A DNA stretch of 63,633 nucleotides, filler included, from Neolecta irregularis DAH-3 (taxonomy: Eukaryota): the NCBI GenBank assembly GCA_001929475.1. It is 18 parts of 18 records of this genome, joined end to end, with 100 filler letters (N's around TTAATTAATTAA, not from the genome) between each part and the next. Parts side by side here need not be neighbours in the genome. Positions count along the whole stretch, not along the records: positions 1 to 7,255 come from LXFE01001635.1; positions 7,356 to 13,331 come from LXFE01001636.1; positions 13,432 to 20,884 come from LXFE01001639.1; positions 20,985 to 23,475 come from LXFE01001642.1; positions 23,576 to 26,948 come from LXFE01001649.1; positions 27,049 to 28,851 come from LXFE01001650.1; positions 28,952 to 30,162 come from LXFE01001652.1; positions 30,263 to 36,166 come from LXFE01001655.1; 10 more parts are not named here. One strand, written 5' to 3'. Positions 1 through 63,633 of the stretch are shown in pieces. Position 1 is the first letter of the stretch. Every line of letters begins with the position of its first letter. A program made the translations under genes and the position numbers. The notes under the pieces were generated by a model. That model saw only the letters and a list, made by a program, of their open reading frames with translations. It was not told the origin of the DNA and did no database searches.

Positions 1-66
1 GGAGATATCCGGGGCACTCGCCATGCATCAGAAACACGCGTAACTCATGCAAGTATTATTGAATCG

Positions 67-992
67 CTAATCGAGAACTTTACAAACAGGAACTCTATGG
101 GCCGAACAGGCAGTGTTGAACTCTGACGTTGGCAAATTCTTAAGATCTTCGCTGACGTTGAAAAAAAAGCAAGTGTTTTGAACAGACATGATCGCATCCT
201 GTGTAGGCGGACCAGCAGACCAGAGTGTGTTTCCATTACTCCACATGTTCAGCTTAACAGTACCAGCTACATATCGTCAACCCAGACTCAACCCAAGGAA
301 CTAGTACGTGTATGTTCAGTATTAACTCTGATAGTGCGCTCACGCTGTCCATCCGCAAAGAAGGTTGAACTTTTAGGCAGCCAATCGAACCTATATCTTA
401 CGAAATTGGTCCAAGGATTGGGTAAGACATTCGTGAACTGAGAGCCTCGTACAATAGGTTGTTGTGTATAATGGACGGCGCGGGTTGTAGGATCCTTTGT
501 GAGAATTTCAACATCAATTTCTTGAGTATCGTTCTGTCCGATCAGTTCCGGGTTATTATTAATCCATACGTAATAATAGAAGAATCCTGCACACGCACCT
601 GAAACAGGCTGCACTTTGAATGTAGATCGAAAGCTTCCATAAAGTATATCAGCTCTGACCGTGGATATTTCGCCACATAGTATTTTTCCCCGACCAGTAT
701 ATGCACTCACTTTGAGATTTAGTGATTTATTCTGAAAATAGACATTCTGGGGAAGAAACTGACGACCGATAGTAACTGTTCGATTGCCTGCGGCAACGTT
801 GCCATTGCTCCAATTAGAAATAGTCCATTGGGAAGAAAAAGAAGAATATGTAACATTTGTCATAGAAGGCGCGGTGAAATCTGAGTTCAACGTGTGTGTC
901 CAGAGCAATCCATTCGCTGTTTTGTATCCACATTCGCAGATAGCTTGTGACAGCTGGCTAGCCAGCGAGAAAACGATGAATATGAGAAGCAT
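67..992 (-). CDS. Secreted glycoside hydrolase family 16 protein (2 introns)
   Basis: Signal peptide MLLIFIVFSLASQLSQA; GH16 motifs YGSFR, GFFYY and catalytic QEIDVE. After a second intron the frame continues LNMWSNGNTLWSAGPP...CKVLD* to TAG at 67-69. In-frame 36-nt intron at 534-569. Confidence 0.85.
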
Positions 993-1227
993 AAATGCAG
1001 ATTATGGCTTGAAAGGCCTTCTTATAAATATTGTACGAATCGCCGGAGTGGGAATGAATGAATCATCGAGAATGTTTGGTGGAAAATCGAGATTCAGATC
1101 GTTTTGCCACACCGCCTCTGTATCTGCTTCCTATCCGATCGCATGTCATTGCCTCCTTTTGTCACAAGTCATATAAATTTTGTCGCCTCGATTTGATTTA
1201 ATTCCTTTGCTTTGTCGTTCTTTTACA

Positions 1228-2256
1228 ATGACACGCTTGACAAGATCAAAGTTTTTCGCAAATCGTCCAAGTCCGGGAAACTCCGGGAACAGATTACCAT
1301 TCCGGGACGATGATGGATCGACGAGTTACAATTCCGGAAAGATGGATCGACAGCCAAGCCCGAGTTCAGAAGTGAAAATCCTTACCAACACTCCGTTACC
1401 AGTCAAGAAATCAACTCCTCGAAAGCGCAAACTAGCCGAAAGTGTAATAGCACCTGATAACTGGGAGAGAGTATATGATGAAATCCGACTCATGCGAAAA
1501 AGCACCATTGCGCCAGTTGATACCATGGGATCCGACTGCCATTCACATAAAGATCCAAAAATTGGCCGATTTCACATACTTATTTCGCTTATGCTTTCAA
1601 GCCAGACCAAGGACATGGTCAACGCCGTAGTTATGGATCGATTGAAAGAACGAGGTTTGACGGTTCAATGGGTTTTAGGTGTTTCCGAAGCCGAGTTGGA
1701 TGAAGTCATCTACCCTGTCGGATTCCACAGACGAAAAGCTGGGTATATCAAAAATGCTGCAGTTATTCTAAGGGAGAAATATAACGATGATGTTCCGCCT
1801 ACTTTTGAAGAAGTTTTGAAATTACCAGGAGTTGGGCCAAAAATGGGAGTCTTGTTGATGCATTCTGCTTGGGACCAGTATGTTTTTACAAATCGTTCTT
1901 CTTACTTTAGAAATATTGGTATTGGGGTTGATGTTCATGTCCATCGTATCTCGAATCTTTTGGGTTGGGTTTCTACAAACACCCCTGAAGAAACCCGTCT
2001 ATGTCTTCAGTCATGGCTCCCTCCAGACCGTTGGCGAGAAATCAATCACTTGCTTGTTGGGTTTGGCCAGGTCATCTGTCTTCCTCGAGGACGAAAATGC
2101 GAAGAATGTCGACTGAGTAACGGCTTATGCCCGTCCGTCTCATTCAAACCAAAAAAGACAAGACGTGCAGAAACAAGGAAGCAAATCGATCGTGTTACGG
2201 AAGAGAAAATCAAGATTGAATTGCCAGATGTAGAAGATCTTGGGAGATTCATTTAA
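1228..2256 (+). CDS. NTH1: Endonuclease III-like DNA glycosylase/AP lyase (HhH-GPD, 4Fe-4S)
   Basis: LMLSSQTKD, HhH LPGVGPKM, VDVHVHRI, Fe-S motif CLPRGRKCEECRLSNGLC. 33-nt in-frame intron at 1878-1910. Start uncertain (first ATG 1228). Confidence 0.93.
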   Translation: MTRLTRSKFFANRPSPGNSGNRLPFRDDDGSTSYNSGKMDRQPSPSSEVKILTNTPLPVKKSTPRKRKLAESVIAPDNWERVYDEIRLMRKSTIAPVDTMGSDCHSHKDPKIGRFHILISLMLSSQTKDMVNAVVMDRLKERGLTVQWVLGVSEAELDEVIYPVGFHRRKAGYIKNAAVILREKYNDDVPPTFEEVLKLPGVGPKMGVLLMHSAWDQYVFTNRSSYFRNIGIGVDVHVHRISNLLGWVSTNTPEETRLCLQSWLPPDRWREINHLLVGFGQVICLPRGRKCEECRLSNGLCPSVSFKPKKTRRAETRKQIDRVTEEKIKIELPDVEDLGRFI

Positions 2257-3199
2257 GTTTATCTACCTCGACTTTTCTTCGTACTTCAAGCTTCCAATGC
2301 ACAGAGCTTCCAATTGCGAGGATTCTGGATACCTTTCCTCAACTTCCTGTTCACTATATCGAAGCTCGATGCCACTTTCCATGCCCATCGGCATTCAGCG
2401 CTCACATTGATTCATAGAGCTAGAGTCAAACTAAACCTTTTCTAGTTATTTCACAGAGTTCGCAACCCTTCATTCCCTGAATTAGGTTGAATATTAACAA
2501 ACTTGATAAATGTACATCGCTCAAAGTTGTCCAGCTTGCATCAAGTAATTTTGCATAAAGCAAAAACTAAAGGTAACAGCACAATTGGAGGTTTCTTTGC
2601 TGATTCTTCAGGTTGTTCAAGGAAATCATAGTAGGCGTAAAATGCCCTTGTAATACCGAGAACAATTATTAAGCAAGCGTTCTGAATAATGAATCTAGCT
2701 TTTGTGAGAACAATGCAAATCCAATTTCCGATCTACAGGCTTGCAGAGTCTCGACCGGGCCGGTGTTCTAGAACTTGTTCAACGTTGGATAAGGGGATTC
2801 TCAGCTGACCTGTTTTTATTGGCTGCATCCCCTTGGCCTTGTATTTCTAGTTGCGTGAGTGAATTATGATATATTGAGTGTTGCGCCTTCCACCATGCTC
2901 CCCCTAGATTTTGCATACGCACTCCTTGCTAAAGGGTAGCCTTACCTCAGAACCCCATGATACTCGAACGAGGGTCTTGAAGGATATTGTGCTATTGAAG
3001 GGAAAAGCCGGGATACGAAAAGTTCACGTCGACATGGCACGTGCGGGCGGGTTACCTGAGTGAAGGCGAGCCTTGGCTCGCCACAAGTTCTGCTTATCTG
3101 CATCTATCCTCCTGTGCAGCCAATTCTTCTATATCAGTTTGTGCTCTTTTCAGTCGGAAAGGACTCCTTTGAACCCTTTGGGCTGAGATCCGGCTCATT

Positions 3200-6100
3200 A
3201 TGGATACTCAGTCTAGCGCAGACGTTGGCAATACAAATAAGCCAGGAATTGACTTTGATGGTATCCTCGCGACGCTTCAGAACCTTAGCCCGAATGACCA
3301 ACGGCGAATCATGGCCGCGATGTTCCAGCCACAGCAACCGATACCGACGGTAGCAACTGCAGCTCCTACGGATTACCGAGAATATGTAGAGAACCGTTTT
3401 GTCGAACAGCAACTAAATGGTCAGAGACCATCTGATGGTCTTCAACATTCTGTAAATCAACACATGGTACATCATCCTCAATACCAGGCCCTACCAAGTC
3501 ACCAAACATCGAATTATATTTATGATCGAGGCCGTACGTTTTCTTCGAAAGGAAATGTCCCTCACCACGTTTCGTCGAGTGGACAACCTGTTACACCGCA
3601 TCTGTTGAATCGACCAGTTTCGACTGATTATGGAAACAATGCGCTAGCTTCTCAGAACGTACAACGACACCAGCAACAATTTCCAAGTATTCGACATCCT
3701 GGCACTCGACCATTTAAATCTCAAGACATGCAGCCGGCCCAAAACACAAATAAACCTTCATCTCTTCCACCTCGACGGACCTACAAGGCGTGTAATCCAC
3801 ATGCAAGTCAGATATCTCAGCAGCCTTCGGCTCAACTATCGCAGAGCGCGGATACTATGCGGCAGCAAAAGATTGTCTTTAGTCCCCTTGCCCAAATGCA
3901 GCCTCAAATTTGGACGATGGCCTCTAAGGCCCGTGGTGGTCGTGAACCAACTCTGCCGAGTCAATCTCAAGGTCCAGCGATTCCGCCATCAGAGGCATTT
4001 CGTCGATCGTATAATGCATCGCAACTTGCAATAGGACAACCTGCGAATTTCAATCCTTCAGTTCGAGTTTCTCCCCATGTAATGCGACCAACTGTCCCTC
4101 CTGTTCGACCGCAACCAATTCATACCGTTCGTCCTCAAAATGTCGAAACTAGTCATACTTCCCTTCCTCCGCCTTTTCAACAAACTCCTATTCAAAACTA
4201 TCCTGTTCAGCAGCCCGAGCGATCGTGGCAACCGTGGCATCTTTCTATACTCACCATGACCGCTGTATTTTTTTCGCGTGGAGAAATTGATCCCCAAGTC
4301 ATGCATCATAAAATAGCTCGATACGTGCATGAAAACCCCACGATGACATTAGAAGAACTTGTGGTTCTCATGCAAGATATGAACATCAACATCAACTATC
4401 AATCTGCACTGTATGCACTAACGACAACTCCATCGGAGTTTAAAAGTCTTGAAAAGAAGGCACTGTTAATGCGACAAAGTGTTCTTGTTCGTCAGGCGGA
4501 AGAGCGAAGCAGGATTCATCAAGGGAGCGAACCAGTCGTTTCAGTACCGGTTGGTCTGCAACCTAAACAACCCCCTCCGCGAGAAATTTCTCCCTTGAAT
4601 CTGGGTGGCGTCACCGCAGTGGACATCCTTTATACTTCTGGTTCTCTATACGATATATGGAGTAAGAAGAAGATGAATTCTGGACTGGATTGTTTGAAAA
4701 AGATCTTGCCTCCTGATACAGATTTATCGACGATAAATTGGGATGTTCTTGATCCGCCAAGCGGAAAACCTGCAGAACCAAACGCAATTGCTGCATATAC
4801 GATCGATTATTCCCTCTTTTCTAAGAGATTTGAGAAATTAAAGAGTCTAGGTCCTGTTGCAAGGATCGTCGAGATAGGAGGTTCTCCAAGAGTTGCTGAC
4901 AAAAGCGGTTCTAAACCCTCGGTTGTTGCAACGGCTAGTGATCTACGGGCTATACGGAGAGACTCGGAGGATGGCCGTAGTGATCCCGTGGTAAACGGCG
5001 AATGTTTGCAGACTCCTGGTCTGTTGAACCAGCCTGATTTGCCGGCTCGTGTACAGGTACCCAAGGCGGTCGAGACACATATCGCGCCATCCGATCCAAC
5101 GGTCGAGATTCCTTTCGACTCGGATCCAAAACCTCCATTTTCAAACTTGCAATCGCTTATTCCCATGGAAGTGGACGATCAGCCACCGCTAGTGATAGAT
5201 GAGGCTCCTGTCGAGGTTAGTAGAGGTGCTAGAGGTATACTATTGTTTCACATAATCGTCAGCTAATATTTGGAAGAAAACGTTGTTCAAAATACATCTT
5301 TTACGGATCTCCGGAGCGAGACTAATATTGCTCATGACTATGGAGCGCAGAGTACCATTTTGACGAAAAGCCACCTTGCTAACAGCCAGCTCGAAAAAAT
5401 CAATCTCTCAACGGGATCTCTGATAGCAATGTGGAGATGGTATCGATGTCAAATGTTGGGTCGTCTGGAGTCATTTCAAAAGTGAAATCATCGAATGCCA
5501 TATCTGGGCTTCACTCTGATGATAAATTTTTGCATTGGCATTGTCCTGGTCAAGGTATAATGGAAACGAAAGCGAATAACATGATAGATATTACAAGTCC
5601 ACTATTACAAATTGGACGTCGCAAGGCGCCCAGAGCTAGCAGGAAACGAAAAGCAAGTACGACAACTACACAAGGACAAGAACGGCGAAATCCAACGTCT
5701 ATGGTGATTGATTTAACTGGCGACGAGGACGGAGCTACAGAAACACAGAGAAAACAGGGANNNNNNNNNNAAGCTAGCAGGAAACGAAAAGCAAGTACGA
5801 CAACTACACAAGGACAAGAACGGCGAAATCCGACGTCTATGGTGATTGATTTAACTGGCGACGAGGACGGAGCTACAGAAACACAGAGAAAACAGGGAGA
5901 ATCGCCTTTGACAAGGGAAAATGAAATTCCGCGGTCATCGCAACGACAACAAAAACAAACGAGAAAACAGGGAGAAATGGAACCCTCTCTGACACCGGCG
6001 AATGACCCGCGGTCATCGCAACGACAACGACAACAAACAATCAAACAGGGAGAAACACAGAGAAAACATGAAGAAATGGAATCCTCTCTGACACCGGAGA

Positions 6101-6966
6101 ATGACCCGCGGTCATCGCAACGGCAACAAAAACAAACGATTAAACAGGGAGAAACACAGAGAAAACATGAAGAAATGGAATCCTCTCTGACACCGGAGAA
6201 TGACCCGCGGTCATCGCAACGACAACAAAAACAAACGATCAAACAGGGAGAGACACAGAGAAAACATGAAGAAATGGGATCCCCTTTGACACCGGAGAAT
6301 GAAATCCCGCGGTCATCGCAACGGCAACAAAATTACAAAATCTACGGGTGCGAATTCCGCAGATGTAGAGCGGAACTACACAGTTTCGAAACGCTGATGC
6401 ATCATATTTTCAAAGTGCACGGAACCGAGACATATCCGTCGCAGTCGCCTGAACCTGAGAAATGGTACTGCATGTGGATTGACTGTGCGTCTGTATTTGA
6501 ATCTCGGGGAGCATGGATCCAGCATATATCGCTTGAACATCTTCAAACACTGCGACAAGCATCGACTGTGCCATGTAGAGTTGACGGATGTGCGACGCCG
6601 TTGACTCCCGAGAACCAAGATTTGCATTATTTGACTGTTCATCCTGATTTTGCGAGGGACGAATGGAATGCGCCTGATGCGATTGGTTCGGAATTATACC
6701 AGACGCCATTAATTTCTGTCCAATCAGGCGATTCTCCGGACCCGTTCCAATCAACTCGGAAAAAAAGGAGTAGAAAGAGTTTTACACCGGGTCGGGTGTT
6801 GTGTGTGGCTGGCTGGAGCAGCGACTATGAAGACATTCTCGCTCCACTGCTCGGACCAAAAAGATCAGTATCTAGCGACGATCCAAAGCCGAAATCAACA
6901 TCTAGCGAATCGTCTCCTGTGCTCGCGGGACCTGGACCGTGGATGACGATCAACCAAGACCTCTAA
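3200..6966 (+). CDS. Large Gln/Pro-rich protein with three C-terminal C2H2 zinc fingers and internal tandem repeats
   Basis: Three ORFs joined by introns at about 5236-5277 and 5352-5389. Fingers CEFRRC..HIFKVH, CMWIDC..HISLEH and CRVDGC..HYLTVH; DLSTINWDVLDP motif; VIDLT SIM-like motif. A 10-N gap lies at 5761-5770. Confidence 0.7.
5900..6330 (+). repeat. Coding tandem repeat, about 117 nt (39 aa) unit, about 3.5 copies
   Basis: Repeated SLTPENDPRSSQRQQKQTIKQGETQRKHEEME. Confidence 0.9.
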
Positions 6967-7025
6967 TTGAAGACCTCTAATTCAAGACCTCTAATTGAAG
7001 ACCTCTAATTGAAAACCTCTAATTC
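6956..7025 (+). repeat. 14-nt tandem repeat x5 containing the stop codon
   Basis: aagacctctaatt[g/c] repeated five times. Confidence 0.9.
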
Positions 7026-7255
7026 TTTATTGCGAGTTGTGTAGCAGAGTATGATCGCGATAAATGTAATAGACTGTAATATCCAGTCGTCAACGGTATA
7101 ACGAGATAGTAATAAAGGGTTCGGCATGTGATATGAATAATGAATTGAGGCTATGATATCCGTGCTGCTATTATGATATCCTTGATATGATAATGTATTG
7201 CTATTATGATATCCTTGATATGAATAATGTATTGCTATTATGATATCCTTGATAT

Positions 7256-7355
7256 NNNNNNNNNNNNNNNNNNNNNNNNNNNNNNNNNNNNNNNNNNNNT
7301 TAATTAATTAANNNNNNNNNNNNNNNNNNNNNNNNNNNNNNNNNNNNNNNNNNNN
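7256..7355. other. Artificial contig-join spacer (first of 17)
   Basis: N44-TTAATTAATTAA-N44. Identical spacers start at 13332, 20885, 23476, 26949, 28852, 30163, 36167, 41217, 42364, 44482, 48089, 51863, 53287, 56430, 60974 and 62193. Confidence 0.99.
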
Positions 7356-7809
7356 AACGAGTTTGAATTGATGAAGGCAGATGAGTAAAGTGTCAATAAA
7401 GGCAATATTGGCACTGTAATTAACTTGTGGTTGGTGGCACCACGCGTATCATATAGATAGGGAAAAGCTATGAGTATGGCAGGGTGCAGTTTATGAGATG
7501 ATATAAGAGATTAGTATTTGACGATATCTGCTAGACAGAAATACTCTCAATGCAGACCCTATTCTAACTCTATTCAAACTCCATGCAAGGTCTTTTGGAA
7601 GCTCAACAATAAGGAAAAGACTTAAATGTGGAAATTTCACATAAGCTTTGGAGAAGATTGGTAAGGTTATGGAACTTTTCCTATTGACTTGGGCATGATG
7701 GTTCCGAATCAGGAGCGAGTAGTACTGAAGAAAGTAGAGTTCCTTGTTAAGAGATTAATTCTTTGTACCGAATATAAATTTCAATGTTGAATGCCTGGTA
7801 TCTTGAAAA

Positions 7810-9734
7810 CTAAGCTGGATAGTTTAGAACAAGGGATTGAGTTGAAAACATACTACTTTCTCTAATCACAAGGACAAGATTCTCCCATCCTGTTGAATGT
7901 CTCAACAGTTCATAATCTTCAATCTTTTTACTTTGTACAACCCGCCCAAGAGCTTCTTCTTCACTCTAGAATATTAATTAATTACAATGAAAGTATGATA
8001 CTTTCTCCAAGATTCCCATTCCCTTGATGAAAACAAGGAAATGGAAATCGGAAATCCTCTTGATAATCTCCTCTGTGATAGCACCACTTCTCACTCCAAG
8101 CGTCTTAGCAACATGACTAAGCTCCTGAGATTCGCCAAAGGTTTCTCTATTCTCAATAGGAAAGTCTGTAACAAACATGGCTTTAGGTTCACTAGGAAAT
8201 CCGTGCGTCAAACTTGCCAAAATGTAGTCGACCGGGAAGGCTGGTCTGGCATTTTCTTGAACTTGTACGTTATACTTATTTCGCCTTCGGTAGAATACTT
8301 CGGGTATATATCGATCATCCTCTTCTGGACAGACAAGGAGTTGCGAGGGGTCGGTACTTGGTTCGATGATGTCTGCTTCAACCATTGCCATGCCCGTATT
8401 CGAGATTTGATATGCTGACATTTCGATTCCTCCCTCGAGATTTCCAGAAATTACCACCGATACGAATTTTGAGCCAAAATAGCCCGTTTCACTCATTCTC
8501 GAGACATTTTTGTGAGAATTCTGCATTTTTGCACTAAATACAGCTTCAAGTGACGATAGAAAATACGAATCGATATGACGTTTGCATACGACTTTTGAAT
8601 CGCCGGCATCAGTCAAATCCGACCAAATCATTCCGACTTTTGTGAGTCCACAGCTCTGCGCTATAGAATCTATAGCATTTTCGTTTTCCCATGGCAAATG
8701 AATCTGTAGACCGTCTGTTTCGTTACGTTGAGGGGGTTCGTAGATTGTTTCAACGACTGCTTTTATTCCAAGAGGAACTTTATCATAAGGCTCGTAGCGC
8801 CCGTAGAGAAATCCAAAGCGTTGATGAGCTGATTTTCGCCAGGTATCGATGAATCTGTCAATGATCGAAGGGGCTGAAATCTCTACGTGATCGACCATTC
8901 GAAATGTCTAACAATTCAAGCTCAGAAGAGAGCTAGTGGAGTACCTGGGATTGCATGGTGATAGCACCAGGTTGACATTTCGAACAAATACCTTCGGGCC
9001 AAGGCGGATGACCAGAAGGGCAATTCTTTTTCACTTTGAAGTCCATTTCGCTTAATGGGGGAATGAAGGAAGTCCCCGAAGCATACTTATTCGTATGGGT
9101 ATTGAGCATTTTTAAGTAAGCATGAAATGACATGTGTTTAATCTTTTGGTCGTCGAGGTATTTTTGGTCAAAGGGCTTAATGGTCGATTAAAGTTTCAAT
9201 CAGAAAAACCACACCTCAAATGGAATGCAATGGTCGCACATTCCCTTCTCATTATGTTTGCACATTCGGTGATCGCGACCTCGGGGTATCTTTCCATCTT
9301 GTTTTTCGAGGAAATCGTCAACCGCATCCTGTTCTATTGAGATATGAGACTTCAACAGCTGCACATTGGGCAAAGGGAGGGTATGATCAAATTCTGGGTG
9401 ATGTTCCTCTCCCTGAACTTCCGAGTAGATCAGAAAGAATAAATCACCATGCCTGACATCAACCCGAAACCTTGTAAGATTACACGCGTACTTGAGGCCC
9501 ATCGTACTGATCTTTCGACCTTTTAAAGTTGTTAAAAGCTGACCTGGGTTCCCTGATGGGTGTGTTGAGATGGTCACAGCCCCAATTGGGACAAATTTGA
9601 GCTGCTCTTGAATCTTTTGTAAGTACGAAATGAATGAGAATGAAAGATACCATTTGAACGAGAAGCGCAGCGTCGTCGTTTGCCTCAATCTGAACCCTGA
9701 ACATTCCATCTCTGCTTCTGAAGCGGAGAAGCAT
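7810..9734 (-). CDS. NPL4: Nuclear protein localization protein 4 (Cdc48/p97 cofactor), 6 introns
   Basis: [13 protein letters not shown] start; [12 protein letters not shown] and [18 protein letters not shown] zinc fingers; [28 protein letters not shown]. Confidence 0.95.
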
Positions 9735-9878
9735 GTCTGTCTGTATTGAATCGATATATCACTTTGTAATAGTGGCAAGTCCCAGCTGGCTCAATCCCAA
9801 TGCAGAAGGTCACAGAACTATTACTGTGGTTCACTTGCGCTCTCCACCAACCACCTTCGATCTAGTAACGACCTCGCT

Positions 9879-10567
9879 ATGGCTACATCAGTATTTGTCC
9901 CTATTATCTACGTGATCGTGCTCATCTCAACTCTTGCTGTGTTCTCTCACTTTTATAGGCGTAGAAAAGACGGTATATCCCCCTCAGCCATCTTTGAACT
10001 CGTCGCTGACTGTCATCAGCAAGTCAGTTATACGAGCCCTGGTTTCCCACACATCGCTCGCGAGATCTTTATTTATCGCTTTTACATCAAGAGCCTTCTC
10101 CCCCGTCAAAGTTGCTGAAAGCAGCTCTTCTCCGTGTTTGTCGAGTGTTGTAATATCAACTAAAGAAATAGAGGGCCGTCGAAGATGTTCGCCGTTTGCA
10201 AAAGCTTCGCGAAGGAAAACAAGCGCTTCAAACCCTTCTCCAATCTGGTTCCATTGGCGACCATTTGTGGACTGAATTCCAAATCGCCGAGAAACAATTT
10301 CAAGCCGAGTTAATGGATGTTGTTGCCGAAGCAAATGCAATGTCGGAAAATTGGGGACAGACTATATTCGGTACAGCAAGCGAGATCCTACAACATGACC
10401 GAATCAAGGAAAGTCTGAACAAGATCAAGGATATTTCGGTTAAAGAGAACCAGCGAATCGTCAAAGAGAAACTCGCTGATACAGGTAATCAGGCCAAGAT
10501 TGCGGAGACGTTGGAGAAATTGCAGAATGGAAATGGTTTGAAGATACAAGAGAAGACTAAGAAGTAG
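9879..10567 (+). CDS. SEC66: Sec62/63 translocon subunit Sec66/Sec71 (2 introns)
   Basis: N-terminal TM followed by FSHFYRRRK. Spliced reading gives EPWFPTHRSRDLYLSLLH, LLKAALLRRAVEDV, LLQSGSIGDHLW and DVVAEAN..WGQTIF. Confidence 0.88.
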
Positions 10568-11021
10568 CCAATACTGGCATAGTTCAGTATTAAAAGATCT
10601 TTGCCACAGTTTCATCAATCATAGAAGCCATTCATAGCTTTAGCGGTACGGGATACATTGAGGAGAGATATCTATCTTCAACTTTAAGACCATTAACTGC
10701 GATTTCTCCACCCCGCAGCTCATAACGGTAAACTGTGTATCGACAGGCATTATGTTTTGGGTCTCATGGCAGCCCACTTAACTCGATGATCTTTTTTGTG
10801 AAATGCCATGGATTAGTAGTTTTCTGCTGCAAGCATCACAAACAAACCAAAAAACTATCGGCCTCGATAAGGCTTCGAGCTTTTTTTTCTTTTCGGAGTC
10901 GAGTCAACTCTAGAAATTGTTCGTTTTTCTATCGGCAACTTCAAAACAGCAACAGCTCAAGTCATGTGACAAACCCCCACGACACCGTCATTCACGACCT
11001 CTTCGATCTATACATTAATCC

Positions 11022-12545
11022 ATGAATGACAACGACTTTGCCAGCATTAGCTGGGACCGTGAAGACATAGTTACAGCTCCCGAAGACAAACAGAAACCTC
11101 CTCGAGTTATCATTAGAAATTCCATTGAAGCCGAATATACCCTCACAACCAAAGTTTCCAATCCACAGAAGGAGGCTGATACCACCAAAGATGCATATAT
11201 AAGCTATCTGGTAGTGACCGAGGCATCTTTCTGCTGCTGCGCTTCGATCTGATGGTATCCAGTCAAATAATCCGCAATTCAAATGTTCGATTACACGCGT
11301 CCGTCGACGATTTACTGATTTCGTTTATCTTCATACATGTCTTGTACGCGATCATCCAGCATGCGCTATTCCCCCATTGCCTGACAAACACAAAATGGGT
11401 AGAAAAGTTTTGCTGATTGCACTCACCAGTACAGAATACATTACTGGTGATAGATTTGGTCATGAGTTCACTTCTCGCCGTTGTTCATCTCTCAATAGTT
11501 TCCTTGTCCGGTTAACCTTACACCCAACGATCAGGAGGTCCAAGATACTGCTACTATTTCTCGAAAGCGAAGATTGGCATCAGTATATGCGAGCTGGAGG
11601 AGTCAATTCGCGGAATAATAGCATTTCACCAGAAGGAGGTGTGATTGATGGCTTCATGGTCACCATAATGAATGCGTTCAGCCGGATTCATAAACAAGAT
11701 AAGCAGTTTATCGATGATAAAGCTCGTGCAGACAAATTGGGCGAGGATTCTGCGAATGTGGAGAAGATGATTCTGAAGATTGTCAAGAAGCAGATTGGTA
11801 CGTGGTCTTCCAAAGGCCCAAATATGCTGAGTGAAAGATCTAGCCACCGATTATAGCGATTTTGGAGTTCAGTGGGCAAAATTGGTGCCGTTAGAACCTG
11901 GGTTGGCCAGTGCAATTACTGCACTTTGTCGTTCGCTGGAAGAGATGTCAAAGTGCACACATGAGCTGGTATCTGTTATTACAGCGGTATATGCTTAAGA
12001 CGCAGCGTGACGAGATCGACACTACCTATCTGACATCGCTAAAAGATTTGTCTAATTACGTTGTTTCACTCAAAACTCTCCTAAAACAACGAGATCAGAA
12101 GCAGCTAGACTTTGAAAGTTTAACTGAATATCTCAACAAGCTCGTTCATGAACGCGATGGGCTCGCCAATGGTGTCACTGCTGGTGGTTTTCTTCGGGGC
12201 AAAGTTGAAGACTTGCGAGGCGTGGACCATGAGGCTGCTCGAAAAGAGCGGCTGAGAAAGCTTGAACTTCGGGTTAAAGAACTTACTGTTGCTGTTGAGA
12301 GCTCTCGAATGGAAAGCGAGGCATTTGATGAAGAATGTGTCAAGGAAGTGGCGGTGTTCGAGAAGATTAAGGAGAGGGAAATGAAACCTGCCTTGAATGT
12401 CTTGACGAATGGCCATGTTGAGTATTACAAAAAGGTATAATATTTTTCCAGATTTATATCTGACACTAAGGTCATTGATGAATGGAGCGGAGCTATTGAA
12501 AGTTTGGAGAAACTTTTGGCTGAGAATCATGAATCTGAAGGGTAG
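11022..12545 (+). CDS. SNX4: Sorting nexin-4 / Atg24 (PX-BAR), 5 introns
   Basis: TKDAYISYL, VRRRFTDF, IPPLPDKHKMEYITGDRF, LKQRDQKQLDFESLTEYL, GKVEDLRGVDHE. Confidence 0.93.
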
Positions 12546-12862
12546 TTAAAGCTTTGAGAACTGGTCTTTTTGTAGGAGGGCTATGCCAGGCGTTGAAACT
12601 TGAACAGGAGACATACTCTTTTTTAACGAAAGTTGTCACATTCTTATAGCATCTGTTATATACAACATTTAAACACAAGCAAAGAGAGAATGTCCATGCT
12701 ATCCAGAAATCAACCAGCAAGAAAAGGCAACGACATACATACCATGCTAAAAACACGTCCCTATAAACAATAACTTGACGAACATGATGAATGTAGCAAC
12801 ACAAAAAGTAACCCTAGACGACAAGACAAAGGAGCAACAGGAAGCAAAATCTTGTGCTGAGG

Positions 12863-13153
12863 CTAATCGTCTGAGAATTCTTTGATATATTCTTCAGCTG
12901 ACAGCTTATTCAGACCGCTCATTTCGGCATCATCGTAGTTCGAATAGTATAGCTTGTCATCGTAAATACTGCTTGAGATGCTGGATTTTTCCGGATCTAA
13001 ACGAGAGATGTGGGTATTTGTAGACGATATCGTGCCCGACGGAGAAGTCGGCTCCAATACGGCGGCAGCTATTTGAGGAGACGAAGGCGATGAGGACGAG
13101 ATGCTTTTTCTGGACTTGCGCACTTTCTTGGTGAATGCACGGAGGAGAGTCAT
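12863..13153 (-). CDS. Small Ser-rich hypothetical protein
   Basis: 96-aa ATG ORF with an upstream TATA-like element and an acidic C-terminus (GLNKLSAEEYIKE). No family recognised. Confidence 0.45.
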   Translation of the reverse strand: MTLLRAFTKKVRKSRKSISSSSPSSPQIAAAVLEPTSPSGTISSTNTHISRLDPEKSSISSSIYDDKLYYSNYDDAEMSGLNKLSAEEYIKEFSDD

Positions 13154-13773
13154 GGTCGAGAGAGGTGTCAGATTGGGGAAAATGGGTTGATTTTATAGCA
13201 GATTGCCGCCACCTGGAGTGCAGTTGAGACAGCCGGAATCGGAGGTCTGACACCATGCGTAAGTCTCTCCTTTTCCTATAAGATGCCGCTCTAGAACACT
13301 CCTTCGGGTATATTTCTGTTCGACGGCGTGGNNNNNNNNNNNNNNNNNNNNNNNNNNNNNNNNNNNNNNNNNNNNTTAATTAATTAANNNNNNNNNNNNN
13401 NNNNNNNNNNNNNNNNNNNNNNNNNNNNNNNTTTTAAAATACCTTTGTTTTTCATATCTGATTGCTTCTATCTCTCACTACGTATCCATTTGAAGCGGCA
13501 TATATATTCCAGTTTTTATATCCGTCACGTCTTTGTCTGTCTGATGTCTGTCTGTCTGTGTGTTTTGTGTTTGTTTGGTTTTCGCTTTTTTCAGTTGCAT
13601 AGAAATTTATCTAGCGTCGAGGATATATCAAGTGGAATAGAGGGATCTCCTTGTTCAGACGTGAATTTAAATGGGGAATGACGTTGTGTGCCCTGGTCAG
13701 TCTGTTTGGCACAACACCTCTGACTGCACGACATTCTCTAAAGCCCCGATTTTCCTATTTTCTGCTTCGGCAT

Positions 13774-14798
13774 ATGGCCATCACGTCGCAGAATGCATCT
13801 AGTCTACTACCCTTCATATCCGACAAGAATCTATCACTGGTAGCGCCTGTTGCTATTTATTGGGTGTATTCCCTTTTCTTTGCGCTTATCTCCGCGCTCC
13901 AAGTCCCGTTTATCGAAAAGTATCGTCTTCACACCCCACTGGAACTCGTCACGCGCAATAAAGCGACGTTCAAACAAGTCGTTCGCGACGTGTTCATCCA
14001 GCAAACAATTCAAATACTCCTTGGGTGGATATTACTCGTAAATGAACCCGATGAACCCCTTGTTGAAACAGTCATTGAATTATCTAAAATCGATTCATTT
14101 TTAAAACCGATTACTGGACATTATTTTAGAAAGGAATTCGTAAAGTTGGTTTGGTTTATTGGAATACCGATTGCTCGCTTTGCATTTGCTTTGTACCTTT
14201 TTGCCTGGTTTTGGGTTGACTCTAGGGTTTTCCTGGATTCTTGGCAATATTTTCTTCATCGGATAATGCACCAAAGTCGATTTCTGTACAGGACGTTTCA
14301 CTCGCGCCATCATCGGTTATACGTGCCGTATGCATTTGGAGCGCTGTATAATCATCCTTTTGAAGGACTGTTGATGGATACAATGGGCGCTGGGCTGGCG
14401 TTCAAATTAAGCGGGATGAGTGTTCGACAAAGCTGTTATTTTTTTACGTTTAGCACCATGAAAACGGGTATTTTTGGGCCATGGAATGTGTTTTTTTTGT
14501 TGATTTGAATAGTTGACGACCATTGTGGATATGTGTTTCCGTGGGATCCGCTGCAGGTTTTCTTTGGCAATAATAGTGCATAGTATGTGTGTGTTGCTAC
14601 GGGGGCGATTGATGGGATATAGTCATGATATTCATCACCAGTCATATGGGATTAAACGCAATTACTCGCAGCCGTTCTTCACATTCTGTATGCGGATCCA
14701 CTGTATGGCTGCCTAACGGGCGTGTAGGGGACCGGTGGCTGGGGACGTACCTTGCGATATCTGATGTCCCGAGCACCACCGCGGCGAAGGAGGAGTAA
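13774..14798 (+). CDS. SUR2: Sphinganine C4-hydroxylase (fatty acid hydroxylase superfamily), 4 introns
   Basis: EKYRLHTP, DSWQYFLHRIMH, FHSRHHRLYVPYAFGALYNHPFEG, KTVDDHCGY, HDIHHQ..GIKRNYSQPFF. Confidence 0.93.
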
Positions 14799-14976
14799 TT
14801 AGGCGAATCACATGTATTTTGTTTCCGTTTCTTTAGGTGGGCTGGAGGTGGTCAATTTCCGCGTTTGTGATATCACTGCAACATTTCGCTGTTGTTACTG
14901 TAGTAATTAATGCCATTGATGGAGGCGAGGATGCGCAACACCTTCTTTTCCCCCACCGTCTCCCTGCTCGCGCGCC

Positions 14977-17037
14977 ATGGCGGGTCGCAGTTCTGCATCG
15001 GCAAACTGCACTGCCACGGCCATCGAAATCCACCGGCCGCCGCCTGCGGGCGCTCCTGCTGCAGCCGCGTCGCTCTCCAAGGCGGCGCGGCTGTCGCACT
15101 TTTTTGCGCACAAGGGGCCTGCTGCGGTCCTGCAGCTGCAGCCGGGCATCCACCCGCCGAGCCCGGGCCCCACCACCAGCCTGTCGCCGCCGCCCGGCTC
15201 CGCGCCCTGTACCGCCGCCGCCCAGTCTGCGCCCTGCACCGCTGCCGCCGCCCAGTTCGCGCCCCTGCTCTCCAGCGACCACCGCTACGTCTCGGCCCAC
15301 GCAGGCCCCGCGGAGCCCGGCGCCCCCATCGACGACGAGCCGCCCTACTTCTACCTGCTGACCACCTACTTTTCGTACCTGCTCTTCATCGTCACCGGCC
15401 ACATCCGCGACTTTTGGAGCAAGCGCCTGCGCAACCGCAGCGTCGCCCACCTCCAGGTCCACAACGTACCCGCCCCCCCCAGTTGCCCTGCTGACCCCGC
15501 CCCAGGGCTACGCGCCCCTCAACTCGGACTTTGACTCCTTCTACACCCGCCGCCTCAAGCTGCGCCTCGACGACTGCTTCAACCGCCCCACTACCGGCGT
15601 CCCCGGCCGCAGAATCACCCTGCTCGACCGCGCCTCCGCAGACTGGAACCACTCCTTCGCGCTCACAGGCACACACACCGACTGCCTCAACCTCTCCAGC
15701 TACAACTACCTCGGCTTTGCCCAGAGCCACGGCCCCTGTGCCGATGCCGTCGAAGAGGTCACGCGCAAGTACGGCCTCAGCAGCCTCTCGCCCCGCAACG
15801 AAATTGGTACTCCCCCGCCCGCACAGAGCCTCACCCCTAGGGTCCCTCGATCTGCTCGTGCAGACAGAGGCCCTCGTCGCCGCCTTCGTTCGAACAGAAG
15901 CAAGCCTTGTTTTCAGCATGGGCTTTGGCACGAACGCTACCGCCTTCCCCGCCCTCGTGGAAAAGGGGTGTCTGGTAATCTCTGACGAGTTCAACCATTC
16001 CTCGATACGCTACGGCGCCCGTCTGTCGGGGTGCTTTATTACCATCTTCAAGCACAACGATATGCAAGACCTGGAACGAGTGCTCAGAGAATACATCTCC
16101 CAGGGTCAGCGTAGAACTCACCGTCCTTGGAAAAAGATCCTCGTTGTTGTCGAGGGCCTGTATTCCATGGAGGGAAGCATGTGCAATCTCCCCGGCTTGA
16201 TTCGTTTAAAGGACCGCTACAAGTTCTATCTCTATGTAGACGAGGCCCATTCTATCGGTGCTCTCGGCCCAAACGGTCGCGGTGTATGCGACTACTTTGG
16301 CATTCCCCCCTCTCGAGTCGATGTCCTCATGGGCACTTTGACAAAATCTTTTGGTGCCTCGGGCGGTTATATTGCTGGCTCCAAAGCTCTCATCAATAAA
16401 GTCCGTCTTCGAAACGCAGGTTGTATCTACACTGAAGCCCCCTCTCCAATCATCCTCCAACAAATTCAAACCGCTCTCCAAATAATCATGGGCAACATCA
16501 ACCCTGGCGAAGGTGCCGAGCGTTTGCAGCGATTGGCTTTTAATTCGAGATACCTGAGGTTGGGCTTAAAGAGACTCGGCTTTATCGTATACGGACATGA
16601 TGATTCACCAGTAATTCCGTAAACATCCACTTGTCACCTTTGTCATTAATTGCCCAGGTTACTCTTGTACAATCCTGCCAAAATGCCAGCATTTAGTCAC
16701 GAATTACTCAAGCGAAAGATTGCAGTCGTGGTAGTCGGATATCCCGCCACTCCTCTTGTAACCTCTCGGTAAATGTCTCTCTTTCACCCTGCTTATCATT
16801 AGCGTACGTTTCTGCGTCTCGGCAGCCCATAATAAAAACGACATGGACCAGCTTCTTTACGCATGTGCCGAAGTCGGAGATCTCCTTCAACTTCGTTTCT
16901 CAAGCGGAGTAGCCGGTCAAGATCTCAACGTTACAAAAGCCGTTGATGAAAAGTTTCGCATAGAGCCTAGATGGGACGTTGAGAAAGTCATTGCCTGTGG
17001 CGTTGAAGACGCTAAAAAGACACCCTCCACGCTGTAA
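14977..17037 (+). CDS. LCB2: Serine palmitoyltransferase catalytic subunit, 4 introns
   Basis: [45 protein letters not shown] and PLP-lysine motif [13 protein letters not shown]. Confidence 0.96.
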
Positions 17038-17274
17038 TAGCATTTCTTTTTGTGTGTATGGTTGCAAGACGGGATTCTTTGGATGTGGTAACGATATTGT
17101 CTAGAAATAATAATTACCTTATGACTTTGAGCCCTATTATCCCGGCATATTCCCTCTAGGGTTACTCATCTTTGATGCTCATTCAGTGTTCAATAAAATG
17201 ACATAAATCAGCTATCGTAAAGTCTGCCCTTTGGCGTTTACAGTCCGCTTCGTGAAGATGACTCCATTCATAGT

Positions 17275-17696
17275 CTAGACTGTATTTCTCAATATCAACA
17301 CAACGCTATCACCGCGCAAAAACATTTTACTAACAAACCGATCTTTATTAACAGCTTTTCCTTTCTTTCCCTTTGCATTTCTCGGCCGTTCAGTCCACAT
17401 CTTGAAAAATCAGCTTCTAAACTCATATTCAACGAACCTCTTTTACGTTCTCCAAGACCAAATTACAGTGTCTATCAAACGCCTTTACACGTGCTAGTAA
17501 TTTTCTATTGTTTCTGCAATTGATGAGGACTTGATTGTGATTTTTCACGGCTTGGGAAAGAACGCTAAGTGGACCGTGAGCGAATTCATATTCTTCAAGA
17601 GCGAGTAAATCGGCTTCGGTAAGTTCTGCCCGGGGACGTCCTACGAATTCGCTGAAAAGGTTAGGTTGAGAATGTACTGTGGGAAAGATACGCCAT
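17275..17696 (-). CDS. SMD2: Spliceosomal Sm core protein D2 (2 introns; not in the ORF track)
   Basis: Spliced translation [77 protein letters not shown]...[24 protein letters not shown]. Confidence 0.95.
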
Positions 17697-17909
17697 TGGT
17701 TGTGGATGAAGTTTTACAGTGAATGTGCTGGACGTTGACGCCTTGTGCAATCTACTGTCACGATATTATACATCTATAATGCGATTAATGAAATTTAATC
17801 ATGCTATTTAGTAGACCTATTTATACACAATTGATATAAAATACATTATTGTGGTCAACAAGTTTCTGGAACTTGAAAGTTTTTTGAACACTCATATCAC
17901 TCTTGGGTC

Positions 17910-19387
17910 ATGTCGATATATCAGCCATGCCTGGCTTCGCTGCTGGGCGTAGCCAAACCCAAATCACCCATTTTATCGAAGATTACCAGTCGTTTTGCGC
18001 AATATAGGTATCACAATAGATGGCTTTCCGGTAGTACACTCGCAAAGTCTCCAACTAACGGTTCAAGTGCGCAAGATGGCTACTTTTCAACGTACCCTTC
18101 CTCATTTGAATATTGGAACCATTGGGCATGTAGATCATGGGTATACATAATCAACAAGAGCAATTGACCGAGGTTTAGAAAAACCACTTTAACCGCTGCT
18201 ATTACAAAGACTCTTGCTGAAAAAGGGCAAGCTGCTTTTATGGATTATAACCAGATTGATAAAGCTCCAGAAGAAAAGGCTCGAGGGATTACTATCTGTA
18301 CAGCCCACGTTGAATACCAAACCAACAATCGTCATTACGCCCATGTCGATTGTCCCGGTCACGCCGATTACATCAAAAACATGATTACTGGTGCTGCTCA
18401 GATGGACGGTGCAATTATCGTTGTCTCTGCCACAGATGGACAAATGCCTCAAACTCGTGAACATCTACTTCTTGCTCGTCAAGTCGGTGTAAAACACCTC
18501 GTGGTTTATATCAACAAAATAGACGTAATCGACGATCCCGAGATGCTTGAACTCGTAGAAATGGAAATGCGGGATTTGTTAGGAACGTACGGGTTCGATG
18601 GTGAAATGACGCCTATTATCATGGGATCTGCTCTATGTGCTTTGGAAGGTCGAAACCCGGAGATGGGAGCAGAGTCAATTGGAAAACTAATGGATGCTAT
18701 TGATTCACATATCCCGACGCCCAAACGTGTGCTCGATAAACCATATTTGATGCCTGTTGAAGACGTATTTTCGATTTCTGGAAGAGGAACTGTTGCCACG
18801 GGTCGTGTAGAACGAGGAATCCTCAAAAAGGGTGATGAAATCGAACTCATTGGATATGGAGATCCCATGAAAACTACTGTGACTGGTATTGAAGCTTTCA
18901 AAAAAGACCTTGGTACATCTCTTTCCATTACCATCTAACCAAAATAGATCAAGCAATGGCTGGAGACAACTGTGGTCTTTTGCTTCGAGGTGTTAAACGA
19001 GAACAAATAAAGCGAGGAATGATTATCTGTGCGCCAGGAACCGTCAAAGCTCATACAAAAGTACCTTTTTCCAATTTAGCAATTTAGTCTAATTGCAAGT
19101 TCCTTGCCTCATTTTATATCCTCAACAAAGAAGAAGGAGGTCGAAGAACAGGGTTCATCAATGCATACAGACCACAAATGTTTGTTAGAACATCAGACGT
19201 TACAATCACCCTGCGTCACCCTGACGGAGTCGAAGACGGTGAAAACAAAATGGTCATGCCTGGAGATAACGTCGAATTGGAATGCGAATTGGTTCACAAT
19301 ATCGCTTTAGAACAAGGACTGCGATTTACTATTCGTGAAGGAGGGAAGACTGTTGGTACAGGTCTAATTACCAAGCTACTTGATTAA
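17910..19387 (+). CDS. TUF1: Mitochondrial elongation factor Tu, 4 introns
   Basis: Basic presequence; [55 protein letters not shown]. Confidence 0.97.
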
Positions 19388-20066
19388 ATCGTGTCATCTT
19401 GGGTGAAATAATATGTTCATATAGAGAGTTTACAATAAAAGACATTTCCAAATTCTACTTTATTAATATCATTGCCCATCTCTCCAGATGATCCTCCTAA
19501 CCCTAACCAAACTGTGGGAGAGGCAGGCGCACAGTGGCCTCCTTCATGCTCTATATATACCGGATCATGACAATAACATGGGCGGGACGTTTGGTCAGAG
19601 TAACCGTAGTGCTTGGTGTAGTCATTCTTTGTAGAGGGATATCATCCATATTCCCGGTACATTCTAAATCTGTTGCAAAAATAGTGAAAAGACGGAGTAA
19701 AGTGAGGGAGAGGCACGATTGCACCAGTGGGGGAATGAAGGGGCTGTGCAATATGACGATGCGGTTATTGTTCAGACTCTTTCTTGGAGCTCTTGCAGAA
19801 TTACTTGTTATAGAGGTGTAAACGGATATTGTTGAGGTATCCGGACACTAGATGTGACAATAGGCAATTGTGAAACAAACTTTATTGAGGGTGAGACGAG
19901 CCACTGTAACGGTGAGTTGGTCTTGTCCTTTATATACATAGTCAATAACATTACTTGCTACCCCTTGTCTTGCCATCCAAAGCATTAGGTCTGTTCGCGT
20001 GTAAACCTACTGCTTACAAGAGGCAGGAAAAGACAGTCATGTCAATGGTAGGGTTGCGCTGCAGTC

Positions 20067-20443
20067 TGTGGGGACTTGGAGCGTCCCCATACGAACGCGA
20101 ATCGCCATACGATCGCGAATCGCCGTATCACCAAGCCGCCACAGTTACCACTCGAGCTTTGGGGATAACTGCAGAATCGGTCAGAGGAAGTCACCAGCGT
20201 CATAGCAGCGGCCATCCGGGGCAGCCATCGGACTTGCCACTGAGAACGTCACAGGGAGGCAACAGAGGCAAATGACGGTATTATGCCACTGTACAGATTT
20301 GTATATAAGGAGCGCCTACCCTGACTAGCAGGGAGGCCTCTGACGAGATACTCAATATATACAGTTACATCTCTCATAAGTAACTGCGATATAGTATCTG
20401 ACTTGAGCCTCTACAGCACCAAGTCCAAGTTCGTGTGCTGACA
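20067..20443 (+). mobile_element. Solo LTR, family A (377 bp)
   Basis: TG...CA ends, perfect 5-bp TSD CAGTC (20062-66 and 20444-48), internal TATATAA. Homologous copies near 27 kb. Confidence 0.88.
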
Positions 20444-20984
20444 CAGTCGTTGGCTTGGCGGCCCGCAGTCACATTTGCAAATTTGATATGGGCAGTGCAG
20501 CGCTTTAACCCTGGCGTTAAAGAAAAAGCGAACCTAGTCTTTCAGAAACATTCTGAGTAGATGGAATAGCTGTGGAAATGCTATCTTTGCATCTTTTTGG
20601 CAGCTTCACATTACCCATAAAGTCGCCGAGAAATATCTGGGCGACTGCTATATCCGCAACCTGAATAAGATACACATTCCAAACTATGGAGGAATTCAAA
20701 ATAGCATCTCTATACTCTCTACTACTTCTCAGTCTAAGTTATCTGAACCATGCTCCAAAAAATATCAATCGAGCAATGATGACTGGGCAGAGCAGATGAA
20801 CGGATCGGCTCAGTGGCGTGTCACACGCAGGTTGTAGCTTAAGGTCGATAGCGGTTTGGTAGTTGTTGTAGTTGATGTAATAGANNNNNNNNNNNNNNNN
20901 NNNNNNNNNNNNNNNNNNNNNNNNNNNNTTAATTAATTAANNNNNNNNNNNNNNNNNNNNNNNNNNNNNNNNNNNNNNNNNNNN

Positions 20985-21879
20985 CCTAGCAACCCTAGCA
21001 ACCCCACGCTCGTACTCAAAATGACGACAAAGGTGCGCCCCGGGTAGGGTAAACTAATTGCAGGACGCCGAAAACATCGCCCATGCCGCCATCGCCCCCG
21101 ACGCCTCGCTGGTCGCCATCGCTACGGCGCAGGCCACAAAGATATGGCGCCTCGCCCCCGGCCGCCGCCCCGTCCGCCTCGGCAAGATCCCCGGCGCCCG
21201 CCTCGTGGCCGTCGCGGACTCGGGCGACCGCCTGGTGGCCGCTACCCATTCTGAGATCCACGTCTACGCGCTGCCCCAGTGCCGCCGCCTGGCGGTGCAC
21301 CGCCCCGGCACCGGCGCCATCCGCAAGCTCGCCCTCAGCCCCGCCCTGGCCCACATCGCCGTGTCCGCCGTCAGCCCCAGCCTCGCCTCGACCCTCTCCA
21401 TCATCGACGTCGCCTCCGCGCACATCGCCCACACCCACACCCCCGACCTCGCCACCGCCCTCCACTTCCCCGCAGACGACACCCTCGTCCTCACCACCAG
21501 CTCAAACGCAATCTACGAGTTCGCCACAGACTGCGCCCTCGCCCCCTGGACAAAGCGCAACCTCAAGAACCTGCCCCCCCAGCTGCTCCGCCTGCAGGAT
21601 AAGCCCCTCGGCATCACCGGTCGAGGCTCTTCCCGCTGGATCTGGGGCGCCACTTGGCTCGCCTGCATCGACACCTCCACAGACCTGCCCGCACTGAAGC
21701 GAGACCGCTGCGGCGACACAAAAGGCCGCCAGCACGGCTGGGCAATCACCTACAAATACCGCGCCATGCTCGCCTGCGAATTCTTCGCTGACGGCGATCT
21801 GGTCGTCATCGAGCGGCCCCACTTTGACATCATGAAAGACCTGCCTCCCCCTTTTTATAGACATGAATATGGTACTTGA
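20985..21879 (+). CDS. UTP4: U3 snoRNA-associated WD40 protein Utp4, 3' part (contig-truncated)
   Basis: C-terminal WIWGATWL, TYKYRAML, LVVIERP and LPPPFYRHEYGT* pattern typical of Utp4. Confidence 0.75.
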
Positions 21880-22022
21880 TATTGATCTGATATGAATTCC
21901 CTGATATTGAATTCCCTGATATTGAATTCCCTGATATTGAATTCATCCGATATTGAATTCATCCGATATTAAATTCATCCAATGTTTCTGCTATTATTCT
22001 CCCTGACATGCCTCAACTCAGA

Positions 22023-23375
22023 ATGACCTCCAAAACTCTCCTCGTTGCATTCCTGCTCAGAATCGCTCTGTCATACACCCCCCATCTCGCCCATCGCCTC
22101 GAAAACAGAGTAGAACTCGTTACACCAGTCACCTCCTACCGCAGACGTCTCTTCTGGTTAGGGTCCGCTCATCTCTAGTCAAAGAAGGCCTTTTTCTCTA
22201 CCGCAGAGACGTCCCGCCCTATGACGGCGGTGTATTCCACCAGTCCCCCATCATCCTGGCCCTATTCTCGGTAATACCAGAATCCCTCGTTCCCCTCCTC
22301 TTTGCCGCTGTAGACGTGTTTTGTGCATGGATCGTTTCACGCATCGCAACACACAGAGCCCTCGACAGACCTTGGATCTCCGCTTCTCTGTCCTTCCCTG
22401 CCTAGCCCTGCTGACCACAGATATGCATTCAATCCATATACCCTGGTATCCTGTCTAAGCAAAACAACAGGCCTCTTCACAAATGCTGCTGTCCTCGTCG
22501 CAGTCCTCGGCGCATGCGAGGGTACCCCACCTGCCTCCCTTGGTTCACCCCGCAGGAAATATCGCTACCAGCATGATGGCCGGCGCTATCGCAGCATACC
22601 TCGAGCTCTACCCACTCCTCTTTCTCCCGCCTCTCATCCTCCTCCTCAACGACTCGAAAAAATCAAACGTCGCCCTAAAGTCTCTCGTCATCTTCACCGC
22701 CACGGTCGCTGGTTTACTTGCATCAAGCTACTTTCTCATAGACTCGTGGAACTTTATTGAATCCACTTATGGAGCCATGTATTCTCTCCTCTTTCCTTCT
22801 AACTCCCAGCCTCTTTGTCCACGATTTAACTCCAAATATCGGTCTCTGGTGGTACTTTTTCATCGAAATGTTCAACTCCTTTCGCGCATTTTTTACAGTC
22901 GTCTTTCAATTGCACCTGGTAATTTACGTTGCCCCTCTCTGCATCAAACTACGGTTCGTCTCCTTATATCCCGTCTTATATAGAAACAACCCCCTCTTCG
23001 TCTGCGTCATCATCTCAGGAATAATCTCCATCTTCAAATCCTACCCTTCGGTCTCGGATTTATCCCTCTTCCAGAATCTCCTCTTTTTCTTTCCAGAAAT
23101 TTTCTCTCGTGCGCCCTTCAACTACAAAATTGACTCTAGGCATGCGCTATACTTTTTTCTCCACCTCCACTCTCTTATACACCACCCTCCTCGGTCCCGC
23201 ATTTTATCATCTGTGGATTATCAGTGGAACAGGTAACGCAAACTTTTTCTACGCAATCACTCTAGTACACACCCTGGCCCAAACCGTCACCCTCAGTGAC
23301 GCACTCTACGCCATGCTCAGACTCGAATGGGATTTACAAACGGGAAAACACGGAATAAAAGTCTTTCAAATTTGA
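22023..23375 (+). CDS. GAB1: GPI transamidase subunit PIG-U/Gab1, 6 introns
   Basis: RVELVTPVTSYRRLKEGLFLY, PYDGGVFHQSP, DLTPNIGLWWYFFIEMF, FKSYPSVSD, GTGNANFFYAITL. Confidence 0.95.
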
Positions 23376-23736
23376 ATCAGTCTATTGAATCAATTGATAA
23401 AAGTCTATTATTGAATCAGTCTATTGAATCAATTGATAAAAGTCTATTATTGAATCAATTGATAAAAGTCTATTANNNNNNNNNNNNNNNNNNNNNNNNN
23501 NNNNNNNNNNNNNNNNNNNTTAATTAATTAANNNNNNNNNNNNNNNNNNNNNNNNNNNNNNNNNNNNNNNNNNNNTCTCCCTCTGTCTCCCTCTGTCTCC
23601 CTCTGTCTTTCTCCCTCTGTCTCTCCCTCTCTCTCCTTCTCCCTCTCTCTCCCTCTGTCTTTCTCCCTGTCTTTCTCTCCCTCTCGCGTCCCCTCGCGTC
23701 CCCTCGCGTCCGTGTCGTTTCTCGCTTACCCCCCAG

Positions 23737-25234
23737 AAAGATGATCGGCCAGGCAGCCAGCGCCTCATCCGCGACTGCCTCAGCCTCTGCAACGATCTCC
23801 TCCGCCGCCTCTCAAAGTCAAAAGACACCGTCTTCCGCGGAAGAATCGCAATCTACCTCTCCTCCGTCTTTCCCCTCTGCGACCCCAGCGGCCTCAACGT
23901 CCGCTCAGACTACAACACTGAAACCCTCACCACCTTTGACCACATACAGTCCGCAGACATCGACATCGACGTCGACGTCGACGCCGATTCAGCATCCCCT
24001 GCCGCAGACCTCCTGCTGACAATGACAATGGGTTCCTCGCCCTCCCCCTCTCTCTGATCCCCAGATACCTTTTACACAAAATTCTGGTCGTTGCAACTCG
24101 CCTTTCGCGATCCCTTCAGCGTCAACACCCCCGCAAAACGTGCCCAACTAAAATCAAACCTTGCAATCACCCTCGCAAAATTCAAACAGATCGAAGAGGT
24201 CCAGCAAAAACTGCGCGGCGCAAAGGCCGCAGAAGATCGCAAGCGCGGCGAAAAAAAACACGTTCAAAAGAACTCCATCGACTCGTTTTTCAATCCAAAC
24301 TTTTTAACAAGTCGAAAGCTGCTCGAACTCGAGGTACAATTATCCCTAGTACTGCTAACCCAAGCTCTCAAACGTCTCTTTCAGGAGATACATCCTCGTG
24401 CAAATGTTGATTTTCCTCGACGACATCACAAATGAACGGCCAAAAGGACGAAACCTCCAATCAGAACTATTCTTTGAACTCCAAGACGAGGTGCCCTTTT
24501 AAATAAATATCCCTAATTAAAGAAAACATGGGCTACGGCTATCCGCAAATCTGCCTTGTACACACTACAAGCAACATACCCCGACGGAAAATCCTTCTCC
24601 AGAACAATAGAAACAATCTTTTCCCGAGAATCAAATTGGATAAAATGGAAAAGCCAATGGAAAACAAACGCCACGTTTGAAAAAACGCCCATTGAACAGG
24701 AATTCCTGCACAGTATCGTCAATAAATATCTTGGGGCAGTAAAACCTGCAAAGATCCATAAACAAGTCATGGGAACCTGGGCGCTTTCTCGATTATACAA
24801 AAACAGTGAATCCGCTCTCATGTATGACTCTCTTGCCGTCGACATTAACCCCGAGTCCACCGACTCCAAAGGCAGATGACTTTGAACGCCAAATAGCAAA
24901 CATCGATGCCGAAATAATCCAAACACAATCCCAACAGCCAGGAGAATCAGACGACATCCGCCCCCGTTTAACCGAATTAGAAAAAGATCGTGAATGCAAA
25001 AATTGGCTCGCGTTGAGAGCCGCAACAAGGGACCGTTTAAACAAATTCCAAAAAGTGAAAACATGCGGCGATGCAATGAAACTTTTTCCAACAGATAGTA
25101 ATACTTTTGATCAACAAAATGTACGCGCCGTGTCTTTGGGCAAAGATGTAGACGAGAATGAAGGCGTCGTTAGGAAACGACGCGCTAGCGAAGATGAAGA
25201 ATCTATGGTCTTGTACAAGAGGCCTAAAACTTGA
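23737..25234 (+). CDS. THOC1: THO complex subunit 1 (THOC1/Hpr1), 5' end missing
   Basis: CNDLLRRLSKSKDTVFRGRI..FPLCDPSGLN, FLTSRKLLELE, FRRYILVQ, RESNWIKWK, WLALR. Confidence 0.85.
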
Positions 25235-25404
25235 TGCTTATTGTCTGATTTCTGATTATATGTCCGATCAAGATTCGACTGTTTAAGTTACTTTGATATC
25301 CATCAAGATTCTATTTATCCATCAAGATTCTATTTATCCATATTCTAGCCGTTTAATGTCGGTGGATTAATAATAACCGGATAGTGTGCTATCCGATACC
25401 CACA

Positions 25405-26057
25405 ATGACACCAAGAGATGCATTACCGTTCGTCCAAACTGTTTGGAAATCATTTCTCAATGCCCGAGGACTCGAATCTCACCTTTGCGCACAGGTAGTC
25501 GCCCTGCAGGATACCCCGCTCGCCATGGTAGATGAAAAATACTCGTGCGGTTCCGGGAAAAGTGTTTTCAGAGTTGACTATTGAACCGCATCATTTGAAT
25601 AAAATTGGAACGTTGCATGGAGGTACCATCGCTACACTGGGTATCTTCTTTGCCCATACATCATTTTATGACAGTTGATGTCGGTGGTTCTTTGGCTGTT
25701 GCCTCAAAAGGGTTATATACGACCGGGGTCTGCCCTTGATCCCCGCTATACCAATTCATAGGTCAGTACAGACATCACTGTACAGTATTTTTCCTCAGGA
25801 GGCCATCTCGGAGATAAAATATCCCTGGTAACTTATCCAATCATTCGAAAACGACCAACTAGTAGGAATCAGAATGCCATAAACTAGGTATATCCCCGAA
25901 AATCTATCGACTACCCCTAGGAAATTCCATGGCTTTCACCTCGATCGTTTTCAAAAACGCTCAAAATCAAGTTTTTGCAAAGGGGAGTCATACGAAATAT
26001 TGTAGGCGCGGGTACGATGACCCACGAAAGAATTTAGATCTCCTCGAATCTAATTAA
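25405..26057 (+). CDS. Hotdog-fold acyl-CoA thioesterase (ACOT13/PaaI-like), 5 introns
   Basis: Spliced HHLNKIGTLHGGTIATLVDVGGSLAVASKGLYTTGVSTDI...AKGSHTKY. Confidence 0.88.
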
Positions 26058-26684
26058 ACTTTTCGGTTTTGTTTAATGAGTCCTTGGATTAATGTCAAAT
26101 GTTATAGTAGGCCACTACATTTCTTCACAACAGATCTCTTTTGAGTCATCTTGGTTAAAAGGTTCCATAGGAATGGCAATGGTTTTGACAGCTAATTATC
26201 TTTCCATACCAGATTCTGTGATTGGTTAACACAAATTGTGATCTATTTCCCAGCGTTCAGAATCAACGGGCTAAACGGACGGGAAAGGCAGGGTACGTAT
26301 GGGACGGGACGGGTTGGACTGGGCGGGCTGAAGGCGCCAGTACCCTTGTCTTACTACAAGTGTACCGACGTGCAAAATACCCGGTAGATACTGCAACTAT
26401 CCTAGGACTTTCCCTTCCTCACCCAATCCCTAGGCACCATTCTTCACAACCTTTGTGTCATCATCAAAATCCCCATCGCTCCACCCAGGAGTACCAAGAT
26501 CACCATTGATGTTGCTCACAGCTGAACCTTTAATCGATTAGTCACTCTCTCGCAGCTACGTACTAACGATAGTTAAACTTCTTGATTTTATCATAAGTCC
26601 TGAAACAGCTTGGGAAACTTTATTTCCAGCCTTTGGTTGGCTTTCATCAATTGTAACTACAGCAGGCTGAGGTGCATTGTGTCT

Positions 26685-26856
26685 TGTAAGCATATACCCA
26701 TGGCACACGTTTACCAATACGGGAAGAAGGCTTCAATAATATTGCGGCAATTAAAATTGTAGTATACAATATAGATAGGCGGTTCATACCTAGCCAATAC
26801 TTGAGCTAAAAACAATATAACCTAGTCTTATTCATATCTGGGCTTCAATATTTACA
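26685..26856 (+). mobile_element. Short solo LTR, family C (172 bp)
   Basis: TGTAAG...TTTACA ends flanked by GTCT on both sides; shares the aatataacctagtcttatt motif with other family C copies. Confidence 0.6.
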
Positions 26857-27048
26857 GTCTTGGAGCGCGAGCATTCACTTCTCCTCATCGGCCCACTCAG
26901 TATAGGCGGGAACTATAATCGATTAGTTACTCTCTCACAACTAATGCCNNNNNNNNNNNNNNNNNNNNNNNNNNNNNNNNNNNNNNNNNNNNTTAATTAA
27001 TTAANNNNNNNNNNNNNNNNNNNNNNNNNNNNNNNNNNNNNNNNNNNN

Positions 27049-27155
27049 CGCTGGTGGTTTCCCTTTACCAATCCGTTAGTGATCGCCGACGGGTTGGTGG
27101 TGACTGTGGCGACCTGGGGATTCGCGATCGTATGGGGACGTTCGAAGTCCCCACA
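27049..27155 (-). mobile_element. Partial family A LTR inserted into a family B LTR end (27156-27255)
   Basis: Reverse complement starts TGTGGGGACTTCGAACGTCCCCATACG. The adjacent 27156-27255 matches 31640-31738. Confidence 0.7.
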
Positions 27156-27427
27156 ACGGCCCAAGAGACTGAAATCCCATACGACCACGCTCACCAATCA
27201 ACAACCTATAATCCTATAAACGCTTGCAACATCTAACTACACCCTGCGTGCTTCACGTTGAATAGATAAACTTCATTTCTCTCAGAATCATTAGCAGATG
27301 ATTTCTGAACCAACAGGACTTTAATTAACTAGAAATAGGTTGAACGAAAGAAACTTTTGGAAGACTTTCGTTGAGGGCATGTTCTGGTCTGGCGGAAAGT
27401 TTCATCCCCGAAGAAGACAAGGGCGAG

Positions 27428-27718
27428 TGTCAGCACACGGACTTGGACTTGGTGCTGTGTGAGACTCTGGTCGGATACTCTGGCGTAGTTACTTAATAGA
27501 GAAGTAACAGCTTATATTGAATATCTCGTGAAACCCGCTACGTGACGTCCTCGGCAGCCAGTCTGATGACTGCCTGGATGGCCACGGCGATGACACTGGC
27601 GACTTCCTCTGATCGCTCCTGCAGTTACCCCTAATACTCGGGTGGTAACTGTGGCGGCTTGAGGATTCGCATTGGTACGGCGATTCGCGTTTGTATGGGG
27701 ACGCTCCAAGTCCCCACA
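27428..27718 (-). mobile_element. Solo LTR, family A (291 bp, internally deleted)
   Basis: Homologous to 20067-20443; perfect 5-bp TSD GCGAG (27423-27 and 27719-23). Confidence 0.88.
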
Positions 27719-29033
27719 GCGAGCATCCAGTGCAAACTTTGTGGAGCCAGAAGCAGGTTAAGAAAGGAGGTGTGATAGTGATGTTCAGAATATAGTATTC
27801 TTCCGAGTAAACAACAAACCACGCATACCACAAACAACAAACAACAAACATCATATACAGCCCTAGTACTTCGTGAAAAACATAAAACGATATGGTTCAT
27901 CGTATCATAAGGCCAAAGCAACTTGAAATCGCAACTAAGGGGGTAATTTGTATCAGTTTAATAGTAAGATCTCCTGCACCCGTCGACTTTTGAAGTTCCA
28001 TCCATGCAAGATCGAACAAAGCCTGATTATCGTGTTCTTCAGACATGTCGATTTCGCGTATTTGAATTGCAGCGTATATTTCTCGCAGGAAATCGTCTAG
28101 CAAATCTTCGATGTCATTCCTCAGTGAACATATATTGCAAAATCAGAGAGCTCCATTTTTTTCTGAGATTAATCACAAGTTGATAACAGATTTACCTTTA
28201 CTTGAGGGTTATGTTGATCCGTATTGAACATGACTGTTGAAAAGGTCAATACATACGCCGCATAACTTGACCAGATAACAGTATCGCCCTCTTGACTTTC
28301 AAAATACCAGGCGGCGAACTTTTATTTGGATCAAGTTTCGTGGAAATTGCGGTGGCGTCCTTGCATTTGTCTCCAATCTGCACTCAAACCTGCTGGAGTT
28401 AGGGAAAAGCGCTCCGAGGCTCTGGTATGCCTTAAGACGAGACTTTAGTTCCGGGGTTCTGGTAAATCTGGCGCGGATCTTTCGATGTGGTGAGGCCGCA
28501 GGGCATGTGTCAAGGACGAGGACGGCTGATGATCTTCAGGTATATTGTTTGAGGCGATAGGTGTGAGAAACCGCATGATCTGTAGAGGTGAGTTTTACAA
28601 AGTGGAAATTTCTGAGCCAAGATGTAGAATGGAGCAGAGGTGGGAGATAACCTGATAAGCAAGTGATCCATTCCAAATTCGTGACCAATAGACGTGACTT
28701 ACCACTGAACAGCATTATGTGAAGAAACTTGTGGGAAATCTCTCCCACTCTCCCGCCCTAATTACTGAGGTGATCCAAGGTTCTATGTAAGGATATACAC
28801 TCGGGTATATCCTTACCAAAGACGGAAATGACGGAAGCAGTAGGGCAGCTGNNNNNNNNNNNNNNNNNNNNNNNNNNNNNNNNNNNNNNNNNNNNTTAAT
28901 TAATTAANNNNNNNNNNNNNNNNNNNNNNNNNNNNNNNNNNNNNNNNNNNNTGATTCCCACTGAACTACCAACCCCTGCCTATCACCTCTCTGCACTGCT
29001 ATCCCTGTCCCATCTACTTATCTGCAATCAAGC

Positions 29034-29228
29034 CACAGAACTTACTGTGAAAATCTGGAATTACAGTGAAAGTTCTGTAACTTACAGTGAAAATCCGGAA
29101 TTACAGTGAAAATCCAGAATTACAGTGAAAGTTCTATAACTTACTATGAAAATCCGGAATTACAGTGAAAGTTCTGGAACTTACTGTGAAAATCCCGCTG
29201 TTTTGGAATTTACAGTGAAAGTTCTGTG
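29034..29228. repeat. MITE-like element of about 18-20-nt tandem units with inverted CACAGAACTT ends
   Basis: Repeated ttacagtgaaa(atccggaa|gttctg); termini cacagaactt / aagttctgtg. Confidence 0.5.
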
Positions 29229-30262
29229 TAAGTATCTTTATATTCAAACATAGTTCACTGCTCGCTCGCCACAATCTCTGCTCCCTGTCCCCTGCCACCT
29301 ACCTCATCCCCCACTCACCCTGCTTGCAGTCACCCTGGACTTGACCTCTTGCTCTCTCTTACCTCCTTGCCTGCTCGCTCCCCGATCCCTTTCACCGCTT
29401 TGCCCATGCTCTCGCTCACTCTCTCTCGCCTCCTTGTCCACATGCTCCCTCGCTCCCTCTCTCCCTCTCCCTCTATCCCACCGCTGGGCCTCGCCGCAGA
29501 CTCTGCCGTCAAGCACAGCAAGTCACCATCCACCATCGCCACCCTATTCTCCTGGTCATACTTGCACTGGCCGCTCAGCCTACAGGCGTCCGCATTGGCA
29601 CTCAGCCTGCCTGTCATCATTCTTAGAGTCAATCAACCACTACCAGCAGTCAGTCACCAAATGAGAATGAGCAGGAGAACTCAGAGAGTACTTGTGCCTT
29701 GTGGCCCATGTCAAAGGTTTTGGCAAAGCCACAGGCTGTTGCAAGCGGATGCAGGAATATTCGTAACTAATCTTTAGATTCGAGGGTGATTTAGACAGCC
29801 GCCGCCGGACAAACAGCCGCCACCAGCTAGGACTGCTCACCGCTACATGCTCATGCTCCCGGAGACTTTTGCGCGGCCCCCTCTGCCCTTGCCAGTTGCC
29901 ACCGCCGCCGACTCTGCTGCTGCCACTGAGCCCGAAGCAATGACACAGTCGCCCAGCAAAGTAAAGCCTGTGTGCATCTCCATCCTGTTCCGATGGCCGT
30001 CCTGGAACCGGCCACTCAGTGCGCTTGCCGCCGCGCTGGAAGGCAAGCTACCCGCCATGGCCGCCGATTTTGTGCGGTGGATCCGCCGTCCCCCATCCTC
30101 GGCCACTCACCATCCTCTGCTGGTCTTCTTCGGTGCCGCCTCATCTACCTACACAGCACTCCNNNNNNNNNNNNNNNNNNNNNNNNNNNNNNNNNNNNNN
30201 NNNNNNTTAATTAATTAANNNNNNNNNNNNNNNNNNNNNNNNNNNNNNNNNNNNNNNNNNNN

Positions 30263-30623
30263 AAGGTCAAGAGTCCGCTGTTGTCAACGGTGAAATTCTG
30301 GTATTTGGTAGCGGATGCTGTGTTGGGAAACTGAAAGGGTATGATACCGGTGGTTGCGATTCCGAGCGCTGCGTAATTCAGGTCGTAAAGAGCGCCATCG
30401 CCGAGAACAAAGTTAGCGAACGGTCCAACATTTCGGAGCTGCGCAGAAGGTCCAAAAGTTAAGGAGAGAACCCATGTACTAGGGCCAATTACAACAGGGC
30501 GGGCCTCGATCACTGTGGCTGTTAGGTTGTCTGCAAGTGTGGGAGTAGCGCACGGTAGGTGCTAATCTGCGCAGAGACAGAAACGAAAAAGGCGAATGCC
30601 GCGATGGCAACAGAAGAACGCAT
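30263..30623 (-). CDS. Secreted protein family, copy 1 (5' part, contig-truncated)
   Basis: Signal peptide MRSSVAIAAFAFFVSVSAQ, a 41-nt intron, then IEARP...FVLGDGALYDLNYAALGI...YQNFTVDNSGLLT. Confidence 0.75.
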
Positions 30624-31222
30624 TGCACAGGGCGAAAGACAGACTTGGGTAAGGAACAAAGGCAGGAAACAGCCAACGAGCGTGAGTGTTGGGCCTGCCT
30701 CGTTGTCTCGCTCGGCGGCTTTAAAGCCTGGCAGGAATGTAAACGCGCACGCGAGGAGTCTTGCGCCTGGCGCATTCCTGCTGGAAATTGCCAGCCTTGG
30801 TTCAAGGCTGCGCGCGCTTTCGCAGTACGCCACGCTCTGCAGCCTGCGCTTTCACATGGCTGCACACATCCGGCAGGACCGGCCACTGCTGCAGCACATT
30901 GTGTGCGCAATCTCGCGGTCACTTGTGGCTGTAAACACCGCTTCCGGGTCCTCGGCGTGAGTAATCAATGGTGTGCTAACGAGCTTCTCCGAAAATCGGG
31001 TTTCAAAACAACAAAAATTCACCATTCGACATTTTGAAATTCTTCAACATTACTAAGTCTGTTTTTGCAGTCGAGTGCACGTGGCTTGGCCTTTTTCTTC
31101 GTGATGGTAGTGTTATATGAGGTAGAACTTGAGAATCAATCGAAAAGTAAGTAGGTCGGCAGGAATCAACATCATATAAATATACAAAAATGCGGAATAA
31201 ATCTGCATCAATTGTTTCTATG

Positions 31223-31738
31223 TGTGGCACAGTTAACAAGATCTGAGGATTCCCACGAAATCTACACAACCGCTCTCCCTCCCCATCAACTTCACCAATC
31301 ATCATCAACCACCCTAATCTGGCTGGCTTAGAAGCAACAGACGTACCCCTTCCTTTCCCGGTTCTCCTCTCCTGAATTACCCATTCCGAGGGGGCTGGCA
31401 TCCTGCTGTGTAGTTTGGCCGCTTCCAGAGTTTCTCCTCTCCCTCCTCCAATTCCGTTTGTTTGTCTACGAAATTGCTTCCTGTTCCAGGGAGGCTAGTA
31501 CATTGCTGGGCAGTCCGGCTGCATTGGGGTGGTTCTCATTTGTCTTTATTTTTTCTGTAATCTCTCCTTTTGCTTTGGCTGCTCTTTTCTGTTCGTAGGT
31601 AACCAATTAAATCAATCTATTTCCGTTTCTAAATCTTGACGACCCAGGAGATTGAAAGCCCAATAAACCCACTCACCAATCAACAATCTACAATCCTATA
31701 AACTGCTTGCAACATCTAGCTACACCCTGCGTGCAACA
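31223..31738 (+). mobile_element. Probable solo LTR, family B
   Basis: Imperfect inverted ends tgtggcac / gtgcaaca. The 3' motif ctacaccctgcgtg..ca recurs at 20819-20884(-), 27156-27255, 32665-32730 and about 56270-56290. No TSD found. Confidence 0.5.
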
Positions 31739-31803
31739 GAAGTCACAGTATAACCATTACATCTGAATCATCAAATATTTACACATGAGTCATCAGTTAT
31801 TCA

Positions 31804-32620
31804 TCAAAGAATCACTACAGTACTCATTACAACAATGATGATTGAAATCAAGTCAATAATGTTCAATACAGCCGCACTTGCGAAGATTGAACTCAAATCT
31901 CTAGAAGCAGCACTGCCTGTGGTAGGGCCAGAAGATGATCCAGCGTTGCCAGCAGTAGCCGCAGCAGTACTCGAGACGTTGGCGTTTGCAGTAGCACGTG
32001 GTTGGATTAGCGCCATTAACATCGATTTGCAGAGTTGCGGCATTTTCCGCCAAAGCAAGACCGATAAGTGCAGGATTGGATGAGGCTGAAATGACAGTAT
32101 CTGATGCAAATCAGTATTCACATTTGATATGGGAACCTACATGACGAATTGACGGGAGGGGGAGGGATGGTGGATAGTTAAGAAACAGATTCACCTGGAT
32201 GCAGGGCGCAGGAGCGACGGGAAGAGAACCACCTGGGACGAAAACTTTAAGGTTGAAAATAATCGGGCCAGTCCCACATTAGTAGAAGTTAACTGTTAAG
32301 GAATGTCAAGAGTCCACTATTGCCAACAGTGAAATTTTGGTATCTGATGATGGAGGCTGTATCAGGTTACTGATAAGGTAAAACACCGGAGGCTGTTGGG
32401 ATGCCGAGGGCAGCGTTATTTAGGTCGTATACAGCGCCATTACCGACAACGAAGTTGCCAACCGGTCCACTAAGGCCGACTCCTCCAGGTGCAAGCTGTG
32501 CACGAAATCCCAGGACGTAGTCGAGTATAAAGTTGCTAGGGCTACCAGCAATAGGACAGGCTTCGATGGCTGTGGGAGTTAGGCTGTGCGCATGTTCGGG
32601 AGCAGCGCACTGTAGGTCAG
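31804..32620 (-). pseudogene. Secreted protein family, copy 2 (pseudogene)
   Basis: Homologous exons with in-frame stops (YQ*, FY*CG) and frameshifts. The signal-peptide exon is deleted; the hydrophobic C-terminus is retained. Confidence 0.7.
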
Positions 32621-32853
32621 CGAAAGCGCGCCCGAGGAGTCTTGCGAAGTCCATCCGATCATACATACCAATCAACAATCTATTAATCGTATATACCACC
32701 TCTAACATCTAGCTACACCCTCCGTGCAAAAAGTAGAATGTTTCAAAAATTATACAAAAAGCAACAAAATATCTGACAGAAACCGCTATCTTTCTCGAAT
32801 TACACACTTCAGGCACAATCTACCTAGAATGCCACACATCAAGAATACCCATC

Positions 32854-35346
32854 CTATGCAAGAACCATCATAGTACCGACTGCAACCAAGATAGTGGACA
32901 TGAAGTGAACAGTGTTCAATACAGTAGCACCAGTGAAGATTGCACTCGAACTTTTGGTAGGAGCAGAGCTACCTGAAGATGGTCCAGCATTGCCAGCAGC
33001 TGCTGCAGCGGGCGAGCCAGCATTAGCATTTGCAGCAGCATTGCGGCTTGAGGCACCACTGTTTGAAGCTGCGTTACTTGCACCGGATGAAGCAGCATTA
33101 GCACTATTGATTAAAAATTATTAGAACCACAAGATATACTTAGCAGCAGCAGGACCCAAACCACCAACACTTGCAGCAGCTGCTGCACCTGCGGCACCAG
33201 CACTCGCAGAAGCACTGGCTTGAGCACAGGCAGCAGCACTAGCAAGAGCCGAACCAGCAAGACATCCACATGACTGAGCAGCCGCGATAGCTGCAGCATT
33301 TGCAGAAGCAGCAGCATTGACAGGCATAATCGAACAACATACTGGGCATGTGCAAGTCACTGCGTAACATGGAATATCAGTAACAGGCAGTTGAGTGACA
33401 GCTTGACAATCGGTGGTATTTGCAGCACAAACCAAGAATGTCGTACCGAGATGTATATCGATATTAGTGGACGTTCCAGATCCGTTGGACGTGAATATAC
33501 CAGAGGTACAGATCTGAACATCAGATACAGAGACACAGAGATCGCTTGTAAAGGTGACACTAATTGAGGACGTACCAGGAGTCGTGGTTGCTGAAGTGTT
33601 AGACTGGACTCCGAGGGCTAAAGCTGAGCATCCTGCAGGAACAGTTGGGCTAAAGGACGAATACATGACAAAGTGTCCAGACGCTCCTCCGACTTGACAG
33701 GCGTAGAAAAAGGCCGAGCTTCCAGTTGGTGAAATGAAGGAGAGAGTCGATCCAACCTCACGTTTGTGAGACAGAGGAGAAGACCAATGTTGACTGTATC
33801 CAAAAGATGGCTCATCGTCCACAATATAGTCAAGAGGGGAGCCAGAAGGATTGTCAGAGGCTTTATCGATGATAACGAATAAGCCCTGGAGGAATCGCAA
33901 GAAGCCGTTTACGAACTGGACGGGGGTTCCAGGTGCTTTCGTGAGGATGATAATGCCACTGGTATCCGAGCCAAAGAGCGAGAGGCTCATGTCTCCCAAA
34001 GCCGGGTTGCTTGAATTGTCGATGATGATAATAAATTCTGCTGTACCAGGTGTCGGGGTTGAGTTAATCGAGGATGTGCTCATAGCAGGAATGCTCGTGG
34101 TTGTGCGGGACGCTCCGGTGGCAGGATTCGTTATTGCTGAAGATGTTCCAGTCGGGGCAGTCGTTGTTGATTGGATCACCGTCCCTGTTCCAGTGGCTGT
34201 GTTGGAGGTTGCTCCAGAGGATGATGCAACAGAGGATAATGTAACAGCGGTAGTTGTAACAGAAGGTGATGCCACAGAAGACAAGGTACTATCGGCTATT
34301 GAACTTGAACTGGAGCTAATCGGAGGGACGTAGAGTGCTGGATTCATTGCGACCAAAGAGGCAGTAAAACAAGCTAGATTGGTAGGGCCTTGTACCGTGG
34401 AGGTGTAAAGAACTCAAGTAATCCAATTGGGGCACAACGAAAAGAATTGTTGAAGTGAGGTGACTATGTCAACATACGTAATGACACCTGCCGGAGAGTA
34501 TAAAAAGTTTTGGTTAGTCTATAGATGTAAGATTAAACATGAAAATGGACAAGGTACCGTGAGTTGTGCCACACCGAAAGTTACAGCCGACCCGCCTGGA
34601 ACAAGACCATTAGTATGCCACACTCTTAGCGAATTGTCATAGATTGACTGGGAAATGTCATCGTGGAAGAACGTGGTTGGGTTCGTTCCATTAACATATA
34701 TTTGCGCAGTTGCAACGTTCTCCGCCATGGCAAGACCAACAAGTGCAGGATTGTTTGACTGAAATGACAATATCTGATGCATATCACCATTCACATTTGA
34801 TATAGGAACCTACATGACGAATTGACGGGAGGGGGAGGGAATGCGGCAAGCCCCACATTGTGAAGATACAGTCCCACCGGGATACAGGGAGCAGGACTGG
34901 CAGGGAGAATACTTCCTGGGGTTAAAACCTCGAGGATGAACGGCAGCTCAACCCCACATTGATAGAATGTGTAGCTGTTGGTAAGGTCAAGAGTCCGCTA
35001 TTGCTAACAGTGAAATTCTGGTATGTAATGATGGAGGCTGTGTCGGGATACTGATAAAGTATTTCACCGGAGCTTATAGGGATACCGAGGGCGGCGAAAT
35101 TTGTGTCGTATACACCGCCATCGCCGACAACGAAGGGGGCTTGGGAGCCACTAGGGCAGAGTTGAACGGGGAATCCTGCGTCATATGCGTTAATATAGGT
35201 GCTGTTGCCATCCCCAAGAGGGCGTGCTTCGATGACTATAAAGATTAGGTGCTCCACAGGGACGGGAGCGGCGTGCAGTAAGAGTTTGACTGGGCGGACA
35301 CAGCGGCGAAAGAAGCCAATGTCACAAGGGCAGCAGAAGAACGCAT
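32854..35346 (-). CDS. Secreted protein family, copy 3: long Ser/Thr/Ala-rich, Cys-containing, GPI-like cell-surface protein (apparent 1-nt frameshift near 34983)
   Basis: MRSSAALVTLASFAAVSAQ signal, family domain, S/T stalk, Cys-rich block CYAVTCTCPVCC, Ala-rich region and C-terminal hydrophobic STILVAVGTMMVLA*. Confidence 0.65.
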
Positions 35347-36798
35347 GCCTAGATTTGAAAGACAGACTTGTAAGGAACAAGGGAAGGAAACAGCTACCGA
35401 GCGTGAGTGTTGTGCCTGTCGCGCCGACTGGTACCGCGGCTATCCTAGCCTTGAATCTATCCGCGCACGCGAGGAGTGGCTTGCAGGGGCATTCCTGACA
35501 TCGTCAGCCTTGGTCCAAGGCGGCGCGCTCTTTTGCTGAACGACACATTCATCTCCATCCTCTTTGAGATGGCTGGAAACATCCTATAGGACCAACCACC
35601 GCTGCAGCGTATGGGTGCGCAATTTCGCAGTCATTTGTGACTGTAAACATCGCTTTTGGGTCCATGTCGTGATTAAGCAATGGTGGCGCAAATCATCGTA
35701 GTATAACTAAGGAAAATATCAAATGTTGATGAATTTCAAAAACTACTCTACTTTATGTATGCAATCAGATGGAAAATACACCTATATCTAAGACATTTTA
35801 TCACAACCATCCCAGGAGGTCGCAGTATTAGAGCCTGAATCGTATGTTTACAACAATGTCCTTGCGAAGGATGTTGCAGAGCCGGTGAAATTCTCACAAC
35901 TTCTGAACACTTATCCGATCCGTGTCTCACTTCCAACTCCATAGATTCCTACTTTCGAGACAGCTCTAGGACGCCTGCACGCCCACTAGCTGCCTCCGTC
36001 TCTCCTCTCAGTCTCAGCTTATTTCAATTACTATCATAGATCTCTTTCTTGGGAAGTTAGTAGTGCCACCGCTCCCAGCGATTGTACCCTCTGACCCGCA
36101 ACCCTGTTTCAATATTGTCTTTCCTTGTTTCTCCCCCACATAGACCTGTAGGACCGCCTTGCCAGCNNNNNNNNNNNNNNNNNNNNNNNNNNNNNNNNNN
36201 NNNNNNNNNNTTAATTAATTAANNNNNNNNNNNNNNNNNNNNNNNNNNNNNNNNNNNNNNNNNNNNACCTAACCAAGTTCACTTACCTTGGTTAGGTATA
36301 CTCATGTATATAGAAGTTCACTTACCTTGGTTAGAATATATACCGGGTCTTATTCGTACTTCAGGCGAACAATTACATGTTTTGCAATACTCGCAGTATC
36401 TTAACCTAGCTGGCCTTAAAGGCAAAACAAAGGCCTTCGTTGCTTCATGTGCACGTATCAAATTTTGGGCAGATTAATGACAAAGTCGAAGACTACTCAT
36501 GGAGAACCAGATGATACTGCAAATTGCCTTATAGTAATGTCCAGGAACCACTGAATGCTCTAACAATTAAACTATAATTGAATGACTCCTTGTGTTTCTT
36601 AATACTGAATGGTAGTTTCCCGACAACCTTCCGAATTTGTCCCAACAATAATTCCAATAATCCATAGCCGAATGAGCAATCCTTTTCCGTTGATCCCAAG
36701 GTCCGATATTTCCACTGACTTCTCCTCGTTCGAGAAATGACGGTTGATTGTTATCTCCCGTTATACACTCATTATACTCTGCTGTTTCCTGCAAACAT

Positions 36799-36981
36799 CT
36801 ATAAATTAGACAACATCGAAACGATATAAATACTTATTTTCTGACAGTTTGAACAAGGTGCCTGCACCATGGTTACTGAAGGATGCTTTGGTTCGGGGCA
36901 AGTTGCGTTGACAAAGCAGAAATATCGACGAATAGGTGTTAGATGTCCGCAGGAGTACGAATACGATGCGAAACTGCACAT
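36799..36981 (-). CDS. Small Cys-rich protein (MC-x8-CGH...C..C)
   Basis: MCSFASYSYSCGH..C..C..PCSNC; TATAAA about 80 nt upstream. Confidence 0.45.
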   Translation of the reverse strand: MCSFASYSYSCGHLTPIRRYFCFVNATCPEPKHPSVTMVQAPCSNCQKISIYIVSMLSNL

Positions 36982-38886
36982 TTCCGATCAAAGGATGACT
37001 TGGATGGGATGATTAGATAGTTTCCTATGGGCAGATTCTCGCATCATGCCATGAGCCTCATTTATAGCTATTTGTACAGTGTCCAACGAGATCTCCGGGG
37101 TTCCCAAGAATTATGGACTAGACAATGCGGGTGTCATGATAGTCATCAACAGAATAGACCCTTCTTGGATTATTATTCGCATGGCTGAGCATGGGACAAA
37201 TGGCATGTTTCGAACTTACGACTTTAGCGCTATTAAAGTCTTATAGAAATCCTGATTCCTATTGTCTATGAAACGGATCGGCCACAAAAAGCGTTACTTT
37301 CCGTTTCTTATCCGGTTAAGGTCCATGTGAGAAAACACGGTTGAAATGGCGTCCACGCTACACGAATACAATCAGAACAGTGTTCTTTTCTTTGGGAAAT
37401 CATGTCATTGTCGGGAAAGCCAGGGGACCAGCGCAACTCATTTCCAAAAATATTCAAATCTATGTTCCAATGAAGGCATTCTAACTGAGATGCGCTCTGG
37501 TGTTTCAGGGAAACTCGGAGCGACAATCCCGATTAATAAGTGTACGTTGACTGGTGGTCTAAGACTGGCGGAGCCATCCACTCTTTCTGGGTTATGAGAG
37601 CCTTCGAGAGACTGTTGGCGTCCTTGCTGAGATTCGACAGTGCTGGTTGCAAGCTCGCCGCTAATTTAAAATTCCTGAAACGTGCTCCGGTGCTCGTTTC
37701 CTCGGACTAGTATGGATGGTCGCAGCAATACCGACGAAGCAGGGCGAAGCAGGGAGTGCGAATGGATCAAGTGCTATGTGGTGAGCCGCTTGGATCATTT
37801 AGCTTCGCCTTGATTGATAGGGGCTATGAAATTGAAAGTAATCCATCCTTTTATCCTGTGAGTCTACCTGTTGAAAAATGATGGTCTGATATTTTCTTCC
37901 CCTTCCTTTTCAATGACCAATCCGAATTCCTTCTGACTCTATAGTAGAAGGACTTTCTTCTGGGTTAGAATTGTGGTGGCAATTATAACTTTACTAGGGG
38001 ATATTTTTCAAACATCGAGGATACCTTAGCACACGAATTTAGATTTTCAGAGGGCAATTCAATATTGTAGAATTTATCTTCCGACGGCCGACATTTTTCG
38101 AATGGAACAAAATAAAGTCACCTGCCATTGTGTGTGTTGTTAACATGATATAATCTTTCAAGTGAAGTACATGACAGCCCTGCTCAGGTCTATCAACAAG
38201 CCGCCAGGAAGCAGTGATTGACCACATCTGAGAAGAGGCCAGATGTGGTGGCTTTATAATAGTGTTGAAAGGATCGCAAAGTATATTAAAAGTGAAGCCC
38301 TTCCATCTGCGTAATTATCGTTACCAGTGTCGAGACCGAATTACAGAAATTCTGCTCTTGCCTACCATGATCTCTGTCTCGAAGGTTCAACTGTTCTGGA
38401 ACGTGTGCCCTAATCTCAAGGGTAGATGCTAACACAAGGTTCTAGTGGGGAATCGCGCTATTTGAGAGGAAGGGAGCCAAGACTTAGCTGGTTTATTAGA
38501 CGACATCTAACTCAGGAACGAAAAAATTCTATGAGTAAAGAGTCCTGTTTCATTCGCCTTCAGATTACGGTAATTTGTTCAGTTCAGATTTGGATCAGCT
38601 AGGATCTTGCTCAACTTGACCAATATTCACCGATTCTGAGATCGGAATACTATTACCACGTGCTCGTAGTTCGCTGACCAGAAATGCTGCCCGATGAGTA
38701 TGACTGCAAACAGAAGCATCCTGCCTACCGTTGTTGAGTTTAAGTTCTCAATATGTCCTCGCTCTTGTAATTTCTATATTTATTCTACTTTTCCAATGTA
38801 AAAATACGACATAAAGCCTGAGTTTGTTTTTTTCTTGCAAGTAAAAGTACGCCTTGTCAACCATCAACACCACAACATCATCACAA

Positions 38887-39579
38887 ATGGCAGCGGTATC
38901 TCCGTCATTTCTCTCTCAATTTTGATTAACAGATACGTCCATCTGACGCTAAGCTTACTGATGCCTTTAATCTTTACGACAAGAAAGGAAATGGTCGTAT
39001 TCCTTTGAAGAGCTTGGGTGATTTACTAAGAAGCGTTGGCCAGAATCCGACGCTCAGGGAAGTAGCAGACCTGGAGGAAGAAGTCGGTGGCGATGGTACT
39101 TAATTTATTTTTCTGAGGACTGAACACTGTTTGATTGGAGTATACGAATATTGGCTTGGGCTACTTCTCTTTTGTCCATTCTCTCACAATCTCTTTCTAG
39201 CATTTATTTCAACGTTCTTATACTGACCAAATCAGTCGACTTTGCAACATTTAGAGCACTCGCATCACGACCCGAAGCTTATGGTCCTGCATCTAATCCA
39301 GAGGATTTTGCCCGTGGTTTCCAAGTCTTTGATAAAGACATGACGGGATATATCGGTGTCGGAGAACTACGATATGGTTTGTTGCGTCCATATTTACTAC
39401 TTGATGTCTTTTAGTGTTGACTTCACTTGGTGAAAAACTTTCAGATGAAGAAGTTGATGAACTTTTGAAGGGGGTCAATATCGGTAAGAACGGAGAAGTC
39501 AATTATCAAGGTAAATTTTGAGGTATCTCTACAATCAGCTAATGCTACAGAATTTGTAAGAATGATTCTTGCAGGATGA
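38887..39579 (+). CDS. cdc4: Myosin essential light chain (EF-hand; S. pombe cdc4/MLC1-like), 4 introns
   Basis: [77 protein letters not shown]. Confidence 0.95.
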
Positions 39580-40116
39580 GTGAGGAGAAGTCGAGTTTAT
39601 AATATATAATATGAAATATTTTGCTGCTGATTTTAAATTTTTCGAAACATAATAAATTCAAACAGGCCTATTCTGAGCGCGGTTTAACATTGACTTATGT
39701 ACTATTTCTTTTTTTGAGAACGAATTAGGTGTTGGGTTGTGAATTCTGAGCGGCTTTGGAAAACATTTTCATCCCACTGTCGTTGACCCCTTTAAAGGAT
39801 AAACGTACAACGTTGATCATCTTAGAGATCTTTACGGAGTAACGGAGCGGTGAGAGAGAGACTAGCATTTCTGTTTCTGAAAGCTGACTTTCATGATATC
39901 AGTTTTCTATCTTCAGAGGTTGCTGATATTTATTTAAACGGGAACTATGTACATCTTAGTCTCGCCTTCTGTGTTGCGAGGAATTGTAAAATTCTGGCAG
40001 AGAGCAAATAGGGCATCAGATAGGTACGCCGCTGAATTCATGAGTATCCAAATACACAGGCCAACAAATCGCTAGACTCAAAGGATAAAAAACAAGCCAC
40101 AGCGATTAAACAAAGA

Positions 40117-40477
40117 CTAGACCATTTCCTCTTTGAACTCATTTCTCCTTACATTATTCTGTGTATCTCGAGGATCATCAAAAGGGTTTTCGACATGTTC
40201 GGCATGTTCGTCGTCAAAGGGATTATTTCTTCGCAGACCAACTTCTTCCGCATTTGCATCCCATGTTTCATCGTCGTGATCTACTGCTCTAAACGGTGTG
40301 TTGTGACCGGGTTTACGCGGTAGCCAGGAAGTGTTGTGAATGCCCTGTTAATGAGAAGCGAAAAAGGGAAAGACATGCAAGTTTACGGGCACGGTATTGG
40401 TGGTAAAGGACGTAAACGAAGAATCCAACAAACGTGGATAGTAAGAGCGTCACAAGCAGGACAGTAATGGGGCCCAT
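40117..40477 (-). CDS. Small single-pass membrane protein with two NPFDD motifs (GC-AG intron; not in the ORF track)
   Basis: MGPITVLLVTLLLSTFVGFFVYVLYHQYRARKL|GIHNTSW...DETWDA...NPFDDEHAEHVENPFDDPR...EEMV*. Confidence 0.75.
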
Positions 40478-40967
40478 TGCGATTACAGCGGTGGGTGGTC
40501 AATTCGGGTAATGATTACAAAAATGTGGAGGTGCCGCCATCTATTTCGGGGTTGCCTATAACCGATAACTTGCTTGCAGATTTGGTTTCTCGTACATGAA
40601 TTATAATAGTTTTTACTAAATGTATAGGTAGAGTGGTCGGTATGTTTTATTAATTGTTTTAAAACGAGTCATCGTCTTAAGAACTATGAAGCTACAATGA
40701 GGAAATCTTTGTATGGTAAATGTAAGGCTAGTGCCGTCAAGTCGAGGCTGACTGTCCAGCCCGAGGACCTGTGGTGGCCGTCATCACTACTAACCAGTAG
40801 CGAGTGAGACCTCCACAGGGCCGATATATTCTCCTCGTCGTCAGACTGTCCGCGTTGGCTAGCGTTACTTGGTAGGACTAGCTTCCACTTACAGTGAACT
40901 TCATTTGGGTTAAACCCTTGTCCATGTAATTTGAGCCTGAAGATAATTTTGTCATGCACTACAAGAG

Positions 40968-41169
40968 CAGACTTGCTAACAAGTAAGTCATTCAAGTCAG
41001 ACTTGCTAACAAGTAAGTCATTCAAGTCAGACTTGCTTGCTTACTTGTTTATAAGCAAGTAAGCAAGCAAGTCTGGAGGACAAAAACAAGCAAGTAAGCA
41101 AGTCCAAAATTTAGATTTGCTTGTTTGGACTTGAATAGACTTGACTGTTAAAGACTTTTAATGAGACAT
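40968..41169 (+). mobile_element. Dispersed DNA-transposon-like terminus with a 20-bp-stem palindrome
   Basis: Starts CAGACTTGCTAAC. Copies at 53490-53656(-) and 56365-56429(+). Confidence 0.65.
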
Positions 41170-41673
41170 GGAATATTTTCTAAATATATCTACCAAAATT
41201 TATCTCCGTTATCCCANNNNNNNNNNNNNNNNNNNNNNNNNNNNNNNNNNNNNNNNNNNNTTAATTAATTAANNNNNNNNNNNNNNNNNNNNNNNNNNNN
41301 NNNNNNNNNNNNNNNNATTCTTGCTGAATATCTCGAGAAAAGTCAATACAATAGTGTCAAACCCTTCCGATAAGGTGTCTGAGTTAGTCAAACGCTGTGC
41401 CCATGAATCTAGGGTTAGGTCCATAAGTTGTCGTCCAATCTTTACCGACATTGGTGGATCGCCATGAATTGCAATGTTGCAGACCCTTAGAACATCTTGA
41501 TCTAACTGTTTTTGTTCGGGATATCTTTCCAATAGCCCATATCTAGTTTGAATCTCAATAGCCCAGTCTTTTTCAGGCTGTTCATCATTGTGAGAAAACC
41601 TTGCAGCAATGTCTTGAACTTGTTCTGGCTGACGTTTCCTAGTTATCAGAAATCTATCATTACTTGCAAGCTG

Positions 41674-42003
41674 CTACACATATAACTGCTCTTCAGTCTC
41701 GGAACCAGAAGGATAAGAGATCCAGTTTGCCTCGGATGTGGCAAACATTCGACAAATGAAACCGTATGTTGACATTTCAAAAAAGGTAAAAGATTGGCAA
41801 AAGTATGGTATCGACAGGCATTGTTTGGCGCATTCTTCTTTTACTTGGTCCATCTCCACATTCGTGTAGAAATCATAATATTTCTGACCCTGGATTGTGA
41901 CTACGGAAACCCCACGCAAAATCTCTTTGAATTTGTCGAGATCTGCTACTGCGCAAGTAAGAGTACAAAGCGTGATCAAACAGAAGACCTTTGGAAACAT
42001 CAT
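41674..42003 (-). CDS. Small secreted protein with a PAN/Apple-like Cys core
   Basis: Signal peptide; EECAKQCLSIPYFCQSFTF...CRMF. Confidence 0.65.
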   Translation of the reverse strand: MMFPKVFCLITLCTLTCAVADLDKFKEILRGVSVVTIQGQKYYDFYTNVEMDQVKEECAKQCLSIPYFCQSFTFFEMSTYGFICRMFATSEANWISYPSGSETEEQLYV

Positions 42004-42061
42004 GTTGGATATGTTGAAACTAGGGTGACTTAGGGGGATTGTCGGCTTTATGTAGGAAATC

Positions 42062-42290
42062 TGTAACGATATATCCGGTGATTACCAGATATATCGTACA
42101 GATGCAGCAAGAGGCGTAATAAGACATAAAGGCATCTAGATAGGGTACATAAAGGCTTTGCTAGCGTATCTCAACCCAAGCGGCTAAGGCCCACTGCTTA
42201 GGTTTAGGTATGCGAAGCGTCTAAGGCCCACTCCTTAGGTTAAGGAAATATAAACCGATCTTATTTGTACACTACGCTTCACAACATACA
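42062..42290 (+). mobile_element. Solo LTR, family C
   Basis: TGTAA...TACA; aligns by eye with the reverse complement of 59327-59510 (ttaaggaaatat..gatcttatt.gtac). Confidence 0.55.
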
Positions 42291-42492
42291 GTATCCGGAT
42301 GCCAAGGTTTTCTGTTTCCCTTACTTTCTAGTTTCAAGTCTTTGATATAGGTTTCACTCTCTGNNNNNNNNNNNNNNNNNNNNNNNNNNNNNNNNNNNNN
42401 NNNNNNNTTAATTAATTAANNNNNNNNNNNNNNNNNNNNNNNNNNNNNNNNNNNNNNNNNNNNTCCCCCTCCCCCTCCCCCCTCACCCGTAG

Positions 42493-42658
42493 GGCTTTGA
42501 CGAATTCATGAATCTCGTAGTCGACAACGCAAAAGAAGTCCATGCGAAAAAAGATACAAAGAGGCCTCTAGGTGCTTTCTCCTTCTCCCTCGCTCATCCT
42601 AGGTCGCATCCTGCTAAAGGGCGATAACATCACTCTCATAGAACCTATCCTGTTATAA
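42493..42658 (+). CDS. SME1: Spliceosomal Sm protein E, 3' exons
   Basis: GFDEFMNLVVD...PL|GRILLKGDNITLI. Confidence 0.9.
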
Positions 42659-42989
42659 TATGATACTTCTGTAACCTTTTCCTATTGTTCATATTCAATT
42701 ATATCCTGGTGTACTGTTCAAAAATCATCTAAAAAATTGGTTGCTTTTCTTTGTAGCAGTGTCATCCTTGTGCAGGGGCCATGCTCTAAATCTGTCAGAC
42801 CCGTGTCTCGAACGCACGACGCGCGCCAAACTTACAATCTTCTCTGTATCGTTACAATGTGACCAAATGCCCCGAAGGGCATCAGTACATATTAATTACT
42901 CTTTATATCCAGCTTTATTCCCGCAAATTTCCAAGGGGATCGTATCTGCATTCAGGAATCTCGCCAAGTTCGACCTCAACTCTCTCTCG

Positions 42990-43590
42990 ATGACGAAAAA
43001 AAGAAAACTATCCACTTCCTCCACGACCCCGCCTTCCCCTTTAAAAATACCAAAATCCACTACCCCGTCCTCATTTCACCTTCAACACGCAAAATTTCAA
43101 ATTTTACTCCCTCCAATATACTCTGAAACCCCCCTCTTAGGTGCCACAGATTATCTCGATTCCTTGCTTTTATCTTACCATCATCCACTAAATGGCGTCA
43201 TACTTGCCTATCAAAATGTAGAATTCGAAGACAAGGTTGCAAAGATTTTATATGATTCGCCTTATGCTAGAACTAATATCTTGGCCGAAATATTAGTTTG
43301 GAGACCTACTAAGGGTGAATTCATTGGAATGTCCTGCAGTATATCAATTGACTAATTTTATAGAAGGCGACGTGAATTTACAATCGCCAGACCATATCGG
43401 CCTTTTATTACACGGTACATTCAACGCCAGCATATCCCGCGATAAAATCCCAGAATCGTGGAAATTTCACGGTACTGCTTGGAAAAATGCACACGGGGAG
43501 ACTATTAACGGGTTATTGAAATTTAAAGTACAAGGCTGGAAAACAACGGGCTCAATTATATCAGTGTCAGGATCATTAAAACCTGAATAA
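42990..43590 (+). CDS. RPA43: RNA polymerase I subunit A43 (1 intron, apparent GA donor)
   Basis: LDSLLLSY..LNGVILAY, ILYDSPY, LVWRP..G..IEG.VNLQSPDHIGLLLHGTFNASI. Confidence 0.88.
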
Positions 43591-43592
43591 CA

Positions 43593-44310
43593 GTGTTGGG
43601 GATAGACCATGGTTGGACTTTGGGTGGAAACGGTATTAATAACTCATGTATTAACAAAAACTCAAACAATCCGATAATAATACTTGATCACAAAATTCCG
43701 GTTCACAGGAAAGCAGCTTGGTCCCCTGAACACAATTCTTCACTAAACACAGCATCCAACAGAAACTTGCTCGCGGGCTTGGTATACTTTCCTTTCTTAT
43801 CCACCAGAAAACAATTAGTACCGTGACTAAAAGAATCCTTGGCCATCTGTACAAAGCCACGGTCAGTACGAATCACACTGTTCTCGCCCCAAAGCCGCAA
43901 ATATCGAAGACAAGTTGCATAATCATCGGAATCATTGACACTATCCAATCCACACCGCATATAGTTGTTCAACCTCCTTCTCTCAGCTGCAGCATGATAG
44001 ATTCGCTTGATATTGGAAAGCTTTGGTGGTGTAAGCATCGCGCATGCAGGTTTCACTGCATAAAGATGACAAAAGAAACAAATCCAAGTCCTTGTAAAGG
44101 ACTGAATATGGATACTTGAGACATCAAGAGTTTTGCTGGAAAGAGAAAAAGGCGTATTTGGATAAACAGAGCATCGTAAGGGATGCTTAGAGTGGGAAGA
44201 TGGAATAACCCGCGGATAACACAGCGGTGGGGCAAGCATCGAGATAGTTGTCGAGGTGGATAGATACCGACTTGCCGAGATTCCTTGAATCTGCCGCTAA
44301 TTACCCTCAT
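43593..44310 (-). CDS. Hypothetical protein (exon structure unresolved)
   Basis: Overlapping minus-strand ORFs between RPA43 and RPS24; no family recognised. Confidence 0.3.
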
Positions 44311-44403
44311 AATTATGTTGTGACTTAGCTAACTGCATCAACACCAAAAACCACCTCCGACGACCCTCTGAACCTTTTGCCCATATCACCCAGTTCGCTA
44401 ATC

Positions 44404-44460
44404 ATGGGCGACGCTGTCACTATTCGAACAAGAAAATTTATAACAAATAGGCTTCTTCAG
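44404..44460 (+). CDS. RPS24: 40S ribosomal protein S24 (eS24), exon 1 only
   Basis: MGDAVTIRTRKFITNRLLQ followed by a GT donor; the contig then ends. Confidence 0.88.
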
Positions 44461-44829
44461 GTATTTACGATTCATCCAAAANNNNNNNNNNNNNNNNNNN
44501 NNNNNNNNNNNNNNNNNNNNNNNNNTTAATTAATTAANNNNNNNNNNNNNNNNNNNNNNNNNNNNNNNNNNNNNNNNNNNNGGCGAGAGGGGCAAGGAGG
44601 GACGGAAAGTGCGGGACAGGAGAGGAGGCACGGGCGGAATATGAGAGTAGACACGGGCGGGATGCAGAGACAGAGAGGAAGGAGGGAGTGGTGGGACGGG
44701 AAAGCGGGCAGGACTGGAAAGTTGGGTGGGACTAGAAAAAGGGACAGGACTGGACAGGCGGGTGGGACAGGACTGAGGAAAGACGACCAGTCCATGGACC
44801 TGATTGGTCCATCCACAGCACTCACTTAG

Positions 44830-44997
44830 TCACCCAATATAGATAATCTTATATTTTATTCCCAATATAAATTTCTTTATATCATATTGTCACAATATGA
44901 AAAAACCTATATTATATTGTCAAAATACGAAAAAACCCATATCATATCACACAATATATGATATATCATATTTATTGGCATATTGTTGCCAACACTG
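44830..44997 (-). mobile_element. Probable hAT-like transposon end with AT-rich subterminal repeats
   Basis: Reverse complement begins CAGTGTTGGCAAC, followed by repeated caatat/atatg motifs. Confidence 0.4.
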
Positions 44998-45253
44998 GTG
45001 GTTGATTACCAAGTCATTGGTTGATTAACGGCGGGAGGTAGTTCATGGTTGACTACAGACGGTTTAGGTGCTACTCGCGGGTGGGTGACAAGAGCAAAGC
45101 CCACTTGCTTTGTCCTTTTCCTCTTCATGTTCACAGTGTGGCCAACGACCGGGTGCCACCCGGTGGTTGCTATCTAACTATTACTCGCACCACCAATAAT
45201 GATTTTATTATTCATATTTCAAATATTTGTCACATATTTATTCTAATACAGCT

Positions 45254-46085
45254 TCATTGATAAACTCCGTTTTGTAGACCAATATGAAGATATATATTGT
45301 TAACAGCACGTTCTGCACTTCCGTCGACCATCGCCATAATTACAAGTAAGCTTGCAGGTGCACTGAGAGTTTGTATGCCGAGAGAATCAAGAATGCTTAA
45401 CAAATCTAGAGAAAGTTGAAGTATTATCATCACACCCAAGAGCCTGAGAATCAACATAGTTCTCAAATCAACAAACCACAAAGTTATTCCTTGCACTTCC
45501 TTCTGGGGCTTCGCCAATGCTCAATGCAGTGATGGCGCCAGTCATCTGCTTCAGTTCCCGATATTCGTGTAATTCTCTACTGTCCAATTCAAATTATACT
45601 AATTCTACACTACTCAATGCGATCGCAACTGGTCTTGGATTCGTGGTAGCTTGTTGGATAGTTTTTTGAGCTGGGGCTTGACAATATTTCTGTCTGCGGA
45701 TATACCGGATGCCGCCTGGATGGATCTGAATAAGTGAATCTTGGCCCAGTTGCTGGACTGCAATTGTAGGTGTTGGGGAGAGAAAATCGACCATGTCTTA
45801 GAATTCTGAATGTCGAGGGATGTCCTTTACCACACAGGGCATAGATTTGTGGAGTATCTTCGTTGGTTAAATTAAGAACCTAAAGACTAGGTTTGTGATA
45901 AAGGATGATTTGTATGTCTTTGCATCATTGATGGGATTCATGGTTTCTGTTTTGTCTACGGCAAGAAGATTTTCTAGTCGCCGTGGTTTAAAGTATAGTG
46001 CGGTTTCTTCATCGAAATCTGCACTAGAAAACTCGATCTCATGGTCAATGACCCCGAGTTTTTCAAATTGAAAAAAGCATATGGT
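45254..46085 (-). pseudogene. RSE1: Degenerate internal fragment of U2 snRNP SF3b subunit Rse1/SF3B3
   Basis: [86 protein letters not shown]; contains stops, frameshifts and an internal deletion. Confidence 0.82.
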
Positions 46086-47453
46086 TGCCTGTAGTGCCAA
46101 CCAAATTACCCACCTAAGAGTTCTCTGCTGGGTGGGTGGGTAGATTACTAATTGCCACCGGTCGGGTGGGGTTGGCCATACTGGCCCCGCCCACCTCACC
46201 CGTTACTGCACCCCTTCCCCCTCCTTGCCCTTTATCGCCCCACCCTCTCACCTGTTATTGCCTGCCCTCCTCGCCCGCTATCGCCCGCCCTCCTCGCCCG
46301 TTACTGCCTGCCTCCTCACCAGTTATCGCCCCGCCCACTTCGCCCCTTACTGCTCCCCTTTCACCCACTCGCCTCTCCCACCTGCCGCCTTGGCCCTCGC
46401 CCTGACTTCCCCCTTGCCCCCCCTCCTCGCTACACTCCTCTACATCGGACAATGTCATATCATCCTGCAGAACATTCAGTTTTGATTACCAGTGTAGAAT
46501 TTCAGTTATATTCGTCGTATTGATGGCAGCAGGCATCTGGCAACGGCGATTATGAGTTAATTGCTTTTCCACCCGAGAGTGGCCTTCTAGACGTGTTCGA
46601 ATCAAAGGGGGATTCCGGGTCAAGTGTAATTTTCGTCGCGAGAAATCCTCGTCTGCTATCGCTCTGACCTCTCGCCGGTTACTGCCCACCCTCCTCGCCC
46701 ATTGTCCCTATCAACCCTCCACCTCCTCGTCCTTTATCGCCCCGCCCTCTACACCTGTTATCGCATGCCCTCCTCGCCTGCAATCTCACCACCCAACTCG
46801 CCTGCAATCTCCCCGCCCAACTCGCCAGTTACTGCCCCCCTTCCCCTCCTCGCCGATTACTATTCCCCCTTCCCCTCCTCGTCCTTTATCGCCCTGCCCT
46901 CTCGCCCGTTACTTCCCGCCCTCTCGCCCGTTACTTCCCGCCCTCTCGCCCGTTACTTCCTCTCGCCCGTTACTTCCCGCCCTCCCCACCCGTTATCGCC
47001 GCTGCAGCCCCCAGAAGAGCGCTCATGGACACGATTGTACCCGCAGCTGCGGCTGCAACCGCCCGATGTGCCTGCCCTTTACCAGGGAGAGACGAATTAC
47101 CGAAGTAATGACATAGGGCTCAGGGTGATAGAATGAGGCGAATTTGTCTGGGCGGGAGGTCAATTTGGCATGGAGAATGCATTGGCCAATTTTAAATGAA
47201 ATGATTGGGTTGTACTAATCAACTTCATATGTGCACTGATCATATATTTGCTCAGTAATCAACTTATGCTTGGTGAGGAGCTACTTGTTTAGGATCATTT
47301 GTGAAGCAAACCAGAGGACAGGATCAAAAAATGGCGACTGGATCCCAAAGAACAAGCATGTTACACTGCCCACCCTCAAGTTTTAGTATCAGCCAAACTT
47401 GCACATGATACATCAGTGTCATGCTCATTGGCACTGCCTTTGCCATCCCACCA

Positions 47454-48038
47454 CTACCTGCAAAGATCCCCCACCTTACCCCTCAATGCTGTCCACACCA
47501 TGTGTGCCGTTATTGATGCCCTCACAGGGAAGAACTGGCCCTTTTCATTTGCGAGGACAGTGATGGAGCTGCGCCTGTCGTCTGAGAAGCTGGACGAGTG
47601 ACTGCGGGGCGAGACCGATCTCGATCGACGTCTTCTCAGGAGGAAGAATAAGGCACCAGCGATGGTAATAATAGCAACAGCGGCGATAGCAGAGACGCCA
47701 ATTACGGCAGCTTTGTTTGAGAAGCTCGAGGGCTTGATGGTAGAGGTATTTGTGGGAGTTGGGGGGTCGTACACGCCGAGGGCACCGGCAGCCAAGCGAT
47801 TGGTGATCAGATCAATCGCGGGGGAGCCCGATATGGGTGCGGCAGGGGCATTGGCGACGACAGTAGCGGCATGCGGGTCTGGGTTTGGTGTTGGTGTAGC
47901 AGAGGGAAGGGGTGGGAGAGGCGACTGGTGGAGAGGTCTGGGCGGGGGGCGTCGGGGAGGAGATGGGCGTGGGAAAGGCGGTGGCTGTGGCCTTGGCCGA
48001 CCTGGACGTGACTTCACAACCGACACATGTATTATCAA
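47454..48038 (-). CDS. Pro-rich single-pass membrane protein fragment (possibly decayed)
   Basis: Pro/Thr-rich ectodomain, TM AAVIGVSAIAAVAIITIAGALFFLL, RRRR stop-transfer. Confidence 0.45.
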   Translation of the reverse strand: MIIHVSVVKSRPGRPRPQPPPFPRPSPPRRPPPRPLHQSPLPPLPSATPTPNPDPHAATVVANAPAAPISGSPAIDLITNRLAAGALGVYDPPTPTNTSTIKPSSFSNKAAVIGVSAIAAVAIITIAGALFFLLRRRRSRSVSPRSHSSSFSDDRRSSITVLANEKGQFFPVRASITAHMVWTALRGKVGDLCR

Positions 48039-50699
48039 ACTAGATCATATAAAAGTGAATAGAACCAATCAATCGTTTTATACAAAATNNNNNNNNNNNN
48101 NNNNNNNNNNNNNNNNNNNNNNNNNNNNNNNNTTAATTAATTAANNNNNNNNNNNNNNNNNNNNNNNNNNNNNNNNNNNNNNNNNNNNGATCATATCAAG
48201 CCACATCAGCCTAACCTCCACTATCCAGCTATAGGGTAAGGCTATCTCATTACACTTTCTGTACTGCAGATCATCAAGAACCATTGCCATAAAATCTCTC
48301 AGTGCCACTCCAAAATATTCATAGTCAGCAATACAGGTTCTACCATCCTTCATCTTCAAGAAGTTCTCCTTAACAAGTCTGTATAAAATATGGCAAGGTC
48401 CTCCTCTGACCACTTGACTGTGTGGTTAGGATCAAGGTACTTGATGGCCTGATATCAGATCAGCATGTAGTGTGAGAGGGGATGTGAAACTTACATGATT
48501 GATATGCTTCTGCAGATTGGTGATGGTGTTGCACTCCTTGGGCTCTAGACCATACTGAAATAGAGGATGATGCAAAAAGGCTCCTCCGATGGGACCCAGT
48601 GTTGCTGTAGTAGGTAGGAGAATAGACAGAAGTTCTAAAAATGCCCTAGCCCTGTCCTGCAAAGAAGCGAAGTCATTGTAATTGATGTACTCAGTGACAA
48701 TATATGTAAATCCATGATCTTTGTTGGTAAATGCCCAGAAGACTTCTGGAGTATAAATGGTCTTGGACAGCTTAGATTTCTCAAAAGCAAATCACTGATT
48801 CCTGGCCTCACTCATTTCTATGTCAGTCCCAAACTTGATGAAGTAAAGTGGCTCATTGATCAGCCAGTGAGCATGGTTCGTGTTGCCTTGAGGCTTGTCA
48901 TAAGCCATCTCACATACATCTATGATTTCCTTTCTTTCTGGCAACTGACAGTCTCCTGGCCATTTTGAAATCTTCAGTTTTAGTCATGATGGTTGTAAGA
49001 TGAGTAGGCGATTTGAGAGTGGGAGAGTTGGAGAGTAGGAGAGGTGGCTGTCTAGAGCTTTATGAGGTGTGTGTCAGACAAAGGTTATGCTGACCCAAGT
49101 AGGCTGTGCAAATGACAAGACCAATCATGGCCTGTCCCACCTATGGGCCCCAAGGAGGCAAAGTCATGTCATGCAATGCAATGTGTGCCTAATTATGCAG
49201 CCTACAGTTTTACACATCCTTTGTGGTTTCAGCCCGAAGCAAGTCTATGGTGTATGCACACAGCCATTGGCTCATATGCAAGGATCATCACACCATACGT
49301 GGCAGCAGCTGCCTCCTGATGATTTGGACAAAATTCAGCTCATTTAATCATGGAGGAGGCGTCCCTCTTCCACCTTGCCAAGGCAGACAGATACAGAGCA
49401 TACCAATCATAGACCACAGTTCAGCAACAGATCACAGATTTGGATGAATTATTAGGCACTGATGGCCTGTTGAGCTGAGTGGCTATTTTGAGAACCATTT
49501 TCGAATCAGAAAGTCAGATGGGTGATTCCTGTGAACATGAAGGACATACAAACCGTAATTAGCTTAGTTAGAGCCAGTTCAACCATGACTTTAGCCTGGA
49601 TGAGTGGACATCTGCAGGATACTAAGTCCTCATAGCCTGCACAGATTTCCAAATCAAACACCAAGGAGGATTGGTATCATTGTTGAGCTTACTGAGACCA
49701 TGCCACCTTCTTATGGTTGGTCTACCATGACCTGTCTTGCTCCTACTCCAAAGCATACACTGCTACTGCACCATCAGATCAGCCCTCTTGGATGCTCAAG
49801 ACATGAGCAAGTCTAAGATAAATTTGCAGATTTTGCTGTCATCATAGGCAGCTTCTCCCACTTTCTTGCCATTTTGGCCTGCAAATACAAAGTCTATAAA
49901 GAGGGTCTTCACATAGATTTCTCTACATCACAGCAATTCAACCTCATCTGAATACCAATATCTACAAAGACATTCTTTCAGTACACATTTGACTGCTTTC
50001 TTTCTCTCAAAGACATATCTTCAAGTTACCTTACCCAACTCTCATCATGTCCACCACCAATTATTTGAATCCATCAACTTGCCCCAGAGCATTCATGATA
50101 TAGTCCTCAAGCAAGATGGTAATCTCTTGTGCCTAGACCTTGGGGCTATGCTCGGGCAAGGAACTGTGGAATAGTGCAAGTTGCTCTTGGGCAAGAGAAA
50201 GAACCATGTCACCTATCAAGTTGGTTTCAAGGAGGACCTTCCCACTACCAATACACTAGGTGTACATCACTCACTCGGTGCCTTAATTGCTATAGATGTC
50301 AAGTGAGACAGTTATGGGTCCAACTAGGCTCAATATGCTGGCAGCAATGAAAGCAATGAGCATGTTGTGCATGGAGCACCAGTGAATGGAGTTTTAAATG
50401 TCAAGTTCACCTGTTACACCAACCTCCCCCCCTATAAGGCAATCCGCAGCTTCCCCTTCCATCTGAAACGCCAAGATGTTACACTTGGTGAGATGCTTGA
50501 TGTAGCCAAGAACAGTCAGGACTTCAAGTTTGTCAAGAGAGGGACAGTAGCAATGGGCTGCCATCACTGGAAGTGAGTATCATATATGATATTAAAATTT
50601 ACAGGCACTAATAATATTACCTAAGCTCATCTTTCATCACCTTCTTGCAAAGGCAGGACTGGTTGAACCTATCAATGATGATTTCCTAGGTGACCTTGT

Positions 50700-51215
50700 T
50701 GGTATTCTGACAAACCACTTTTCTCCAATAGTTGTGGAAGGTGGCCCCATCAGCACGGAATTCTTGGGTCATGTCTGCTGTTCAATAACCAATTCTTGTT
50801 GAGCATGTTGAGTATTTAGCTTTGCAATTGCCTTCCCAGTTTTTTGCAAAAGATTCCAATTTTCCCTTGTTAATTTTTGCCACATATTTAAGCTTTCTGT
50901 AGTGAAATATACTTGTTGAGATGTTGTAGGAGTATGAAAAAGGTAGATATCATCTGAATTTCGGAATCTTTTGACTCAGGTGGATTCAATGACTTTAGCT
51001 GGGTTCCATGGAAATAAACCAGCAGCTTTCCAACCACCTCTAATAACCCATTCAGTAAGAGATTGCTGTCTTGCATCAAGGTAATATTGAATAAACCAAT
51101 TTTTCTTAACTGGAGCTGCATCATCAATATAAGCAAGTTCAGTGATTTCTTTTCTATATCCTGCCTTCAAAGGTGAAAAACAGGACAAATCCAAAGGTTG
51201 CAAGATATGAGATGG
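50700..51215 (-). mobile_element. Fot1/pogo-type DDE transposase relic
   Basis: SHILQPLDLSCFSPLKAGYR...IRGGWKAAGLFPWNPAKV; truncated and interrupted. Confidence 0.8.
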
Positions 51216-51962
51216 AAACTCTTCCTGTGTTGGAGGCAATTGCTGGTAATTTTGGTGGTTTTCCTCAGATTCACTGAATTAGTGTTGACTGTGGGATTCT
51301 GTATGTGGCCATGGTGGCTTTAGTGAGGTAAATTGCTATATGGATTATGCCCAAGCATACTTCCACCTTTTATTACAGAATTAGGCACAGTACCAGCAGC
51401 AGATGAGTGGATTGACAAGATGGGCAGGCAGGTAGGAGTGAGGGACAGGTGGGTAGGAGTGAGGGATAGGCAGGCAGGCTGGAGTGAGGGACAGGCACAA
51501 TGGATGGGAACAATTGCACTGGCAGGAGGGAGGGACAGGTGGGCAGGAGGGAGGGACAAGTGGGTGGGAGGTAGGGGCAGGCATGATAGAGGGGAACAGG
51601 TGAGTGTGTGGGAGGGAGGGAAAGGTGCATGGGAAGGAAGTAAAGATATGTAGAATGGTGGGAGGGACAGGCAAATGGGAGGGCAGGAGAAATAGGTGCA
51701 TAGTGGGAAGGAGGGAAAGGTGTGCAAGAGGGTGGGAGGGTGGTTGGGAAAGGTGTACAAGAGGGTGGGAGGGTGGTTGGGACAAGAGGGCAGGATGGCA
51801 GGAGGGCAGGAGGGCAGGAGGGCAGGAGGGCAGGAGGGCAGGAGGGCAGGAGGGCAGGAGGGNNNNNNNNNNNNNNNNNNNNNNNNNNNNNNNNNNNNNN
51901 NNNNNNTTAATTAATTAANNNNNNNNNNNNNNNNNNNNNNNNNNNNNNNNNNNNNNNNNNNN

Positions 51963-52010
51963 TGCAGATCAGACGGGATGCAGTGCGTTGCCGGAGATAT
52001 GAACGCATCT
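51963..52010 (-). rRNA. 5S rRNA gene, 5' part (contig-truncated)
   Basis: Exact reverse complement of 53225-53272. Confidence 0.75.
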
Positions 52011-52562
52011 GAAAGAATCTATTGTTAGCTATATATCAATATAAAAATTCTGATGATTTCATTGATCACCGCCAGCGACGCAGCAGCGACAGCAGGCGTA
52101 GTGCGGTTTGTGTGCGTGCGGGGCCAGCAGCGTCTGCAGCTTGGCAGCGAGGGCGTCGTAGTCGGCCTTGCAGTTATTATCTCCTTGCCGCAATCTGGCC
52201 GCAACCTTGCCGCACGCCCGTGATCTCCATATCAACTCCCTCCCCTCCTCCCGCTACCAGCCCAGATCCATCTCAGTTCGTTGTGACCATTATCCCATTA
52301 TCCAACCAGCACAACTACGAAGCTCTCCCTGATTATTTCCCGCATTACGCACTTTCAAGAATGAGAAATGCCTACAAATCAACTTCGGCGTCCTGAACCC
52401 TGTCTCAGTTGGGTCATTGTGGCGCGGAAACGGAAGCTATTGACACTTTTCTTTCTCTATCAGTCGTTGCAATTGATGTGGCTGCATCCTGTGGTGCAAA
52501 AATGAGACAGAAAGCCTAATGATTCCAACATACCAGAAAATGGGACAGGAGAAGACTAGCAG

Positions 52563-52680
52563 TACAGTCAAACCTGGCTATAAGGAACCTCCGTATAACT
52601 AATTCCCCCTTATAACGAATCCAACTCTGCCAAAATTAATTTGTATGGGGTTTAACGAATTTAAACCTTACTACGAAGTT
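52563..52680 (+). mobile_element. Possible pogo/Tigger-like TIR end
   Basis: TA + CAGTCAAACCTGGCTATAAGGAAC with repeated ataacgaa-like motifs; aacctccgtataactaatt recurs at about 53116. Confidence 0.35.
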
Positions 52681-53224
52681 TGCTAGATTAATGCAAAATA
52701 GTTATAAAAGAAATCAATGAAACTCTGTTCCACGACAAACATTCATTTTCTCAATCGACTCATAATAAGGATTCCCAGTCAACCTCTCCACCTCACAGTT
52801 CTTCACGGGGCTCGTGACATCACAATGGACAAACCCTTTTGAGTGTAGATTGCGATACACACTCTCAAACTTGGCGATCTCTTGATACACCAAATTTCTC
52901 CTCGCTTCAAACCAATAAATGCATTAAAGGATGAAAAAAGACTCAAGATAAGGTTTGACACCACCTCGCAACTAATGCTATGCTCGCAAATGCGCTGCTT
53001 CACGGGCTGCCCAAGGCGGGAGAAACGAGTTGTAGAAACGTTTTATTTAACCGGTCCTTGCCACGCCACCGGTCCTCGCAAACTCGTCCGCGCCGTCCGG
53101 CAACAGGACCGTCCTAACCTCCGTATAACTAATTAACGGGGTTTTTGGAGTTATGCGATAATTTCACTATTTCTGATGAGATCGGAAATATTATATTGAT
53201 ATATAACTAACACTACATCATTTC

Positions 53225-53286
53225 AGATGCGTTCATATCTCCGGCAACGCACTGCATCCCGTCTGATCTGCAAAGTTAAGCCCGGA
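53225..53286 (+). rRNA. 5S rRNA gene, 5' half (contig-truncated)
   Basis: AGATGCGTTCATATC...CATCCCGTCTGATCTGCAAAGTTAAGC matches eukaryotic 5S loop C and box A (CCCGTCCGATC..AGTTAAGC). Confidence 0.8.
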
Positions 53287-54294
53287 NNNNNNNNNNNNNN
53301 NNNNNNNNNNNNNNNNNNNNNNNNNNNNNNTTAATTAATTAANNNNNNNNNNNNNNNNNNNNNNNNNNNNNNNNNNNNNNNNNNNNGGCATGGGAGTGAG
53401 AGGAAGTGAGTGGGCGAGGTGGGCAAGGATGCGCAGGTATTCTGCAAAGCAGCTCTGGTGCAGAGTTCGAGGGGAGGGTTAGGGTTAAAATGTCTCATTA
53501 AAAGTCCTAAACAGTCAAGTCTATCAAGTCCAAATAAGCAAGTCTAAATTTTGGACTTGCGTACTTGCTTATTTTTGTTTTCCAGACTTGCTTGCTTACT
53601 TGCTTATAAACAAGTAAGCAAGCAAGTCTGACTTGAACGACTTACTTGTTAGTCTGGATATTCCCACTAGATTCCTCTAAAGTCTACCCTTTAAATAGTA
53701 ACAAAAGATTCTCAAATATGTAAATAATCCTTGTCGGTGGTACTACTTTGGATACAAGACTATTATTTCTTGCTTAAATCTTCAATTCCCATCTTGATAT
53801 CGGACATACGAGCAATTCATCGCCTTAACACTGGTAGTTTCTGCTAGTTCATCAATAGTTTACAACATATGACTTGAATTCTTTCAAAATCCCACTAGAT
53901 TCTAATTTGATGATATCAATGCTCTTAAGTCTACCCTTTCAATAATATCAATATCACAAATATGTGAATAACCCATTAGGCACAAACGTATTCTGCCGAA
54001 ATCTTTTTCACATACCACAATTAATAACTTTTGTTTAAAGAAATAGACAGCGTGGTCAAGGGGGTGTTTGACGAGTCTGCTTGAATTCCATATGGCCAGA
54101 CAATGTCGACAAACAAGAACTCGATAATCACAAATGATGAGAGTGTCTGTGCTATCTTTAGTAGATCTTATGACACTAGGAAATCGAATGTCCCACAAAA
54201 ACAGCCTCAGACGGAGCTAATTTGAAAACTATAATCATTCGATACTAATTTTAAGGAGATACCTAAGGGGTTTATCTTATCAATAGAGCAAAGG

Positions 54295-54460
54295 TGTAAG
54301 ATAATATTACGGCTATTAAAGGCCGGGTATAAACTCGGGGTATATAGTGATATCTGGCCTAAGCTACAACATTTAAGCTAGGTACGTCCCTGTATAAATT
54401 ACAACACTTAGGCTAGAATATAACCTAGTTTTATTTGTAACTTGAGGCGCTAAGCTTACA
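54295..54460 (+). mobile_element. Short solo LTR, family C
   Basis: TGTAAG...CTTACA ends; shares the agaatataacctagt motif with 26685-26856 and 36267-36377. No TSD. Confidence 0.5.
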
Positions 54461-54983
54461 GTAATTCAAAGGCGTTGGATAGGCTCAGCGTCCGACACAG
54501 AGGATAGTTGAATTCTTCCTACCGTCCCGGTTAAAGCAGTGCTCCAAATACCCCACCCCACCGCCAGGGGTATGGGGTGGGGCGGATAAAGTACGATGTG
54601 GGGGAATCGGATTTTCGTACTCTGAGCCCTAGGTTGAAGATAGGTTGAAGAAACGCTTGAAGTTTTGATCATGGCTTGAAACTCTGAAAGACATCAAAAG
54701 GTAGTTTTTAAGGATCCTGTTCCAAAGACAGTACAACTTGTGTTTTCAACATTTAGAACTATACAAATCAAAACTATCTAGTTTAGCAAATATGAATAGG
54801 TCTTGGACATGGGTCAAGATAAAGCAAAAACAACGACCAAAATATCACGTCATTGTTTGCAGATACAGTTCTTAGTAACGGACCAAAGTCTTTCCGAAGT
54901 TCTTAGTTGAATTGGACCCTAGACGTTGAGCAGTTTATAAAGACCTTTTCGCCACTTTTCTCGACACCTTCGCAAGTTCAAGC

Positions 54984-55496
54984 ATGATGTTCTTTATCGT
55001 TCTCGCTGCCTTCGCCTTTGTCGCTTTTGCACAAACCACTTTCAACCTCCGGGCGACTGACGTCAATACTGGGAATACATCCCCCCTCGCTTTCTACTAT
55101 GAACAGCATGACGATACCCACGACGTCCAAGGTTTAATCTCAACCGGTCAATCCTCGGATCCTGAGATTCAATTTGCTACCGCGAACGGTGTTCTTACGA
55201 CTTCAGGCACAACTCCCATCTTGCAAGCTTTCTTTGCCAGTGTGGATGGTTCGGGCCCCGGCCAATACCTAAATTCGGGCCTTTTCCAGATCCTTTTTAC
55301 GCAAGCAGATCCGAACAGCAATTCGACACCTACGACGGATTCTTTCTCAGTTGTTGGCGGGAATGTCTTGGGGTATAAGCAGACTACAACATTCGTATTG
55401 ATCAGTGATGTTATTTACTACCGAGAAGAAGGCAATTGTCCCGCTAATGTACCTAATTGCAGTCTTGTTCACCTTGAAGTCATTAGTTGTGAATAA
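54984..55496 (+). CDS. Intronless secreted protein, 170 aa
   Basis: Signal peptide MMFFIVLAAFAFVAFAQ; TATAAA at about 54936; three C-terminal Cys. Confidence 0.75.
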   Translation: MMFFIVLAAFAFVAFAQTTFNLRATDVNTGNTSPLAFYYEQHDDTHDVQGLISTGQSSDPEIQFATANGVLTTSGTTPILQAFFASVDGSGPGQYLNSGLFQILFTQADPNSNSTPTTDSFSVVGGNVLGYKQTTTFVLISDVIYYREEGNCPANVPNCSLVHLEVISCE

Positions 55497-56581
55497 CTGT
55501 TAAGCAGAGTAGATAAACTTATGAAGTAATAATAATCGGCATTTGTATGATAAATGTGATCTATCCTGTTCTTCCTTATGATCACCCTCTGTTAAAATGT
55601 TTTGTCATGTGGGATCAAAGTTGGGTGTTGTTTTATTTTAGATAGGAAGAATATCTATGTTTAATTAACCTTGATTATTACAGACAGAGGGAATTTCAAG
55701 CATTGCCATTTATTCAATCTTGATGCAACGGCCTGGAGAGAGGTTCATGCGGACGAGTCGTACGAGACCCATTATTCACAACCTTTTCAAGTATTAATCA
55801 CCGTTTACCGTGGGACCTCACTCCTCCTACAATCTCGCCCCTTTCCTTTCACCTACCTTTCACCCTCTGAAACAGGCGACTCTGGAAGTCACTGGCTATT
55901 TGATTCCTCTTCTTGCAGCCTAAATCCCTGGTAATCGTCCTCCGCTTTCTCTCGGCTGCCTTCTCCGTGCTCAAATTCAACACATTCGCCAGACATCAAG
56001 GTCACCCTTTCTACCTTTCTCTTTTATATAGTTTCTCTCTAATAGTTTGTTCTTTTTCTAGGTAGCTCGCGTTCTCCCCAGGAAAAACGGGATGAATGGT
56101 TATCTCTTTTCTTTAAACAGTCGTTTCCCCTAACTGAAATGCAATCTTTTATTTTCTTTTTTATCTCGCCATCTCATATTATTTAATCCCTCAACACACT
56201 CTCCTATCACCCAAATTATTGCCTCTTACCCGAAGCAAAGCTATCCAAATATTCCCTCGAACCTTCCCGACTTACAACTTGCGTGTTTCAAGCAGTAGAT
56301 GGAATCTGCAGTTGGCTCTTTGTGGAACCGAAGGTGGCTGGCATCTGAGAGCTTCGGTCATGGACAGACTTGCTAACAAGTAAGTCGTTCAAGTCAGACT
56401 TGCTTGCTTACTTGTTTATAAGCAAGTAANNNNNNNNNNNNNNNNNNNNNNNNNNNNNNNNNNNNNNNNNNNNTTAATTAATTAANNNNNNNNNNNNNNN
56501 NNNNNNNNNNNNNNNNNNNNNNNNNNNNNCGCACCAGCCCGCAGGTATAAAGACGTGGCGGCCAGGGGCTGCCGCTCCCCC

Positions 56582-57098
56582 ATGCGCGCCGCAGTGCTGC
56601 TTGCCCTCGCCGGCTGCGTCCTCGCCGACACCCCCGCCTGCGTCATCACCTGCGTCAACAAGGAATCCTCCTGCAACATCAGCGACACAAAGTGCCTCTG
56701 CACCGTCGTCGGCTCCGACGTGCTGCTGTGTCTCGGCCAGACGTGCCCCACAGGCCCCGGCACGCAAAGCTTCAAGAGCACCTGCGAAAGCTTTGGCTAC
56801 ACCGTCGGCGGCTCCAGTACGCTCCCGTGTCCCCCGTTGCTGATCCGTGTCCAGGTGCTAAAGACTCGGCCGCATCAAAAGACGCGTCCTCCACAAAAGA
56901 CGCGTCCTCCACAAGTGCGCCCCCGTCGTCCGCAACAAACCCCTCAAAGACTACGTCTGCTTCTGCCTCGTACTCCCCTTTTGCTTCTCTGCTCACCCCA
57001 GCGGTCAATCCGCTGCCGGCTCCCCTAAAAGTGTCGCTGCCCTCTCTTCTGCACACTTGCTCCTAGCCTTTTGGAGTCTGCTGGTCATTCTCGTCTAG
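56582..57098 (+). CDS. CFEM-domain GPI-anchored protein (2 introns)
   Basis: Signal peptide; 8-Cys PACVITC..C..DTKCLC..C..C..C pattern with the conserved Asp; S/T linker; hydrophobic tail LLLAFWSLLVILV*. Confidence 0.85.
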
Positions 57099-57164
57099 TC
57101 CCTAATCTGATTCCAATATAATACATCTTCCTTGATCCTATGTCTACTCGTGATTCTATCTTGA

Positions 57165-57773
57165 TCACCGAACCCTCCCCCCCCTTGGAAACTCCCTACT
57201 CTCTTCCGTCGCCCACCTTGCAACCATCCCAGAGTACTCCTTTGCTCTCGCCATCAGCTCGGCTTTCCCCCCTGTCCGATACTTGGTCACCTTGCTCACA
57301 TTATGCATAGTCACCGCTGACGCCTCCTCCCCCTTATTGTTCGCCCGCGCTATAGCCATCGCCGTCATCGTGTACAACATATCCCGAGGCCCGTCCACAA
57401 GCTCAAGAATAGCCTGAGGCGCATTGTCCCCATACCGGGGCGGCAGCCGAAGCACCCGCGTATACCCCCCGGGTCGCTCCCGGTACCGCTCCGCAAGCTC
57501 CCCAAACACCTTGGGCAACGTCCGCCCATGATCCTGCAATCAGCAATCTTCCGGCACATCTCCTACAAATAACTTGGCCATCGCTCCGCCCCTGTTTGAT
57601 CCCTTCTTCCCCAGTGTAATCACCTTTTCGGCAACACTCTGCGCTTCCTTGGCTTTAGGCCACGTCGTAATAATAGACTCGTGCAGAAACAGTGAAGAAA
57701 CAAGGTTCCTCAACAATGCTGACCGAGCCCCCATAGTCCTGCCCAGTCTCCTCGCATCTGGTTTGATTGGCAT
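57165..57773 (-). CDS. MRPL8: Mitochondrial ribosomal protein bL17m (1 intron)
   Basis: [60 protein letters not shown]. Confidence 0.92.
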
Positions 57774-57844
57774 GTCAAGGCGAATCCGAAAAACGACCAA
57801 AAACGACCGAAACCGACCGAAACCGACCGAAACCTTCCACCAAT

Positions 57845-58015
57845 ATCCATATCCTCCATATCCTCCATATCCTTCTATCCTTCTATCCTCCATATCCTTC
57901 TATCCTTCTATCCTTCTATCCTTCTATCCTTCTATCCTTCTATCCTTCTATCCTTCTATCCTTCTATCCTCCATATCCTTCATATCTCCATATCTCCATA
58001 TCCTCCATATCCATA
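57845..58015 (+). repeat. (TATCCTTC)n / (CATATCCTC)n minisatellite upstream of MRPL8
   Basis: Directly visible tandem 8-9-mers. Confidence 0.9.
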
Positions 58016-58746
58016 TTATTCTATTTGAGGCTGAATCTTAATATGATGTCCTGGTCCGAGGGAGATCACGACGAAGAGCCCTCTGATCCTTTTATCCAAC
58101 CCGACCAACCACCACTGCCCACCAAAGCACCCTCCAGACGGGCCGTTCAGACCTATTCGGCGGACGGTTGGACACATTAATTATCTAAAACATCTCACTA
58201 TCTACATCAGTCTATGTTTAGGCGTTTTACTATTCAATATTTGAAACATTTAAGGAGCAATGAGAATGAATATAATTCCTTTGTGCTAATTAGAACTGAG
58301 TTCTACTGCGTAGGTGTTTCATATATTGTTCAAGATGAACGAACGGTTTGTGCCGATGCTTAGCCATGATGGAACTTGAAATTTCTACCAATGCAGAAAG
58401 ATAAGGAAACAGGGGTGTTTTAGCGTTTCACCCTCTTTTAGAGGATGTCCTATCGCCATGCCGGGAAACCTGATAGCCAACAGGTAGTATCATGGCATCT
58501 GATTCCAAGGATCCCAAGGGTTATCTTAGGTATGATAGTAGTTTCTTATTCTCGGAGAATAAATCAGAGTCATGTAACTGAAACTTGTGTTTTCCTGGCG
58601 TGATTTAAAATATCGACGGGACCGTTTGGATGGTTTCACGATCTAGGTGGAGAATAGATCAAAATATAAAGGCACTTGTGCTCGCTCGGGAATATCAGAA
58701 AATCTACTTTCGAGCTTTCAGCTTAATATTCTCGATAATCTTCCTC

Positions 58747-59144
58747 ATGAACTGTCTTTACACAGTCTTTACATTCATCGTCTTGTGGAGTCCCTTGGGA
58801 TTTGCGATGCCTCTGAATGTCAATGATGCAATTCTGGAGCGGGCCGTCTGGAATGGGAATGGTAATGAATCAAGTGACAACTCGGCAGGGAATCATTTGC
58901 ATCGACGGTGGTGGGGTAAATATAAGATTATGTAATGATCTAATGGCTCCTAGGTTCCGGTTTTTTCAGCTGGGCATCACTGAGCTCAAAGTCTGTAGTG
59001 AGAAATGTGCTACTACCACGTTGTCTTGGGCTGAATTTTAGTCTTGACGATAGAGTCTTATCCATATCATGGAACGTGGTTAATTTTCGAATACCATGGC
59101 ATTTTTGGGCTTTGGAGGAAAGTAATGTGGCAGTACTTGATTAG
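58747..59144 (+). CDS. Small secreted prepro-peptide with a dibasic site
   Basis: TATAAA at about 58665; signal peptide; LHRR|WWG followed by a GT-AG intron with a ctaat branch; Trp/Phe-rich continuation. Confidence 0.5.
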
Positions 59145-59326
59145 GCTTGTTTGAAACAACCATAATATTTCGTTCTAATAAAATATCGATTTATCTTGAT
59201 ATATGTACCTCCTTTTGTTGTAAGCTCGATCTAACCCCGAATTCTACACTGTACATGTAGGAGCATGGGTGTATCCTTACCAATATGACAAGGAGGCTGG
59301 AATAATCTTACAGTTATGTATGAGAT

Positions 59327-59510
59327 TGTAAGTGTTTGAGCTCGAGTACAATAAGATCAGGTCATATTTCCTTAATCTAAGCTTTTAGGCGTGTGAGCTT
59401 AGACTAAGATGTTCCTTATATACATGTCTATCTAATGTCCCTTATTTCTTATCCCGCCACCTACTGTATTGGTATGGTATACCCAGGTAATATCCGGGTA
59501 TACCCTTACA
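59327..59510 (-). mobile_element. Short solo LTR, family C (184 bp)
   Basis: TGTAAG...CTTACA inverted ends; TSD GAGAT/GAGAG (4 of 5). Confidence 0.65.
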
Positions 59511-59963
59511 GAGAGCTGACGCACCTTCAGTATCAAATAAAGATTCTACCCATGTAGTAGTACACTCGTATCGCACAGCTGTCGATGATCGAGGCTAACT
59601 GCCTCCCTTGTCCGTTGCAAGTAAATCAAGGTCGTCCATAAATGCTTTAAACTCATTGAACGAGACCTTTTACGTATTGCATAACGAATCACTCAACGTA
59701 TATAACAGAATACAACACTTTAAACCTTGGAAATTATTGAAATTGTATATAGTTGATAATTGTCTCTTTAAAGCCAAAGGATTTGAGAATAGACTTTCTA
59801 TCTGCGCTGTATCGCCCAATAAACCATTTTTAACCTCACCCGAGTCATAAAATCACGCAATATGATGGACTCTCCATTTACAGATGACATGGAGAACGGG
59901 ATTTACTATATTCACCAAGAAATTGGTCTTATTATTGATACAAAGATTCTTGTCCCGTTACAA

Positions 59964-60973
59964 CTAATATTGAATGATAATATCAACTGTATTCAATTTG
60001 GGCTCAATTATATCCAACTTTGACTCGAGCCTTTTGAATGCATTTGATTGAAGTCTTGTCAGAGTCTCTCTGTGTGCATTAAAAAGGACAGCTGTCACAG
60101 CATCACGAGCCACTACCAGGTCGGTGATTCTGAAGACACTATCCAGAGTAGGGTGCTTTGAAAGGCGATTGAGTAGACTTACAACGAAGCTAATAACCCT
60201 TAGTTCTTTCTCTAGGTGATTGACATAACGGGGTCCTAAATTAATCAACCAAGGTACGAGATACTCATATTCAGGATGGAAACGATGCATTCCTTGTTTG
60301 AACATTTCCATGATATTTGTGCAATGCTCGTGAGATATCTCGAACGTTGAATAGATGATAGGAACATCGGGTTGGTGAGACCTAGCATGCTGATCTAGTA
60401 CTATAATGTAATGACCAGAGTCAACCGAGGAGATGAACAAGTGCAGGTTTTCTCCTTTGATGAATAGTAGCTTTTCAATTGGATCGTAAAGTGCGCTTAT
60501 GTCTGGACGAAATTTCCTGCTGAATAAAGCCAGAAAACTAAGAACTATGAAGTCCAAATCTTTTTGAAGATCATCTTTAGAAAACGGGGGGGCTGCCGCT
60601 GCCCAATATTTGAGAAGCCAGTTCATTTTGTGTTGAGAAAACTTTTCAAGTTCCCAAGGTGCTCTTTGAGATGCCAAAATATCGTCCCCAGAAAGCCATT
60701 TCTCAAAATTGAGTGCTCTCGGTTGTTTTTCATACATGGCAGCGTTGCAGACCGTAAGAAATGCCATGTTGGAATCCCATAACTTTGGCGGGTTTCTGGG
60801 GCCATTGAGATCATCTACCCAATATCGATCTAAAATCTTCTCAGCCCGCTCTTTTTCAGAAATGTTATCGGGAGAAAATCTCGCAATAATATCTTCAAAT
60901 TGGGATGTATGGATTCTAGATATCAAAAATATTCCACTTGTCACGTACTTGAATGCTGCCAAAGTTTTATTAT
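59964..60973 (-). CDS. Intronless hypothetical protein, 5' truncated
   Basis: Open frame of more than 330 codons running from the contig edge; no family recognised. Confidence 0.5.
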
Positions 60974-61073
60974 NNNNNNNNNNNNNNNNNNNNNNNNNNN
61001 NNNNNNNNNNNNNNNNNTTAATTAATTAANNNNNNNNNNNNNNNNNNNNNNNNNNNNNNNNNNNNNNNNNNNN

Positions 61074-62192
61074 ACTGACAAACCCTTGATAGTATCCAGC
61101 AAGGCCCAAGAACCCTTGGACCTCTTTGACGGTTTTCGGGGCTGGCCAGTCCTTAATTGCCGAAACCTTGGCTTCATGTACCTCAACTCCTTCTGCTGAT
61201 ATCGTGATACCAACCCATTCTATAGTCTGTTTCTCAAACTCTCATTTCTTGAGTTTTACAAAAAGCTGCCCACTCCTTAATCTTTCCAGAACATTATTTA
61301 AATCGATGGTATGCTGCTCTTTACTTGGTGAAAAAACTAATACATCGTCCATAAAGATATTGCAGCAGTAATCGAGTCCGTTCAATGCGTGGTTCATCAT
61401 TTGGATAAATGTCGCTGTAGCATTTCCAAGTCCAAATGGTAGTACTAACCATTCAAAATTACCAATAGGGGTCTTGAAGCCAGTCAAAGGTATAGAATTC
61501 GTCACGATTCTTTGCTGATAATATCCAGATGCCAAGTCGAGTTTCGAAAATCATCGTGCATTGCCGATGCAATCAATCATCTTGTCGATCCTTGGCATTG
61601 CTGTTGCATTCTTTTCCGTATTGCTGTTCAAATCGCGGTAATCAACACACATCCGTAAGTCACCAGATTTCTTCTTTGTAAACCTGCAGACTGCTCCATA
61701 CTGTGACGAACTTGGTCTGATAAATTTTCTCTCTACCAGATCTTTGATTTCTGTTCTCAACCATTTTTCTTCTAACACTGACAATCTAGGCATTGGCCAA
61801 TTTATTGGTCATCTCACCGGGTCAATGAGAAGGATTTCATGGTCTTCATCATGTTTCGGGGGAAATGGGAACTGTTCATTGAAGACGTCCTTATTCACAT
61901 GCAGTACACTCAGCATTTCTGGTGAAATAGAGGCCTGCTGTTCACTGGTATTTACCTTGCAAGTTCCTGATTAACTATTCCAGGTTTGCAGAACATGATC
62001 ACGGATTTTGCACCGATTTCGTAGATAGTAGATTTTCGGTTGATGCCGTTCATGCCATTTCTTGCCAAGTAGGACATCATACGTTCCTAAATTGGCAATA
62101 TCGAATGTAATTGGGAAGGTGAAGTACCCCTTGGATGATGGTATTGACATCAATAGTGACACCAATACTTGATCCTGGGCAGTTACTTCAGC
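61074..62192 (-). mobile_element. Ty3/gypsy pol fragment (protease end plus RT), inactivated
   Basis: YDVLLGKKW; IRPSSSQYGA..KKKSGDLRMCVDYRDLN; LPFGLGNATATF; FMDDVLVFS; in-frame TGA stops. Confidence 0.92.
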
Positions 62193-62299
62193 NNNNNNNN
62201 NNNNNNNNNNNNNNNNNNNNNNNNNNNNNNNNNNNNTTAATTAATTAANNNNNNNNNNNNNNNNNNNNNNNNNNNNNNNNNNNNNNNNNNNNATGACAG

Positions 62300-62882
62300 A
62301 AACTTCGCCATCAATGCAGATTTTATTGGGCGACGTGGTGTGTATAAGGATGTCTATGGCTCAAAAGTTGAACGAGAAGACTACCAACTAAGACCCAACT
62401 TTGCCATCGCAATGACTGTTGCTCCTGAACTCTTTACATCCTCGTATGCAATTGAAGCTATTGCCATTGCAGATAAAGTCATTCGAGGCCCGACCGGAAT
62501 TCGCACTTTGGATCCTGCTGATCTCGATTATAGACCATTTTACTTCAACGGCGATGACTCGAACGACTTTCACACGGCTCAAGGGCGAAATTACCATCAA
62601 GGTCCAGAGTGGCTCTGGTGCACTGGATTTTTCTTTCGTGCATTTTTGAAGTTTGTAGGCCCACATAAAGGTATGGAGCAAACAGTCCAATGGCTCTTTG
62701 AACGAATGAAGCCACACCGGGAAATGATCTGCAATTCTATGTGGCGGGGTCTGGCTGAATTAACTAATAAAGATAACCAGTTCTGCCCTGATTCTTGTCC
62801 AACACAAGCATGGAGTGCTGGTACCTTGTTGGATTTGATGGATGATATTCACAAGGTAAAAATAGAAAGCAATGGAAAATAG
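62300..62882 (+). CDS. GDB1: Glycogen debranching enzyme, C-terminal part
   Basis: DYQLRPNFAIAM, RTLDPAD, GRNYHQGPEW, GLAELTN, SCPTQAWS. Confidence 0.95.
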
Positions 62883-63633
62883 ATATTCCGATTGGTTTAA
62901 AATATACATAGACGCACAGGAAATACATAATATGCTTTTGTACGAACTGGTCTCAGTCTTTGGAGGAAGCATTCATCGCCAAAGCGGTTGATCAATATCC
63001 TGCGAACGAACCACCAATATGAAAAGAGCGATCCCCTTCAAAGACACTTTACATTATGGTGTAGACACGCAGGTGGTGGAGTTGCCCCCGGAGGGAGGAC
63101 AAAAGCGGGAACTAGTTTCTGTCAGTAAGTCCATTAGACCTCCATACCTGCCACAGCAAGGCAAAGGATGGCGAAATAAAGATATGTCATAGTCCAGGGG
63201 TTGTGATCAAGTATAGGTTGTTTAGGTGTGATGAAAGACGACTGAAAGTGGAAGACTGAGGACAATTTATGTAGGGAAGGGGTCATCAGGGTTACGCAAG
63301 TCCGATTTGACCCACCTCTTGTTGACTAGATATTCCATTTAGAGCAATGTGATACAACGACCGATGTATAATGTAAAGAGAACACTCTATTGCACGATAT
63401 CGGTCATGTCTATTACATACTTTCTAAATCGAAATCTAGGGTGGCAAGATTTAAGGGTGGTTTCAGTTCAAGGTCATAGTGAGGTAAGGGGTGGTGCAAA
63501 CAAAGAGTGGGTTACGTGATTAGCTTGAATTTTAAGTGTATTTGCATTTTGATAATACGACAATTATTTATCAATTGATATCTCTCGGACGAATATGTAT
63601 ATCCGCAGGGAGTTACGCCAGTGAAAAAAGAAC

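Follow-up and report, generated by a model that had tools for sequence, protein, structure and literature searches.

Neolecta irregularis is an early-diverging ascomycete. In a stretch of 63,633 nucleotides of its DNA (the window; 18 contigs of 1.0-7.5 kb each, with N spacers between them), an initial annotation had reconstructed about 59 introns, most of them ultra-short and with weak 5' splice sites (donors). Are these segments genuine introns and, if so, what defines them? Our search of the literature found no published description of such ultra-short, weak-donor introns.

Placement of the introns

Forty-three mRNA introns, spread over 9 of the 18 contigs and at least 14 unrelated housekeeping genes, were rebuilt here (Table 1), and the existence of ultra-short introns with weak donors was thereby confirmed. 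Fifteen are skipped exactly by transcript-like contigs from the public run X2. The other 28, which are without RNA evidence, were placed by homologue scans blind to the splice dinucleotides (11), by a deposited protein (2), or by frame and stop constraints plus a motif or Pfam reading (15). Run X2 is recorded only as "DNA?", a guess; from the joints in its contigs, and from the zero depth observed between genes, we infer that these contigs are transcript-like. On contig 3 they skip 15 segments of 33-45 nt, none of which is skipped in run X1. All 15 joints are GT..AG, two of them on the minus strand, and all nine contig 3 introns predicted beforehand were matched exactly. In the dinucleotide-free scans, a GT-AG solution lay at or within the top score for all three LCB2 introns tested, for NPL4 introns A and B, for five of the six GAB1 introns, and for SNX4 introns 2 and 5.

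All seven donors named in the initial annotation were present at their genes, five with transcript or homology support and two as unique frame solutions. The X2 contigs skip both LCB2 introns concerned (GTACCC and GTAAAC) exactly, and both are also top solutions of the scan. In GAB1, GTCTCT was the single best scan solution, and GTCCTT scored 529 compared with 542 for the best solution, which was not GT-AG. GTAGAA of SNX4 lay within the top tie and is spliced out in P0241, the deposited protein Sorting nexin-4 of Neolecta irregularis DAH-3 that matched the SNX4 query. With the reading adopted, the candidate donors SME1 GTGCTT and THOC1 GTGCCC are the sole in-frame GT-AG solutions.

Table 1. 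Introns and the U6 gene in the window. Lower case, exonic bases; slash, splice site; X2, joint in an X2 contig; pred., predicted beforehand; scan, dinucleotide-free homologue scan; alt., alternative placement.
Gene	Position	Strand	nt	Donor	Evidence
SUR2-like (fatty-acid hydroxylase)	14193..14225	+	33	ttt/GTACCT	X2 contig skips; none in X1
SUR2-like	14468..14512	+	45	cgg/GTATTT	X2, pred.
SUR2-like	14583..14622	+	40	ata/GTATGT	X2, pred.
SUR2-like	14688..14727	+	40	tct/GTATGC	X2, pred.
unnamed transcript	14898..14941	-	44	aag/GTGTTG	X2; CT..AC on + strand
LCB2	15466..15505	+	40	aac/GTACCC	X2; scan top
LCB2	15807..15840	+	34	ttg/GTACTC	X2; not among predicted introns
LCB2	16619..16657	+	39	tcc/GTAAAC	X2; homologue scan
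LCB2	16769..16802	+	34	tcg/GTAAAT	X2; homologue scan
unnamed gene	17401..17437	-	37	gag/GTTCGT	X2
TUF1-like (mitochondrial EF-Tu), 5' part	18031..18067	+	37	ccg/GTAGTA	X2
TUF1-like	18141..18178	+	38	tgg/GTATAC	X2, pred.
TUF1-like	18913..18947	+	35	ttg/GTACAT	X2, pred.
TUF1-like	19061..19099	+	39	aaa/GTACCT	X2, pred.
unnamed gene	19989..20022	+	34	tag/GTCTGT	X2; placement ambiguous by <=3 nt
NPL4	9176..9214	-	39	gag/GTGTGG	13-residue insert with stops vs homologues; scan top tie
NPL4	8908..8944	-	37	cag/GTACTC	scan top tie
NPL4, 5' part	9614..9650	-	37	atg/GTATCT	frame change and reading; weak homology
NPL4, in-frame, uncertain	9453..9491	-	39	caa/GTACGC	reading only; weak homology
NPL4, 3' part, candidate	7966..8001	-	36	aaa/GTATCA	scan score 356
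NPL4, 3' part, alt.	7917-7985	-	69	GTAATT	preferred by scan, 508 vs 356
GAB1/PIG-U	22147..22178	+	32	gac/GTCTCT	single best scan solution, 10 homologues
GAB1/PIG-U	22390..22420	+	31	tct/GTCCTT	best scan solution a 76-nt deletion; only 2 in-frame GT-AG solutions
GAB1/PIG-U	22522..22555	+	34	agg/GTACCC	scan top tie
GAB1/PIG-U	22779..22809	+	31	cat/GTATTC	single best scan solution; same splice in P0278
GAB1/PIG-U, in-frame, uncertain	22954..22983	+	30	acg/GTTCGT	homologues favour removal, 1004 vs 815 read-through; PIG-U profile 10 positions shorter than read-through; retained as coding in P0278
GAB1/PIG-U	23109..23139	+	31	ctc/GTGCGC	scan top tie; same splice in P0278
SNX4	11211..11262	+	52	ctg/GTAGTG	P0241 reads ...ISYL/SNNP; scan not decisive
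SNX4, first intron, alt.	start 11214	+	49	GTGACC	
SNX4, in-frame	11399..11434	+	36	tgg/GTAGAA	scan 1527 vs 1307 read-through
SNX4	11798..11837	+	40	ttg/GTACGT	scan 870 vs 884 for shifted placements; agrees with P0241
SNX4	11969..12005	+	37	ctg/GTATCT	P0241; scan favours length 37
SNX4	12435..12470	+	36	aag/GTATAA	scan top tie; agrees with P0241
NTH1-like (endonuclease III), in-frame	1878..1910	+	33	cca/GTATGT	by-eye reading against what we take to be the family motif; HhH-GPD profile 1-70 upstream, 71-108 downstream
long ORF 3200-6966	5235..5276	+	42	gag/GTATAC	frame and stop constraints only; two other donors possible
long ORF 3200-6966	5352..5389	+	38	aga/GTACCA	sole GT-AG solution
THOC1	24334..24364	+	31	gag/GTACAA	efThoc1 profile: upstream exon ends at 242, next starts at 243
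THOC1	24491..24522	+	32	gag/GTGCCC	one coding-phase solution; flanks efThoc1 243-268 and 293-388
THOC1	24838..24871	+	34	gcc/GTCGAC	frame constraints, ambiguous; alt. GTATGA, 34 nt
SME1 (Sm E)	42572..42602	+	31	tag/GTGCTT	upstream exon matches LSM domain 27-49; downstream, motif reading
EF-hand light-chain-like	39096..39235	+	140	atg/GTACTT	length outlier; EF-hand matches in both flanking exons
EF-hand light-chain-like	39377..39414	+	38	atg/GTTTGT	
EF-hand light-chain-like	39511..39550	+	40	aag/GTAAAT	
Sec7-domain gene	28163..28195	-	33	aag/GTAAAT	upstream exon matches Sec7 profile 106-145
GH16 gene	267..307	-	41	cac/GTACTA	ambiguous donor; alt. 267-301, GTTCCT; neither +5G
U6 snRNA gene	42732..42880	-			Rfam RF00026, 70.2 bits
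U6, mRNA-type intron	42786..42835	-	50	GTAAGT	CTGAC, TAG end

Donor composition

At donor position +5 the 43 introns carried 11 A, 10 C, 11 G and 11 T, near-even counts from which it follows that this position holds no information. The +5G frequency (11/43; 95% confidence interval 14-41%) did not differ from the 23% G in a control set of 6348 GT..AG segments (p = 0.72) and lay far under the 85% exceeded elsewhere in ascomycetes (p = 4e-18), bearing out the low frequency originally put at only about 20 of 59. Fungal introns are described as retaining +5G, in contrast to the Neolecta introns studied here, which are without it.

Exonic -1G (27/43) and +3A (31/43) were both strongly enriched. Pyrimidines occupied +4 in 35 and +6 in 33 of the 43 donors; part of this excess reflects how rich in pyrimidines the introns are overall, with 61% C+T in their interior. 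Neither +5G nor -1G was present in 11 donors, close to the dozen reported initially. What the donor retains is only about (A)G/GTA followed by pyrimidine-rich sequence, the information at +5 having been lost. Instead of disappearing, donor information has shifted towards the exon, and a wholly relaxed donor is not supported, given the enrichment at -1 and +3.

Length, branch-like motif and spacing

The median intron length was 37 nt, and 41 of the 43 fell within the 30-47 nt range claimed initially. The exceptions were introns of 52 and 140 nt, the latter indicating that length is not an absolute rule. A YTNAY motif with the A placed 5-12 nt before the 3' end occurred in 39/43 introns compared with 764 of the 6348 controls (12%; p = 2e-31). 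Among these 39 motif-bearing introns, the branch-like A lay 6-11 nt from an HAG acceptor in 37, and in 37 the 5' splice site preceded that A by 23-35 nt. The 3' half is thus tightly specified. The best motifs were of CTRAY type in 16 of the 39, and the degenerate forms noted earlier (CTCAT, CTCAC, CTTAT and CTTAC) together made up nine.

These data fit the earlier suggestion that length and branch-to-AG geometry define the introns. Because every transcript-supported joint (15/15) was GT..AG, splicing here is of the ordinary U2 type and only its consensus is unusual; the label of a novel system was overstated. We think it probable that Neolecta has reduced genuine U2-type GT-AG spliceosomal introns to a minimum of about 30-45 nt and that intron definition is achieved by spacing. 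A unit comprising the branch site and 3' end, together with a short fixed spacing, would position the 5' splice site. U1 would then need only a few pairs near the junction (-2 to +3), i.e., the "left-handed" donor type, and any base at +5 would be tolerated at the later U6 check. With the information held in the spacing, the consensus from +4 to +6 would have been free to decay. A grammar built on these features (GTA start, 30-47 nt, HAG end, YTNAY at 5-12 nt) matched 201 places on both strands, only 26 of which were curated introns; it is therefore too unspecific, and something else must contribute.

Trans-acting factors

Alternatively, co-evolved trans factors might be the primary cause, stabilising donors without intron-side pairing, with short length secondary. 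Candidates would be a changed U1 5' end or a kind of U1-associated protein not present in other fungi, such as a LUC7L3-type paralogue or an altered U1C, Prp28 or Prp8. According to Kenny et al. (2025; PMC11842720), all fungi analysed have a strong intron-side donor bias and little on the exon side, -1H/+5G donors outnumber -1G/+5H donors 4- to 15-fold in two intron-rich fungi, and most fungi lack the LUC7L3 subfamily, which is present in a Mucoromycota species with more exon-side donors. In Neolecta the ratio is the opposite of that in the two intron-rich fungi, with 21 -1G/+5H and five -1H/+5G donors among the 43, a pattern that the model in that paper links to a LUC7L3-type factor. However, +5 is uniform rather than moved to another base and so gives no indication that U1 has undergone a simple compensating change. 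U6, the sole snRNA found within the window, has an unchanged, canonical ACAGAGA box, and the altered U6 proposed initially is thus unsupported. We regard a primary role for trans factors as unlikely. The U6 gene is itself interrupted, just 5' of the AGC triad, by an mRNA-type intron with the donor GTAAGT and a CTGAC 9 nt from its TAG.

Representativeness and accuracy of the set

If the window held an odd subset of genes, donors could be ordinary genome-wide. The 63 kb represent 0.4% of the 14.5 Mb genome, and the contigs fall short of the 16 kb that the genome paper reports as the N50 of the assembly. Against this stand the spread of the 43 introns over nine contigs and no fewer than 14 unrelated housekeeping genes, the 14-41% interval for +5G, and the +5G counts by evidence class (4/15 for X2, 4/11 for homologue scans, 0/2 for the deposited protein and 3/15 for frame and motif), which make such a sampling effect very improbable.

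Slimmer still, and largely refuted, is the chance that the weak donors are artefacts of reconstruction, the true ones being canonical GTRNGT sites nearby, with boundaries misplaced or the assembly in error. Automatic models did misplace boundaries, as at the 14583 intron, where the modelled donor GTGCAT was rejected, the transcripts showing GTATGT, and in the initial boundaries of SNX4-4 and SNX4-5; the assembly also contains frame breaks. However, GTRNGT was found at only 1/15 X2-supported joints, and GTCTCT, GTACCC, GTAAAC and GTACTC were all recovered by scans that ignore the splice dinucleotides. Even with all ambiguous junctions settled in favour of +5G, its count would reach at most 14/43, and among the 21 introns having neither RNA evidence nor +5G, an in-frame GT-AG alternative carrying +5G was available in only three.

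Although the introns are shorter than many spliceosomes accept, removal by U12-type splicing or by a non-spliceosomal cut (tRNA-type or IRE1-type) is scarcely credible, since none of the 43 donors starts with the U12-type motif RTATCCTT, all 15 joints are GT..AG, and 39 of the 43 introns have a branch-like motif whose distance to the 3' end is short and fixed.

Evidence for the Introns

We curated 43 introns in the window using four classes of evidence that were counted separately: transcript-like joints in a public sequencing run (class R), scans against homologues (class H), a deposited protein (class A), and frame or stop constraints combined with the reading of conserved motifs (class M, 15 introns). 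No run recorded as RNA was listed for the stretch. Two public runs, X1 and X2, both recorded just as "DNA?", contained 0.97 and 0.66, respectively, of the words sampled from the third contig. Contigs from X1 were colinear with the window across this region, and those from X2 omitted 15 segments of 33-45 nt. All 15 X2 joints were bounded by GT..AG (two reading CT..AC, i.e., on the minus strand), and X2 depth was zero in two intergenic bins. We interpret X2 as cDNA-like, its type not being stated in the record. All nine introns predicted on this contig (SUR2-like a, b and c; LCB2 1, 2 and 3; TUF1 a, b and c) matched X2 joints to the base, and X2 revealed the splicing of six more that were absent from the predictions. 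A single X2 contig has both minus-strand introns removed and also contains SUR2-like and LCB2 exons of the plus strand, so transcripts from opposite strands abut or overlap there.

In the class H scan, all excisions of 9-200 nt were enumerated with unconstrained terminal dinucleotides, and the spliced peptides were scored against 6-10 homologues. A GT-AG excision was the unique best solution, or fell within a sliding top tie, for NPL4 A and B, LCB2 1-3, GAB1 1, 3, 4, 5 and 6, and SNX4 2 and 5; it lay near the top for GAB1 2 (529 versus 542) and SNX4 3 (870 versus 884). SNX4 1 and 4 were fixed by P0241, the deposited protein Sorting nexin-4 [Neolecta irregularis DAH-3], which was 93% identical to our SNX4 query over the entire query, a 12-residue in-frame intron read through as coding included. 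For THOC1 a, an exact Pfam check showed the efThoc1 profile stopping at 242 in one exon and resuming at 243 in the next. THOC1 exons a and b had no match in a PDB search; exon c had a weak match to THO complex subunit 1 (E = 5e-4).

An ab initio exon chainer linked exons of separate genes and predicted spurious introns; its calls were therefore used only with a second line of evidence. Its models in a broken SF3B3-like region were rejected, as were the further calls listed in the table. Boundary errors, i.e., the GTGCAT donor called by the chainer and two SNX4 boundaries, inflate the apparent degeneracy of the donors. For NPL4 C, the scan favored a 69-nt GTAATT intron over a 36-nt GTATCA one, neither with G at +5. 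Homology was too weak for NPL4 N1 and N2 (scan scores 106 and 146), and alternative donors exist for THOC1 c, GH16 and ORF3200 a. One junction in the RPA43-like gene, where the expected protein cannot be obtained from any in-frame GT donor between the ...GEFI and GDVNLQSPDHIGLL exons, was kept out of the intron counts; it may reflect an error in the assembly, excision of 37 nt with GA..AG ends, or a 25-nt intron of the form GTATAT..TATAG.

Features of the window, with positions counted along the whole window
Feature	Position	Strand	Observation
Long ORF	5383-6966	+	Tandem repeats of ~36 residues (...SSLTPENDPRSSQRQQKQTIKQGETQRKHEEME...)
Assembly gap (N10)	5761-5770		Inside the 36-residue repeat; flanking sequence duplicated on both sides
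SNX4-4, earlier boundary	11969-11999		Replaced on P0241 and scan evidence
SNX4-5, earlier boundary	12422-12451		Replaced on P0241 and scan evidence
Third contig	13432-20884		Region of the X1 and X2 comparison
Chainer donor GTGCAT	14576		Rejected; transcripts show GTATGT at 14583
Intron	14898-14941	-	Removed in X2
Chainer intron	15375-15423		Rejected; inside LCB2 coding sequence
Intron	17401-17437	-	Removed in X2
GAB1/PIG-U in-frame segment	22954-22983	+	30 nt; coding in P0278
Sec7-domain gene	about 28135-28165	-	33-nt intron, mini-exon (KKMELSDF), then 1-base frame shift at a four-T run
Paralogous frames	30265-35299	-	Ser/Thr/Ala-rich; no Pfam match
EF-hand light-chain-like gene, intron	39096-39235	+	140 nt, sole long outlier among the 43; CTGAC still 9 nt from CAG
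U6 snRNA gene	42732-42880	-	70.2 bits
U6 intron	42786-42835	-	50 nt; GTAAGT donor; CTGAC 9 nt from TAG
RPA43-like junction	43326-43363	+	Ambiguous
SF3B3/Rse1-like frame	45400-46150	-	TAA for a conserved Tyr near 45597; frame breaks; large middle part missing
DDE-transposase-like frame	50772-51300	-	Translation judged by eye
Gypsy-type reverse transcriptase-like fragment	61086-61547	-	Translation judged by eye

Donors Without a Preference at +5

The introns were 30-140 nt long, with a median of 37, and 41 of them fell between 30 and 47 nt. Position +5 of the donor was uniform (A11 C10 G11 T11), with a relative entropy of 0.01 bit, compared with 0.57 bit at -1 and 0.64 bit at +3. G occupied -1 in 27/43 introns (background 24%, p = 1e-7) and A occupied +3 in 31/43; C or T was found at +4 in 35 and at +6 in 33. 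Only three donors fitted GTRNGT, and in a smaller set of 37 introns the mean match to CAG/GTAAGT was 4.7/9. Classified by both positions, there were 21 donors of type -1G/+5H, 11 of -1H/+5H, six of -1G/+5G and five of -1H/+5G. Acceptors were TAG (17), CAG (14), AAG (11) and GAG (1).

The frequency of G at +5 (11/43; 95% interval 14-41%) did not differ from the 23% found in control segments (p = 0.72), i.e., the 6348 other GT..AG segments of 30-45 nt in the window, and was incompatible with 85% (p = 4e-18). By evidence class, it was 4/15 for R, 4/11 for H, 0/2 for A and 3/15 for M. When in-frame GT-AG excisions of 25-100 nt were considered for the 21 introns with neither RNA support nor G at +5, just three (GAB1 1, THOC1 c and GH16) had an alternative with +5G, which sets a ceiling of 14/43; the alternative for GAB1 1 was excluded by homology. 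The initial annotation, which described ultra-short introns with degenerate donors, was therefore borne out in its central claim, +5G lying far below 85%. Among the donors that it named, GTACCC and GTAAAC of LCB2 were supported by both RNA and homology, GTCTCT and GTCCTT of GAB1 by homology, and GTAGAA of SNX4 by homology, consistent with P0241. GTGCTT of SME1 and GTGCCC of THOC1 stand as predicted donors, each being the unique solution by frame logic.

A Constrained Candidate Branch Site

In 39/43 introns, against 764/6348 control segments (Fisher p = 2e-31), the A of a YTNAY motif lay 5-12 nt from the last base. Of these 39 candidate branch points, 37 lay 6-11 nt from the intron end, and 37 lay 23-35 nt from the first intron base. 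The best motifs were CTAAC (6), TTAAT (5), and TTGAC, TTGAT, CTGAC and CTAAT (4 each), the others being CTTAC (3), CTCAC, CTTAT, CTGAT and CTCAT (2 each) and TTCAC (1). By motif and position, these appear to be branch sites of U2-type introns. The candidate A was often just 6-7 nt from the acceptor, an arrangement that leaves no space for a polypyrimidine tract. A cis grammar consisting of a GTA start, a length of 30-47 nt, an HAG end and a YTNAY motif whose A is 5-12 nt from the end matched 201 sites on both strands, of which 26 were curated introns, so further information must come from strand, exon context or trans factors.

An Intact U6 with Its Own Intron

The initial annotation had suggested that U1/U6 or proofreading factors may be altered; an altered U6 is not supported by the U6 snRNA gene in the window, in which the ACAGAGA box and the AGC triad are intact. 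The gene is split, directly 5' of the AGC triad, by an mRNA-type intron with a fully canonical donor. Taken together, the intact boxes and this donor indicate that the late machinery contacting +4 to +6 looks ordinary, and that canonical donors persist. A search relaxed to E = 0.5 detected no further snRNA in the window. S. pombe, which belongs to the same subphylum, also has an mRNA-type intron in U6, placed at the same site beside the AGC triad (review PMC5855946). This suggests either an old insertion shared within Taphrinomycotina or recurrent insertion.

Intron Class and Comparison with Known Systems

The GT..AG termini at 15/15 X2 joints and the intact ACAGAGA and AGC elements of U6 place these introns with the U2 type. 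Extended complementarity to U1 (GTRAGT-like, with +5G), which is typical but not strictly defining of that type, was not found (+5G in 11/43). U12-type introns have a rigid donor, RTATCCTT, and a rigid branch, TCCTTAAC; a U12-type assignment was rejected, because none of the 43 donors starts with GTATCC, the nearest being GTATCT (twice) and GTATCA (once).

Donors of S. pombe have a strong intron-side bias with +5G, those of Cryptococcus keep +5G, and the ciliate donor consensus is reduced to about GTA. Neolecta resembles S. pombe and other intron-definition fungi in its GT-AG termini, its CTRAY-like branch near the acceptor, the absence of any extended polypyrimidine tract and, probably, in recognizing splice sites across the intron. 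The passages of Kenny et al. 2025 (PMC11842720) drawn on here describe, in all fungi analyzed, a strong intron-side donor bias and little exon-side bias, with -1H/+5G donors 4-15 times commoner than -1G/+5H donors in two intron-rich species. Unlike those fungal donors, the Neolecta set is uniform at +5, is biased at -1G and +3A, and belongs to introns with a median of 37 nt; with -1H/+5G in 5/43 and 0.01 bit at +5, it does not fit the right-handed class, which carries its information at +4 to +6. Rather than being lost, donor information has moved to -1G and +3A, the left-handed pattern of the same study. As with the left-handed donors of animals and plants, -1G/+5H is common (21/43) and -1H/+5G rare (5/43), and U1 pairing would rest on the exon side and +1 to +3. 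In the same passages of PMC11842720, the LUC7L3 subfamily favors left-handed donors and is missing from most fungi; the likeness of Neolecta to this fungus-depleted, LUC7L3-linked class lies in its donors, of which 11/43 differ in having neither -1G nor +5G.

In the portion of PMC5014332 consulted, Paramecium introns are about 25 nt long; the Neolecta introns, like those of ciliates and similar minimal-intron lineages, are close to the lower physical limit, narrow in length and with donors of approximately GTA. Unlike ciliates, which belong to another kingdom and have introns of 15-25 nt, Neolecta keeps a clear branch-like motif and a length of 30-45 nt. Its introns are also ~40% shorter than those of Cryptococcus neoformans, an intron-dense fungus with short introns, for which the part of PMC8476143 used here gives a mean of 63 bp.

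Proposed Mechanism

The reading that we consider probable is one of ordinary U2-type introns reduced almost to the minimum size. The intron would be defined by the branch-site/acceptor unit together with a narrow donor-to-branch spacing, and U1 would require just the pairs flanking the junction, leaving +5 free. Spacing may thus substitute for donor sequence, and proofreading would accept any base at +5.

A more far-reaching reading, which we put forward only tentatively, is that 5' sites are set mainly by a branch-site ruler within a 30-45 nt intron, early recognition having been re-tooled, perhaps by retention of a LUC7L3-type factor, by a change in the U1 5' end or in U1C, or by U1 binding that is largely independent of pairing. 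If it were true, Neolecta would be the first fungus with predominantly exon-side or unpaired donors and a free +5. The main rival to the reading that we prefer places the cause in co-evolved U1 or LUC7-type factors; it is compatible with the cis picture, and we regard it as unlikely.

Fungi are the textbook case of intron-side donor reading, and Neolecta shows the opposite pattern. A recent model, as set out in the excerpts of PMC11842720 used here, ties that fungal habit to the loss of one LUC7 subfamily. The opposite donor pattern, in introns close to the minimum length that could accommodate U1 and U2 together, makes Neolecta a natural test of LUC7 co-evolution. A further question on which it bears is the amount of donor sequence required by a spliceosome when spacing supplies the information.

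Published Work and Annotation

N. irregularis is an early-diverging ascomycete of the Taphrinomycotina. The sections of its genome paper used here (PMC5309816) report sequencing of fruiting-body DNA and RNA, an assembly of 14.5 Mb (N50 16 kb, 44% GC), and 5,546 genes with RNA-seq support for 99.4%. In the main text, the words intron, splice, RNA-seq and transcriptome have 0 occurrences; its supplements, such as Supplementary Table 1 and the Supplementary Methods, may contain intron statistics. Among the papers listed in our literature search on Neolecta and its subphylum, none describes Neolecta splice signals. In the parts consulted, PMC8476143, PMC7940399 and PMC10878826 mention Neolecta in passing, with just intron numbers or positions.

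Gene finders whose training relied on fungal donors will miss Neolecta introns or put them in the wrong place. In P0278, the model GAB1/PIG-U protein, a 30-nt in-frame segment is treated as coding, although 10 fewer residues are present in the homologues and the Pfam profile; because P0278 starts downstream of the first three GAB1 introns, this public-style model also looks truncated. Such misannotation affects every comparative study that uses the annotation.

Other Features of the Window

The 18 contigs, of 1.0-7.5 kb each, are separated by spacers of the form N44-TTAATTAATTAA-N44. Pfam and homologue searches revealed ordinary fungal housekeeping genes. Among them were genes for NPL4, EF-Tu, a fatty-acid hydroxylase, a class I/II aminotransferase and a protein with a PX domain; also identified were serine palmitoyltransferase LCB2, PIG-U/GAB1, an LSM-domain Sm protein, an EF-hand protein, THOC1, RPA43 and Sec7. 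The frame shift in the Sec7-domain gene is either a homopolymer error of the assembly or real. The SF3B3/Rse1-like frame represents a splicing-factor gene that is fragmentary, misassembled or a pseudogene. Several paralogous frames on the minus strand, with N-terminal blocks in common (...NFTV.NSGLLT), resemble a tandemly arranged family encoding secreted or cell-wall proteins.

What the first reader, a model, noticed from the sequence alone, without database searches (positions are those of the whole stretch)
43327..43363. Apparent GA-AG intron in the conserved Pol I subunit RPA43
Seen: ATT G|gaatgtcctgcagtatatcaattgactaattttatag|AA GGC. The 37-nt intron has a good ctaat branch and a donor that matches GTATGT except for +2 T>A. 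Only this junction restores the Rpa43 spacing W-R-P-x-x-G-x-x-[LI]-E-G. The in-frame GT alternatives either delete GEFI (49-nt intron) or insert 4 residues (25-nt intron). GA donors are extremely rare in fungi.
Basis: partly seen in the sequence, partly recalled or inferred. Interest (0 to 1): 0.78.

Follow-up and report, generated by a model that had tools for sequence, protein, structure and literature searches.

The report
Probable GA-AG intron in Neolecta RPA43
A 37-base intron in the RNA polymerase I subunit gene RPA43 of the fungus Neolecta irregularis seems to start with GA instead of the usual GT, and the public gene model avoids this by using a nearby GT, which removes four conserved amino acids; this is rare but already known in fungi.

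Summary
The window is a chain of Neolecta irregularis DAH-3 contigs, and the gene is RPA43 (ATG 42990, stop 43588-43590).

There are three in-frame ways to remove the interruption:
- GT 43315 to AG 43363, 49 nt. This is the deposited NCBI model and it loses G-E-F-I.
- GA 43327 to AG 43363, 37 nt.
- GT 43339 to AG 43363, 25 nt. This adds 4 residues.

Only the GA junction keeps the spacing that 145 of 149 orthologue representatives and 4 of 4 solved Rpa43 sequences share. It scores 238.3 bits on an orthologue profile, against 221.6 and 227.5 for the other two.

Eighteen introns I curated elsewhere in the window are 31-45 nt long (median 36). So 37 nt is typical, 49 nt is long and 25 nt is too short.

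No reads or RNA could be reached, so three points stay untested: whether A 43328 is real, whether GA is spliced, and whether the upstream GT is used instead or as well. An AlphaFold model folds the shorter protein confidently, and 45-50 nt introns do exist.

GA-AG introns are already documented in fungi (about 0.04% in Ganoderma). My verdict is a probable rare GA-AG intron and a probable misannotation. It is a new member of a known kind, of moderate-low interest.

The parts
42990..43326 (+). RPA43 exon 1 under the GA-AG reading (112 codons plus the first base of the junction codon); it ends with the codons for G-E-F-I
   Evidence: Translation. Pfam SHS2_Rpb7-N scores 23.1 bits, just under its cut-off of 24.8. 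It aligns to the solved Rpa43 of S. pombe, yeast and human.
43315..43326 (+). 12 nt that are intron in the deposited model and exon in the GA reading; they encode G-E-F-I
   Evidence: Deposited protein P0003 lacks these residues. In the orthologues, the column matching G is G in 119 of 149, and the column matching I is L/I/V/M in 146 of 149.
43315..43316 (+). Canonical GT donor (GTGAAT) used by the deposited model; it gives a 49-nt intron
   Evidence: The product of isoform GT49 is identical to P0003.
43327..43363 (+). Proposed 37-nt GA-AG intron (donor GAATGT, acceptor TAG)
   Evidence: Sequence. It is the only junction that keeps the family spacing. Its length lies at the centre of 18 curated introns in the window (z = 0.2).
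43331..43332 (+). Competing GT inside the proposed donor (GTCCTG); with AG 43363 it would give a 33-nt out-of-frame intron and an early stop
   Evidence: Direct reading. The length z-score is -0.8.
43339..43340 (+). Third in-frame donor (GTATAT); it gives a 25-nt intron
   Evidence: 227.5 bits, a 4-residue insertion. It is shorter than all 18 curated introns (z = -3.0).
43351..43355 (+). CTAAT branch-like motif, with 8 bases between its A and the intron's 3' end
43361..43366 (+). Acceptor TAG followed directly by AAG (tandem NAGNAG-type acceptor); use of the second AG would drop the E
   Evidence: Direct reading. Candidates ending at 43366 are listed.
43364..43590 (+). RPA43 exon 2 (last two bases of the junction codon, 74 codons, stop 43588-43590)
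   Evidence: Translation. Pfam RPA43_OB scores 69.4 bits, E 4.4e-19, and profile position 8 aligns to the first residue.

Best explanation
The gene is the single-intron RPA43 gene of Neolecta irregularis. Its functional mRNA is most likely made by removing a 37-nt U2-type intron that begins GA (43327) and ends AG (43363). This joins the G at 43326 to the AA at 43364-43365 to make the Glu codon, and it keeps the family-wide W-x-P-x-x-G-x-x-[LI]-E-G spacing.

The deposited 183-aa model uses the canonical GT 12 nt upstream only because gene callers demand GT or GC, so it is probably a misannotation.

Inferred mechanism:
- The weak +2 position is offset by a match to the GTATGT consensus at +1 and +3 to +6 (ATGT at +3 to +6), by G at -1, by a CTAAT branch, and by the species-typical intron length.
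- The in-frame GT 12 nt upstream may help to recruit the 5' splice-site machinery, as reported for the GA site of the human FGFR genes. It may also give a minor isoform lacking four residues.

Shown here: the anatomy, the conservation argument and the intron-length context. Inferred: that A 43328 is real and that GA is used.
For: 1. Four of 4 solved Rpa43 sequences (S. pombe 7aoc_G, yeast 2rf4_A and 4c2m_4, human 7ob9_G) align to the deposited protein with a 4-residue gap exactly at the junction.

2. 145 of 149 orthologue representatives have no indel between the W and the H-I-G. The Taphrinomycotina relatives Saitoella, Pneumocystis oryctolagi and S. pombe all keep the four residues.

3. On the orthologue HMM the GA isoform scores 238.3 bits, 16.7 more than the deposited isoform and 10.8 more than the 25-nt option.

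4. The 12 nt skipped by the deposited model encode G-x-x-I. The family has G in 119 of 149 and L/I/V/M in 146 of 149 at those columns.

5. Eighteen introns curated in six other genes of the window are 31-45 nt long, median 36. Five of them are confirmed by exactly abutting Pfam profile coordinates. On this scale 37 nt has z = 0.2, 49 nt z = 3.4 and 25 nt z = -3.0.

6. Neolecta donors are degenerate beyond GT(A). Only 1 of 18 has ATGT at +3 to +6, but the GA donor does, which fits compensation.

7. The genome paper gives 199-fold coverage (PMC5309816, passages), which makes a consensus base error unlikely a priori.

8. GA-AG introns are documented in fungi: 35 in the Ganoderma lingzhi table, 0.038% (PMC11590231, passage), and GA-AG is listed for F. 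graminearum (PMC3577648, passages). A human GA-AG junction misannotated to a nearby GT-AG is described in PMC4176328 (passages).
Against: - There is no transcript or read evidence of any kind. No RNA holder was listed and no genome is held.
- A canonical, in-frame GT-AG alternative exists and is the deposited model.
- AlphaFold2 folds the 183-aa deposited protein confidently: mean pLDDT 92.2, and 94 for residues 101-110. Compared with the S. pombe model, the four residues are two loop residues plus the first two of a strand, so the deletion may be tolerated.
- Longer introns do occur in this window: one curated 45-nt intron and a 50-nt intron in the U6 gene. So 49 nt is unusual but not excluded.
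- All 18 curated introns are GT-AG, so nothing suggests that Neolecta uses non-GT donors often.
- A GT at +5 of the proposed donor (43331) would give a 33-nt out-of-frame intron and could compete (reading).
- Recalled, not checked here: GU-to-GA donor mutations usually stall splicing after the first step.
- The curated intron set is small and was found by looking for short solutions. Several junctions were left unresolved.
Confidence: 0.5

Rival explanations
1. The deposited model is right. The ancestral donor at 43327 was recently lost through a T-to-A change, and the cell now splices from the canonical GT at 43315 (49-nt intron). This makes a working Rpa43 that lacks four residues at the start of the OB domain.
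For: - It is a canonical GT-AG pair, in frame, and identical to the deposited protein.
- The AlphaFold2 model of that protein is confident across the junction. The missing residues map to a loop and a strand start in the S. pombe model.
- Donors beginning GTG occur in 3 of 18 curated introns.
- Introns of 45 and 50 nt exist in the window.
Against: - 145 of 149 orthologues and 4 of 4 solved structures keep the length.
- This isoform scores 16.7 bits below the GA isoform.
- 49 nt is longer than all 18 curated mRNA introns (z = 3.4).
- The skipped 12 nt still read as a good G-x-x-I match and the old donor is otherwise intact. The switch would therefore have to be very recent (inference).
Confidence: 0.25
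2. The A at 43328 is not the organism's true base. It could be a consensus error in a short 2,018-bp contig, or the minority or defective allele of a mixed (heterokaryotic) field fruiting body. The real donor would then be an ordinary GTATGT.
For: - One substitution turns GAATGT into GTATGT, a donor also seen once among the curated introns.
- The contig is only 2,018 bp, against an assembly N50 of 16 kb.
- The material was field-collected fruiting bodies (PMC5309816, passages).
Against: - Mean coverage is 199-fold, so consensus substitution errors should be very rare.
- A rough prior from the Ganoderma rate of 0.038% GA-AG makes a real GA donor several-fold more likely than an error falling on one particular donor base (inference).
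- Nothing in the window shows poor quality here, but no reads could be inspected.
Confidence: 0.15
3. Both donors are used as a tandem pair 12 nt apart, as in human FGFR1-3. This would give two Rpa43 isoforms, with and without G-E-F-I. Use of the GA site would depend on the upstream GT.
For: - The two sites are in frame and 12 nt apart.
- Papers state that recognition of the FGFR GA site depends on a canonical GT 6 nt upstream (PMC4176328 and PMC7072748, passages).
Against: - There is no isoform evidence.
- The spacing is 12 nt rather than 6.
- Nothing is known here about Neolecta splice-site choice.
Confidence: 0.1

Closest known systems
GA 5' splice site of the human FGFR1-3 genes (Twigg 1998 and Brackenridge 2003, as cited and summarised in PMC4176328 and PMC7072748; I saw passages only)
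   Same: It is a U2-type GA-AG intron. A canonical GT lies a few bases upstream in the same frame, so the two sites would give proteins that differ by a few residues.
   Different: There the GT is 6 nt upstream, both isoforms are shown by cDNA, and the introns are long vertebrate ones. Here the GT is 12 nt upstream, the intron is 37 nt, and use of either site is untested.
GA-AG introns recorded in fungal transcript-based annotations (Ganoderma lingzhi 35 = 0.038%, PMC11590231; Fusarium graminearum, PMC3577648; passages)
   Same: These are fungal nuclear introns with a GA donor and an AG acceptor, at a very low frequency.
   Different: Those are supported by transcripts, and partly by Sanger sequencing, in Basidiomycota and Pezizomycotina. 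This one is in Taphrinomycotina and rests on protein conservation alone.
ITPR1 GA-AG junction misannotated to a nearby GT-AG (PMC4176328, passages)
   Same: A pipeline that demands a canonical site shifts the junction to a neighbouring GT and changes the product.
   Different: [quoted passage not shown] This one is not settled.
GA-AG-rich genomes of Oikopleura dioica and Eurytemora affinis (PMC7072748, abstract and sections)
   Same: GA donors.
   Different: In one of those species GA-AG reaches about 3% of supported junctions, and the GA is flanked by AG upstream and A downstream. Here 18 of 18 other curated introns are GT-AG.
Rpa43 / A43 subunit of RNA polymerase I (solved: S. pombe 7aoc_G, yeast 2rf4_A and 4c2m_4, human 7ob9_G)
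   Same: The domain order is the same (Rpb7-like N-terminal domain, then the RPA43 OB domain). The protein is 42% identical to the S. pombe protein and short like it (173 aa there).
   Different: The Neolecta protein has a 30-residue Ser/Thr/Pro/Lys-rich N-terminus. The deposited version lacks four residues at the start of the OB domain.

Membership tests
RNA polymerase I subunit RPA43 | RPA43 OB domain (Pfam PF17875) above the curated cut-off | tested here: met
   Exon 2 scores 69.4 bits against a cut-off of 27.6, E 4.4e-19.
RNA polymerase I subunit RPA43 | Rpb7-like SHS2 N-terminal domain (PF03876) | tested here: inconclusive
   Exon 1 scores 23.1 bits against a cut-off of 24.8. However, the region aligns to solved Rpa43 chains.
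RNA polymerase I subunit RPA43 | Sequence similarity to experimentally solved Rpa43 chains | tested here: met
   E-values are 2.4e-25 for S. pombe 7aoc_G, 1.8e-22 and 2.3e-20 for the yeast chains, and 1.1e-10 for human.
RNA polymerase I subunit RPA43 | Fixed spacing between the W-x-P motif and H-I-G | tested here: met
   It is met only by the GA-AG product. 145 of 149 orthologues have no indel there. The deposited product is 4 residues short.
U2-type GA-AG intron | G at +1, AG at the 3' end, and consensus-like +3 to +6 | tested here: met
   The donor is GAATGT and the intron ends TAG. ATGT at +3 to +6 is seen in only 1 of 18 curated donors.
U2-type GA-AG intron | Branch-site motif close to the acceptor, and a length within the species' range | tested here: met
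   A CTAAT lies with 8 bases between its A and the 3' end. The length is 37 nt, against 31-45 nt for 18 curated introns.
U2-type GA-AG intron | The junction is seen in cDNA or RNA-seq | not testable with these tools
   No RNA run was listed. No transcript-derived protein of the longer form is in the protein collection.
U2-type GA-AG intron | The non-canonical base is confirmed in genomic reads | not testable with these tools
   No genome or reads are held. Two metagenome scans found nothing.
FGFR-type GA donor that depends on an upstream GT | A canonical GT a few bases upstream, in frame | tested here: met
   GT 43315 lies 12 nt upstream and in frame. In FGFR the distance is 6 nt (passages).
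FGFR-type GA donor that depends on an upstream GT | Both isoforms are expressed, and the GA site is lost when the GT is mutated | not testable with these tools
   This needs RNA data and a minigene experiment.
U12-type (minor spliceosome) intron | Donor of the form [AG]TATCC, and a TCCTTAAC-like branch (motifs recalled) | tested here: not met
   The donor is GAATGT and no such branch is present in 43327-43363.

The most novel reading that the evidence does not exclude
Neolecta, whose introns are among the shortest known in fungi (31-45 nt here) and whose donors keep little beyond GT(A), may define introns mainly by length and branch/acceptor. In that case it would tolerate non-GT donors. The RPA43 site would then be one of a class of GA (or other) donors hidden behind canonical-only annotation, or a regulated GT/GA tandem pair giving two Pol I subunit isoforms.
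Probability: 0.12. Interest if true: 0.6.

Novelty: new member of a known kind. Interest (0 to 1): 0.35.

Why it matters
If the GA junction is real, the public Rpa43 sequence of Neolecta (183 aa) is four residues short in a conserved segment. Annotation that allows only canonical sites has hidden a non-canonical intron, as has been described for a human gene.

It would also add a Taphrinomycotina example to the few fungal GA-AG introns. This example has a GT 12 nt upstream, which recalls the FGFR arrangement and could be tested in a minigene.

It does not change what is known about splicing chemistry, and it is unproven without reads. The wider context may be more useful for re-annotating this genome than the single intron: introns of 31-45 nt with almost no donor consensus beyond GT(A).

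Tried and rejected
Searches for reads or independent copies that found nothing:
- RNA runs: none was listed for window 42900-43700.
- Whole genome: none is held.
- Independent copies of the locus: a metagenome scan with the protein and another with a 28-nt exon-2 string both found nothing.
- ORF fragments or transcript-derived forms in the protein collection: only the deposited protein was found. That was 1 hit among 45 candidates of 133-2000 aa, and none of 53-170 aa.
- Earlier notes of this scan: none.

Automatic intron discovery failed:
- I tried ORF joining with control dinucleotides and a codon-usage filter. GT-AG candidates were no more frequent than controls.
- I therefore fell back on hand curation in Pfam-recognised genes.
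- Junctions left unresolved and not counted are near 10105-10184, 11798-11910, 21876-21984, 46454-46590, 51264-51388 and 56865-58035. They may hide longer introns, micro-exons or non-canonical sites.

Readings rejected:
- The 25-nt intron: it is shorter than all 18 curated introns, its donor lies only 15 nt from the branch A, and it inserts 4 residues.
- GT 43315 to AG 43339: 25 nt, no branch motif, and the wrong spacing.
- GT 43331: out of frame.
- GC donors: none is in frame.
- A U12-type intron: the donor does not match.

Pfam could not score the short SUR2-like exons.

Full report
**What the window is**

The 63,633-base window is not one chromosome stretch. It is 19 contigs joined by a spacer of 44 N, TTAATTAATTAA and 44 N. 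The finding lies on a contig of 2,018 bp (window 42464-44481).

A search with the exon-2 translation returned one protein that is 100% identical. Its sources name it DNA-directed RNA polymerase I subunit rpa43 of Neolecta irregularis DAH-3, 183 aa, seen on one contig of 2,018 bp.

The genome paper (PMC5309816, passages only) reports:
- a 14.5-Mb assembly at 199-fold coverage with an N50 of 16 kb;
- material from field fruiting bodies;
- that both DNA and RNA were sequenced.

**The observation**

- The reading frame that starts at ATG 42990 runs into a TAA at 43353.
- A second frame, open up to the stop at 43588-43590, carries the RPA43 OB domain: Pfam PF17875, 69.4 bits against a cut-off of 27.6. 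Profile position 8 aligns to its first residue, so seven profile positions must come from upstream of the junction.
- The first exon matches the Rpb7-like SHS2 domain just below its cut-off, at 23.1 against 24.8 bits.

With acceptor AG 43362-43363, exactly three donors keep the frame. I rebuilt all three from coordinates.

| Donor | Intron length | Product |
|---|---|---|
| GT 43315 | 49 nt | Loses G-E-F-I; identical to the deposited protein |
| GA 43327 | 37 nt | 187 aa |
| GT 43339 | 25 nt | Gains four residues and turns the Glu into Lys |

A GT at 43331 would give a 33-nt intron that is out of frame. No GC donor is in frame (reading).

**Which junction fits the protein family**

- A phmmer search of the deposited protein against all solved chains found four Rpa43 sequences: S. 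pombe 7aoc_G, yeast 2rf4_A and 4c2m_4, and human 7ob9_G. All four alignments open a 4-residue gap in the Neolecta protein exactly at the junction.
- A full HMMER scan of 1.84 billion representatives gave 882 hits at E up to 0.001. I took the 150 listed and removed the Neolecta protein itself.
- Of the remaining 149, aligned to their own profile, 145 have no insertion or deletion between the conserved W and the H of H-I-G.
- The four exceptions are one larger deletion that includes the four columns (P0073), one 9-column deletion further on (P0142), one single-column deletion (P0122) and one 19-residue insertion (P0137).
- At the columns matched by the skipped residues, the family has G in 119 of 149 and L/I/V/M in 146 of 149.
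- The named Taphrinomycotina relatives Saitoella complicata, Pneumocystis oryctolagi and S. pombe all keep the four residues.
- Against the 149-sequence profile, the GA product scores 238.3 bits, the 25-nt product 227.5 and the deposited product 221.6.

**Intron context in the same window**

Automatic searches for introns by ORF joining drowned in noise, because GT-AG candidates were no more frequent than control dinucleotides. I therefore curated junctions by hand in genes that Pfam recognises. The genes were:
- a mitochondrial-type EF-Tu;
- NPL4;
- a class I/II aminotransferase that reads like a serine palmitoyltransferase subunit;
- a fatty-acid hydroxylase family gene;
- PIG-U;
- THO complex subunit 1;
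- one further ORF pair.

Five junctions are confirmed by Pfam profile coordinates that abut exactly across the intron:

| Junction | Profile positions on either side |
|---|---|
| EF-Tu, first | 14 / 16, with the junction codon as 15 |
| EF-Tu, second | 44 / 47 |
| NPL4, first | 41 / 42 |
| NPL4, second | 118 / 119 |
| PIG-U | 36 / 37 |

The rest rest on three things: frames that close inside the intron, a unique or best GT-AG solution, and conserved motifs that I recognised from memory.

Results for the 18 introns:
- All begin GT and end AG.
- Their lengths are 31, 31, 32, 32, 33, 34, 34, 35, 36, 36, 37, 38, 39, 39, 39, 39, 40 and 45 nt (median 36).
- Beyond GT, the donors keep only a preference for A at +3 (12 of 18).
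- G at +5 occurs in 4 of 18, and ATGT at +3 to +6 in 1 of 18.

On this scale the 37-nt GA intron is typical (z = 0.2), the 49-nt intron is long (z = 3.4) and the 25-nt intron is too short (z = -3.0).

Two cautions apply:
- The set is small, and I found it by looking for short solutions. I left six or so junctions unresolved (listed under Tried and rejected).
- The U6 snRNA gene just upstream carries a 50-nt intron. So 49 nt is unusual for a coding gene here but not impossible.

**What speaks against the GA reading**

- AlphaFold2, given an alignment of 55 sequences, folds the deposited 183-aa protein with a mean pLDDT of 92.2, and 94 over residues 101-110. It places a 4-residue loop before a 7-residue strand at the junction.
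- The S. pombe protein modelled in the same way has a 6-residue loop and a 9-residue strand. The four residues are therefore two loop residues plus two strand residues, and their loss need not destroy the fold.
- The deposited junction is canonical.
- All 18 other introns are canonical.
- The GT at 43331 could compete.
- From memory, not checked here: donor GU-to-GA mutations usually block the second step of splicing.

**Weighing the explanations**

The conservation data make it very likely that the ancestral donor, and probably the present one, sits at 43327. The 12 nt upstream of it still read as a good family match. The site is otherwise a match to GTATGT, in a genome where that is rare.

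Given that, there are three possible states:
- The A is real and GA is spliced.
- The A is real and the cell has switched to the GT 12 nt upstream.
- The A is not the true base.

Published transcript-based annotation puts GA-AG at 0.038% of Ganoderma lingzhi introns (35 in its table; PMC11590231, passage). GA-AG is also listed among the non-canonical pairs of Fusarium graminearum (PMC3577648, passages). At 199-fold coverage, an error on one given donor base should be rarer than that (inference).

The rare consensus-like +3 to +6 is what one expects of a donor that must compensate for a bad +2. It is not expected under the other two states (inference).

My weights are:

| Explanation | Confidence |
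|---|---|
| GA-AG intron is used | 0.5 |
| Deposited GT junction is the only one used | 0.25 |
| Wrong or minority base at 43328 | 0.15 |
| Tandem use of both donors | 0.1 |

The tandem reading overlaps the first two.

**Comparison with what is known**

- GA-AG U2-type introns are known from the human FGFR genes. Recognition of the GA there is reported to depend on a canonical GT 6 nt upstream (PMC4176328 and PMC7072748, passages).
- In human ITPR1, annotation had shifted the junction to a nearby GT-AG (PMC4176328).
- In Oikopleura and Eurytemora, GA-AG introns are frequent (PMC7072748).
- They are also known from the two fungi above.

The Neolecta case shares the upstream in-frame GT (12 nt away rather than 6) and the annotation artefact. 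It is therefore a new member of a known kind.

I found no paper that mentions this intron. My searches were 'Neolecta irregularis' + 'intron', 'Neolecta' + 'complex multicellularity' + 'genome' and 'GA-AG' + 'non-canonical splice' + 'fungi'. They cover only the held library.

**Verdict**

Interest is moderate-low (0.35). Read mapping and an RT-PCR would settle it.

Noticed in passing
window 42732-42880, minus strand (intron about 42786-42835): A U6 snRNA gene (Rfam RF00026, 70.2 bits) lies about 110 nt upstream of the RPA43 start codon and points the other way. It carries a 50-nt insertion right after the ACAGAGAAGAUU box. The insertion reads GTAAGT...CTGAC...TTTAG, an mRNA-type intron at the place known (recalled) from the S. 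pombe U6 gene.
   Followed up: partly
window-wide; 18 curated introns, for example 18141-18178, 18913-18947, 8908-8944(-), 9176-9214(-), 22147-22178, 14468-14512: Introns of Neolecta coding genes are extremely short (31-45 nt, median 36). Their donors show almost no consensus beyond GT plus a preference for A at +3. Examples are GTCTCT, GTCCTT, GTTCCT and GTGCGC.
   Followed up: partly
window 1-63633 (spacers such as 42364-42463 and 44482-44581): The window is a chain of 19 separate contigs joined by 44 N + TTAATTAATTAA + 44 N. Neighbouring genes across a spacer are therefore not necessarily neighbours in the genome.
   Followed up: yes
window 43361-43366: The intron's acceptor TAG is followed directly by AAG, a tandem acceptor. 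Use of the second AG would drop the conserved Glu.
   Followed up: no
window 21876-21984, 56865-58035, 10105-10184, 51264-51388, 11798-11910, 46454-46590: Junctions between likely exons for which my enumeration found either no GT-AG solution of 25-130 nt or only long ones (74-125 nt). They may hide micro-exons, longer introns or further non-canonical sites.
   Followed up: no
window 9453-9491, minus strand: A probable 39-nt NPL4 intron has no in-frame stop and a length divisible by three. Its retention would insert 13 residues rather than break the frame.
   Followed up: no

Follow-up and report, generated by a model that had tools for sequence, protein, structure and literature searches.

The stretch of DNA analysed here, from the early-branching fungus Neolecta irregularis DAH-3 (the window, 63,633 nucleotides) is a chain of small contigs with N spacers between them, and the finding concerns one entire contig within it, G000:C1967 (3674 bp, GC 45 %). 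C1967 is a patchwork of decayed genes and remnants of repeats (Table 1). The high-copy repeat end with which it opens is probably an LTR terminus. The broken gene at the same end weakly resembles fungal phosphotransferases or kinases and is possibly a relic of such a gene: its Atlas look-alikes (0.92-0.94) belong to fungal clusters and its recognition value was 2289, below the tool's bar of 2300, and the search returned no Pfam match and no homologue among longer proteins. The stretch at 48255..49086 (832 bp) corresponds to one exact contig of 1462 bp in run X1. The GCHHW-containing gene matched no Pfam family at E<0.01. The Fot1/pogo relic which the first-pass annotation had recognised was confirmed by its DDE_1 domain, and the element end recurs in four other contigs (C916, C2730, C3048 and C3772). 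Simple repeats in the purine-rich tail reduce the weight of the CpG count there.

Table 1 Features of contig C1967 (positions along the window) and the evidence for each
Feature	Position	Strand	Evidence
Entire contig G000:C1967, a mosaic	48189..51862	.	Sequence identity with C1967; CpG o/e 0.08 throughout
End of high-copy repeat, finishing TTACA	48189..48254	+	89-100 % matches on many contigs; summed contig depth 48,909 in the bin vs 515 in the neighbouring bin, run X1
Broken gene, three frame pieces (48792-48983, 48432-48791, 48189-48425)	48189..48983	-	Reading frames
Stretch for which no second copy was found	48255..49086	.	4 CG vs 37.5 expected; no match among the at least 43 genome matches listed
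Short repeat common to C3596 and C4105	49087..49201	.	0 CG vs 7.3 expected
Repeat mosaic common to other contigs, 67-98 % identity	49262..51258	.	10 CG vs 88 expected
Decayed multi-copy gene, GCHHW piece 50328-50576	50175..50802	+	Reading frames; copies on three other contigs; alignment
Pogo/Fot1-type DNA transposon relic, DDE_1 C-terminal part and element end	50771..51299	-	PF03184, E 1.4e-5; genome search, C1967:2842-3111
Purine-rich tail of low complexity, including short tandem arrays with periods of 21, 33 and 8	51259..51862	+	0 CG vs 28.9 expected

C1967 contains 15 CG dinucleotides where its base composition predicts 182, an observed to expected ratio (o/e) of 0.08. The first-pass annotation had estimated about 15, which is the exact count, and its claim of a strong shortfall stands, although the 150-170 that it expected at about 43 % GC was too low. 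The depletion is even along the contig, with every 500-bp window at 0.00-0.19, and the 832-bp stretch at 48255..49086 is as depleted as the repeats at 49262..51258 (Table 1). In the remaining 18 N-bounded segments of the window the ratio was 0.63-1.22 (pooled 0.89), and relative to this pool the CpG loss in C1967 is about 11-fold. All 30 SNF2 gene loci were at 0.76-1.18. GpC in C1967 is normal (0.99), CA+TG is raised (1.41), in keeping with the abundance of these dinucleotides noted earlier, TA/AT is 0.66, and CAG/CTG, at 1.5, is not depleted. The deficit is thus CpG-specific and balanced by deamination products, with neither a CpA-type RIP index nor CHG loss. TpA shows no rise (0.69 compared to 0.75 elsewhere in the window) and (CA+TG)/(AC+GT) is 1.70. 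Apart from CA/TG, AG and AA, the non-CpG dinucleotides of the contig are close to those of the rest of the window.

Comparison of C1967 with its copies yielded 354 transitions and 201 transversions. At 64 sites CA in one copy faced TG in the other, and such a site would represent one ancestral CpG that was deaminated on opposite strands in the two copies. Among adjacent double transitions 66 of 80 were of the CA/TG type, each other type occurring 1-4 times. The GCHHW reading frame had been thought compatible with a change of CGT to CAT or TGT, and all three codons were found at 50562-50564 in the alignment (CAT in C1967, CGT in C3837, TGT in C3127 and C2688); the corresponding FTCY codon is AGT, not CGT, in the single copy that covers it. 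Mutation rates were obtained from 45 non-overlapping pairs drawn from all fetched loci, leaving out the duplicate locus L126, alignments shorter than 150 bp and identities below 80 % or above 99.5 %. In the 14 pairs with at least 93 % identity, 93 of 213 CpG sites were kept in both copies, and the rate per cytosine was 0.41 at CpG and 0.036 at other C, an 11.5-fold difference. The first-pass reading required that transitions between copies be biased towards CpG, which they are, both in the CA/TG double transitions and in the young pairs. The CpG to other-C rate ratio was 5.7-5.8 in the older identity bins, where it may be lowered by saturation. A separate tally from CpG-rich to CpG-poor copies (0.39 at CpG) was set aside, as its pairs overlapped and had been chosen on CpG content.

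In the PF00145 profile search of the genome all 5 candidates matched, and they lie at three loci (C936, C554 and C1257). Of the genes for which the first-pass annotation had suggested searching, DNMT1 has a counterpart there, and DIM-2 and RID have candidate ones. The gene on C936 encodes a full DNMT1 protein of 1208 amino acids with an RFD, two BAH domains and the methyltransferase domain (residues 735-1184), its catalytic PC motif being whole across an intron. It groups with DNMT1 of Mucoromycota, and among named proteins those of Spinellus, Phycomyces and Pseudogymnoascus are closest to it. With the N-terminal part of the gene on C554 only two PDB sequences were matched, 9BAQ and 9BAP, both of Neurospora DIM-2 (E 5.5e-20); with its DUF7893 and a weak RFD the gene is, by sequence similarity, DIM-2-like. 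The C1257 protein, P0001, matches PF00145 only, with a short methyltransferase domain (residues 441-758) and without RFD or Pfam BAH. A short methyltransferase domain lacking RFD and BAH is given as the mark of RID/Masc1 (DNMT4) in PMC4352252. In a quick tree of 55 rows, none of them a named RID, P0001 fell outside DNMT1 and beside Mycena and diatom proteins, and its Atlas neighbours were ascomycete clusters with PF00145 only (six of the 20 looked up had names, none being a named RID). The protein is putatively RID/Masc1-like. Both P0001 and DNMT1 of the assembly carry the source label Neolecta irregularis, which fits the Taphrinomycotina lineage considered earlier. A Clr4-like gene with chromo, Pre-SET and SET domains is present, together with four SRA loci and 59 chromodomain matches. 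The search for an HP1 chromo-shadow domain gave no match, as did its control query, and so lends no support to a DIM-2 recruitment step. As for a fusion of methyltransferase and SNF2 domains (DNMT5), none of the five PF00145 matches was on an SNF2 contig and the seven SNF2 regions read contained no methyltransferase, in a search made without a DNMT5 query.

The transitions follow a CpG-specific spectrum that is confined to repeats and to contigs rich in them, and the enzyme genes are present. Repeat-targeted CpG methylation, itself deduced from its traces, and subsequent deamination of 5-methylcytosine probably explain the footprint. C1967 would belong to the fungus's own genome, as silenced chromatin derived from repeats. 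The repeats would be marked for cytosine methylation by Clr4-type H3K9 methylation, which could recruit the DIM-2-like enzyme, and/or premeiotically, in a MIP-like manner, by the RID/Masc1-like enzyme, and DNMT1 would keep symmetric CpG methylation through replication. Independent conversion of 5-methylcytosine to T on either strand would then turn CpG into TpG or CpA. Copies that are old or have long been methylated would lose nearly all CpG and young copies part of it, with genes keeping theirs. How the repeats are targeted, and what each of the three methyltransferases does, we infer from what is known of their families. The first-pass annotation had proposed CpG-targeted methylation or a RIP-like genome defence; the data support this proposal, methylation with deamination fitting better than RIP.

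A RIP-like process would consist of premeiotic hypermutation at CpG, with the RID/Masc1-like enzyme marking duplications and C-to-T changes arising in bursts without lasting methylation. The presence of a candidate gene would agree with this, as would the short relics in gene contigs, which are more depleted than the contigs around them. Eight rich-to-poor pairs gave point ratios of 14-102; however, these pairs were picked for asymmetry and the lower bounds were 2-9. Some selected young pairs have lost every CpG at low background divergence (none of 10 CpG sites kept, 4 of 153 other C altered; point ratio of 57 with a lower bound of 9), a loss that may exceed passive deamination. On the other hand, the near-identical copies L043/L050 and L055/L059 retain many CpGs, and the 832-bp stretch, for which no other copy was found, is as depleted as the repeats; both observations speak against this process. 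Strand-coordinated runs were not seen: 90 of 171 adjacent losses were alike compared to 86-87 expected (p 0.32), TG and CA losses being randomly interleaved, in a test of 24 short series which has modest power and in which several rounds of mutation could blur runs. The 5' base had no effect (TCG 124/539, VCG 179/806, p 0.74), and TCG is in fact the best-retained residual CpG context. Differences at CpA (46/969, 0.047) were only slightly more frequent than at CpT (27/803, 0.034), and the low TA/AT likewise speaks against RIP. A RIP-like process of this kind is consequently rather unlikely. The classical forms, CpA-directed and TpCpG-directed RIP, were rejected from the indices, the sequence context and the strand test. 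A bolder reading, to which we give little credence, is that DNMT1 and the DIM-2-like and RID/Masc1-like enzymes form an ancestral ascomycete defence in Neolecta which actively accelerates CpG-directed erasure of repeats, on both strands and without 5' preference. Such a defence could strip young copies of all CpGs, could be a precursor of CpA-directed RIP, and could be strong enough to select for CpG-free open retrotransposons.

The first-pass annotation regarded the depletion as confined to one contig. This holds within the window; genome-wide, copies of the repeats of C1967 are CpG-poor as well, and further depleted repeat-rich contigs are C1586 (0.22), C947 (0.20), C3102 (0.19), C2249 (0.16) and C864 (0.05). 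The view that the process is regional is correct for whole repeat-rich contigs, but the depletion also follows repeats, as relics of 200-570 bp inside gene contigs. The gypsy fragment said to retain CpG (C1981, at 0.67) is losing it too, by transitions relative to a 91.5 % identical copy (pair L051/L112). Strong depletion was found in two of 40 contigs (837 of 90,300 bases) in a systematic sample drawn at intervals of 50 contigs between C25 and C1975, which takes at most the first 10 kb of each and spans less than half of the contig numbers, indicating that the strongly depleted compartment is small and that most repeats are part-way. Reverse-transcriptase loci ranged from 0.00 to 1.16, with six of 30 below 0.35 and 24 at or above it, and as they mostly keep CpG the marking is partial or recent. 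In the pogo relics embedded in gene contigs 15 CG are present where 58 would be expected. Of the eight 500-bp stretches that flank these relics, five have ratios of 0.66-1.07 and the other three 0.30-0.50, so that the borders of depletion are not sharp everywhere.

These data also bear on the possibility that the footprint is a fossil, i.e. that it stems from past methylation, or from methylation of donor elements whose depleted sequence was then copied by transposition, and that the system is weak or switched off today. The CpG retained by many other repeats would agree with this, and some retroelement contigs with long open frames are nearly CpG-free (C1942 with 0 CG against 37 expected, C3471 with 3 against 99 and C391 with 8 against 79), showing that CpG-poor lineages do spread. 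However, CpG differences are already numerous between copies of 93-99 % identity, which indicates decay until recently, and comparisons among the embedded pogo copies show 2-4 CA/TG sites per pair, which indicates CpG loss after the copies split. The DNMT1 gene, moreover, encodes a full protein. We thus consider a fossil origin improbable.

It was also considered that C1967 might be foreign DNA, whether from the conifer host, from an animal or from a different fungus, as the assembly derives from wild-collected tissue and the contig is short and has no physical join to a gene contig. Its pogo end, however, occurs at 79-83 % identity inside C916, C2730, C3048 and C3772. These four contigs are 13-28 kb long and have ratios of 0.77-0.92 over the parts read, and three of them carry metabolic genes recognised by Pfam (AICARFT/IMPCHase, PfkB and DAO). 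On the single contig C916 normal sequence gives way to depleted sequence, and a copy of the GCHHW gene is on C3837, which is otherwise normal. The embedded relics and the transition in C916 link this repeat family, and with it the process, to the main genome, C1967 itself not being joined to a chromosome. The match of its non-CpG dinucleotides to the rest of the window likewise argues against a foreign source. Plant repeats with CHG methylation are expected to show CAG/CTG loss, and a host-plant origin was rejected as this loss is absent and the fungal-type pogo element is shared with gene contigs. All 30 bins of the contig were covered in run X1, at a depth of about 515 on the single-copy part, a value for C1967 alone that was not used as evidence on origin; run X1 may be the assembly's own sample, and run X2, with a small share and low-depth pieces, was not used. 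With the same pogo family locally CpG-poor in four gene-bearing contigs of typical composition, contamination, the first-pass annotation's own alternative, is highly improbable.

To our knowledge, fission yeast and Pneumocystis, through which the Taphrinomycotina are mostly known, are without DNA methyltransferases. The footprint had been called notable because S. pombe lacks DNA methylation; the footprint stands, but the surprise is smaller, since methyltransferases of Neolecta and Saitoella are already in print. DIM-2- and RID-like sequences were reported from Saitoella and Taphrina (PMC7882544), where three Taphrinomycotina genomes showed no RIP by CpA-based indices and Neolecta is absent from the main text. 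The first version of a preprint on Pneumocystis centromeres (PMC10327204) states, where it addresses the question, that no Taphrinomycotina have DNA methylases, and the revised version (10.1101/2023.05.12.540427) reports their detection in Neolecta irregularis and Saitoella complicata, in agreement with an earlier study. In the freely accessible literature on this fungus no report of a CpG footprint was found, and among 12 of the 19 supplements of PMC12543289 the species code occurs only in a trophism table. The presence of the enzymes in Neolecta is therefore already reported and the mechanism is textbook knowledge; what is described here is a well-supported footprint, left by a known process, in a lineage from which it seems not to have been reported. 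The combination of clear CpG decay and genes for DNMT1, DIM-2-like and RID-like enzymes implies that CpG methylation directed at repeats was at work in the subphylum until recently, and the absence of DNA methylation in S. pombe would then be a loss. Screens based on CpA-type RIP miss a CpG-type defence. What is gained is a further lineage and a directly testable case, not a new system.

Tuber and Ascobolus are Pezizomycetes, and compared to them the depleted fraction in Neolecta is small (two of 40 sampled contigs). In Tuber melanosporum CpG methylation of transposons was measured and described as repeat-targeted and non-exhaustive, with genes spared and no TpA/ApT RIP index, and an excess of C-to-T was ascribed to deamination (PMC4165359). 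Neolecta similarly shows CpG-preferring, repeat-borne and non-exhaustive loss with genes spared and no TpA/ApT RIP index, known here from the sequence footprint alone. Ascobolus is listed with Masc2/DNMT1, DIM-2 and Masc1 in a table of PMC7862722, and the same three methyltransferase classes would be present in Neolecta as in the MIP system of Ascobolus immersus. Both Tuber and Ascobolus are listed there with DNMT5 (PMC7862722), which was not found in Neolecta in the limited test of PF00145 and SNF2 loci.

In Microbotryum, Puccinia and Melampsora, a CpG-to-TpG signature in transposons was linked to a Masc2/DNMT1-type gene and deamination (PMC4352252). Neolecta resembles them in the CpG-to-TpG changes of its repeat copies and in its DNMT1 with RFD and BAH domains, and adds DIM-2-like and RID-like genes to the class IIA gene, the only one given for these species in that source. 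The RIP-like hypermutation of Pucciniomycotina was defined by a strict 5' T, i.e. TpCpG (PMC3318451). C-to-T changes at CpG in repeats are common to both, whereas in Neolecta TCG was mutated no more than VCG. Neurospora RIP targets CpA, with gain of TpA and AT enrichment, and its C-to-T changes lie in strand-coordinated runs. Neolecta is similar to Neurospora in having DIM-2-like and RID-like genes and repeats eroded by C-to-T changes, and differs from it in the TA/AT ratio of 0.66 and in a GC content that stays at 45 % in C1967.

The gypsy fragment within the window (L051, 61074-62192) retains a CpG observed/expected ratio of 0.67. Against a copy of 91.5% identity (L112) it differs by transitions at some 20 CpG sites; despite this ratio, its CpG decay is in progress. 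On the AT-rich contig C864 (positions 1-4272, locus L105; 30% GC) 5 CG were found where 94 were expected, and a 66-bp repeat end is common to this locus and the CpG-poor contig C1967. Three retroelement contigs combine few CG with open frames (see table), and it may be that they represent element lineages which have been purged of CpG yet are still functional.

Four loci in the assembly carry an SRA domain, one match scoring 156 bits, and they are candidate readers of hemimethylated CpG. The window's base-excision glycosylase gene would be relevant solely if its product handled T:G mismatches.

Features of the N. irregularis assembly (G000) and the window
Feature	Location	Strand	Details
Retroelement contig L034	C1942:1-1312		Open frame 436 aa; 0 CG, 37 expected
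Retroelement contig L036	C3471:1-3326		Open frame 594 aa; 3 CG, 99 expected
Retroelement contig L037	C391:1-2418		Open frame 982 aa; 8 CG, 79 expected
SRA-domain locus	C1125; L178 / L158 5989-6762	-	
Further SRA-domain loci	C3748, C1429, C3689		
HhH-GPD base-excision glycosylase gene	Window 1177-2256	+	E 7e-21
RID/Masc1-like gene	C1257; L026 2424-5512	+	Convergent with RecA-family gene, 60 bp gap
RecA-family gene	C1257; L026 5575-6351	-	Convergent neighbour of RID/Masc1-like gene

On C936 the CpG observed/expected ratio dips to 0.24-0.52 at 18250-19500 (L025 1250-2500), covering an Asn/Thr-rich frame immediately upstream of DNMT1; the remainder of this contig is normal. The RecA-family gene looks like meiotic DMC1, a name given by eye from its translation. 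Chromodomain matches occur at 59 places, largely on short contigs, and are accompanied by reverse transcriptase on several of them (C671, C1469, C3382 and C1265). These would be chromovirus-type gypsy elements, which could target heterochromatin.
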